A stretch of DNA of 26,636 bases from Actinomycetota bacterium. GTDB lineage: Bacteria; Actinomycetota; Actinomycetes; S36-B12. The translations under genes were made by a program, and so were the position numbers. The notes beneath the pieces are model-generated. The model had not been told where the DNA came from. It saw only the letters and a program-made list of their open reading frames with translations, and did no database searches. The DNA lies in contig JAPLBU010000419.1 of NCBI GenBank assembly GCA_026392575.1, positions 6,033-32,668 of the forward strand, read 5' to 3'. Positions 1-26,636 of the stretch are shown in pieces (positions within the stretch are counted from its first letter, which is position 1; every line of letters begins with the position of its first letter).

Positions 1-2
1 CG

Positions 3-389
3 GCAACGCTGATGATTCTCGAGTCGCTGGGCGCCGACACGGTCAACCTGCCCACGGACCTCACCTTGCCTGAGCTCGTCGAGATGCGTTCGGTCACCCG
101 GCTGCCCCTGGATCTGTATGTCGAGGCGCCCGACGCCATGGGCGGCATCGTGCGAGGCGAGCAGGTCGGCGATCTCATTGCTGCTGCCTCGCCTCTCTAT
201 GTGAAGTTCGGACTCCGGAACTCTCGTCGCCTCTACCCGTCGGGCATGCACCTTCAGGCCGATGCCGAGATCATCGGCCGGGAGAAGGTCCGTCGCGCCG
301 TCGTCTCCATGGAGTGGCTCGCTCGGCATGGGTCGGCCGCCATCCAGTCACTGCCGGGGGCAGCGGGACTGGGGATTCCGCGGCGATGA
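3..389 (+). CDS. U32-family-like (TIM-barrel) protein, 5'-truncated by the window edge
   Basis: Frame is open from base 3. The C-terminal pattern LPLDLYVEAP...PLYVKFGLRNS..YPSG...REKVRRA resembles actinobacterial 'peptidase U32' proteins. Stop TGA 387-389 overlaps the next ATG (ATGA). Confidence 0.6.
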   Translation, partial: ATLMILESLGADTVNLPTDLTLPELVEMRSVTRLPLDLYVEAPDAMGGIVRGEQVGDLIAAASPLYVKFGLRNSRRLYPSGMHLQADAEIIGREKVRRAVVSMEWLARHGSAAIQSLPGAAGLGIPRR

Positions 390-2110
390 CGACGTTGCGC
401 AGCAGCGCGTGGTTCGAGGGTGACGACGAGGTCGCCCTGATCCACCGCGTCGCCATGCGCAACGTCGGCATCGAGCTCGGCTCATCGCACGGCAAGCCCG
501 TCATCGCGATCATGAACTCGGCCAGCGACCTCAACCCCTGCAATCTCCCGCTGGATTCATATGTGGACGACATCCGGGTCGGTGTGCGAGATGCCGGCGG
601 CGTGGCAGTGGAGCTCCCCGTCATGTCATTGGGCGAGGACCTGATGAAGCCCAGCGCGATGCTCTATCGCAACCTGCTGTCGATGGAGGTCGAGGAGTAC
701 GTCCGCACGTATCCCATCGATGGACTCGTGCTGCTCGGCAACTGCGACAAGAGCGTGCCCGGCGCAGTGATGGGAGCGATCAGCGCCGACGTCCCATTCG
801 TCCTCGTCACCGCCGGCGCCAAACCCGTTGCCATGTTCGAAGGGCGACCCATCGGCACGGGTACGGACACGTGGCGTGCATGGGACGACCATCGGGCCGG
901 GCGCATGAGTGACGAGCGCTGGCAGCAGTACGAGCGATGCCTGGCCTGCGGTCTTGGTGCATGCAACACGATGGGCACCACGTCGACGATGGCGGTGCTC
1001 TGCGAGGTACTCGGCGTGAGCCTTCCAGGGTCGGCAGCCATCCCCACCGGCGATCCGCGCCGGCTCGCCGTGGCCCGCAGCTCGGGCCGTCGTGCCGTCG
1101 AGCTGGTCCTTGCGGGCTCGCACCCGATGGACTCAGTGACGGCCGCCGGATTCCGGAACGCGGTTCGGGCCCTTCACGCGGTCGGTGGATCCACCAACGC
1201 GATCATCCACCTCCTCGCCATGGCCGGACGCAGCAGCGTCGACCTGACCCTTGACGGCATGGACGCGCTGGGACGCGGTGTGCCGGTGATCGCCGACGTC
1301 GAGCCGTCAGGGCGCCTCCTCATGCAGGACTTCGACGCCGCGGGCGGTGTCCCGGCGCTCATGTGCGCCCTCGACAACGTCATGGAGATGGACGCCTTGA
1401 CAGCCACGGGTCGTCCGTGGAGCGACGAGGCAGCTGCGTCGGTCGAGTTCGGTGGGGCGCTGGTCGATCCCGCGACACCTCTGCATGCCGACGGCTCGTT
1501 CCGCGTGCTCCACGGCAACCTCGCCCCGGGCGGCGCGGTGATCAAGATCTCGGCTGCGTCGTCGCGACTCCTGCAGCACACCGGCCCGGCCGTGGTCTTC
1601 CACGGCTACGAAGACATGCGCGCGCGCATCGACGATCCCGCGCTGGACGTGACGGCCGACAGCGTGCTCGTGCTGGTCAACGCGGGTCCCGTCGCGGTAC
1701 CGGGAATGCCGGAGTGGGGGATGATCCCGATCCCTACCCGGCTGGCCGCCGCAGGTGTCAAGGACATGGTTCGAGTCACCGATGCGCGGATGAGCGGCAC
1801 CTCGTTCGGTGCCTGCGTCCTGCACGCCGCACCGGAGGCGGCCGCGGGTGGGCCGCTGGGCCTGGTACGCGACCGTGACCGCATCACCTTGGACGTCGCG
1901 GGGGGACGCGTCACCCTGCACGTCGACGACGTGACCCTCAACGAGCGCGAGCTCGCGCGAGACCCATTCACCTCACCGCACCTTCGCGGCTGGCCGGCCC
2001 TGTACCAGCAGCACGTGCTGCAGGCCGATCTCGGCTGTGATCTCGATTTCCTGCGGGCTCCTAGCCCTGAGTCACGCAGGGTTGTCCCCCCGGTCATCGG
2101 GAGGTCCTGA
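386..2110 (+). CDS. IlvD/Edd-family [2Fe-2S] dehydratase, probably a sugar-acid (aldonate) dehydratase
   Basis: Motifs NPCN, GNCDKS, GACNTMGTTSTM, GGSTNA, PGMPEWG and DARMSGT. Start placed at ATG 386 (ATGA coupling). Neighbours are a sugar ABC transporter, a lactonase and a KGSA dehydrogenase. Confidence 0.9.
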   Translation: MTTLRSSAWFEGDDEVALIHRVAMRNVGIELGSSHGKPVIAIMNSASDLNPCNLPLDSYVDDIRVGVRDAGGVAVELPVMSLGEDLMKPSAMLYRNLLSMEVEEYVRTYPIDGLVLLGNCDKSVPGAVMGAISADVPFVLVTAGAKPVAMFEGRPIGTGTDTWRAWDDHRAGRMSDERWQQYERCLACGLGACNTMGTTSTMAVLCEVLGVSLPGSAAIPTGDPRRLAVARSSGRRAVELVLAGSHPMDSVTAAGFRNAVRALHAVGGSTNAIIHLLAMAGRSSVDLTLDGMDALGRGVPVIADVEPSGRLLMQDFDAAGGVPALMCALDNVMEMDALTATGRPWSDEAAASVEFGGALVDPATPLHADGSFRVLHGNLAPGGAVIKISAASSRLLQHTGPAVVFHGYEDMRARIDDPALDVTADSVLVLVNAGPVAVPGMPEWGMIPIPTRLAAAGVKDMVRVTDARMSGTSFGACVLHAAPEAAAGGPLGLVRDRDRITLDVAGGRVTLHVDDVTLNERELARDPFTSPHLRGWPALYQQHVLQADLGCDLDFLRAPSPESRRVVPPVIGRS

Positions 2111-2174
2111 GCCGGGACGCTTCTGGGCCAAATAGAGCCGCGACTGAACAGTCGAGGCACACAAAGGAGGAAGT

Positions 2175-3506
2175 ATGCGAAGAGCGTCACTGGTCGTTGC
2201 GGGAATCGCAACAGCCGCACTTCTCGCTGCGTGTTCGAGCGGGAGCAGCACGGCCACGGATACCGGCGCGGCGGCAGGCGGCAGCGCAGCGGCCTCCGGT
2301 GCCAATGCGGCTCCCGTCACGCTCACGCTGTGGCACAACTACGGCACCGAGCAGAATGCAGTGGCCACCAAGGCCCTCACTGACGCCTACACGGCCGCCC
2401 ATCCCAATGTCACGTTCAATATCGTCAGTCAGCCTGGCGACAACTATTTCGCCCTTTTGCAGGCCGCAGCGGTGTCGAAGACCGGTCCTGATCTTGCCGT
2501 GATGTGGAGCGGACTCTTCTACCTTCCGTACAAGGACTGGCTCGTAAACCTCAAGGGCGTCGTCCCGCAGGAGGCACTGGACACGGTGCAGGGACTCGAC
2601 GCCATGTCGATCGACTACAACGCCGCAAACGGGCCGATCATGATGCCCCTGGAGCGCCAGTTCTACATCGGCTTCTACAACAAGAAGGCCTTTGCCGATG
2701 CGGGCGTCACGATGCCGACCACGTGGGACGAGCTCTACGCAAGCTGCGGCAAGCTCAAGGCGGCCGGCTACACGCCGATCGTCTACGGAAATGGCGGCCA
2801 GAGCCTCGGCGCAACGTTCTACCCGTGGTACGACTCAAGCTACGTCATGATCGGCACTCAGCCGGCCGACAAGTGGAAGGGTCTCTACGACGGAACCAAC
2901 AAGTGGACCGACCCGAAGAACGTGGCCGCCTTCACGAAGTGGGCGGACCTCAAGAAGAAGGGCTGCACGAACGACGACATCCTCACCAAGACTGACAACG
3001 TCGATGACTTCACCAGCGGCAAGGCCGCCATGATCATCGACGGTACCTGGGACACGAAGAAGTTCACGGATGCGATGGGCGACAACGTGGCCGCCTTCGT
3101 CCCGCCGTTCAGCGATACACCGATCAACGGCGTCGTGCAGTCCGAGGGTGACGGTTTCGCCATTCCGAACTACTCGCAGAATCAGGCGGTCGCGGCTGAC
3201 TTCCTGACCTTCATGACCACCCCGGAGGCGGTCAAGATCATCGATGCATCCGGCCTCATCCCGGCGGTCAAGGGGTCGAAGACGTCGAACCCGGTGAACC
3301 AGCAGATGCTCGATATCGCTGCGGACCCGAACTTCACGGTCTACGAGATGCTCGACAACTTCATCCAGGGTGGAGTGGTCGACACCGGAAACAAGATGCT
3401 GCCGTCGATCCTCGACGGGAGCACGAGTCCTGCCGACGGCCTCGGCCAGATGCAGACGGCCTGGGAGCAGTTGCCGGAGGAGAACCGCGGATCGACCTAC
3501 CAGTAG
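2175..3506 (+). CDS. Carbohydrate ABC transporter substrate-binding lipoprotein
   Basis: RBS AAAGGAGG. Signal peptide with lipobox LAAC, Ala/Ser/Gly-rich tether, and CUT1-type motifs (TLWH, FYNKKAF, PTTWDEL, FTSGKAAMIIDGTW). Confidence 0.92.
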   Translation: MRRASLVVAGIATAALLAACSSGSSTATDTGAAAGGSAAASGANAAPVTLTLWHNYGTEQNAVATKALTDAYTAAHPNVTFNIVSQPGDNYFALLQAAAVSKTGPDLAVMWSGLFYLPYKDWLVNLKGVVPQEALDTVQGLDAMSIDYNAANGPIMMPLERQFYIGFYNKKAFADAGVTMPTTWDELYASCGKLKAAGYTPIVYGNGGQSLGATFYPWYDSSYVMIGTQPADKWKGLYDGTNKWTDPKNVAAFTKWADLKKKGCTNDDILTKTDNVDDFTSGKAAMIIDGTWDTKKFTDAMGDNVAAFVPPFSDTPINGVVQSEGDGFAIPNYSQNQAVAADFLTFMTTPEAVKIIDASGLIPAVKGSKTSNPVNQQMLDIAADPNFTVYEMLDNFIQGGVVDTGNKMLPSILDGSTSPADGLGQMQTAWEQLPEENRGSTYQ

Positions 3507-3519
3507 GCGATACCAGGAT

Positions 3520-3552
3520 TCGGTGGACCCGGCCCTCGGCCGGGTCCACCGA
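3520..3552 (+). terminator. Perfect 15-bp stem-loop after the SBP gene (mRNA stabiliser or partial terminator)
   Basis: TCGGTGGACCCGGCC-ctc-GGCCGGGTCCACCGA with no U-tract. This is the usual position for differential SBP vs permease expression. Confidence 0.75.
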
Positions 3553-3583
3553 CCCGACCCATCATCGAGACGAAGGAGCCAGG

Positions 3584-4468
3584 GTGACGCAGCGAACGCG
3601 CTCGCCACTGGTCAGGAGCAGGTACCGCGCCGGCTGGCTGATGACGCTGCCGGCCTTCCTTCTTGTGACCCTCGTGCTGGGGATACCGATCTTCCAGGCC
3701 GTCTACTACTCCATGACGAAGTGGAACGGCATCACCGCAACGTGGATCGGCCCGTCTGCCTACTGGAACGAGTTGACAAACCCGATCTTCTGGCGGGTCA
3801 TCGAGAACAATGCCCTGCTTCTCCTCGCCGTGCCCGTGGCGCTACTGATCCCGCTCGCCATCGCCGCCATCCTCAATGAACACGTGCTCGGCTGGCGACT
3901 GTTCCGCACCGTCTACTTCCTGCCCACCGCGGTCTCCTGGGTGGTCATCGGCATGGTGGCAGCGCGGTTCTTCGCCAAGGAGGGCCTGCTCAACTCCATG
4001 CTCGCCGGCATCGGCCTCGGGAGGATCAGGACGGACTTCCTGTCCGGCGAGAGAAGCGCGCTGCTGGCGATCGGCATCACCTTCGTATGGTCAATGGTCG
4101 GGACGAACACGATCATCTTCCTGACCGGCATGGCCACGCTCGACGAGTTCACTCATGAGGCAGCGCGAGTTGACGGAGCCGGCTACGTGAGGATCTTCTG
4201 GCACATCACGCTGCCGCAGTTGAAGCGGTTCATTCAGTTCGCCTTCGTGATGACCGTCATTAGCGCCTTCACCGCCCTGTTCAGCCTGATCTTCGTCATG
4301 ACCGGCGGCGGCCCGGGCTACGGAACGACGACATTGGAGTTCTTCGTCTACCAGACGGCGTTCGCCAAGGGTGCCTTCGGAGCCGGTGCACTGCTGGGAG
4401 TCATCCTCTTCGTCATCATGGCGGGTATCGGTCTCGCCCAACTCAAGATCCTGCGCACGGACGATTGA
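3584..4468 (+). CDS. Carbohydrate ABC transporter permease 1
   Basis: Multiple hydrophobic helices and an EAA loop (HEAARVDGAG...ITLPQL). GTG start after GAAGGAG. Confidence 0.92.
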   Translation: MTQRTRSPLVRSRYRAGWLMTLPAFLLVTLVLGIPIFQAVYYSMTKWNGITATWIGPSAYWNELTNPIFWRVIENNALLLLAVPVALLIPLAIAAILNEHVLGWRLFRTVYFLPTAVSWVVIGMVAARFFAKEGLLNSMLAGIGLGRIRTDFLSGERSALLAIGITFVWSMVGTNTIIFLTGMATLDEFTHEAARVDGAGYVRIFWHITLPQLKRFIQFAFVMTVISAFTALFSLIFVMTGGGPGYGTTTLEFFVYQTAFAKGAFGAGALLGVILFVIMAGIGLAQLKILRTDD

Positions 4469-4479
4469 GGAGCGACGAC

Positions 4480-5334
4480 ATGACAACCCATGAGGCGACG
4501 CTGGAGCAGCTCGCTCCACCCGCCCGGCGGCCGTTCAGTCTTGGTCGCGTCTTGTTGTTCGTCCTCATGATTGTCGTGGCGATCGTGATGTTCTACCCCT
4601 TCTGGTTCATGATCAGCGCGTCCTTCAAGACGCAGAGGCAGTTCATGGCTGGAACGGGCTTCTCACTCGAGAGTTGGCAGAAGCTTTTGACCGTGCTGCC
4701 GGTGGGGCAGCAACTGCTGAACTCGGCAATTGTGTGCGCACTCAGCATTGCGATCATCGTCGCGGTGAGCACCCTGGCTGGGTTCGCCTTCGCCAAGCTG
4801 CGCTACCGGGCCTCGACCCTGTTCTTCCTGCTCATCATCGCCGCGATGCTGATCCCGATGCAGTCGATCATCATCCCGGCGTATGTGAACATCTCCAAGG
4901 TCCACCTGCTCACGACCTACTTCGGTGCCGTCCTCGTGTATGCGGCGCTCGGCACACCATTCGCGACATTCCTCATGACCGCCTACTACCGCAGCCTCCC
5001 GGACGAACTGATCGAGGCAGCACTCGTCGACGGGCTGGGCTATTGGCGCATCTTCCAGCGCATCGCCCTGCCCCTGTCCATCCCCGCAATAGTCACCATC
5101 ATCGTTCTTCAGGTCATCCAGATCTGGGGCGATCTCCTGATCGGCCTGCTATTCCTCCAGAACCCTGCCCAGCGCACCATCACCGTCGGTCTCGGGGCAC
5201 TGTCGGCAGGACGCGTCACCGAGATCCCCGTGCTCATGGCGGGCTCGCTGGTGAGCGCCATCCCGGCAGTCATCGTCTACCTGATCTTCCAGGGCCAACT
5301 CGTCAAGGGGCTCACGGCGGGAATCAGCAAGTGA
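4480..5334 (+). CDS. Carbohydrate ABC transporter permease 2
   Basis: EAA loop (ELIEAALVDG...IALPLS). ATG 4480 follows GAGGAG. Confidence 0.92.
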   Translation: MTTHEATLEQLAPPARRPFSLGRVLLFVLMIVVAIVMFYPFWFMISASFKTQRQFMAGTGFSLESWQKLLTVLPVGQQLLNSAIVCALSIAIIVAVSTLAGFAFAKLRYRASTLFFLLIIAAMLIPMQSIIIPAYVNISKVHLLTTYFGAVLVYAALGTPFATFLMTAYYRSLPDELIEAALVDGLGYWRIFQRIALPLSIPAIVTIIVLQVIQIWGDLLIGLLFLQNPAQRTITVGLGALSAGRVTEIPVLMAGSLVSAIPAVIVYLIFQGQLVKGLTAGISK

Positions 5335-6239
5335 CGACGCAGGCGGCGGACGTGCAACCCGAATGGCGAGTCCTCGTTCCGGCCGGTGTCGCGCTCGGTG
5401 AGCGCCCGGTCTGGGATCAGGGGTCGGGCACCCTCTTCTGGGTCGACATCCTCGCCGGCGACGTTCACCGCAGCCGTGACACAGGGTCAGCCGGCGGTAC
5501 GTGGGCGGACTCGACGATTCACGTGGGCGACGTCGTGGGTGCAGTGGCGCTCAGGGATGACGGAGGCCTCGTGGCTGGCGTCGATTCATCGATCCGATTC
5601 CTGGACACGTCAGGGGTGGATGATGCAGTCCCGGTCGACGTCGCGATGCCCGTGGGACATAGGTTCAACGACGGTGCCTGCGATCCGGCCGGCCGGTTCC
5701 TCATCGGCAGCGGCGGTTCGACGCCCACGGGCCTCCTCTGGAGCCTCGACTCCACCAGCACCGCTCGCGTTGCCCTCGAGGGGCTCACCGAGTCCAACGG
5801 ACTCGGGTGGTCTGACGACGGGCTCACGATGTTCCTCATCGACTCTGCTGAGCCCGTCATTCGCCGTTACGAGTACGACCCGTTCCTGGGCAGGATCGGA
5901 CAGCGGGTAGCTGATCTCGTCGATCTCTCGAACCGTCCCGGCTGCCCTGATGGACTTGTTGTGGACGCACTCAATCGCCTCTGGGTCCCGCAGTGGGAGG
6001 GAGGCCAGATCAACTGCATCGATCAGGATGGAAACCTGCTCCTGACGTGGACCGTACCGACGACGCAGCCCACGTGCGCCGGTTTCGCGGGCGAAAGCAT
6101 GGACACTCTCGTCCTGGCCACGAGTTGGGAGTCCATGACCAGCGATAAGCGCGCGCGCGAGCCGTGGGCGGGCCACCTTCTTGCCGCCGCGACGCCTGTT
6201 CCCGGAGGCGCCAGTCACCGCTTCGCCACCACTCACTAG
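5331..6239 (+). CDS. SMP-30/gluconolactonase family sugar lactonase
   Basis: Motifs LGE(R)PVWD, RFNDGACD, SNGLGWS, PDGLVVD and PTCAGF. GTG 5331 overlaps the permease stop (GTGA). The upstream part of track ORF 4674..6239 is shadow sequence. Confidence 0.9.
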   Translation: MTTQAADVQPEWRVLVPAGVALGERPVWDQGSGTLFWVDILAGDVHRSRDTGSAGGTWADSTIHVGDVVGAVALRDDGGLVAGVDSSIRFLDTSGVDDAVPVDVAMPVGHRFNDGACDPAGRFLIGSGGSTPTGLLWSLDSTSTARVALEGLTESNGLGWSDDGLTMFLIDSAEPVIRRYEYDPFLGRIGQRVADLVDLSNRPGCPDGLVVDALNRLWVPQWEGGQINCIDQDGNLLLTWTVPTTQPTCAGFAGESMDTLVLATSWESMTSDKRAREPWAGHLLAAATPVPGGASHRFATTH

Positions 6240-6255
6240 CTCAAGAAGGGTTGCC

Positions 6256-7645
6256 ATGCCCAGCCAGTCCGTCGATCCCCGCTTGGCCGCGCCTTTCGGT
6301 CCCGTGCTCGACGACACCACGGCAGCCGAACTCGACGCGGCGGTCCTTCGTTCTCAGGAGGCAGGTAGATCGTGGGCGGTGATGGGCTCAACTGTTCGGG
6401 CGGCCGCGCTCGACGCCGTTGCGGACGCCCTGGATGCTGACGTAGCCAACCTGGCGGAACTCGCCGATCGGGAGACGCGCCTGGGGGTCACCCGCCTCAT
6501 CGGCGAGGTCGGCCGCACAACTTTCCAACTGCGCATGTTCGCGACGGCAGTGCGGGCCGGTTCGCACCTGGGGATTGTCGTGGACTTGGCGGACCCGGCG
6601 GATCCGCCGGTCGGACATCCAGAGCTGCGTCGCATGCTGGTGCCTCTCGGTCCAGTCGCCGTCTTCGGGGCGAGCAACTTTCCTTTCGCGTTCAGCGTCA
6701 TGGGAGGGGACACCGCGGCCGCTCTCGCGGCAGGGTGCAGCGTCGTGGCGAAGGCCCATCCCTCGCATCCGCACGATCGTGCGCGGATTCGACATAGGTA
6801 TCGGCCTCGTCACACACCCGGGCATCAAGGCTGCAGCCTTCACCGGCTCGACATCGGGCGGTCGGGCGCTCTTCGACCTCGCCGCGGGCCGGCCCGAACC
6901 CATCCCCTTCTATGGCGAGATGGGGAGCATCAATCCCGTGGTGGTAACGCCGGGAGCGGCGGATCGTGTGGGGCTCCCGCAGGAATACGTCGCATCGCTC
7001 TGTCTGGGAGGTGGCCAGTTCTGCACCAAGCCCAGCGTGATTCTGGTGCCAAAGACGTCCCGCTTGGCCGAGGCCATCGCCGACGTGATCACTCAGCAAG
7101 CCGACGTGACGCTTCTCAACGCGGGAGTCTTCAACAACCTTCAGCGGAATCTGGCCGAACTCGCCCTCATCCCCGGTGTTGAAGCCGTGCCCGCGAGCAA
7201 CGCAGGTGGCGCTGACACGAGCGGATTCAAGGCGGTGCCTACGGTGATCGTCACGGACGTAGCGAGCGCCATTATGGACGACCGGCTCCTCACGACGGAG
7301 TGCTTCGGCCCGGTCGGAATCGTGATCGAATATGACGGTCCGATAGACCTGATGGAGCTGATCGGTCGGCTTGAAGGCTGCCTTGTCTCGACGATCCACG
7401 CGGAAGCTGACGAAGAACTCTCCGCGTCGGTCGTCGCGGCGCTTGCTGAGATCAGTGGCCGGATCGTGTGGAATGCATGGCCCACCGGCCTGGCCGTCAC
7501 AGGCGCCCAGCACCATGGTGGCCCCTATCCTGCCTCGACGAATGCACTGCACACGTCTGTCGGGGCGACGGCCATGAGGCGTTTCCAGAGGCCGATTGCT
7601 TTCCAGTCGGTACCTGAACACCTACGACCGGCCGCACTTAGATGA
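6256..7645 (+). pseudogene. NADP-dependent 2,5-dioxopentanoate (KGSA)-type aldehyde dehydrogenase, disrupted by an internal deletion and frameshift near 6772
   Basis: The first frame gives GPVAVFGASNFPFAFS..GGDTAAALAAGC..KAHPSHP. The next frame continues IVRGFDIG..HPGIKAAAFTGS..PIPFYGEMGSINP..GQFCTKP..GGPYPAS. The helix normally lying between these segments (roughly 25 aa) is absent. Confidence 0.8.
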
Positions 7646-7655
7646 GGAGGGGACA

Positions 7656-8699
7656 ATGACAGGAACGATGGCCGCGCTGGTCTACGAGGCTCCGCGCGTG
7701 ATGACGATGCGCGAAGTTGCCGTTCCGACGATCGGTGCGACAGACGTGCTGATCCGCGTGGCCTACTCGGGTATCTGCGGGTCGGAGCTGAGCGGTTTCC
7801 TTGGGCAGAGCAGCATTCGCACCCCGCCACTCGTCTTCGGTCATGAAGTCTCCGGGAACATCGTCGTGGTGGGGGATGCTGTCGACGACAACCTTGCGAT
7901 TGGTACCGCCGTCACAGTTAATCCGCTGATTTCGTGCGGGCGTTGCCGATACTGCGTCGCTGGCCGGCAACAACTATGCCCAAGCCGCCTGCTGCTGGGC
8001 GCATCGCTGCCGGGATGCAACTCCGAATTTGTGCGCGTACCGGGCCGCTCGGTCCTCCCCCTGCCCGAGGGTATGAGCCTGGAGTCGGCTGCGATGGTCG
8101 AGCCGATGGCCTTCGCGCTCAACGCCGTCGGGCTCAGTCGAGCGACCCCGACATCGTCCGCCCTCGTCATCGGTGCGGGCGCAATCGGATTGTGCATCAT
8201 GCAGGTGCTTATGGCTTCAGGTGTCGATACGTGCTTCGTGGTCGAGCGGAATCCTGCCCGGCTGGCGATGGCAAGCGGTTTGGGCGGAATTGCGTTGGAT
8301 CCGGAAATCGGTTCGTTCACCGCCCAGATCGCGGAACGTGGCGGTGGAGTTGATGTCGATGTCGCATTCGATGCGGTGGGTGCCCCGGAGACCCGCCGCC
8401 ACTGCCTCTCGGCCGTCTCACCTGGTGGCACTGTCGTTCTCGCCGGGCTTCACTCCGACCTAACGGAGCTTCCCCTCAATACCCTCATTCGCTCGGAGAT
8501 CACTCTCGTTGGAGCATTTGCATACACCCCCAGCCAATTCGCCACGTCACTCAACTGGCTGGCGCAGGGACGGGTTGGGCTACGGGACGGGCTGGTCCGG
8601 GCACCGCTCCACGACGGGCAGCTCTGGTACGAACGCCTCGTTGAGGGGCACCCCGCATCGAAGGTGCTGCTCGAGCCGACGTTGCACCCAGTCGGGTAG
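7656..8699 (+). CDS. Zn-dependent (MDR) sugar/polyol dehydrogenase
   Basis: Motifs ICGSE, GHE, structural-Zn CGRCRYC..GRQQLC and GAGAIG. RBS GAGGAGG before ATG 7656. Confidence 0.9.
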   Translation: MTGTMAALVYEAPRVMTMREVAVPTIGATDVLIRVAYSGICGSELSGFLGQSSIRTPPLVFGHEVSGNIVVVGDAVDDNLAIGTAVTVNPLISCGRCRYCVAGRQQLCPSRLLLGASLPGCNSEFVRVPGRSVLPLPEGMSLESAAMVEPMAFALNAVGLSRATPTSSALVIGAGAIGLCIMQVLMASGVDTCFVVERNPARLAMASGLGGIALDPEIGSFTAQIAERGGGVDVDVAFDAVGAPETRRHCLSAVSPGGTVVLAGLHSDLTELPLNTLIRSEITLVGAFAYTPSQFATSLNWLAQGRVGLRDGLVRAPLHDGQLWYERLVEGHPASKVLLEPTLHPVG

Positions 8700-9059
8700 T
8701 CGTCCCAGGTGCGGCATTCCGACAGTCACATAGGTGCTTCCGGGAATATGTAGCCCCGTGGATGCTGATTGGGTGCACGGGGGTCGATCACGTGTTGCAG
8801 AGCCATGGGGGGTAAGCGTGAACGGGGCAGTGGAGGCGAATGCTGATCCTCAGCCGATTCTGTTCACACCGGATCCGAAAGGCCGGTCGGGGTCGAGTGC
8901 TCGACTGCTAGGGATAGCGCGTCGCGAGGGCTCAGTGCCCTCGGAACTCAGTGTCGACGCCGTGCCGGTGTTCCGGTGGTTCGCCGGCGTTCGACGAACC
9001 CAGGCTGGCGTCGTGAACGATTTCGCCTCCGCGAGCGATCCTAAACGCCGTATGAAGGC

Positions 9060-10757
9060 CTAAATGATTGGTGCCGTTTCAGTTCCCAAGACGACGAGCC
9101 CATAGGCCACTGCCCATCGGTGGCCGAGCGCAGCGGCGACGTCAGCCCGGCCGACCACGCCTGCGCCCAGTGCGGGGTTCAGCGCCTCGAGGATCTCGTC
9201 GTCGCCAGCTGGGCCGCCGATGACGATGACATCGTGCAGGGCATTCTTCTCGCGGTGTCCGGCCAGGATGCGGGACAAGTTCGTCGCAAAGACCTGCCGC
9301 TTGAGCGCGAGCCTGATCGCCCGCCATTCGGCGAGCGCGAGCGTGCGCGAGAAGGGCAGGTCGCCGCTCGGGCCACTGGTGGTGATCCACCCGATGCTCC
9401 CGTGGGGCGCCTGGTCGATGGCGAACCTGCGTTCGCCGGACTCGTCGGAACGGACGAAGGGCGAATCGACACGGGAAGCCGGACCGCGCTTGACCCACTC
9501 GGCAGCCCCGGCCGAGATCGACAGTGTGTGCGCCACGGCCGACGTCATAAGCTCGCCGCAGCCCGCTGCCGTCAGGCTCTCCCCAAGGGGCCCGATGGCA
9601 TCGATCGTGCCCCCCCCGAGGTCCACGACCCACGCATCGGCCGAGACCCCCGGGGTGGTGAGCGCCCCTGCCCGGCTCGCCTGTGCCTCCGAGCCGACCA
9701 TGTCGATCCGCCCGCCCCAGACGTCCGAGAATGCCGCGGCAGGTTCATGAATTCCGGTTGCGGGAGACAGAGCCGCCAGCAGCAGTCGGCGTTCGTGGAC
9801 GGATCCCGACCGCAGGCCCGAAAGCTCGGACAGGTCGTCGAGATCCACCAGCCACAGGTCATCGGTATTGACGGGTGCCTCGCCGGAAAGCAGGTACTGG
9901 CAAACGCCGCCCACCGGTGTCATCGCGATGATCGGCAGGGCGTCCATGAGCGCGATCCGTCTACCGTCACGGAATATGGCGGCCGCCTCGTCGAGGGGCT
10001 CAGACCTGATTTCGGTGGTGTCGCGCCGCCTCCCGATCACGGCGCAGCGGTGCCCGTATGTCATTGCGCAGGCTGCACGGACGTGTCCATGATCCGCAGC
10101 GTCGAGGGCCAGGGCCGAGGCGAGCCAGATGGGGTCCGCCAGCGCACGCACGTGGTTCCCCCCGCGCGCCACTTCGACCGCCACGAGCACGCAGGCGAGT
10201 GTGGCGTCGGCGTCCACGCCGTCGACGATGGGAATGCCGTCGCCTGTGCGAGCCGCCACGAGGGCAGCTTCGTCGCCGGCGAGGAGGACGGCGACCACGT
10301 CATGACCTGCGCCCCGCCATTCCAAGATGCGTTCGACGGTCGACCGGTAACCGAGCGGATCGCGGGCCACCAGAACCACGGGCCCGAGGGAGGACGACGG
10401 AATGCCGCCGGTCGCATCCCAGGGATGCCCAACGGCCGCACCATTGCCGGCCGGAGTGGCAACGCCGCTGGAGAGCAGGGTGACGACGCCGGTGTCCGGT
10501 TTCATGGTGGGGACGTCGATCCGCCGCGTGTGCACCGGAACCTGAGGGGTCATCAGCACTCGCTCAACCGGCGACCCTGAGCGCCTCTCGAGGCGGTTGA
10601 GCAGGGCAGCGGCGCCACGCGCGGACTCGGCGGACCCCTTCGCACCGCGGGTCGGGGCCCGATCCCACGCGACGGGCAAGGGTGGTTCGACAGACGAATC
10701 CGCGATGACGATCTCCGTCGTCGAGTTGCCGATGTCGACCCCCGCGACGATCGTCAC
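9060..10757 (-). CDS. pduG: Diol dehydratase reactivase alpha subunit (DdrA/PduG family)
   Basis: N-terminal AGVDIGNSTTE, TRGAKGS, IPIVDGV, VVDLGGGTID, AEWVKRG and VIVIGG: an actin/Hsp70-like ATPase fold. Translationally coupled (GTGA) to the dehydratase small subunit. Confidence 0.88.
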   Translation of the reverse strand: MTIVAGVDIGNSTTEIVIADSSVEPPLPVAWDRAPTRGAKGSAESARGAAALLNRLERRSGSPVERVLMTPQVPVHTRRIDVPTMKPDTGVVTLLSSGVATPAGNGAAVGHPWDATGGIPSSSLGPVVLVARDPLGYRSTVERILEWRGAGHDVVAVLLAGDEAALVAARTGDGIPIVDGVDADATLACVLVAVEVARGGNHVRALADPIWLASALALDAADHGHVRAACAMTYGHRCAVIGRRRDTTEIRSEPLDEAAAIFRDGRRIALMDALPIIAMTPVGGVCQYLLSGEAPVNTDDLWLVDLDDLSELSGLRSGSVHERRLLLAALSPATGIHEPAAAFSDVWGGRIDMVGSEAQASRAGALTTPGVSADAWVVDLGGGTIDAIGPLGESLTAAGCGELMTSAVAHTLSISAGAAEWVKRGPASRVDSPFVRSDESGERRFAIDQAPHGSIGWITTSGPSGDLPFSRTLALAEWRAIRLALKRQVFATNLSRILAGHREKNALHDVIVIGGPAGDDEILEALNPALGAGVVGRADVAAALGHRWAVAYGLVVLGTETAPII

Positions 10758-11110
10758 CTCAGGAGGCCCCGCTCGAGGTAGATGCCGGCGGCCTCGCGCA
10801 CGAGGGCGGCATTGAGCACGGCGCCGCGGGCCTCGAGGTCGGCGGCGACTGCCTCGAAATCCTCGCGCGTGGACCGCCGTGGGCGAAGCGCCTCGTAGAT
10901 GCCCATGACCAGCGAGTCAGGCAGCAACGCCAACTCGGCTGCACGGCGGAAGTTGGCCGCCAATTGCGGATTGCCGTGCTCCTCGGCGATCTGGGCCTGG
11001 ATCTCGAGGGTCTGCGGGTGGATGCGGACGTCCTCGATGTCGACGTCGCCGGCCCGGAGCGCGTCCAGGGTCACCTCGGAGACGGGTCGTCCCGACTTGG
11101 CGAGAGTCAC
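10754..11110 (-). CDS. pduE: B12-dependent diol dehydratase small (gamma) subunit
   Basis: Motifs SGRPVSEVTL, DVRIHPQTLEIQAQIAE.HG.PQLAANFRRAAEL, YEALRPRRST and VREAA. Start GTG 11110 follows AAGGAG and overlaps the upstream stop. Confidence 0.92.
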   Translation of the reverse strand: MTLAKSGRPVSEVTLDALRAGDVDIEDVRIHPQTLEIQAQIAEEHGNPQLAANFRRAAELALLPDSLVMGIYEALRPRRSTREDFEAVAADLEARGAVLNAALVREAAGIYLERGLLR

Positions 11111-13371
11111 GGTGCCACTCCTTCCAGGGACATGAGCTCGGGTCGGGCCGTCGGGCCGCACCACTGACGTTCAATCGCTACGAGCGACACGACGGTCGTG
11201 TGGTAGCGGGCTTCGATGGCCTCGTCGGAGTAGGGATTGCGCTCGGGCTCGGGGGTGGCGCCCTTGGCATGACGCCCGGCGTTGATGCCCATCTGCCGGT
11301 AGGAGGCCCGCGTCAGGGAAGGAGCGACGCTGTAGAGCTCGAGATTCGCAAGCGGAGTGAGGTCTCGACGGTGGATGAGTGCGGTTCCCTTGGCCTGCAG
11401 CCCGATGCCGATGCCTGACCCTGCCATCCGTGCGGCCGTCAGGCCGATGAGGCCGAGGTCGATCGTGTCGTTCACGCGCACGATGCGACCGACGCAGCCC
11501 TCCTCCTCCAGGCCGGCGAGCAGTTCATCAAGGGCCTGGGTGACCGTGAGTCCCGACAGTGTCCGCCAGATGGCGCGCCCGGCTGCGGGTGACAGGCCGA
11601 TGACGACGTCGCGTGGGTCGTGGCCGGCCGTGGCCGGCCCGACCGCGGTGAGCGCGGCACTGCGGTAGGAGCCCTGCTCCACGCGCAGGTCTTCGACGGA
11701 GCGCTCCTGCCGGATCGCGTCGATCTCGGCCTGGCGCTGAGGCGTGGGGACGTAGCCCGTGCCGGGGCCGGCGTAGTCATTGGGATCCGTGACGAGCGAG
11801 AGCACCTCCATGTCCTCGGTGAAGATCGCCGCGGTCTGTAGGTAGTCCCCGTGGACTCGCGCATGAAGCATGTCCAGCAAGCGTTCTGCCTCGATCTCGT
11901 AGCCGGCCTCGTCCAGGGCCAGGACGACGTCGAGCATCGTCACGTTCGTGTCGCGGATGAGCCGCGAGGCGGTGAGTGGCGTCATGAGATCGGCATCGGG
12001 GACGTCCTTGCTGCCGGCGGCGTCCACCGCCTGTGCCATCCAGGCTTCGGTGAAGTCGCCCAGTCCCAGGATCCGATAGACGTCGCGGACGGCCTCGACG
12101 GCCCGCTGCCGCAGCGCCGCCACGTGGGGCTCGGCCGCCGTGCGCAGGCCACCGTCGACGCCCCAGTCGCGCTGCATCGCCAGGAAGTCGTCGATGTCCT
12201 CGGCGTTCCACTGGCTTGGGCCGAACATGTTGTCGTAGCGCTGGATGGAGCCGAAGCCGCTGCAGATGAAGTCGGAGCCACCGATGAAGATCGGGTGGGT
12301 GCGAGACGTGCGCCGGACGTCGGACTCGCTCATCAGGGCGTCGTTCCCCGTGCACGCCTCGAGGTTGCGCAGCATCACCATCAGGTTCTCGGCCATCAGG
12401 CTGCGCACCCCGCCAGGGACCGCACCGGCCACGGATGCCGAGTCGATGCCGCCGTTCTGCACGCCCTGTGACCCGATGGCCCGAGCGAGGGCCACGCACC
12501 GCGCCTCGAGGTAGAACATGGACCGGCCCTCGGCGCTGCCCATCAGCGCTTCGGCGCCGCCGCCCGAGGTCACCCGCATCTTGATGCCGCGACTTGCGTA
12601 GGCCGAGGTCAGGAAGGCCTTCGACCAGGGGGTGTCGTCGCCGTCGATGAAGATCTGCTCGGTGCCGTAGAGCGATACGGTCTCGGCGTACGACACGAGT
12701 CCGCGCATCCCCATCTCCAGCTCGAGGGCCTCCTCGACGGAGCACTGGACGAGAATTCCCCGCGACGCGACTGCCGCGCCGATGCTGACCGCGATCGCGT
12801 TGGAGGGGGCGTCACCGAGGACGGGAACCGTCGTCTCGATCTCGCGGAACCCGAACGCGGCAGCCGTGGCGGCGTCGGCGGCGAGCAGCAGCGGATCGTC
12901 GGAACGGTTCGTGACGTGTGCTTGGTTGCTGGGCGTGCGACGCGCCCGGCACTTCGTCATCGCGATAACCAGTTCGGCCGGTCGCAGGAGTGCGAGCACC
13001 TGCGCGAGCTTGGCCGGCGTCATGCCGGCCGCGAGGCGGACGACCTCGGCGCGAGACGTTCCCAGGTCCACGATCATGCGGGCGAACGCCAGGTTGTCGA
13101 TGGCCATCGCCTCGGCGGCCACCCCGAGGTCGAGACCGTGCACGGAGATGAAGGTGTCGATGATGTCGAACTGCGCCGCGGCCCGGAAGTCCATCTCGAC
13201 GACCCGGCCGTCGACGATGCTCAGCGACGGCTGCGGGTCCGCGGGGGAATCGAAGGCGATCAGGCCGAGCGAGGCGTCCTCGACGGCGAACCCGTCGAGA
13301 TTGACGCGCTGCTGATCCATGAAGCGGAATCGGCCGATCGGCTGCCTGGGCTCCCGCTCGTCGACGGTCAT
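11107..13371 (-). CDS. pduC: B12-dependent diol dehydratase, fused large (alpha, PduC-like) and medium (beta, PduD-like) subunits, 754 aa
   Basis: Alpha motifs NQAHVTN, EIETTV, YAETVS.YGTE, DGDDTPWSK, QNG, GND, YDNMF and NDYAGPGTGY run in frame into beta motifs VVIGLSPA, AGLEEEG, SGIGIGLQAKGT and NLELY. ATG 13371 has an ATGA overlap. Confidence 0.95.
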   Translation of the reverse strand: MTVDEREPRQPIGRFRFMDQQRVNLDGFAVEDASLGLIAFDSPADPQPSLSIVDGRVVEMDFRAAAQFDIIDTFISVHGLDLGVAAEAMAIDNLAFARMIVDLGTSRAEVVRLAAGMTPAKLAQVLALLRPAELVIAMTKCRARRTPSNQAHVTNRSDDPLLLAADAATAAAFGFREIETTVPVLGDAPSNAIAVSIGAAVASRGILVQCSVEEALELEMGMRGLVSYAETVSLYGTEQIFIDGDDTPWSKAFLTSAYASRGIKMRVTSGGGAEALMGSAEGRSMFYLEARCVALARAIGSQGVQNGGIDSASVAGAVPGGVRSLMAENLMVMLRNLEACTGNDALMSESDVRRTSRTHPIFIGGSDFICSGFGSIQRYDNMFGPSQWNAEDIDDFLAMQRDWGVDGGLRTAAEPHVAALRQRAVEAVRDVYRILGLGDFTEAWMAQAVDAAGSKDVPDADLMTPLTASRLIRDTNVTMLDVVLALDEAGYEIEAERLLDMLHARVHGDYLQTAAIFTEDMEVLSLVTDPNDYAGPGTGYVPTPQRQAEIDAIRQERSVEDLRVEQGSYRSAALTAVGPATAGHDPRDVVIGLSPAAGRAIWRTLSGLTVTQALDELLAGLEEEGCVGRIVRVNDTIDLGLIGLTAARMAGSGIGIGLQAKGTALIHRRDLTPLANLELYSVAPSLTRASYRQMGINAGRHAKGATPEPERNPYSDEAIEARYHTTVVSLVAIERQWCGPTARPELMSLEGVAP

Positions 13372-13802
13372 GCGTGAACCTCGTCCTCGAAGGTTGCGGC
13401 GGCGGCCTCGGCGGCTGTCCTGTCCTGGGTGGCGCTTCCGCCGCTGACTCCGACGGCACCCACGACGCGATCGCCGTCCCACAGTGGGACGCCGCCCGCG
13501 AAGGCGATGTATCGGCCTTGATCGGCAGAGTTCATGCCCGCGAGGTCGGCGCCGGGCTGCACGAGGGGGGTGAGCTCATGCGTGGCGATCCGGTGGGCCA
13601 CGGCCGTGAAGGCCTTGTCACGCGCGAGGACTGGCCCGGCGATCTCCGCCCCGTCCATGCGTTCGAAGGAGATGAGGTGGCCGCCGGCATCGACGATCGC
13701 GACGGACACCAGCGCGCCTGCGGCGCTCGCTGACACCCGTGCGGCCCCGCTCATGCGCTGCGCGAGGTCTAGGTCCACCTCGTGTCGGGTCACGCGTGCC
13801 AT
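13368..13802 (-). CDS. GlcG/HbpS-family heme-binding protein (like the PduO C-terminal domain or DhaG)
   Basis: Motifs VAIVDAGG....ERMDGA, A.DKAFTA, GGVPL..G.VVGAVGVSGGS..QD. Confidence 0.88.
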   Translation of the reverse strand: MARVTRHEVDLDLAQRMSGAARVSASAAGALVSVAIVDAGGHLISFERMDGAEIAGPVLARDKAFTAVAHRIATHELTPLVQPGADLAGMNSADQGRYIAFAGGVPLWDGDRVVGAVGVSGGSATQDRTAAEAAAATFEDEVHA

Positions 13803-14815
13803 GATGCCGCCTTCCGTCGCAGTTCCGCGTGCTTGCCGTCCATGGCGATCGCGCCACCGAGTACTGACTTCGGGACCTTGCAGACCACTGTGTAGGCGGT
13901 GTCGACGACGTTCGCGATGGGGGTCAGTGCCGTCTGCGAGACGAATTGGTAGGAGTCGATGGCGCTCTGCCCCGTCAGCTCAGCCACCCAGAGCACCATC
14001 TGGTGGTGGGCGATGCGGAAGGCGTCCTCCAGCGGACGCGCCGACCCGGTGGTCATGATGTAGCCGTCGCTCTCGATCCGGGGCCAGGCCGTGGGTCGGC
14101 CGCGCACGACGTCGAGGATGACCGTGGTGTCCATTGCACACTCGACGGCGACGCCGCAGGTCTCTCCCTCGCCCTGTCGCGCGTGTCCGTCGCCAAGGCT
14201 GAAGAGAGCCCCCTCGACGTTGACGCCGAGGTAGCACGTCACCCCCGCCCGCATCTCCGGTGTGTCCATGTTGCCGCCCCAGTCGCCGGGGGCCAAGGAC
14301 GAGCGCACCTCGCTCAATGCGGGCGCCACGCCGACGGTGCCATGCATCGGATCGAGGGGAAGGGCTGCGGTGAACGGGGTATCGGCGGCAAGGTAGCGGA
14401 CCACGGACTCCGCTCGGTCGATCTCGTAGATCCAGGTGCGCTCGAGCAGGGAGGTGTGCAGCATCGCGGTCATCGGAGTCGAGGTGAGCGCTCCGAAGAA
14501 CGGGACCGTTGAGCTGACGCCCCACGATTCGCGAGGCTCGATGGAGACGAAATGCACGGCGAGGGTGTCGCCGAGCATGGCGCCCTCGACGTAGAAGGGT
14601 CCGGACTGGGGATTCAGCAGCCGCGGGTCGCAGACTTCGCTGGCCATGTCAGAAGTCGAGCGCACGCGCCCGCCGAAACAGTCCATCGTCCAAGTCGACA
14701 GCAGGGTTCCGGGCCGTATCGACGCCACCGGAGCGACCCCGCCGAAGGTGTAGGTGTAGGTCGTGGGGTCCGCGCCGGCATCGGGCTCCCACCGGAATTC
14801 CTGCGGTGCGGTCAC
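13790..14815 (-). CDS. Acetamidase/formamidase family amidohydrolase
   Basis: Motifs NPQSGPFYVEGAM.GDTL, PMHGTVGVAP, GGNMD, GALFSLGDGHARQGEGETCGVAVE. GTG 14815 follows GGAG. Confidence 0.9.
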   Translation of the reverse strand: MTAPQEFRWEPDAGADPTTYTYTFGGVAPVASIRPGTLLSTWTMDCFGGRVRSTSDMASEVCDPRLLNPQSGPFYVEGAMLGDTLAVHFVSIEPRESWGVSSTVPFFGALTSTPMTAMLHTSLLERTWIYEIDRAESVVRYLAADTPFTAALPLDPMHGTVGVAPALSEVRSSLAPGDWGGNMDTPEMRAGVTCYLGVNVEGALFSLGDGHARQGEGETCGVAVECAMDTTVILDVVRGRPTAWPRIESDGYIMTTGSARPLEDAFRIAHHQMVLWVAELTGQSAIDSYQFVSQTALTPIANVVDTAYTVVCKVPKSVLGGAIAMDGKHAELRRKAASWHA

Positions 14816-14855
14816 GGTTCGCTCCAAGGGGTCGCGGGTTGCGTCAGTGGGAACA

Positions 14856-14897
14856 GCATGAGGGGTGCATGGCCGACTGGCGATGCACCCCTCATGC
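14856..14897 (-). terminator. Perfect 15-bp stem-loop between the permease and amidase genes
   Basis: GCATGAGGGGTGCAT-N12-ATGCACCCCTCATGC, with no U-tract on either strand. Confidence 0.7.
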
Positions 14898-14908
14898 CGT
14901 GAGCGTGC

Positions 14909-16522
14909 TCAGACGCGCTCGTGCGCCTCTTCGATCGTCGTGCGCCCGATCTCCGCATAGATCTCCGGCCTCTTGGCCTTGAGGTAGAGCGCGTATACGA
15001 CGCCGATCCCGAACAGGCCGACGATGTAGTACGGCATCCACTGGAACACCATGCTGTCGGCGGCGAGGCCGGCCGCGAAGTTGCGGTTCGACCACAGCAG
15101 CCACAGGACGTACAGCATGCCGGCGGCGCCGATGAGCGGCGCCACGAAGGTCGACAAGAAGTTGCCCTTGTGCACCTTCTTGACCCAGAAGAACCAGAGC
15201 ACCGCTATCGACGTTATCGACTGGACGATGAGTACCATCGCCGTTCCGATGATGGCAAGCAGGCCGTACACGTTGACGTAGGGGATCAAGTCAGGCGTGG
15301 CGACCGGATTGCCGTTGGCGTCCGCCACGTAGACGTTCGTGAACAGCTGGAACAGCACCAGCAGCAGGATCGTGATGCCCGTCTGGGTGAACGAGGCGAT
15401 CGCGGGGGACCCGTGCTTGTGGTTCACGTGGCCCAGGGTTCTGCGCACGACGGGAGCCACGCTCTCGCGGCCCATCGCGTACAGGTATCGCGCCGCTGCG
15501 TTGTGGAAGGCAAGCGCGCACGCGAAGGATCCGAGGACGACGAGGAACTTGTAGACATTGACCATGAAGCCACCGAAGTTCTGGTCGACAAGCCCGATCC
15601 ACAGGTCGATCGGGCTCGCGCCGGCGGAGAGTTCGACGGACGCCTGCGCGCCGTTGCCCACGACGACCATCCAGGACAGGAACGTGTAGAAGATCCCCAG
15701 GCCGATCACCGCGATCATGGTGGCGAGGGGGACGTTGCGCTTCGGGTTCTTGGACTCCTCGCCGTACACGGCGGTGGTCTCGTATCCGATCCAGGACCAG
15801 AACGCGAAGAAGATGCCGATGGCTGCGATACCGGCGGCCGCACCGGACCCGTAGGCGTCTGCTGGCAGGGAGACGAAGGCTGCGGCCGGACTGACCGTAT
15901 CGGCGACCATGAAGCCGTCCGGCCCGCCCTTGAAGAGCACCGAGACGCCGAGCGCGGTCAGGAGCAGCACCTCGCAGATGAGCGTGACGCCGAGGATGCC
16001 AGCGGCGAGGGTCACCGAGTAGTAGGTCAGAGCCGCGATGACGAGGCAGGCGATGATGCCGATGATGAGCCAGTGGACGTTGAAGCCCATAGGCGCGAGC
16101 ACGTAGTCGGATGCGAAGTACGCGAACGCTCCGATGAGGGACCCCTCGAACACGATGTAGGCCACTGCCGCCAGCATCCCGGACGCCATGCCCCAGACCT
16201 GGCCCAGGCCGTGGGAGATGAACCCGTAGAAGGCGCCGGCAGTGGTGACGTGGCGGGCCATCGCGACGAAGCCCACCGTGAAGATGGCGAGCACGATCAT
16301 CGCGAACAGGTAGCCACCCGATGCGCCGATGCCGTTGCCGTAGCCGACGGCGATCGGGACGTTGAATGTCATGGCCGTGATGGGCGCGGCGTTGGCCACC
16401 GCCATGAACAGGACACCGAGCAGGCCGACCGCGCCGGCCTTCAGCCGGGCAGCGTCCTTTTCGGGAACGACGTGGTCGCCGGGCAGGGCGTGGGGCCCGT
16501 CCTCGATGTTGCTCGTAGTCAT
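14909..16522 (-). CDS. APC-family amino acid/amine permease
   Basis: About 12 hydrophobic segments with ANAAPITAM, FYGFISHGLG and WIGYETTAVYGEESKNP. RBS GAAAGGA. Confidence 0.92.
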   Translation of the reverse strand: MTTSNIEDGPHALPGDHVVPEKDAARLKAGAVGLLGVLFMAVANAAPITAMTFNVPIAVGYGNGIGASGGYLFAMIVLAIFTVGFVAMARHVTTAGAFYGFISHGLGQVWGMASGMLAAVAYIVFEGSLIGAFAYFASDYVLAPMGFNVHWLIIGIIACLVIAALTYYSVTLAAGILGVTLICEVLLLTALGVSVLFKGGPDGFMVADTVSPAAAFVSLPADAYGSGAAAGIAAIGIFFAFWSWIGYETTAVYGEESKNPKRNVPLATMIAVIGLGIFYTFLSWMVVVGNGAQASVELSAGASPIDLWIGLVDQNFGGFMVNVYKFLVVLGSFACALAFHNAAARYLYAMGRESVAPVVRRTLGHVNHKHGSPAIASFTQTGITILLLVLFQLFTNVYVADANGNPVATPDLIPYVNVYGLLAIIGTAMVLIVQSITSIAVLWFFWVKKVHKGNFLSTFVAPLIGAAGMLYVLWLLWSNRNFAAGLAADSMVFQWMPYYIVGLFGIGVVYALYLKAKRPEIYAEIGRTTIEEAHERV

Positions 16523-16786
16523 GGACCATCCTTTCGGACGAAGACCTGCGTGATGCAGATCACGTGCGCCGGATTATCGCGCTAACGGCGGACCGTTACA
16601 AGCATTTTCCACTATTCCGGTCTGGAATTCTTCCAACACTTATGTCAATACGGTCTAGCTTCTTGACCGTAATCCGCCGAATACCTATGCGAATCGGCCA
16701 TGCGGAGGGGCCGAGCATGATCGGAGGAGGGGAGAAATCTCCCCTTTGGGCCTTGCTTTGGTCTGTTTTTTCGGTATGGTAATCAA
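16523..16786. promoter_or_regulatory. Divergent control region with several inverted repeats
   Basis: More AT-rich than flanking genes. Inverted repeats TAACGG-N4-CCGTTA (16583-16598), TACGGTCTAG-N3-CTTGACCGTA (16649-16671) and AGGGGAGA-N2-TCTCCCCT (16728-16745). Confidence 0.7.
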
Positions 16787-16787
16787 G
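16753..16787 (+). promoter_or_regulatory. Putative housekeeping-sigma promoter giving a leaderless transcript of the BMC operon
   Basis: TTGCTT (16753-58)-N16-TATGGT (16775-80)-N6-GTG start, with no Shine-Dalgarno before the GTG. Confidence 0.5.
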
Positions 16788-18115
16788 TGACTGGGCAGAC
16801 CAATAAGACGGATGGTGAAGCAGCGCCCGAGTACGACTACGGGTTGTTCTCCTTCGCCTCGAAAGCCGAGGTCTTTGAGAAGGCCAAGGAGTACTGGAAC
16901 CCTGGCAAGACGCAGTTCTGGATCGACTCCGGCATTCCTCTGGTCATCGACCGGCGCGAGGAGTACTTCATCTACGACATGTCGGGCAAGCGACTGATCG
17001 ACCTGCACCTCAACGGCGGCACGTACAACCTGGGCCACCGCAATCCCGAGGTCGTCCAGGCCGTAACCATCGCCATGCAGCACTTCGACATCGGCAACCA
17101 CCACTTCCCCGCACTGGCTCGTACGGCATTGGCCGAGGCCCTGATCTCGTCGGCTCCCCCCGGGCTCACCAAGGTCATCTACGGGTCGGGCGGGGGAGAG
17201 GCGATCGATATCGCCATCAAGACGGCGCGCCATGCCACCCAGAAGCGCAAGATCCTGTCGATCATCAAGGCATATCACGGCCACACCGGGCTCGCCGTGG
17301 GCACCGGCGATGACCGGTTCTCCAAGCTGTTCCTCTCCGATCAGCCGGAGGACTTCCCGCACGTGCCGTTCAACGACCTGAATGCCATGGAGGCGGCCCT
17401 GAAGGGGCGTGACATCGCCGCCGTCATCATGGAGACGATCCCGGCGACATACGGTTTCCCCCTGCCGGAGCCCGGCTACCTGCGCGCGGTCAAGGCGCTG
17501 TGCGAGAAGTACGACGCCCTCTACATCGCTGACGAGGTGCAGACCGGCCTCATGCGCACCGGTGAGCTGTGGGGCATCACGAAGGATGGCATCTCCCCGG
17601 ACATCATGGTCACGGGCAAGGGCATCTCTGGGGGCATCTACCCGATCGCGTGCGTGCTCGTGAGCGAGCGGTGCGCGGGCTGGCTGACTGAGGACGGCTT
17701 CGGGCATATCTCGACTTTCGGTGGGGCCGAGCTCGGCTGTATCGCGGCGCTGAAGGTCCTTGAGATCACCTGCCGCCCGGAGACCCGCTCGATGGTCCAC
17801 TACATCGCGGACTTCATTGGACGCGGCCTGCGGGAGATCCAGGCCACCTACCCGGACTGGTTCATCGGCATCCGCCAGAACGGCGTGATCTTCGGCCTGG
17901 AGTTCAACGATCCGCAGGGTGCGAAGTACGTCATGAGGCGCCTGTACGAGAACGGTGTGTGGGCGATCTTCTCGACTCTGGATCCACGGGTGCTCCAGTA
18001 CAAGGCCGGCATCCTGCTCAAGCCCGAGCTCGCGGAGGAGCTGCTCGATCGCACGCAGGTCGCCATCGGCCAGGCGTACGACGATGTGCGCGGCGGGAAG
18101 GGGGGCCGGAGATGA
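16787..18115 (+). CDS. Class III PLP aminotransferase-fold enzyme; RMM/AAU aminopropanol-phosphate phospho-lyase candidate
   Basis: Motifs LNGGTYNLGHRNP, YHGHTG, ADEVQTG and DIMVTGKGISGG (PLP Lys). Same position as the equivalent gene in the M. smegmatis RMM locus. Confidence 0.88.
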   Translation: MTGQTNKTDGEAAPEYDYGLFSFASKAEVFEKAKEYWNPGKTQFWIDSGIPLVIDRREEYFIYDMSGKRLIDLHLNGGTYNLGHRNPEVVQAVTIAMQHFDIGNHHFPALARTALAEALISSAPPGLTKVIYGSGGGEAIDIAIKTARHATQKRKILSIIKAYHGHTGLAVGTGDDRFSKLFLSDQPEDFPHVPFNDLNAMEAALKGRDIAAVIMETIPATYGFPLPEPGYLRAVKALCEKYDALYIADEVQTGLMRTGELWGITKDGISPDIMVTGKGISGGIYPIACVLVSERCAGWLTEDGFGHISTFGGAELGCIAALKVLEITCRPETRSMVHYIADFIGRGLREIQATYPDWFIGIRQNGVIFGLEFNDPQGAKYVMRRLYENGVWAIFSTLDPRVLQYKAGILLKPELAEELLDRTQVAIGQAYDDVRGGKGGRR

Positions 18116-19674
18116 GCTCGGTGACGATGTCTGAGATCCCGCTCGAGCCGGCCGGCGTGCCGCGCGGCCGGGCCATGGTGGAACGCGCCGAGTGGGCCGC
18201 TCGCGCATTCGCGCGCTACGACATCGAGAGCGTGCGACGCATTGCCAAGGCCGCGGCTGAGGCCGGCGCCGCCCATGCCAAGAGGTTCGGCGACGACGCG
18301 GTCGCCGAGACGGGCTTCGGCGTCGCCGAGCACAAGTACCTCAAGAACATCTCCTGCTCGACCGGTATCTGGGAGATGTACAAGGGCCATGATTACGTCA
18401 GCCCTCGTGTCCTGGAGCAGCAGAAGATCGTCGAGATCCCCCGGCCCGCGGGCGTCGTGCTCGCGCTGACCCCGTCGACCAATCCGGTCGCCACGGCCTA
18501 CTTCAAGGTTCTTTCGGCACTCCTGACCCGAAATTCCATCATCGTGTCCCCCCATCCCTACGCCAAGAAGGTCAGTGCGGAGGCGGTCCGGGTCATGAGC
18601 GAGGCTGCCGTCGCCGCGGGTGCTCCCGACGGCTGCATCCAGGTGGTCGAGGAGCCGTCGATCCCCCTGATCACCGCGCTGATGACCGATGACCGGGTAG
18701 CCGTCGTCGTTGCGACGGGTGGCACTGCGATGGTCCGGGCGGCCTACCGGAGTGGGAACCCTGCGCTCGGCGTGGGCCCGGGCAACGTCCCGGTCCTGGT
18801 CGATGCCTCAGCCGACGTCACGATGGCGGCGCGTCGAATCGTAGCCAGCAAGTCGTTCGACAACTCGATCCTGTGCACCAACGAGAGCGTCCTCATCGTC
18901 GAGGACGCAGTCGCAGACAAGCTGGTCCAGGCCCTACGCCGCGAGGGCGCGTACATCGCGTCCGCCGAGGAGGCCGAGTCCATCCGCGCCGTGATCTTCG
19001 ACGGCGAGAACTTCCGCACCAGCTGGGTCGGGCGCGACGCCACCGCGATCGCCAAGGCCGCCGGCATCCGCGTTCCCGCCGCGACCAAGATCCTGATCGC
19101 GCCGATCGATCTGGTCGTGCCCGAGGAGATGCTGGCGCACGAGAAGCTCTGTCCGGTGCTCGGCATGGTGCGCGTGCCAACTGCGGGACGGGGCATCGAC
19201 GCGGCGCGTGCCGTCCTGCGCATCACCGGAGCCGGGCACAGCGCCGCCATCCACAGCCAGGACGCGCGGACGATCATGGACTTCTCCGCCGCAGTTCGCG
19301 TCCTGCGTGTCTCCGTCAATGTCGGCAACAGCCTCGGGGGCGCTGGCATCGAGACCAACCTGGCTCCCACCATGACGATCGGCACCGGGTTCTTCGGGCG
19401 GTCGTCGCTGGGGGAGAACCTCGAGCCGAAGCACCTTGTCAACATCACGCGGATCGCGTACAACGCCGACGCGGCGGTGACGATGCCCAGTTTCGCCGGG
19501 ATCGATCCGTGGTCGGCTCCGACCGGCCCGGTGCCGGTCTACCCGCTCCCGTCGAATGCGCACGAAAGCGGTGTCGCCCCCGTCGAGCGACGCGATCAGG
19601 CCGACGACGGGGAGCTGCGCGAGGAGATCCGCCGGCTGGTCATCGAAGAGCTCCGACAGATCATTAAGGGCTGA
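18112..19674 (+). CDS. CoA-acylating aldehyde dehydrogenase with C-terminal encapsulation peptide
   Basis: Motifs PAGVVLALTPSTNP, ATGG, GVGPGNVP, SFDNSILCTNES (catalytic Cys) and HEKLCP. Pro-rich linker, then ELREEIRRLVIEELRQII. Confidence 0.92.
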   Translation: MSSVTMSEIPLEPAGVPRGRAMVERAEWAARAFARYDIESVRRIAKAAAEAGAAHAKRFGDDAVAETGFGVAEHKYLKNISCSTGIWEMYKGHDYVSPRVLEQQKIVEIPRPAGVVLALTPSTNPVATAYFKVLSALLTRNSIIVSPHPYAKKVSAEAVRVMSEAAVAAGAPDGCIQVVEEPSIPLITALMTDDRVAVVVATGGTAMVRAAYRSGNPALGVGPGNVPVLVDASADVTMAARRIVASKSFDNSILCTNESVLIVEDAVADKLVQALRREGAYIASAEEAESIRAVIFDGENFRTSWVGRDATAIAKAAGIRVPAATKILIAPIDLVVPEEMLAHEKLCPVLGMVRVPTAGRGIDAARAVLRITGAGHSAAIHSQDARTIMDFSAAVRVLRVSVNVGNSLGGAGIETNLAPTMTIGTGFFGRSSLGENLEPKHLVNITRIAYNADAAVTMPSFAGIDPWSAPTGPVPVYPLPSNAHESGVAPVERRDQADDGELREEIRRLVIEELRQIIKG

Positions 19675-19677
19675 CCG

Positions 19678-20280
19678 ATGGCCGACCTACGCTCCTTCAT
19701 CTTCTTGGACAGGCTGCAGCCTCAGACCATGTGCTACCTGGGCACCATGGTCCGCGGGGCGCTCCCCCGGGCGGATGTCGCGGCACAGATCATCGAGGTG
19801 GCCCCCGGCCTGGATATCGAGCCGCTCACCGACGTCGCACTGAAGTACGCCGAGGTCTCGGCGGGGATGCTGTTCGTCGAGCGGCAGTTCGGGTATCTGG
19901 AGATCCACGGGCCCACCTCCGCGGTGAAGGCGTCGGGCGAGGCCGTTCTCACGCAGTTGGGCGCCTCGGCCAGTGATGCAATGAAGCCGCAGATCCTCGC
20001 CTCGCGCATCGTGACGATGCTCGACCGGCAGCACGCATTCCTCATCAACCGGAACAAGATCGGGTCCATGGCGCTGCCGGGCGAATCGCTCTTCGTGCTT
20101 GAGATGCAGCCCGCGTCGTATGCCATCCTCGCGACGAACGAGGCGGAGAAAGCCGCTCGCATCAAGGTCGTGGACTACCGCATGGTGGGTGCCACGGGAC
20201 GCGTGTACCTGTCGGGGAAGGAAGCCGATGTCCGCCAGGCCGCTGAGGCGGCCGAGGAAGCATTGAGGGTGGTTTCGTGA
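19678..20280 (+). CDS. BMC-T shell protein (double-stacking, CcmP-like type)
   Basis: LRSFIFLDRLQPQ, VERQFGYLEIH and GATGRVYLSG; tandem BMC domain size (200 aa). Confidence 0.92.
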   Translation: MADLRSFIFLDRLQPQTMCYLGTMVRGALPRADVAAQIIEVAPGLDIEPLTDVALKYAEVSAGMLFVERQFGYLEIHGPTSAVKASGEAVLTQLGASASDAMKPQILASRIVTMLDRQHAFLINRNKIGSMALPGESLFVLEMQPASYAILATNEAEKAARIKVVDYRMVGATGRVYLSGKEADVRQAAEAAEEALRVVS

Positions 20281-20735
20281 CCCAGCGGATTCCTGCCGAC
20301 CTGCTTCGCGACATGGTGCGAGAGATCCTCATGGACGTCGTCGAGTCCGAGGTGGCCGGGCGTGTGGACAGCCTCGCGGGAGGGGAATCGGTCGGCGGCC
20401 GTCGGCGCGAGACTGTGGCGATCGGCAGCCAGGACGATCTGAACCGCGCGATCCGCAGGATCCTCGCCGACGCAATGGACCCCCAGCGGCGCGGTGCCAT
20501 CGAGCAGGGCGACATCGCTTTCGTGCTTTCGACGGCAACGCTGGAGCAGGCACCAAGGAGACCTGCTGTTGTTGAGCCGATCCACCGAGTCGACAAGGGT
20601 GCGGTCACGGAAAAGCAGGTCCGGGCGGCCGCAGACGCAGGCGCAACGATCGTCACGGCGCATCGCGTGGTCATCACCCCGCTCGCCAAGGACAAGGCAC
20701 GCTCGCTGGGCGTCGTCATCACAAGAGAGTCGTAG
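20277..20735 (+). CDS. Conserved RMM-locus protein of unknown function
   Basis: Coupled GTGA start. Two amphipathic helices and a C-terminal VITPLAKDKAR module. Occupies the slot of the unknown gene between BMC-T and BMC-P in RMM loci. Confidence 0.8.
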   Translation: MTQRIPADLLRDMVREILMDVVESEVAGRVDSLAGGESVGGRRRETVAIGSQDDLNRAIRRILADAMDPQRRGAIEQGDIAFVLSTATLEQAPRRPAVVEPIHRVDKGAVTEKQVRAAADAGATIVTAHRVVITPLAKDKARSLGVVITRES

Positions 20736-20743
20736 GAGGGGCC

Positions 20744-20998
20744 ATGCTTCGTGGACGAGTGATCGGCAACATCTGGGCGTCGAAGCGCCTGGACGAGGTG
20801 CCCAACGGGGCCTTCCTCGAGGTCGAGGTCGAGCCCGGCGGTGCTCGGCTCATCGCCTTCGACGTGCTGGGCAGCGGCGTCGGCGAACACGTACTGGTGG
20901 CGACGGGATCCGTCGCCGCCGCCTGGTTCCCCGGGCAAGCGCCGCCCATCGACGCGCTGATCATCGGATCCATCGATGAGTCGTCGTCCGGCTTCTAG
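20744..20998 (+). CDS. BMC-P pentameric vertex protein (EutN/CcmL family)
   Basis: [32 protein letters not shown] and [20 protein letters not shown]. Confidence 0.93.
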
Positions 20999-21062
20999 CG
21001 ACCTACCACCACACAAACCTCCTCGCGGCATCAGTCACGGGGAAGACAAGGAAGGGAAGACC

Positions 21063-21353
21063 ATGTCCAACAATGCGATCGGCATGATCGAGACGAAGGG
21101 CTACGTGGCCGCGCTGGCAGCCGCCGACGCCATGGTGAAGGCAGCAAACGTGACCATCGTCAGTCGCGAGCAGGTCGGCGACGGACTTGTCGCCGTGACC
21201 ATCGTGGGTGACGTCGGCGCCGTGAAGGCGGCAACAGAGGCCGGCGCGGAAACGGCACAGGCGGTGGGCGAGCTCGTCAGCGTCCACGTCATCCCGCGCC
21301 CGCACCCCGAGCTGTCGAGGACCTTCGGCATCTCGGCTGACCCGTCGGAGTGA
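21063..21353 (+). CDS. BMC-H hexameric shell protein
   Basis: [19 protein letters not shown], pore loop [14 protein letters not shown] and HVIPRPH. Confidence 0.95.
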
Positions 21354-22003
21354 CCGCACTGCCGCAGGCTGGGGAGACCGAGCTTCGCGTCTACCTTCTG
21401 CTCGAGGATCTGCAGCCGCAGTTCGCCGCGTACCTTGGCACGCCTACCCGGGCGCGCGGCTATCCGCCGTATTCGGGGCAGAACGCCCTGATCGTGGAGG
21501 TGGCGCCCGGCCTGGCCATCGAGAGGGTGACCGACCTCGCGCTGCGCTCCGTTCCCGGCATCGAGCCGGGGATCCTGTTCGTCGAGAGGCAGTTCGGAGT
21601 CCTGGAGGTGCATGCCGACTCGCTCGCAGATGTCATCCGGGCGGGTGAGGCGATCCTCACTGGAACGGGCACGCGGGCCGAGGACCAGCTGCGTCCACGG
21701 ATCCTGTATCACGACGTGATCGAGGACGTCACAGACCAGCATGCGGTGATCATCAACCGGAACAGGCAGGCGTCCATGCTGCTTCCGGGCGACAGCCTTC
21801 TCGTCTTCGAGATGACGCCGGCGCTGTTCGCCGCGATGGCCGCGAACGAGGCCGAGAAGGCGGCGCCCGACATCACCCTCGTGGACGTCCAAATGATCGG
21901 AGCAGCCGGTCGTGTGTACATCGGGGGTCAGACAAGTTCGGTGAACCGGGCGCGTGAGGCCATCGGCTCTGCTCTGATGTCCGTGGTCGGACGCGATCAG
22001 TAG
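21350..22003 (+). CDS. Second BMC-T shell protein (double-stacking type)
   Basis: [24 protein letters not shown] and [10 protein letters not shown]; paralogous to 19678..20280. Confidence 0.92.
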
Positions 22004-22037
22004 GCCGACCAGACCACCGACACACGAAGGGCACGAA

Positions 22038-23018
22038 ATGATCGTTGCCGAGCCGCAGTTCGAGGACTTCGCCCACGCCGCGCGGGACGCGTACGACCTC
22101 GACCCGAGTGCTGAGCTCACTCTGCTCAACGTCAGCGAAAACGGCACGTTCCGCGTCGACGATCCGGTGCAGGGACGATCGGTGCTGCGCGTGCACCGTA
22201 CGGGGTACCACGCCCGCGAAGCCATCGCGAGTGAACTGGCGTGGATCACTGCCCTGCGCAGCGAGGGCACCGTGCGAACCCCAGCCTTCATCCCGTCGCC
22301 CGCCGGCGACGACGTCGTTCTGGTGCGGCTGGCCGGTGGCGAGGAGCGCTTCGTGGTGCGCTTCGAATGGGTCGACGGAGTGGAGCCGACTGAGGACCGA
22401 CTCGCTGCGGACTTCGAGGAGCTTGGCGGCATCACCGCTCGCCTGCACGCGCACGCCCGCACTTGGCGGCGCCCGGAGGGATTCACGCGATTCGTGTGGG
22501 ACTTCGACACGTCGCTCGGCGAGCATGGCCACTGGGGACGGTGGCAGGACGGGCTGGCCGTAGGCCCGCAGGAGCAGGAGGTCCTCGGCCGATGCGCAGA
22601 CCTCATCCGGCGTCGACTGGCCGTCTACGGCACGGGACCCGAGCGATTTGGGCTCGTTCATGCCGACATGCGCCTGGCCAACCTCCTCGTCAAGGGGAAT
22701 GACGTCACGGTGATCGACTTCGACGACTGCGGCCTGAGTTGGTTCATGTACGACCTAGGATCGTCCCTGTCCTTCATCGAACATGAGCCCTACGTCCCGG
22801 AACTGGTCGATGCCTGGGTTCGCGGATACCGCGCCGTAGCGCCGCTGACGGCGCAGGACGAGGCTGAGTTGCCCACCTTCATCATGCTGCGCCGGCTCCT
22901 GCTGGTTGCCTGGATTGGATCCCACTCGAGCACCGAGACCGCGCAGGCGATGGGCGAGGACTACACCGCGACGAGCTGCCGGCTCGCCGAACACTACCTG
23001 GGCACGATGGCGATCTGA
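22038..23018 (+). CDS. Aminoglycoside-phosphotransferase/choline-kinase-fold enzyme; 1-amino-2-propanol kinase candidate
   Basis: SENGTF, Brenner motif [10 protein letters not shown] and IDFDDCG, in RMM context. Confidence 0.88.
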
Positions 23019-23028
23019 GAGGACACGT

Positions 23029-23811
23029 ATGTTCACGTCGATAGCGGGGAGGTCAGTCATCGTCACGGGCGGCACCAAGGGCATCGGCAAGGGGATCGCC
23101 CGGGTCATGGCCAAGGCGGGCGCGAACGTCCTCGTCACGGGACGTAATCGAGACGACGCGGAAGCCACCGTCGGTGAGCTGGATGCGCTCGGGACGGGTC
23201 GCGTCGAGTACTTCCTCGGCGACGTGGCCGACGCCGCTGCCTGCCAGGCGATGGCGGCCGCGGCCATCGAGTCCTTCGGGGGGATCGACATCCTGTGTGC
23301 GAACGCCGGCATCTTCCCCGACGCGAAGCTCGCAACCATGAGTGAGGAGGACATGGACCGCGTCTTCGACACGAACATCAAGGGCACTCTCCTCACCGTC
23401 CAGGCGTGCATCCCGGCGCTCGCCGCCTCGGGCCACGGACGCGTGGTCCTCACGTCCTCCATCACCGGTCCGATCACCGGCTTTCCGGGCTGGTCGCACT
23501 ACGGAGCGAGCAAGGCGGCGCAACTCGGCTTCATGCGCACGGCCGCCATCGAACTGGCCCCCCTCGGTATTACCGTGAACGCCGTCCTACCGGGCAATGT
23601 CGCCACCGAGGGCCTCGCTGACTTGTGGGAGGGCTACCGTCGCTCCATGGAGATGTCGATCCCGATGCGCCGGTTGGGCGACGTCGAGGACATCGGTAAC
23701 GCGGCCCTGTTCTTCGCCTGTGACGAGGCCGCCTACGTGACCGGGCAGGCGCTCGCCATCGACGGTGGCCAGGTTCTCCCCGAGTCTCTCGCGGCCCTGG
23801 AGGCGATGTAG
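23029..23811 (+). CDS. Short-chain dehydrogenase; aminoacetone reductase / 1-amino-2-propanol dehydrogenase candidate
   Basis: [33 protein letters not shown] and PGN. RBS GAGGA before ATG 23029. Confidence 0.9.
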
Positions 23812-23815
23812 CGCG

Positions 23816-24622
23816 ATGGCTGAAGCGGGACTCGACGATTCCGGGGCTATCGGGCCAACTGCCGAGGATGCACGGCGACGCCTGGTCGGGATGGTCGAAC
23901 GCGGCACCCTCAGGCCGGGGCAGCGGCTGGGCGCGGAGCGGGAACTCGCCGTGAAGCTCGGGGTGAGTCGGTCGACCCTGCGCCAAGCGCTCGGCGCCCT
24001 CGAGGAGGCGGGCGTCGTCCGGCGGGTTCCGGGCCGCGGGGGCGGCACGTTCATCGCCTCTCCGAAGGTGGAGCGGGATCTGTCCCGGATCGTCGGCATC
24101 CCCATGCTCCTGCGGGATCAGGGATTCACGGCCGGCTCGCGCGTGTTGAGCGTGGCGGTCAGGACCGCCGGACCGGAGGCGGCGCGGGCGCTGGGCATCG
24201 CCGAGGACGAGTTCGTCGTAGATCTGGTGCGCATCCGACTCGCCGACGGAGTGCCGATATCCCTTGAGCAGGCAGTCTTCCCCGCGGAACTCGTGCCCGG
24301 CCTGCCGGAACGTGCGCTAGGAGGTTCCATCTACGAGCTGTGCGACAGCGAGTACGGGCTGCGTCCCGACGAGGCGATCGAGCACATTGAGGTGGTCTTG
24401 GCCTCGAGTGACGAGGCGGCGGTCCTGGGAATCGATAGGGGGGATCCGCTGCTACTGGTGACCCGCACCACCCGCACCGCTGCCGGAGTGGCGTTCGAGT
24501 TCTCCCGCGACCTCTTCCGCGCTGATCGGACGCGAATAAGTGTCAAGGTGAAGGGATCGCCTGCGAACGAGAAGGCGCGCTTGCGAGGCCGCATCGTCGA
24601 GCTCGTACCTCCAGCGGAGTAG
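23816..24622 (+). CDS. GntR-family regulator (HutC/UTRA subfamily)
   Basis: wHTH (ERELAVKLGVSRSTLRQAL...GRGGGTF) followed by a UTRA domain (RIRLADGVPISLE...FRADR). Confidence 0.92.
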   Translation: MAEAGLDDSGAIGPTAEDARRRLVGMVERGTLRPGQRLGAERELAVKLGVSRSTLRQALGALEEAGVVRRVPGRGGGTFIASPKVERDLSRIVGIPMLLRDQGFTAGSRVLSVAVRTAGPEAARALGIAEDEFVVDLVRIRLADGVPISLEQAVFPAELVPGLPERALGGSIYELCDSEYGLRPDEAIEHIEVVLASSDEAAVLGIDRGDPLLLVTRTTRTAAGVAFEFSRDLFRADRTRISVKVKGSPANEKARLRGRIVELVPPAE

Positions 24623-24627
24623 CGGAC

Positions 24628-25752
24628 GTGCGCGCTCGCGACCTGCCCATCCGGTTTCAGGGAACGCCCGGGCCACTCAATGCCTTGACCGACGTGCCTG
24701 GTGTCGAAGTGGGGATGGTGACGATCGTCGGGGATGATCCGACGGACTACTCGCTGTCCGCGCGCACCGGCGTAACGGCGATCCTCCCGCTCGGGCGCGA
24801 ACGAATCGGCACGTCCGTCCCGGCGGCCATCTACTCGCTCAACGGCAACGGCGAGATGACCGGGTCGCACTGGATCGATGAGACGGGCTCGTTGTCGAGC
24901 CCGGTGATGATCACCAATACGCACGCCGTCGGAACGGTTCATCGAGGCGTGATCGATTGGTTCGCCGACAACCGGACCGCCCTCGCCGCGGAGTGGCTGC
25001 TCCCAGTTGTGGCCGAGACATGGGACGGGTATCTCAACAGCATTAACGTCCCGCACGTCATGCCGCCTCACGCCGGGCAGGCGATAGACGCCGCCTCGGA
25101 GGGGCCTGTTGCCGAGGGCTCGGTCGGTGGGGGCACTGGGATGAACTGCTACGGATTCAAGGGTGGCAACGGCACGGCGTCACGTGTTGTGAGGCTCGGC
25201 TCCGGCGAGTTCACGGTGGCCGTGTTCCTTCAGGCGAACTTCGGCGCCCGCCGTGAGCTGATGATCAATGGCGTGCCCATGGGCGACCTCGACGTCCCCT
25301 GCCCGATCGATGACGACGACTGGCTGCTTGAGGACCGGCGGTCAGGGGCGGGTGCGGGCTCGGTCATCGCCGTTGTCGCCACGGATGCACCGATGATGCC
25401 CCAACAGTGCGCGGCAATGGCCCGTCGCGTGCCGCTTGGCCTCGCCCGCACGGGAACGACGGGCGGCCATTTCAGCGGGGACCTATTCCTCGCGTTCTCC
25501 ACGGCGAATTCGGGGGCTCTCGACAGTGGGTTCCCGACAGACCCAGGTTCGGAAGTCAAGCTAAGAACGATGCAGCTGGTCCCGTGGAACCACATGGACG
25601 CCTTCTTAGCCGCGACGGTTCATTGCGTGGAGGAGGCAGTGCTCAACGCGCTGGTGTGCAACGCGACCATGGTCGGGCGGTCCGGTCACGTCAGTCATGC
25701 GCTCCCGAACGATCTCGTTCGCGAGCGGCTCGCCTCCAGCGGCGGCGCGTGA
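24628..25752 (+). CDS. DmpA/BapA-like (peptidase S58/P1) N-terminal-nucleophile amidohydrolase
   Basis: NALTDVPGVEVG, TGVTAILP, NGNGEMTG, TNTHAVG, AETWDGYLN, GSVGGGTGM, and the autoprocessing site G/SVIAVVATDAP. Confidence 0.9.
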   Translation: MRARDLPIRFQGTPGPLNALTDVPGVEVGMVTIVGDDPTDYSLSARTGVTAILPLGRERIGTSVPAAIYSLNGNGEMTGSHWIDETGSLSSPVMITNTHAVGTVHRGVIDWFADNRTALAAEWLLPVVAETWDGYLNSINVPHVMPPHAGQAIDAASEGPVAEGSVGGGTGMNCYGFKGGNGTASRVVRLGSGEFTVAVFLQANFGARRELMINGVPMGDLDVPCPIDDDDWLLEDRRSGAGAGSVIAVVATDAPMMPQQCAAMARRVPLGLARTGTTGGHFSGDLFLAFSTANSGALDSGFPTDPGSEVKLRTMQLVPWNHMDAFLAATVHCVEEAVLNALVCNATMVGRSGHVSHALPNDLVRERLASSGGA

Positions 25753-25956
25753 CGGCGTCTTTCGATCACAGAATATGCGGGATCGTTCCGGGAGACCGCC
25801 AATTCCAGATCGCGAGGTTGAGTTTGGGCAATGCCGTGACCGTCGAAGCACCGGCGAGGCGCCAAAGCCCATTTGTTGGGGGCCGCGGCGCAGACTCTGG
25901 TTCAATGCCAGACTGCAGACGACGATGGTCGCCGAACGGATGCTCTTCTTTCGACT

Positions 25957-26153
25957 TTCGGGGATCCTGTGGCGCATGCTGTCCCGCTCGCGGGATCGGA
26001 CCCGGAGGAGCGGTTGGTCTTCCCCGCGGATGACCGTCGGGTCAGGCGCTGGAGGTCCTCGCGGTGGAGGAGGACGAGGTGGTGATAGTGATCCACGCGA
26101 TGGATCTGGGGCTGTAGTTCCGGGCACTGTATGAGGAGGGGAAGCGGTCATGA
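25957..26153 (+). pseudogene. Degenerate small toxin-like gene of a type II TA pair
   Basis: Reading ...EERLVFPADD / SGQALEVLAVEEDEVVIVIHAMDLGL*FRALYEEGKRS* needs a frameshift near 26035 and contains an in-frame TAG at 26115-26117. The final TGA overlaps the next ATG. The 5' boundary is approximate. Confidence 0.55.
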
Positions 26154-26451
26154 CTAAGCGCAAGGCGAATGGGCCGCTGTCACTGAAGGATGGGACGGTG
26201 CTCGATGACGAGGCCGTCGATCGCATCGTTGAGGAGGTTGAGGAAGCGGTGCTCGCTGGTCACGGGACTACGTCTTTCCCCCGTCAGGGACGGCCCTCGT
26301 TGACTGGTCGTGCGGCTGCGTCACCTCATGTGGGCTTCCGCGTGTCGCCGGAACTGCGGGACGACGCCGAGGCGATCGCACGTGAGCGGGCCTGACAGTA
26401 TCGGCGTTGGCTCGAGAGGCACTGGAGCAGTTCGTCAGGAAGGCCGGCTAG
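26150..26451 (+). pseudogene. Ribbon-helix-helix (CopG-like) antitoxin-type gene with a 1-nt frameshift
   Basis: GRPSLTG...SPHVGFRVSPELRDDAEAIARER, then premature TGA at 26393-95. Adding one G to the run at 26388-90 restores GLTVSALAREALEQFVRKAG* (TAG 26449-51), the second RHH helix. Confidence 0.7.
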
Positions 26452-26482
26452 GCATCGCGCAGCGCATCGCGGGTCTGTTTCC

Positions 26483-26506
26483 TAGCCCTTTCCATAGCCC
26501 TTTCCA
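26483..26506. repeat. Perfect 12-bp tandem direct repeat x2
   Basis: TAGCCCTTTCCA TAGCCCTTTCCA. Confidence 0.9.
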
Positions 26507-26507
26507 C

Positions 26508-26540
26508 GTGGTTCTCGGTGGTTCTGGGTGGGTCTCGGTG
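26508..26540. repeat. Imperfect 10-bp tandem repeat x3.3
   Basis: GTGGTTCTCG GTGGTTCTGG GTGGGTCTCG GTG. Confidence 0.85.
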
Positions 26541-26598
26541 ATACGAAAACCGTTGGTGCCTATAGATTTCCCTCATAGGTCGAGAGGGCCTCAGCAAC

Positions 26599-26636
26599 CT
26601 TTTAATCCGTAGGTTCGGGGTTCGAGCCCCCGGCGA
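26599..26636 (+). tRNA. 3' half of tRNA-Lys(UUU); fragment, not an intact gene
   Basis: Anticodon loop CTTTTAA, 3' anticodon strand TCCGT, variable loop AGGTT, T-arm CGGGG-TTCGAGC-CCCCG, and start of the acceptor strand (cut by the window end). The preceding GCAAC cannot pair with TCCGT, and no canonical D-arm or acceptor 5' strand is present. Confidence 0.8.

What the first reader, a model, noticed from the sequence alone, without database searches (positions are those of the whole stretch)
9060..25752. Divergon joining an aminoacetone/aminopropanol microcompartment to a B12 dehydratase-amidase operon
Seen: the + arm has the ten genes of the Rhodococcus/Mycobacterium microcompartment in the order I recall for M. 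smegmatis (PLP enzyme, ALDH, BMC-T, unknown, BMC-P, BMC-H, BMC-T, kinase, SDR, GntR), plus a DmpA hydrolase. The - arm, sharing a 264-bp control region, extends the permease with amidase, heme protein, dehydratase and reactivase, tightly coupled from the amidase onward. Established: the RMM core is proposed to convert aminoacetone via aminopropanol phosphate to propionaldehyde and propionyl-CoA, and RMM variants with dehydratase genes have been noted bioinformatically but, to my knowledge, not characterised. Inference: a co-regulated system funnelling a wider class of amino-alcohol or diol substrates, possibly N-acylated, into one compartmentalised aldehyde sink.
Basis: partly seen in the sequence, partly recalled or inferred. 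Interest (0 to 1): 0.85.

Follow-up and report, generated by a model that had tools for sequence, protein, structure and literature searches.

The report
Aminopropanol microcompartment locus with linked B12 dehydratase
A freshwater actinobacterium carries the known aminoacetone/aminopropanol microcompartment gene set back-to-back with a vitamin-B12 dehydratase operon; this pairing was noted in 2014 and dismissed in 2021, but it recurs in over 100 related loci and the dehydratase has an altered substrate pocket.

Summary

The + arm matches the M. smegmatis RMM1/AAUM locus gene for gene. Shell proteins, kinase and SDR hit the solved M. smegmatis proteins at E 1e-41 to 1e-101. Adding a diol dehydratase on the opposite strand gives "RMM2/PDU2" of Axen 2014, which Sutter 2021 called unimportant (seen in 4 genomes).

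My surveys disagree with that dismissal:
- 36 of 37 determinable metagenome loci seeded on the PLP enzyme, and about 40 genome loci, carry the dehydratase next to the aminopropanol genes.
- The arrangements differ: divergent, co-directional after GntR, convergent, and shell-less.
- These dehydratases form one clade. Catalytic residues are intact, but Asp replaces Ser301 and Ala replaces Gln336 in 82 of 82.
- The dehydratase has no encapsulation peptide; the aldehyde dehydrogenase has a conserved C-terminal one.

The amidase is frequent but optional. DmpA is sporadic, though it recurs beside this dehydratase type in different positions.

Substrate, co-regulation and encapsulation remain untested, and I found no RNA evidence. 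Verdict: a known but uncharacterised locus type, and a new variant worth experiments. Interest is moderate.

The parts
14909..16522 (-). APC-superfamily amino acid/amine permease, first gene of the minus arm
   Evidence: Pfam AA_permease_2 7e-25; divergent from the PLP gene in all 53 relatives where both genes are seen
13790..14827 (-). FmdA/AmdA-family amidase (345 aa), substrate unknown
   Evidence: Pfam FmdA_AmdA 2e-24; nearest solved structure 5UBU, a putative acetamidase/formamidase, 3.5e-59; 153 relatives in genome contigs; optional in related loci
13368..13802 (-). HbpS-like/DUF336 protein, a recurrent accessory of B12 dehydratase operons
   Evidence: Pfam HbpS-like 5e-32; PF03928 is listed as a PDU/GRM accessory in the Sutter 2021 HMM table; precedes the dehydratase in relatives
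11107..13371 (-). AdoCbl-dependent diol/glycerol-type dehydratase, large and medium subunits fused (754 aa), with Asp at position 301 and Ala at 336 (K. oxytoca numbering)
   Evidence: Pfam LU 3e-226 plus MU 5e-24; PDB 9VIJ/1IWP/1DIO alignments; key residues tallied in 82-85 orthologues; ATG at 13371 overlaps the HbpS stop
10754..11110 (-). Dehydratase small (gamma) subunit, no N-terminal extension
   Evidence: Pfam Dehydratase_SU 8e-37; GTGA overlap with the upstream gene; 34 of 73 orthologues allow at most 6 extra N-terminal residues
9060..10757 (-). Dehydratase reactivase alpha subunit; no beta-subunit gene in the locus or in the 74%-complete MAG
   Evidence: Pfam DDR 1.4e-38 plus DDR_swiveling 5.6e-14; the only PF02288 hit in the genome is the fused dehydratase domain
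16523..16786 (.). 264-bp divergent control region. Holds the boxes TTGGTCTG (16758) and TCGGTATG (16771); an inverted copy CAGACCAA (16796) lies just inside the PLP ORF. Also holds a minus-strand promoter-like site at 16601-16573
   Evidence: Sequence. The core GGT[CA]T occurs 145 times against 43 expected in 54 homologous intergenic regions. The strict 8-mer occurs 3 times in the whole 26.6-kb window, all within 16758-16803. Promoter scan
16787..18115 (+). Class-III aminotransferase-fold PLP enzyme, the proposed aminopropanol-phosphate phospho-lyase of the RMM pathway
   Evidence: Pfam Aminotran_3 1e-70. The nearest solved structure is putrescine aminotransferase 4UOX at 2.6e-51, so lyase versus transaminase is not settled by sequence
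18112..19674 (+). CoA-acylating aldehyde dehydrogenase with a conserved C-terminal encapsulation peptide
   Evidence: NCBIfam EutE-type acetaldehyde dehydrogenase 8e-115; a C-terminal helix ELR(D/E)EIR(R/K)..EEL....G follows a variable linker in nearly all of the 40 C-termini printed (of 91 extracted; L004 lacks it)
19678..20280 (+). BMC-T (double-stacking type), orthologue of M. smegmatis MSM0275
   Evidence: PDB 5L39 at 2.2e-94
20277..20735 (+). Conserved RMM protein of unknown function with an encapsulation-peptide-like N-terminal helix
   Evidence: No Pfam hit; present at the same position in relatives at 31-56% identity; Atlas gives only hypothetical proteins and a weak PDU_like lead
20744..20998 (+). 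BMC-P pentamer (vertex) protein
   Evidence: Pfam EutN_CcmL 2.5e-17
21063..21353 (+). BMC-H hexamer protein, orthologue of MSM0272
   Evidence: Pfam BMC 4e-26; PDB 5L38 at 1.4e-41
21350..22003 (+). Second BMC-T, orthologue of MSM0271
   Evidence: PDB 5SUH at 1.9e-100
22038..23018 (+). APH-family kinase, orthologue of the M. smegmatis (S)-1-amino-2-propanol kinase
   Evidence: PDB 6EF6 at 1.4e-94; Pfam APH 9e-27
23029..23811 (+). SDR, orthologue of the M. smegmatis 1-amino-2-propanol dehydrogenase
   Evidence: PDB 3PK0 at 2e-101 and 6CI8/6CI9 at about 1e-97
23816..24622 (+). GntR/HutC-type regulator (winged-helix HTH plus UTRA effector domain)
   Evidence: Pfam UTRA 5e-39 and GntR 1e-15
24628..25752 (+). 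S58/DmpA-family aminopeptidase/amidase. Lineage-specific addition here, but a recurrent neighbour of Asp301-type dehydratases
   Evidence: Pfam Peptidase_S58 3e-106. 0 of 80 metagenome loci. Adjacent in 1 of 5 genomes. Inside dehydratase operons in L065, L173 and L165

Best explanation
The stretch is an actinobacterial RMM1/AAUM-type aminoacetone/1-amino-2-propanol microcompartment locus. It is joined head-to-head with a permease - FmdA-type amidase - DUF336 - AdoCbl dehydratase (fused alpha-beta, plus gamma) - reactivase-alpha operon. This is the 'RMM2/PDU2' arrangement of Axen 2014.

The dehydratase is not an accidental neighbour. It belongs to a single clade that has stayed physically linked to the soluble amino-alcohol genes (PLP enzyme, kinase, SDR, GntR) through several rearrangements, and even where shell and ALDH are absent.

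Proposed mechanism:
1. The permease imports the substrate or substrates.
2. Where an amide hydrolase is present (FmdA-type or S58/DmpA-type), it frees an amine from an amide precursor.
3. SDR, kinase and the PLP enzyme convert aminoacetone/(S)-1-amino-2-propanol to propionaldehyde.
4. In parallel, the B12 dehydratase converts a vicinal diol to an aldehyde. It probably works in the cytosol, because it has no targeting peptide.
5. The ALDH carries a C-terminal encapsulation peptide and sits inside the shell. It oxidises the aldehyde(s) to acyl-CoA.
6. The HutC-type GntR regulator controls at least the shared divergent promoter region.

Shown: gene content, synteny, monophyly, active-site make-up, and presence or absence of terminal extensions. 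Inferred: substrates, cellular location, and regulation.
For: - RMM membership: PDB matches to the M. smegmatis RMM proteins and Pfam.
- Linkage, genome contigs: 34 divergent-arm loci, plus shell-less and convergent variants.
- Linkage, metagenome contigs: 36 of 37 determinable PLP-seeded loci have the dehydratase. Breakdown: 21 divergent with amidase, 3 divergent without, 8 co-directional after GntR, 4 convergent.
- A more distant lineage shows the same association: L168, PLP enzyme 63% identical.
- One clade, SH-aLRT 97, on a long stem.
- Q141, H143, E170, E221, T222, Q296, D335, S362 and F374 are conserved. Asp301 and Ala336 are invariant in 82 of 82.
- No room for N-terminal extensions on the dehydratase or reactivase in most orthologues, while the ALDH C-terminal peptide is conserved.
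- Operator-like boxes are enriched in the shared intergenic region.
- The MAG has methylmalonyl-CoA-mutase-family genes, so it uses B12 and has a route for propionyl-CoA.
Against: - No expression or biochemical data exist. Metatranscriptomes from samples that hold the DNA gave only 20-50-nt spurious matches.
- The operator boxes were not found upstream of relocated dehydratase operons.
- A cytosolic dehydratase feeding an encapsulated ALDH is at odds with the usual rationale for a metabolosome.
- No reactivase beta subunit and no PduO-type adenosyltransferase were found, though the MAG is only 74% complete.
- The surveys were seeded on close relatives (amidase at 69% identity or more, PLP enzyme at 74% or more), so the counts describe this lineage only. 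M. smegmatis-type RMM1 loci lack the dehydratase (Axen 2014).
Confidence: 0.6

Rival explanations
1. Bifunctional compartment. The dehydratase is a second encapsulated signature enzyme of the RMM shell (Axen 2014's alternative), so that diol-derived and aminopropanol-derived aldehydes are both made inside the shell.
For: Both routes would give an aldehyde for the one ALDH, which carries an encapsulation peptide. The conserved unknown protein has peptide-like helices and could act as an adaptor. The linkage to the locus is very strong.
Against: The dehydratase alpha-beta, gamma and reactivase subunits lack N-terminal extensions, and their C-termini end with the Pfam domains. The PduD-type N-terminal region is absent from the fused medium-subunit domain: the NCBIfam medium-subunit match starts at profile position 27. 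The dehydratase remains linked in shell-less, ALDH-less loci (L071, L077, L156, L157, L168).
Confidence: 0.15
2. Independent neighbour. The dehydratase operon is a separate 1,2-propanediol or glycerol pathway that merely lies beside the RMM locus (the view in the Sutter 2021 supplement).
For: Sutter 2021 saw PDU enzymes near RMM2 loci in only 4 of 32 genomes. The two arms are on opposite strands here. The operator motif is not seen at relocated dehydratase operons. Catalytic residues fit an ordinary diol dehydratase mechanism.
Against: The dehydratase is linked in 36 of 37 determinable loci and in about 40 genome loci, in at least four arrangements. One arrangement has it 2-120 bp downstream of GntR on the same strand. 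The clade is monophyletic. The linkage is kept when the shell is lost. Asp301/Ala336 is invariant, whereas Ser301-type relatives mostly sit in other contexts.
Confidence: 0.1
3. Amide-salvage system. The real substrate is an N-acyl or aminoacyl conjugate. The amidase and DmpA release the amino alcohol or diol, and the dehydratase and RMM enzymes then consume it.
For: The permease-amidase pair is common. S58/DmpA recurs beside the dehydratase in five placements: the window, G005, L065, L173 and L165. One subclade adds Amidohydro_3, urease-like and C45 hydrolase genes after the reactivase.
Against: The amidase is missing from 12 of 36 dehydratase-linked metagenome loci. DmpA is missing from all 80. 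The permease-amidase pair also occurs with no RMM or dehydratase genes in the fetched flanks (Mycobacteriaceae MAGs L015, L019, L023). No substrate can be named from sequence; the nearest solved amidase, 5UBU, is uncharacterised.
Confidence: 0.15

Closest known systems
RMM1/AAUM aminoacetone-utilisation microcompartment of Mycobacterium smegmatis mc2 155 (MSMEG_0268-0277; Mallette & Kimber 2017, 2018)
   Same: Same ten genes in the same order: PLP enzyme, ALDH, BMC-T (MSM0275), unknown, BMC-P, BMC-H (MSM0272), BMC-T (MSM0271), kinase, SDR, GntR, with a divergent permease. PDB matches are at 1e-41 to 1e-101.
   Different: By Axen 2014's description of RMM1, the M. smegmatis locus has no B12 dehydratase arm. 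Whether it carries an FmdA-type amidase was not checked here; PF03069 is absent from the Sutter 2021 HMM list. The locus-tag numbers for kinase, SDR and regulator are from my memory. The pathway steps (reduction, phosphorylation, phospho-lyase) are cited from reviews and my own knowledge; the primary papers could not be read.
RMM2 ('RMM2/PDU2') locus type of Axen et al. 2014 (PMC4207490)
   Same: RMM gene set plus diol dehydratase homologues on the opposite strand. The authors considered a bifunctional BMC as an alternative reading.
   Different: It was defined from 4 mycobacterial genomes and said to lack the RMM1 hydrolases. Here the arm also carries an FmdA-type amidase and DUF336, with DmpA after GntR. 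The arrangement proves widespread in freshwater and soil Actinomycetota and exists in co-directional and shell-less forms.
RMM2/AAUM2 as redefined by Sutter et al. 2021 (PMC8217296, supplement)
   Same: Same enzyme and shell families.
   Different: It was redefined as mostly proteobacterial with a different gene order, with PDU enzymes judged 'unlikely to be an important part'. The window has the RMM1 gene order, and the dehydratase linkage is near-universal in its lineage. I did not run their HMM-based typing.
PduCDE/PduGH and DhaB/DdrAB AdoCbl diol and glycerol dehydratases with reactivases (Salmonella, Klebsiella)
   Same: All three subunit domains are present, with 44-51% identity to the solved enzymes. 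Every Ca/substrate-binding and catalytic residue checked is conserved. A reactivase alpha subunit and a DUF336 accessory are present.
   Different: - Alpha and beta subunits are fused.
- Asp replaces Ser301 and Ala replaces Gln336. These two positions face the C3 substituent of the substrate.
- No PduD/PduE-type targeting extensions.
- No reactivase beta subunit.
- No PduL, PduQ or PduO genes in the locus.
Amino-alcohol kinase / O-phosphate phospho-lyase route of Pseudomonas and Erwinia (Turner and colleagues, 1970s; from my own knowledge)
   Same: Same chemistry as that proposed for the kinase and PLP enzyme: 1-amino-2-propanol to its O-phosphate, then to propionaldehyde.
   Different: That route was described biochemically, without a compartment or a B12 enzyme. 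Here the PLP enzyme's nearest solved relative is a putrescine aminotransferase, so the lyase assignment is inferred.

Membership tests
RMM1/AAUM microcompartment locus | Shell set of one BMC-H, one BMC-P and two different BMC-T(dp) proteins (Sutter 2021 supplement) | tested here: met
   Pfam BMC and EutN_CcmL. PDB 5L38 MSM0272 at 1.4e-41, 5L39 MSM0275 at 2.2e-94, 5SUH MSM0271 at 1.9e-100. No other BMC-domain gene in the MAG.
RMM1/AAUM microcompartment locus | APH-family (S)-1-amino-2-propanol kinase and SDR aminopropanol dehydrogenase orthologous to the characterised M. smegmatis enzymes | tested here: met
   6EF6 at 1.4e-94; 6CI8/6CI9 at about 1e-97. Orthology is by sequence only; activity was not tested.
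RMM1/AAUM microcompartment locus | Class-III aminotransferase-fold signature enzyme, acylating ALDH with an encapsulation peptide, GntR regulator and divergent permease, in the M. smegmatis gene order | tested here: met
   The order of MSM0275, MSM0272 and MSM0271 homologues matches the locus-tag order.
RMM1/AAUM microcompartment locus | Conversion of aminoacetone/aminopropanol to propionyl-CoA inside a shell | not testable with these tools
   Needs growth, enzymology and compartment purification.
RMM2/PDU2 sensu Axen 2014 | RMM gene set plus diol dehydratase genes on the opposite strand | tested here: met
RMM2/AAUM2 sensu Sutter 2021 | Gene order different from RMM1; mainly Proteobacteria; typed with their shell and enzyme HMMs | tested here: inconclusive
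   The gene order here is the RMM1 order and the relatives are Actinomycetota, which argues against membership. Their HMM typing was not run.
AdoCbl diol/glycerol dehydratase (PduCDE/DhaB) | Large, medium and small subunit domains with residues Gln141, His143, Glu170, Glu221, Gln296, Asp335 and Ser362 | tested here: met
   Pfam and NCBIfam; HMMER alignment to 9VIJ/1IWP/1DIO; residues conserved in 81-85 orthologues.
AdoCbl diol/glycerol dehydratase (PduCDE/DhaB) | Ser301 and Gln336 lining the pocket for the substrate's C3 group | tested here: not met
   Asp and Ala instead, invariant in 82 of 82 linked orthologues. The roles of these positions are taken from PMC7674605.
AdoCbl diol/glycerol dehydratase (PduCDE/DhaB) | Two-subunit reactivase (alpha plus beta) | tested here: not met
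   The alpha subunit is present. No separate PF02288 domain is in the 74%-complete MAG, and no conserved small ORF follows the reactivase in relatives.
PDU-type metabolosome | Dehydratase targeted by N-terminal peptides on PduD/PduE; PduL, PduQ and PduO accessory genes | tested here: not met
   No extensions are possible in most orthologues. None of these genes is in the locus. No PF01923 hit in the MAG.
FmdA/AmdA acetamidase/formamidase family | Family fold and profile match | tested here: met
   Pfam at 86.5 bits against a cut-off of 27, covering only part of the profile. 5UBU at 3.5e-59 over residues 24-323. Catalytic residues and substrate were not tested.
S58 DmpA/BapA aminopeptidase family | Full-length Peptidase_S58 profile match | tested here: met
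   3.3e-106, profile positions 1-306 of 307. The self-processing site and substrate were not tested.

The most novel reading that the evidence does not exclude
The Asp301 clade of B12 dehydratases is not a propanediol or glycerol enzyme. It would be an amino-diol dehydratase, for example converting 3-amino-1,2-propanediol to 3-aminopropanal. Asp301 and Asp335 would clamp the C3 ammonium group.

If so, these loci encode a wider catabolic system for amino alcohols and amino diols, with interchangeable amide-hydrolase front ends.

Support:
- Position 301 faces the C3 substituent.
- Asp301 is invariant in 82 of 82 linked enzymes.
- Of six Asp301-type contexts examined, four hold amine-related genes: the window clade, L165 (S58 plus PLP decarboxylase), L168 (class-III PLP enzyme, kinase and SDR), and L167 (amidase plus RMM-like shell genes, but probably chimeric).
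- Only one of four Ser301/Ala336 contexts does.

The sample is small, and no natural source of such an amino diol is established.
Probability: 0.3. Interest if true: 0.8.

Novelty: new variant of a known kind. Interest (0 to 1): 0.55.

Why it matters
The RMM/AAUM compartment is one of the least understood metabolosomes. Its cofactor recycling and natural substrates are open questions. The dehydratase association was flagged in 2014 and set aside in 2021.

The dehydratase is a conserved, monophyletic and rearrangement-resistant partner of the amino-alcohol genes. It lacks targeting peptides and has a changed substrate pocket. Together these turn a dismissed observation into a testable hypothesis, with three questions:
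- What does this B12 enzyme act on?
- Does a cytosolic aldehyde producer feed an encapsulated ALDH?
- What nitrogen-containing small molecules do abundant freshwater Actinomycetota harvest?

Cultured carriers exist for these experiments: Longivirga aurantiaca (full locus) and Cryptosporangium japonicum (shell-less form).

Tried and rejected
1. **Expression.** The DNA is held in freshwater and lake metagenomes. Three metatranscriptomes from samples that hold it gave only 20-50-nt matches to unrelated contigs. That is no evidence either way.
2. **Even sample of the phylum.** A search of 400 Actinomycetota genomes with BMC-T2 found only one further RMM locus (G116), too sparse for statistics. The other hits were BMC-T proteins of other compartment types.
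3. **Operator boxes at relocated operons.** I looked upstream of the dehydratase operons in L172-L174 and L157 and found none. This gives no support for co-regulation there.
4. **Conserved genes beyond the arm ends.** None is universal after the reactivase or after GntR.
5. **L167.** This locus (P0026, Asp301 type beside RMM-like shell genes and an amidase) looks chimeric or frameshifted. I do not rely on it.
6. **Representative-protein search.** It returned mostly fragments. I used it only to tally residue types at positions 301 and 336.
7. **Primary papers.** The Mallette & Kimber papers are not held.
8. **Not run.** I did not run structure prediction, because the tool returns no coordinates and could not place Asp301. 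I did not run complex prediction, because I make no binding claim.

Full report
**1. What is in the sequence**

The window is part of contig C389 of a 3.05-Mb, 74%-complete MAG. Its relatives are freshwater and soil Actinomycetota, and the DNA is held in lake and freshwater metagenomes.

- Minus strand: an APC permease, an FmdA/AmdA-family amidase, an HbpS-like/DUF336 protein, a dehydratase with large and medium subunits fused, the small subunit, and a reactivase alpha subunit.
- Plus strand: a class-III aminotransferase-fold PLP enzyme, an acylating ALDH, BMC-T, a protein of unknown function, BMC-P, BMC-H, a second BMC-T, an APH-type kinase, an SDR, a GntR/UTRA regulator and an S58/DmpA hydrolase.

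The longest ORFs over-extend several starts. The refined starts give 4-base start/stop overlaps at these junctions (read):
- HbpS/dehydratase
- dehydratase/small subunit
- small subunit/reactivase
- PLP/ALDH
- BMC-T1/unknown
- BMC-H/BMC-T2

The two arms are separated by 264 bp.

**2. The plus arm is an RMM1/AAUM locus**

Several proteins match the solved M. smegmatis RMM proteins:

| Window protein | PDB match | E-value |
|---|---|---|
| BMC-T1 | 5L39 (MSM0275) | 2.2e-94 |
| BMC-H | 5L38 (MSM0272) | 1.4e-41 |
| BMC-T2 | 5SUH (MSM0271) | 1.9e-100 |
| Kinase | 6EF6 (aminopropanol kinase) | 1.4e-94 |
| SDR | 6CI8/6CI9, 3PK0 | 1e-97 to 2e-101 |

The order of the homologues follows the M. smegmatis locus-tag order.

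The ALDH ends in a variable linker followed by a strongly conserved amphipathic helix. This is a classical C-terminal encapsulation peptide, and it is present in nearly all of the 40 C-termini printed, of 91 extracted.

The PLP enzyme's nearest solved relative is a putrescine aminotransferase. Its proposed phospho-lyase role therefore rests on the literature, not on my data.

**3. What the literature says**

- Axen 2014 defined RMM2 as RMM1 plus diol dehydratase genes on the opposite strand. They judged that the BMC probably does not use them, with 'bifunctional' as the alternative.
- The Sutter 2021 supplement redefined RMM2/AAUM2 as mostly proteobacterial with another gene order. [quoted passage not shown] RMM1/AAUM1 has 140 loci.
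- Their HMM list has no FmdA_AmdA or Peptidase_S58 model.
- I found no experimental work on the dehydratase-bearing form.

**4. Conservation**

*Amidase-seeded scan of genome contigs.* This gave 153 relatives, of which 80 were fetched. Of these:
- 34 show the window's arrangement, including cultured Longivirga aurantiaca (L027).
- Cryptosporangium (L071, L077) has the dehydratase, amidase, permease, PLP enzyme, kinase, SDR and GntR, but no shell and no ALDH.
- L068 and L079 (Streptosporangiaceae-type MAGs) carry a shell-less set with the amidase but no dehydratase. Microtetraspora/Microbispora (L075, L081, L082) have RMM plus amidase with no dehydratase in the fetched flanks, and none nearby in the two genomes searched.
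- Three loci that seemed to lack the dehydratase have it 2-4 kb beyond GntR, in convergent orientation.

*PLP-seeded scan of metagenome contigs.* This gave 80 loci, and 37 had enough flank to judge. Of those, 36 carry the dehydratase:
- 21 on the divergent arm with the amidase
- 3 on the divergent arm without it
- 8 on the same strand, 2-120 bp after GntR, with a different permease and no amidase
- 4 convergent after GntR, two of them shell-less

A more distant lineage (L168, PLP enzyme 63% identical) repeats the shell-less association.

In a maximum-likelihood tree, all linked dehydratases form one clade on a long stem (SH-aLRT 97). It splits into a subclade of co-directional plus shell-less loci and a subclade of divergent-arm loci. 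The amidase-less divergent loci are nested among amidase-bearing ones.

This is the pattern expected of a functional partnership, not a chance neighbourhood. It also removes Axen's argument that the genes can never be on one transcript.

**5. The dehydratase itself**

HMMER alignment to solved glycerol and diol dehydratases shows 44-51% identity.

In K. oxytoca numbering, Gln141, His143, Glu170, Glu221, Thr222, Gln296, Asp335, Ser362 and Phe374 are all conserved. Ser301 is Asp and Gln336 is Ala, and this holds without exception in 82 linked orthologues.

A review of the enzyme states that the C3 hydroxyl of glycerol points to Ser301 in one binding mode and to Asp335 in the other. It also tabulates the kinetic effects of S301A and Q336A.

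Among representatives of the whole family, I found three groups at these positions: Ser/Gln (canonical), Ser/Ala, and Asp with Ala, Thr, Ser or Asn.

Contexts of Asp-type enzymes outside the window's clade include:
- An operon with an S58 peptidase, a PLP decarboxylase and a two-subunit reactivase (L165).
- The shell-less aminopropanol set (L168).

Three of four Ser/Ala contexts are SDR / FAA-hydrolase / ALDH clusters with no amine genes.

This fits a substrate with a polar or cationic group on C3, but the sample is small. I rate the amino-diol reading at about 0.3.

**6. Encapsulation**

For each orthologue I measured the longest possible N-terminal extension, taken from the first start codon after the upstream in-frame stop:
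- Fused subunit: at most +1 residue relative to the window's start in 49 of 85.
- Small subunit: at most +6 in 34 of 73.
- Reactivase: at most +2 in 54 of 71.

The C-termini end with the Pfam domains. The medium-subunit domain starts at profile position 27, so the PduD-type N-terminal region is missing.

Together with the shell-less loci, this makes a cytosolic dehydratase the more likely reading. Recruitment by the unknown protein cannot be excluded; that protein has peptide-like helices.

**7. Regulation**

A motif close to TT(C/T)GGT(C/A)TG resembles HutC/DasR-type half-sites. It occurs 145 times against 43 expected in 54 homologous permease-PLP intergenic regions, often as a tandem pair just upstream of the PLP start.

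In the 26.6-kb window the strict 8-mer occurs three times, all within 16758-16803. The second box overlaps a TATGGT element 7 nt before the GTG start, which would fit a leaderless transcript; this is inference.

A minus-strand promoter-like site lies at 16601-16573.

I did not find the boxes upstream of relocated dehydratase operons. Co-regulation is therefore plausible for the window's arrangement but not shown.

**8. The amide hydrolases**

The amidase is common but dispensable (section 4). Its nearest solved relative is an uncharacterised structural-genomics protein.

DmpA is absent from all 80 metagenome loci and adjacent in 1 of 5 genomes checked. No gene family is conserved after GntR.

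S58 genes nevertheless appear beside Asp301-type dehydratases in five different placements:
- After GntR, in the window and in G005.
- After the reactivase, in L065.
- Directly before HbpS, in L173, where the FmdA-type amidase sits in the window.
- After the small subunit, in L165.

One subclade adds Amidohydro_3, urease-like and C45 hydrolase genes after the reactivase.

An amide-bearing precursor is thus a reasonable idea for some lineages, but not a defining feature.

**9. Other points**

- The MAG has one dehydratase, no separate reactivase beta domain, no PduO-type adenosyltransferase found, and five methylmalonyl-CoA-mutase-family hits. The absences carry little weight at 74% completeness.
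- No RNA evidence was obtained.

**10. Verdict**

The finding is real. The locus type is known but uncharacterised.

It does not hold for 'one compartmentalised sink', nor for DmpA or the amidase as fixed parts.

What is new:
- The breadth and rearrangement-resistance of the linkage.
- The single dehydratase clade with an altered C3 pocket.
- The lack of targeting peptides.
- The persistence of the linkage without a shell.

I class it as a new variant of a known kind, with interest 0.55.

Noticed in passing
L037:7773-12882, L035:17337-18074, L044:10159-12021 (subclade L034, L035, L037, L042, L044, L045, L051, L058): In one subclade, four more genes follow the reactivase on the same strand: an Amidohydro_3 enzyme, a urease-like gamma-beta fusion, a urease-alpha-like amidohydrolase and a C45/AAT-family hydrolase. 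That is a further set of C-N hydrolases attached to the dehydratase arm.
   Followed up: partly
L165:10001-17147: An Asp301/Thr336 dehydratase operon from another lineage carries an S58/DmpA gene (44% identical to the window's) right after the small subunit. A group-II PLP decarboxylase follows, then reactivase alpha and a separate beta subunit. The assembly appears frameshifted.
   Followed up: partly
L173:5248-6740: In the genome of L064, an S58/DmpA gene (41% identical) sits directly upstream of HbpS and the dehydratase. That is the position held by the FmdA-type amidase in the window.
   Followed up: partly
L174:6582-6888: The intergenic region between the dehydratase and a divergent HbpS-like gene holds three to four tandem copies of a roughly 55-bp unit, followed by a long inverted repeat. 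Its function is unknown.
   Followed up: no
window 6181-7645: The upstream aldehyde dehydrogenase gene is split between two overlapping ORFs (6181-7182 and 6575-7645). This could be a frameshift or an assembly error in the sugar-acid operon.
   Followed up: no
ARAGORN finds no tRNA gene anywhere in the window, although a partial fragment would not be reported by it.
   Followed up: partly
window 8734-9063: The 109-aa plus-strand ORF that overlaps the reactivase stop has no Pfam hit and no counterpart in any of the 160 related loci. It is probably not a gene.
   Followed up: partly
window 20277-20735: The conserved unknown RMM protein has an N-terminal amphipathic helix resembling an encapsulation peptide and a small C-terminal module. 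The Atlas gives only hypothetical proteins, with a weak lead to PF15953 (PDU_like).
   Followed up: partly
L006, L009, L010, L018, L030, L039, L048 (record titles): Several lake MAG records that carry this high-GC actinobacterial locus are titled 'Bifidobacterium breve'. This looks like a labelling problem in the source records.
   Followed up: no
L015, L019, L020, L023: Mycobacteriaceae MAGs carry the permease-amidase pair with no RMM or dehydratase genes in the fetched flanks (the contig ends about 1.4 kb beyond the amidase in L015 and about 4 kb beyond it in L019; only L023 has the full 10 kb on each side). The pair is therefore a module in its own right.
   Followed up: no

Follow-up and report, generated by a model that had tools for sequence, protein, structure and literature searches.

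A clade of B12-dependent diol dehydratases marked by a conserved pocket aspartate may use a nitrogen-bearing diol

B12-dependent diol dehydratases are textbook radical enzymes that, as far as is known, act in nature on only a few small, neutral diols. The window analyzed here (the whole 26,636-nucleotide stretch of contig JAPLBU010000419.1, from an Actinomycetota bacterium of the S36-B12 lineage) encodes a dehydratase of this type in a minus-strand operon, which is divergent from a plus-strand arm carrying microcompartment and amino-alcohol genes (Table 1). No gene for a reactivase beta subunit, looked for on the pattern of the two-subunit DdrAB/PduGH, follows the reactivase alpha gene in the window operon, and an Rfam search of the window, including the control region, identified no riboswitch or other RNA family. 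The HbpS-like gene occupies an identical position in a Nocardioides locus (L003), and the shell genes are in the same order there. In the plus-strand arm, the top solved matches of the kinase and the SDR are 6EF6 and 6CI8/6CI9, respectively, by a wide margin over others. 6EF6 is the (S)-1-amino-2-propanol kinase of Mycobacterium smegmatis, reportedly the subject of a 2018 kinase paper by Mallette and Kimber, and 6CI8/6CI9 are the aminopropanol dehydrogenase of the same species; both enzymes have been characterized. The class-III aminotransferase-fold enzyme is a putative phospho-lyase, so graded because its nearest solved relative is a putrescine aminotransferase. The initial annotation had described the locus as devoted to amino alcohols, and the Pfam and PDB matches bear this out.

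Table 1. Genes, control region and pocket codons of the dehydratase locus (window coordinates).
Feature	Position	Strand	Evidence or remark
Reactivase alpha subunit (DdrA/PduG-like)	9060..10757	-	PF08841 + PF18427
Dehydratase small (gamma) subunit	10754..11110	-	PF02287 8e-37, 127 bits; likely GTG start overlaps alpha-beta stop codon
Fused alpha-beta AdoCbl-dependent diol/glycerol-type dehydratase, 754 aa	11107..13371	-	ATG start 13369-71
Arg codon, position 369 (classical: Asn)	12238..12240	-	Arg or Lys in most of the clade
Glu codon, position 340 (classical: His)	12325..12327	-	Second acidic clade-signature residue; coordinates mapped by hand
Ala codon, position 336 (classical: Gln)	12337..12339	-	Clade members have A, N, T, S or C but no Gln
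Asp codon, position 301 (classical: Ser)	12442..12444	-	Invariant in the clade
Gly codon, position 299 (classical: Ser/Ala)	12448..12450	-	Clade signature alongside Asp301
HbpS-like/GlcG (PduO C-terminal type) protein	13368..13802	-	PF03928 5e-32; translationally coupled to dehydratase
Acetamidase/formamidase-family hydrolase	13790..14827	-	PF03069; PDB 5ubu 3.5e-59; within dehydratase operon
APC-family amino-acid/amine permease	14909..16522	-	PF13520 + PF00324; first gene of operon
Divergent control region, 264 bp	16523..16786	.	Sequence reading; common to permease-dehydratase and microcompartment arms
Class-III aminotransferase-fold enzyme, presumed aminopropanol-phosphate phospho-lyase of RMM pathway	16787..18115	+	PF00202
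CoA-acylating aldehyde dehydrogenase of microcompartment	17959..19674	+	PF00171; NCBIfam EutE/AdhE-type; true start probably near 18112
Shell gene block: BMC-T, unknown, BMC-P region, BMC-H, BMC-T	19678..22003	+	PF00936 in two ORFs
APH-family kinase	22038..23018	+	PF01636; best solved match by far 6ef6_A, 1.4e-94
SDR	22906..23811	+	PF13561; best solved matches include 6ci8 and 6ci9, ~3e-97
GntR/UTRA regulator	23765..24622	+	PF07702 + PF00392

The dehydratase reading frame matches PF02286 (3e-226, 752 bits) and PF02288 (85 bits) in a Pfam search, and scores 815 bits against the NCBIfam large-subunit model, above its cut-off of 788. Over about 540 residues, the ORF (11107-13482, minus strand) aligns without gaps to the alpha subunits of Klebsiella pneumoniae glycerol dehydratase and K. 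oxytoca diol dehydratase, with query residues 51-588 corresponding to 1dio_A 5-542. Since this alignment is gapless, diol dehydratase numbering equals ORF position minus 46, confirming the numbering that the initial annotation had used. We placed the start codon at the ATGA through which the dehydratase ORF overlaps the HbpS-like ORF upstream of it. An AlphaFold2 model built from a 27-sequence alignment confirms the fold, for the alpha TIM barrel (TM 0.95 and r.m.s.d. 2.1 Å over 549 columns against 1dio_A) as well as for the beta domain (TM 0.93 against 1dio_B). In three stretches of the model (residues 307-310, 342-348 and 371-373), pLDDT falls below 50; these include or border positions 301, 335-336 and 362, and the model is unreliable precisely at the pocket loops. 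Membership of the window enzyme in the diol/glycerol dehydratase structural family stands.

Gln141, His143, Glu170, Glu221, Thr222 and Phe374 are all kept in register in the window dehydratase, and a script mapped Gln296 to 12457-59, Asp335 to 12340-42 and Ser362 to 12259-61. The script output for these last three residues and for Asp301 and Ala336 is identical to the positions first proposed, and the gapless alignment likewise confirms the upstream Gln141, His143, Glu170 and Glu221 motifs. What has changed is the pocket around substrate C3: QNG(S/A)VS becomes QNGGID and NDQ becomes NDA, so that the classical pair of Ser301 and Gln336 is replaced by Asp and Ala. According to the review PMC7674605, Ser301 of diol dehydratase faces the C3 hydroxyl of glycerol in the bound state, and the mutants of Yamanishi 2012 (S301A, Q336A and both combined) show altered specificity, a kcat on propanediol of 98-247 per s and changed inactivation by glycerol; the statements of the initial annotation on both positions and on their engineered Ala substitutions were thus correct. 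With Asp and Ala in place of Ser301 and Gln336, the pocket residues do not establish that the enzyme belongs to the propanediol/glycerol-specific group. The substrate would still be a vicinal diol, because the Ca-binding, substrate-hydroxyl and radical-handling residues are all kept. A direct, ammonia-lyase-like action on 1-amino-2-propanol was ruled out for the same reason: the ligands for the two Ca-bound hydroxyls are all conserved, a vicinal diol is therefore still required, and we reject this reading of the window enzyme.

We classed dehydratases as class 3 (the Asp301 clade) or class 1/2 (classical or Ser301-type), and defined the clade by Gly299, Asp301, a residue other than Gln at 336 and Glu340, together with placement inside the clade on the tree. 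A first sample of 401 actinobacterial genomes spread evenly over the phylum gave 8 matches only, and was replaced by a pattern scan. Asp301 and Gly299 do not vary across 259 clade sequences (195 from Actinomycetota, 64 from Alphaproteobacteria), and the pocket change is therefore not chance; Glu340 is nearly invariant in the same sequences, and Gln141, His143, Glu170, Glu221, Gln296, Asp335 and Ser362 are invariant across the clade. The clade takes in all 113 classified genome loci, from Actinomycetota and Alphaproteobacteria, and is monophyletic (SH-aLRT 99); by this tree it is shown to have a single origin. The window dehydratase carries the complete signature, falls within the clade and pairs with L038 (support 99). 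We conclude that it is predicted to be a functional AdoCbl radical dehydratase from a distinct, old clade within the diol-dehydratase family. The whole clade numbers several thousand proteins. Cultured members include Nocardioides islandensis, Kineosporia, Trebonia kvetii, Mycolicibacterium species, Tepidamorphus gemmatus and Shinella pollutisoli.

The initial annotation had suggested that QNGGID might be a general trait of actinobacterial fused dehydratases. It is indeed a lineage trait, in that it marks one clade, and this clade is wider than supposed, spanning Actinomycetota and Alphaproteobacteria, with the motif present in Mycolicibacterium and Mesorhizobium relatives; it does not extend to all fused enzymes, as those of Thermoleophilia/Gaiella retain Ser301. 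The latter enzymes also rule out Asp301 as a mere companion of alpha-beta fusion. Residues 336-338 differ by subclade, reading ALM, NLI, TLM, or T/A followed by R. Arg369 is a possible counter-charge to Asp301, and the Arg or Lys at 369 of most members, with Arg337 of the alphaproteobacterial branch, could neutralize the aspartate.

Homologues of the reactivase occur at 67 loci (within a subset of the retrieved loci) and of the permease at 35 of 54 full-flank actinobacterial loci; the acetamidase/formamidase is found at 15 actinobacterial loci, solely those of closer relatives (at least 62% identity). The amide hydrolase of the window operon is of the FmdA/AmdA type; elsewhere in the clade the operon hydrolase is isochorismatase-like or of the amidase-signature type. 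An orthologue of the aminopropanol dehydrogenase, the aminopropanol kinase or the phospho-lyase-like aminotransferase lies within about 10 kb at 74 of the 94 clade loci with usable flanks, versus 0 of 14 class 1/2 control loci. The link between Asp301 and amine transporters or amino-alcohol genes, an idea raised in the initial annotation, holds up in this contrast, single operons included. Across Actinomycetota, at least two of AT3, APH, SDR and GntR lie within 10 kb at 41 of 54 species-representative full-flank loci, the nearest such gene being at a median distance of 1.75 kb; shell genes are absent from 9 of these loci.

For Alphaproteobacteria, an even context sample of 401 genomes from one order yielded 26 clade loci, 20 of which have an SDR 52-63% identical to that of the window and 10 an APH kinase 50-58% identical. 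The usual operon there consists of the dehydratase, the gamma subunit, an isochorismatase-like hydrolase, a PotD-like ABC transporter or APC permease, and then the SDR; most of these operons lack shell and aldehyde dehydrogenase genes, and the class 1 loci found in that order have PDU-like shell/reactivase surroundings. Some alphaproteobacterial clade loci combine amino-alcohol genes, amine-type transporters and the dehydratase in a single operon with no microcompartment; at one of the clade loci (L113), the permease, APH, SDR and dehydratase genes are all on the same strand, with an 8-bp gap. Other alphaproteobacterial clade loci have sugar-type ABC transporters, and the adjacent SDR is the most constant partner. 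For residue 336, phylogenetically independent contrasts of Ala336 with amino-alcohol genes number three only (p ~1), and the raw table (55, 3, 19, 17), striking as it is, was not used as support because it counts related sequences.

These neighborhoods could also be one inherited ancestral arrangement, with the dehydratase unrelated to its amino-alcohol neighbors or unused. Because Asp301 arose once, the contrast between class 3 and class 1/2 amounts to a single evolutionary event, as such a history would have it; stand-alone dehydratase copies exist, and Axen 2014 (PMC4207490) remarks on the opposite-strand arrangement and suggests non-use. Against this, the linkage persists in two phyla despite many rearrangements of gene order, same-strand operons among them, and amino-alcohol genes switch between present and absent at least nine times on the tree, yet their presence is still the majority state. 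The window reading frame is moreover intact and strongly conserved, with close relatives at 80-95% identity. We regard an unrelated or unused dehydratase as very unlikely. Overall, the neighborhoods support a role tied to amino-alcohol catabolism.

Taken together with the pocket signature, this large clade may use a nitrogen-bearing diol over plain propanediol, and our leading guess for its substrate, to which we assign a probability of roughly 0.4, is an amine-bearing vicinal diol. The C3 pocket is predicted to be enlarged and acidic; the substrate would carry an ammonium group, for which Asp301 would be the counter-ion, with 3-amino-1,2-propanediol as the simplest candidate. Since an amidase and a permease are encoded in the same operon, the compound may be taken up in amide form. 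Its carbonyl product would join the amino-alcohol route: classical regiochemistry would give 3-aminopropanal, and a secondary carbon at the hydrogen-abstraction site would give aminoacetone instead, which the SDR, the kinase and the phospho-lyase could convert in turn to propionaldehyde, so that every conserved gene would have a step. In its full form, this proposal would give the clade a new AdoCbl enzyme specificity, that of an amino-diol dehydratase. Its members would form aminoacetone from 3-amino-1,2-propanediol or a closely related compound, reversing the usual regiochemistry, and would open a five-enzyme route conserved in both phyla, in which the dehydratase is followed by an aminoacetone reductase, the aminopropanol kinase, the phospho-lyase and the aldehyde dehydrogenase. 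We judge this full form quite unlikely.

We know of no abundant natural source of 3-amino-1,2-propanediol, and the searchable literature contains no paper connecting aminopropanediol with the diol dehydratase family. Further points weigh against an amino-diol. The kinase and lyase would have no obvious use for 3-aminopropanal, the product of classical regiochemistry, and PMC7674605 reports that propanediol turnover persists in the S301A/Q336A mutants. Residue 336 is variable, and the basic residue at 369 in most of the clade might neutralize Asp301. The aspartate is equally invariant in members whose surroundings are unrelated, namely stand-alone mycobacterial copies, the basal Gaiellales/Solirubrobacterales group and one Mesorhizobium locus where the ABC transporter is of the sugar type; it may therefore be a clade-wide structural feature.

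To our knowledge, every characterized family member acts on small neutral diols, which favors an ordinary dehydratase of propanediol (or glycerol or ethylene glycol) that provides a second route to propionaldehyde, with Asp301 and Ala336 reflecting lineage drift or an adjustment, for instance one that limits inactivation by glycerol. The catalytic residues of the window enzyme are complete, the acylating aldehyde dehydrogenase and shell genes adjoin, and the engineered mutants retain the propanediol turnover given above (PMC7674605). Co-location would follow as well, since propionaldehyde is also the product of the kinase/phospho-lyase route, the "bifunctional microcompartment" that Axen 2014 (PMC4207490) proposes alongside non-use. 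Drift is nevertheless hard to reconcile with a buried carboxylate beside a methyl group that is invariant in two phyla, and two mycobacterial-type genomes hold a classical Ser301/Gln336 enzyme together with Asp301 paralogues. Nor does an ordinary diol fit the alphaproteobacterial operons, with their amine-type transporters, kinase and SDR and, mostly, neither shell nor aldehyde dehydrogenase genes; no MIP-type diol facilitator was seen. We consider an ordinary diol somewhat unlikely, though still a strong rival to the amino-diol.

A third kind of substrate would be another polar vicinal diol, uncharged or differently charged, for instance some hydroxylated intermediate or a polyol (candidates are glycerol, butanetriol and tetritols); in that case Asp301 would accept a hydrogen bond from a C3 hydroxyl, and substrates would vary by subclade with residues 336-338. 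Ser301 already hydrogen-bonds the C3 hydroxyl of glycerol (PMC7674605), residues 336-338 do differ among subclades, and the sugar-type transporters and the constancy of the SDR point the same way. A polyol leaves unexplained the recurrent kinase, phospho-lyase, PotD-like/APC transporters and amide hydrolases, and the dehydratase operon of the window contains no polyol genes; we find this unlikely.

If the natural substrate of the clade does differ from plain propanediol, a new reaction would join the short list of AdoCbl eliminases, in a clade that is widespread among soil and freshwater Actinomycetota and rhizobia-type Alphaproteobacteria. A different substrate would also give a role to the RMM2 dehydratase, so far without an explanation, and the label "propanediol/glycerol dehydratase", now applied wholesale to the hundreds of clade proteins retrieved here and to their many relatives, would have to be corrected. 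The aminoacetone route, if true, would explain why RMM2 is RMM1 plus a dehydratase. The pocket is also a natural template for engineering dehydratases that accept substituted diols.

Compared with known systems, the window is of the RMM2 type described by Axen, Erbilgin and Kerfeld (2014; PMC4207490): it contains shell genes, a class-III aminotransferase, an acylating aldehyde dehydrogenase, an APH kinase, an SDR, a GntR regulator and a permease, and diol dehydratase genes adjoin the shell arm on the opposite strand. The accessible text of that paper leaves the role of the dehydratase open (unused, or part of a bifunctional microcompartment) and makes no mention of the pocket, whose signature and spread beyond RMM2 we describe here; the subclade of the window additionally has the amidase and the HbpS-like gene. 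Fused alpha-beta proteins labelled "glycerol dehydratases" also occur naturally in M. smegmatis and in Mesorhizobium loti (Liu 2010, cited by PMC7674605); they share the fusion architecture and probably belong to the same clade. In the searchable literature, Asp301-clade enzymes appear only as predicted glycerol dehydratases, and we found neither substrate data nor the Asp301 signature there.

The closest structural counterparts are Klebsiella PddABC and GldABC/DhaB (1DIO, 1EEX, 3AUJ, 1IWP), which have the same fold, 47-48% alpha identity and a gap-free active site. Like them, the window has all Ca ligands, His143, Glu170, Asp335, Thr172, Phe374, a gamma subunit and a reactivase alpha subunit; unlike them, its alpha and beta subunits are fused, its operon has no reactivase beta gene, and its neighbors are amino-alcohol genes rather than pdu or dha genes. 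At positions 299, 301, 336, 337 and 338, the window enzyme has Gly, Asp, Ala, Leu and Met where the Klebsiella enzymes have Ser/Ala, Ser, Gln, Thr and Phe; at 340, 364, 365 and 369 it has Glu, Phe, Gly and Arg where they have His, Tyr, Ser and Asn. The engineered enzymes of Yamanishi 2012 are altered at positions 301 and 336, both of which differ here too, and Q336A is the exact change found in the window enzyme; at 301 the engineered residue is Ala, whereas the window enzyme has a carboxylate, and its pocket loops differ at several more positions. Ethanolamine ammonia-lyase EutBC belongs to the same AdoCbl TIM-barrel superfamily (TM ~0.55 with the model) and has an amine-bearing substrate. 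It differs in having no Ca site, in migrating an amine and not a hydroxyl, and in its ~14% identity, and the window enzyme is not a member of that family. EutBC binds the amine of its substrate with carboxylates, and by analogy it is a model for how the window enzyme may work.

The window dehydratase aligns without gaps over ~540 residues with K. pneumoniae glycerol dehydratase and K. oxytoca diol dehydratase, so that diol dehydratase numbering equals ORF position minus 46. On this numbering, every active-site position that the initial annotation had assigned from ungapped spacing is correct, including Asp at position 301 and Ala at 336 (see table). Gln141, His143, Glu170 and Glu221 are retained as it had noted, and so are Thr222 and Phe374. 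The enzyme retains its full radical and Ca machinery for handling a vicinal diol and has a remodelled, acidic C3 pocket. A review bears out the role ascribed to this pocket: one binding mode of glycerol in diol dehydratase turns its C3 hydroxyl towards Ser301, and S301A, Q336A and the double mutant were made to resist glycerol inactivation and accept longer diols (PMC7674605). An AlphaFold model confirms the fold (TM 0.95 to 1DIO alpha and 0.93 to beta). Model confidence is lowest precisely at the pocket loops, so an Asp301 side chain oriented like that of Ser301 is predicted from the homology of the two positions.

The window belongs to a metagenome-assembled genome of a high-GC actinobacterium (3.0 Mb in 453 contigs), whose 74% complete assembly holds one copy of the dehydratase large-subunit gene. 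Large- and medium-subunit domains lie on a single chain, and the true start is an ATG whose ATGA overlaps the stop codon of the upstream HbpS-like/GlcG gene, giving a protein of 754 aa. The small subunit and then the reactivase alpha subunit follow downstream. A 264-bp divergent region parts this permease-dehydratase arm from a plus-strand arm encoding a class-III aminotransferase-fold enzyme, an acylating aldehyde dehydrogenase, shell proteins, an APH-family kinase and an SDR, and additionally a GntR/UTRA regulator and an S58/DmpA hydrolase. In the PDB, the SDR matches 6CI8 and 6CI9 (~3e-97), and the kinase matches 6EF6 (1.4e-94). The nearest solved relative of the aminotransferase-fold enzyme is a putrescine aminotransferase (~3e-51), with no solved phospho-lyase among its matches at that threshold; we infer a lyase activity for it. 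The dehydratase gene is embedded in an amino-alcohol catabolic module. The divergent region is richer in AT than the flanking DNA, shows no Rfam family, and carries three GGTCT(G/A)-type words that are candidate GntR/HutC-type operator half-sites. An upstream sugar-acid operon (IlvD/Edd dehydratase, ABC transporter, gluconolactonase, Zn-ADH) contains two overlapping ORFs in different frames that match the N-terminal (Pfam positions 24-166) and C-terminal (193-433) halves of a single aldehyde dehydrogenase, indicating a frameshift and with it a pseudogene or a misassembly.

Coordinates of features in the window and, where a locus handle (L) is given, in comparison loci from other genomes
Feature	Position	Strand	Remark
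Split aldehyde dehydrogenase ORFs	6181-7182; 6575-7645	+	
Reactivase alpha	9060-10757	-	no beta-subunit gene follows in the operon
Fused B12-dependent diol/glycerol dehydratase family ORF	11107-13482	-	PF02286 (3e-226) and PF02288
Ser362	12259-61	-	
Ala336	12337-39	-	
Asp335	12340-42	-	
Asp301	12442-44	-	
Gln296	12457-59	-	
Dehydratase start ATG	13369-71	-	
Acetamidase/formamidase-family hydrolase	13790-14827	-	FmdA/AmdA type; upstream of HbpS-like/GlcG gene
APC-family permease		-	beside the preceding hydrolase, upstream of HbpS-like/GlcG gene
Divergent region	16523-16786		
GGTCT(G/A)-type words	~16618, 16653, 16760		
Aminotransferase-fold enzyme	16787-18115	+	
S58/DmpA-type hydrolase	24628-25752	+	not conserved in relatives
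Amidase-signature hydrolase	L095:5335-6852		Bradyrhizobium
Isochorismatase-like (RutB/BiuH-like) hydrolase	e.g. L096:12716-13411		~18 alphaproteobacterial loci
BMC-H gene	L117 (G688:C36), 789-1112		71% identical to the window's

We compared residues 296-302 and 334-338 across every homologue retrieved and across 113 Asp301 genome loci, and found three classes. Class 1 comprises classical, unfused enzymes of PDU-like or dha-like loci (QNG-S/A-V/I-SC with NDQ), class 2 comprises fused Thermoleophilia/Gaiella enzymes with Ser301 and Ala336, and class 3, with QNGG(I/V)D, includes the window enzyme. Gly299 and Asp301 occur without exception in class 3 (195 actinobacterial and 64 alphaproteobacterial sequences); the proposal that QNGGID may be general to actinobacterial fused dehydratases was right, and the trait extends to Alphaproteobacteria. 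Residue 336 is never Gln in class 3, being Ala (window subclade), Asn (Mycolicibacterium) or Thr (Gaiellales/Solirubrobacterales) in Actinomycetota and Thr, Ala, Ser or Cys in Alphaproteobacteria. Glu340 (His in classical enzymes), Phe364 and Gly365 are further class-wide changes, position 369 is basic in most members, and the alphaproteobacterial branch adds Arg337; Asp301 could be paired with Arg/Lys369 or Arg337. A single branch with support of 99 separates class 3 from the rest of a maximum-likelihood tree, and within it the two phyla are sister groups, so Asp301 arose once. It is no mere companion of the alpha-beta fusion, since class 2 is fused yet has Ser301. At two class 2 loci (L097, L098) the gamma gene precedes the alpha-beta gene; the neighbours are an SDR, FAA-family hydrolase, ALDH and epimerase-type gene, with an amine oxidase and tautomerase close by, a third, uncharacterised context. 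One contig assigned to a Gammaproteobacteria MAG (L017) encodes a dehydratase that shares 76% identity with the window's and nests in the actinobacterial clade; this is probably a binning error, not gene transfer.

Each locus was searched with the window's own proteins as queries. Among 54 species-representative actinobacterial loci flanked by 8 kb or more on each side, 41 carry at least two of the partner genes (aminotransferase, kinase, SDR, GntR) within 10 kb, with the nearest partner at a median of 1.75 kb; shell genes are present in 32 of those 41 and absent in nine. The Ala336 subclade reaches 29/31 loci by the same measure, an association with three independent contrasts that is not significant. 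Stand-alone Mycobacterium copies are surrounded by unrelated genes, and one divergent paralogue adjoins an APC permease and a PucR-type regulator. Two genomes, presumably Mycobacterium or Mycolicibacterium, carry a classical class 1 enzyme alongside class 3 copies. Two or three dehydratase paralogues occur together in some genomes: G111 (L085, L086, L087) holds two Asp301 types and one classical enzyme, and G152 (L088, L089) and G402 (L099, L103) are further cases.

An even sample of 401 genomes from one alphaproteobacterial order contained class 3 in ~30, and 26 loci had usable flanks, four of them from protein hits instead of the sample. An SDR 52-63% identical to the window's is present at 20 of these, a kinase (50-58% identical) at ten and an aminotransferase-fold gene at seven. 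The recurrent operon comprises dehydratase, gamma subunit, isochorismatase-like amidohydrolase, PotD-like ABC transporter/APC permease and SDR, adjoined by kinase and aminotransferase; at L113, permease, kinase, SDR and dehydratase share a strand, with 8 bp between the last two. Shell and reactivase genes are missing from most of the 26 loci, and the examined stretches gave no reactivase match. A BMC-H gene beside the kinase at one class 3 locus (L117) may reflect an RMM-like shell outside Actinomycetota. A single contig of Shinella pollutisoli carries two Asp301 types; a PotD-like transporter, a dimethylglycine-dehydrogenase-like gene and an OpuAC gene adjoin one of them. Five class 1 loci of the same order have shell and reactivase genes, without partner genes.

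Overall, at least one partner gene occurs at 74/94 class 3 loci versus 0/14 class 1 or class 2 loci examined, bearing out the suggested tie between Asp301 and amino-alcohol neighbourhoods; given the single origin of Asp301, this comparison is one evolutionary contrast, and its weight lies in linkage kept through many rearrangements in two phyla, not in raw counts. Set beside that linkage, a dehydratase functionally unconnected to its neighbours, as the stand-alone Mycobacterium copies might suggest, is very improbable. Some class 3 members have sugar-type transporters or uninformative neighbours, so Asp301 may be a clade-wide feature on which differing specificities are built through residues 336-338. 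A neutral polyol would fit the sugar-type contexts better than the amino-alcohol ones, and is an unlikely substrate for the window enzyme.

We infer, with a probability of roughly 0.4, that the substrate is a vicinal diol carrying an ammonium group. The main rival, in which the enzyme is an ordinary propanediol dehydratase and serves as a second propionaldehyde source, is compatible with the intact diol machinery and has the altered C3 pocket against it; we consider it somewhat less probable. Class 3 operons repeatedly include amide hydrolases, drawn from three unrelated families (FmdA/AmdA in the window, isochorismatase-like at most alphaproteobacterial loci and amidase-signature in Bradyrhizobium), hinting that the ammonium-bearing compound may arrive as an amide. 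With classical regiochemistry, 3-amino-1,2-propanediol would yield 3-aminopropanal, which has no obvious feed into the kinase and lyase. Aminoacetone would be the product if the abstraction site held the secondary carbinol, and each conserved gene would then gain a step: reductase, kinase, phospho-lyase and aldehyde dehydrogenase. This aminoacetone-forming version is itself doubtful.

By structure, the window enzyme belongs to the diol dehydratase family; to count it among the propanediol/glycerol-specific enzymes would be premature. Our literature search found no paper noting the Asp301 signature or testing the substrate of such enzymes, and three M. smegmatis homologues appear only as predicted glycerol dehydratases. 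The fused alpha-beta form is already recorded from M. smegmatis and Mesorhizobium loti. The entire window arrangement corresponds to the RMM2 locus type, likewise already recorded; in that account, the role of the dehydratase is left undecided between an unused enzyme and a bifunctional compartment (Axen et al. 2014; PMC4207490). Aminoacetone formation, if true, would account for RMM2 as RMM1 plus a dehydratase.

Follow-up and report, generated by a model that had tools for sequence, protein, structure and literature searches.

A probable ~34-kb genomic island in the sole tRNA-Lys(UUU) gene of an uncultured freshwater actinobacterium

Why does a stretch of DNA filled with metabolic operons break off in the 3' half of a tRNA gene? 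The window analyzed here, the whole 26,636-nt stretch G000:C389:6033-32668, carries a sugar-acid catabolic module and a B12-dehydratase microcompartment module, and its base 26636 is the final base of contig C389. The original prediction, made from the letters alone, took the tRNA-like end for the distal attachment site of an integrated island that lies to the left of the fragment, begins upstream of the first base and carries the metabolic operons as cargo. In this work, we follow that proposal through the genome's other contigs and the related genomes of the genus, beginning with the two attachment sites, then examining the missing integrase and the distribution of the cargo. At a probability of roughly 0.75, we conclude that window positions 26483-26636 are the attR site (P arm plus core) of a ~34-kb island inserted in the only tRNA-Lys(UUU) gene of this genome, with the metabolic modules as its cargo. 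The island is of an ordinary, already known kind, namely a derivative without an integrase of its own.

The tRNA similarity at the window end is as abrupt as predicted. It extends from the first base of the anticodon loop to the contig end and is identical at all 38 positions to C224:6498-6535, part of an intact gene on another contig; its start can be placed at the loop because the five bases before 26599 cannot pair into an anticodon stem. ARAGORN calls no tRNA in the window, in agreement with the claim that no intact tRNA-Lys occurs there, and an Rfam scan of the window end and the attachment region on C224 returned nothing but the C224 tRNA itself. Both repeat sets in front of the fragment proved real and far above chance (Table 1). 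The 12-bp repeat TAGCCCTTTCCA has two matches against 0.01 expected and the 10-bp-phased repeat GTGGKTCTSGGTG three against 0.22 expected, and 0 of 100 shuffles reached either count. Moreover, in alignment A1, which includes the homologous arms from seven other species, both sets are invariant or almost so; they are thus conserved in at least seven related species. The right arm as a whole is 83-90% conserved in G009, G043, G041, G003, G035, G013, G038 and metagenome contig L062, with invariant arm words, and the sequence beyond it on the left is unrelated. The phased repeats are probably sites for an excisionase (Xis/RDF) or a DNA-bending protein.

Table 1. Features of the proposed island (positions are those of the window unless a contig is named)
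Feature	Position	Strand	Basis or remark
DHDPS-family gene, tRNA-proximal island end	L001 (G000:C224) 7013-7942	-	adjoins sugar-acid module in G042
Module 1, sugar-acid (Weimberg/Dahms-type) catabolism	1..8699	+	Pfam; continues leftward to C389:1 and the C224 DHDPS-like gene
Module 2, B12 dehydratase and microcompartment	9060..25752	.	Pfam
DUF4258/BrnT-like toxin remnant, N-terminal third missing, internal stop and frameshift	25963..26147	+	tblastn with the G043 toxin
Ribbon-helix-helix antitoxin gene, frameshift at ~26389	26150..26451	+	81-85% protein identity, in two frames, to the intact 100-aa RHH protein of the G043 element
Pair of arm-type sites TAGCCCTTTCCA, P arm	26483..26506 (copies 26483-26494, 26495-26506)	+	shuffles, conservation
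Three 10-bp-phased repeats GTGGKTCTSGGTG (at 26508, 26518, 26528)	26508..26540	+	shuffles, conservation
Remaining P arm with conserved box GTTGGTnnnnAnnGATTTCCCTCAT (26552-26576), including CCTAT-N11-ATAGG	26541..26598	+	alignment A1
Putative attR core, displaced 3' half of tRNA-Lys(UUU), tRNA positions 32-69, cut by contig end	26599..26636	+	38/38 identity

A further element of the prediction, the inverted pair CCTAT-N11-ATAGG at 26559-26579, is indeed present in the sequence. A reading as a core-type site was rejected, since the inverted symmetry of this proposed integrase site is not conserved in alignment A1. The pair appears to be a lineage-specific accident within the conserved box, because relatives carry a GTACGTAACGATTTCCCTCATGGG-like sequence without symmetry at that place.

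Fragments with the same tRNA start are found throughout the genus, being multicopy in most of 33 genomes (up to ~10 matches per genome) and spaced 1-19 kb apart on single contigs. Their P arms fall into three families by word: A (TAGCCCTTTC), B (TGGCCCTTWC) and C (TAGCCCCA), with phased GGTCT-type repeats common to all three. P' arms lack the phased triplet; in G003/G035 the P' arm has its word once. The P'-arm word that follows one fragment is often the P-arm word that precedes the next, so that the two bound one element, and some elements, for example one on contig C378, have ends of different types. Only a minority of the array members hold an integrase. Among the fragments compared, the three anticodon bases vary and the sequence from AATCCGTAGG onward is invariant, which suggests strand exchange at or just 3' of the anticodon. 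Such a pattern leaves little room for a tRNA pseudogene or a chance repeat that arose without site-specific recombination, a reading to which we give next to no credence. The absence of an integrase in this copy, and nothing else, speaks for it, and it is refuted by the exact 38-nt match, by the conservation of the arms and by the dozens of genus copies with the same tRNA start, each preceded by one of the three arm families; furthermore, integrases directly follow the tRNA or its fragments in relatives.

If the fragment is the distal end of an island, an intact tRNA should bound the other end. The only tRNA-Lys(UUU) of the genome lies at C224:6468-6540, in the same orientation as the fragment and with an identical 3' half, and is followed by a hairpin and, ~70 nt past the tRNA end, by a second TAGCCCTTTC pair, again in the same orientation. 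The intact tRNA with further copies of the arm word that the prediction called for was thus found, on another contig. The 3' part of the tRNA is directly repeated at the two ends, which lie on different contigs, with the intact gene at one of them. Arm-type sites are common to the P and P' arms, TAGCCCTTTC occurring twice per arm and being conserved across species; as a pair in the P' arm after the intact tRNA it is present in G000, G041, G043 and G003/G035. Two relatives hold homologues of both arms on one contig, where the interval between them measures 4.2 kb in G043 and 18 kb in G041; the tRNA is on the left side and the fragment on the right. Their left arm is 83% identical to that of C224 over ~170 nt and their right arm 83-86% identical to that of the window. 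The co-occurrence of both arm types on one contig therefore identifies them as the two ends of one element family (family A).

The last gene of contig C224, of the DHDPS family, is oriented convergently with the tRNA, and the contig stops 22 nt upstream of it; the start of C389 falls in a GntR/FCD-type regulator gene that lacks ~40 N-terminal codons (family and codon count judged by eye). In G042, 45 nt separate a homologue of the DHDPS-like gene (68% amino acid identity) from the counterpart of C389 from position 3519 on, with the same order and orientation. This synteny joins C224 to the start of C389 and therefore places the whole window between attL and attR, which upholds the claim that the element lies to the left of the fragment at 26599. 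The linkage across the assembly gap would follow from synteny with one relative, G042. By the same comparison, the gap is probably ~0.2 kb and the island probably ~34.3 kb, composed of C224:6541-7964, the gap and all of C389.

In the non-coding sequence behind the tRNA (L001 6640-7012 and its equivalents in L018 and L020), the integrase-less family-A elements of G041 and G043 share ~420 nt at 72% identity. By BLAST, G000 aligns with them only over the first ~170 nt, beyond which short motifs recur. The G041/G043 sequence, which includes an inverted repeat (ATAGTCGTTG...CAACGACTAT) and a GGACGCGCTAT box, is absent from the integrase-bearing element of G003.

With the two ends on separate contigs, they could also stem from different co-occurring strains or species, attL and attR never having been part of one molecule. 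G000 is a metagenome bin of 453 contigs, 74% complete, at ~4x depth. In Logan contigs of its probable source run, many different left flanks join at 26597-26602, where depth is ~100 against ~4 on the unique part. The tRNA-half word being ~25 times deeper and having many left flanks in this metagenome indicates that several congeners coexist. These Logan contigs are fragmentary and give nil cover of window positions 26468-26596; among them, neither a continuation past base 26636 nor a joint of a circle or an empty site was seen. An exact metagenome scan with the G000-specific arm had no match, and a degenerate arm pattern identified two contigs, each with different cargo. An artefact of binning or assembly is nevertheless very improbable. 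The C224 DHDPS-like gene and module 1 not only agree in order and orientation with G042 but also diverge to a like degree from their adjacent homologues there (72.6% vs 73-74% nucleotide identity), the contamination estimate is only 0.8%, and the bin holds one family-A attL and one family-A attR only, C224 and C389 being the sole contigs of the assembly with TAGCCCTTTC word pairs.

The abrupt end of C389 inside the fragment points to a further event. On contig C378, an IS481-like transposase gene ends immediately before position 1171, where CCCGGCGACCCAC and a hairpin begin, the missing tail of a tRNA fragment; the first 8 nt of this tail equal the window's final 8 nt (CCCGGCGA). The next 140 nt of C378 are 79% identical to the sequence past the family-A attR in G013, and in metagenome contig L062 the same distal region is preceded, at a distance of ~9 kb, by a family-A attR of 90% identity. 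Probably, then, the window fragment was split by insertion of the IS481-like element near the 3' end of the core, with an 8-bp target duplication, which would explain the break in C389. The left end of this IS, sought to measure the target duplication, was not found among the assembled sequences, and the IS481-like transposase gene on C378 is itself interrupted by a multicopy IS3-type element. Further on, C378 holds an integrase-less element of 3.9 kb, with permease, TetR and beta-lactamase-fold genes, and, at C378:5056, a second tRNA fragment. Ends of IS481-like elements (HTH_32 plus rve transposase) abut the T-stem/acceptor 3' parts of tRNA-derived fragments at three places, C378:1083-1183, C378:17534-17644 and C409 ~640-700, where the junction sequences are CCCGGCGACCCAC, CCCGGCGGCCGAC and CCCGAGGCGGCCCCA, plus the hairpin. 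These three junctions suggest that the IS inserts preferentially into this portion of displaced tRNA ends.

In G037, the closest relative by gyrB, tRNA-Lys is followed by a 2.1-kb element, a fragment, 3.2 kb of further sequence and then a region 97% identical to C378:15967-18699. Insertions at the post-tRNA interval are therefore hypervariable, and in this nearest relative the 34-kb island does not occupy the locus. No empty site with conserved flanks was found among the genomes compared; the complete genomes G044 and G010 have an array-free tRNA, but its flanks are not syntenic with those of G000. The sequence upstream of tRNA-Lys in G037 (L058 15185-15664) matches G000:C272:37983-38462 (92%, in the contig interior) and not C224, which implies a rearrangement of the 5' flank in the lineage of either G000 or G037. 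At L030 9227-9296, ARAGORN calls a tRNA-Lys whose 5' part is in fact a family-C P arm; what folds here, fortuitously, is a displaced fragment, and tRNA counts in such arrays should be read with care.

What the island lacks is an integrase. No PF00589 match was found on C224 or C389, so that the integrase expected beside the G000 tRNA-Lys is missing, and it was found in the sibling elements of G003 and G035 only. In the G000 assembly, the search for the tRNA-Lys integrase family yielded only a Xer-like gene (C283) and a 45%-identical paralogue (C60). The siblings show what an equipped relative looks like: on G003:C42 and G035:C85, tRNA-Lys is followed by the P' arm with its TAGCCCTTTC pair, by a 444-aa tyrosine recombinase gene transcribed towards the tRNA, and then by an HTH_17 Xis, an IS256-type (Mutator-family) transposase and metabolic cargo. 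Homologues of this integrase (44-72% identity) lie beside tRNA-Lys(UUU) in 5 of the 9 other loci fetched, a count that leaves out L036 and L037, the G003/G035 copies themselves. Besides its PF00589 catalytic domain, the 444-aa protein shows a weak match to a SAM-like core-binding domain, and its AlphaFold model contains an extra N-terminal beta-beta-beta-alpha domain (residues 11-60, pLDDT ~77-84). The best fold matches of the model are Tn1549 Int and full-length lambda Int; mean pLDDT is 59, and only the N-terminal secondary structure and the general recombinase fold are used here. Pfam returned no arm-binding family for the N-terminus; the extra N-terminal unit is a candidate for arm-site binding.

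The paralogous integrase of G000 (~45% identical) is split over two contig ends, C60:111-1100 and C268:2065-2493. Its C60 part is ~2 kb from a tRNA-Phe gene (C60:3093-3167), with which it is convergent.

A mechanism of the following kind would account for this arrangement. Family A would comprise genus-wide tyrosine-integrase elements that integrate by recombination between their attP and the tRNA gene's 3' half, a segment reaching from the anticodon loop to the 3' terminus. An incoming element would bring a new tRNA 3' half with a terminator hairpin, displacing the old 3' half to its far end, where it would now be seen as the window fragment. The N-terminal domain of the integrase would bind the paired TAGCCCTTTC words in both arms, and the three phased GGTTCTSGG repeats, a triplet confined to the P arm, may bind Xis or a bending protein. 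The left junction on C224 would then read tRNA, hairpin and P' arm, followed, after the ~0.2-kb gap, by the start of C389. We infer the crossover position, the pairing of proteins with repeats and the IS junction from the DNA and its relatives.

The cargo itself is metabolic. Module 1 encodes, by Pfam, an IlvD/Edd dehydratase, an ABC transporter, an SMP-30 lactonase, a split aldehyde dehydrogenase (ALDH) and a Zn-ADH. The C224 DHDPS-like gene is a candidate for the 2-keto-3-deoxy-acid dehydratase/aldolase step; an exact look-up of its protein in other assemblies had no match. Module 2 combines a B12 diol-dehydratase and reactivase, an HbpS-like protein, an acetamidase-like protein and an amino-acid permease with RMM-type microcompartment genes (aminotransferase, ALDH, two BMC proteins, APH kinase, SDR), and closes at its right end with a GntR regulator and an S58 peptidase. 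The module 1 ALDH (window 6181-7645) lies in two overlapping frames, 6181-7182 and 6575-7645, reflecting either a frameshifted gene or an assembly error at ~4x depth. For the main window ORFs and those at the end of C224, Pfam returned matches to metabolic, regulatory and toxin-antitoxin genes only. In these scans the window yielded no prophage genes (capsid, terminase, tail); polymerases, primases and helicases were likewise not seen among the ORFs scanned, and rep and FtsK/SpoIIIE-like tra genes were absent from the Pfam results for the window and for the G003, G041 and G043 elements.

Both modules are patchy in the genus, each being present in only 4-5 of 32 other genomes. Module 1 recurs only in G007, G008, G042 and G006, and module 2 (73-79% identity) only in G042, G008, G003 and G035, on contigs that carry no tRNA-Lys fragment. 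In G042 the two modules are 530 kb apart. The flanks read in G042 and G003 have no att-type hairpin or tRNA gene within 15-20 kb of the modules, an unrelated tRNA-Thr lying ~26 kb off. Neither module was found, at the thresholds used, in the closest relatives by gyrB, G037 (94%) and G038 (90%), whose assemblies are 90-93% complete; gyrB served as yardstick because rpoB is missing from the G000 bin. This distribution, together with the position between attL and attR, supports the predicted status of the microcompartment, B12-dehydratase and sugar operons as island cargo. In the other genomes that hold either module, it is not beside any tRNA-Lys att site, and the modules are therefore not habitual passengers of family-A elements. 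The GC content of the island (66.2%) equals that of the genome (66.6%), which points to exchange within the lineage or to an old gain.

How the modules came to lie between the arms is a separate question, and the sequence next to the right arm bears on it. Homology of the window to the G043 element starts at ~25963 and covers a decayed toxin-antitoxin pair (Table 1). By tblastn, residues 57-93 of the G043 toxin match at 26037-26147 (73%), and residues 32-55 match weakly at 25963-26034 in another frame (E = 3.5); Pfam support for the G043 toxin is weak, with DUF4258 at 24.9 bits (cut-off 25) and BrnT_toxin far under its cut-off. The combination of lesions suggests that the decay in the window is real, though one frameshift could be an assembly error at 4x. 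The junction between backbone and cargo, at ~25.75-25.96 kb, truncates the toxin gene, which suggests that the cargo entered an element already resident.

These observations also lend themselves to a quite different history, in which a small separate element left arm and fragment behind as its scar, or the two mark an old docking site, the modules having arrived by other recombination, either homologous exchange on conserved arms or illegitimate insertion into a resident G043-like 4-kb element. Beyond the cut toxin gene, this history can draw on the modest size of the homologous G043 element, just 4.2 kb, which has only the toxin-antitoxin pair and the arm in common with the window, on the att-free contexts of both modules in other species, and on the lack of an integrase and of anomalous GC. 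Against it, both modules now lie between matching attL and attR, whatever their route of entry, and were not found in the closest relatives; moreover, identical arm types enclose different cargo in three species, as expected of turnover that is element-borne or mediated by att sites. We consider a mere scar quite unlikely and retain the tRNA-Lys island, with the modules as its cargo, as the preferred reading.

The overall architecture matches that of tRNA islands formed by heterobivalent tyrosine integrases (lambda/P4/L5-type; Islander: intact tDNA plus displaced cognate fragment). Shared traits are the tRNA 3' repeat that starts at the anticodon loop, the intact tRNA at one end and the fragment at the other, arm words in both arms, phased P-arm repeats and, in the sibling elements, int-xis directly after the tRNA. 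The G000 copy differs in being without integrase or Xis and in its purely metabolic cargo; no phage, replication or transfer genes were found among the island ORFs scanned. Actinomycete ICEs in tandem at tRNA-Lys have been described in Frankia as Fean5518/Fean5534 (PMC3218068), which resemble the present array in the actinobacterial host, the use of the tRNA-Lys 3' end, the tandem arrangement and an int with an Xis-type RDF, and differ from it in that no rep or FtsK-like tra was found in the window or the sibling elements inspected. Similarly, the tycheposons and Prochlorococcus tRNA islands (10.1101/2020.12.28.424599) have cargo elements stacked at one tRNA with partial tRNA copies between them, newer arrivals that push older ones outward, integrase-less remnants and nutrient-use cargo. 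Tycheposons are defined by a lineage-specific tyrosine recombinase along with shared hallmark genes for replication and mobility, and no replication hallmark was seen among the ORFs scanned here; a further difference is that the integrase here, where present, is transcribed towards the tRNA.

The closest fit for a copy without an integrase is the cis-mobilizable element (CIME), a class defined, along with site-specific accretion, for streptococcal ICEs (PMC6323972). As in CIMEs, the attL and attR arms are seemingly intact, integration and transfer genes are missing, and the element sits in a tandem array at one att site. Unlike the streptococcal cases, no conjugative partner was identified, the target is a tRNA gene in an uncultured freshwater actinobacterial host, and an IS has probably interrupted the core close to its 3' end. 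The arm words of the island are the words found beside the 444-aa integrase in G003/G035, and G000 has no such integrase. The island is best read as a CIME-like fossil, fixed in place or at most moved by an integrase acting in trans.

A bolder idea is that the integrase-less family-A elements are maintained as non-autonomous cargo carriers, moved in trans by the Int and Xis of their siblings. In three species, unrelated cargo of 4, 18 and 34 kb lies between conserved ends, ~170-420 nt at the left and, at the right, an arm of 135 nt; in G043 and G041 the arms bracket 4.2 and 18 kb of entirely different cargo without a PF00589 match. We hold this to be unlikely. If it were true, whole operons, including a microcompartment locus, would be shuffled among uncultured freshwater Actinomycetota.

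For the biology of these bacteria, the island would place a B12-dehydratase/aminopropanol microcompartment locus and a pentose-acid pathway of an uncultured freshwater actinobacterium on accessory DNA, and these traits should therefore vary among strains or species and not belong to the core metabolism of the genus. More generally, tRNA-Lys emerges as the main gene-gain hotspot of the genus, which helps the reading of other metagenome-assembled genomes. The att-site grammar is now defined as a core, two arm words and three phased repeats in three arm families, with the cognate integrase and Xis named in the sibling elements.

Related elements may also be found beyond tRNA-Lys. On the reverse strand of G000:C390, at ~6090-6500, a different tRNA, of Thr-CGU type with anticodon loop CTCGTAA, is represented by two 3' fragments, the first of which is followed by the same type of hairpin and by TAGCCCCA-type arm words; the element superfamily therefore seems to use a second tRNA in G000.
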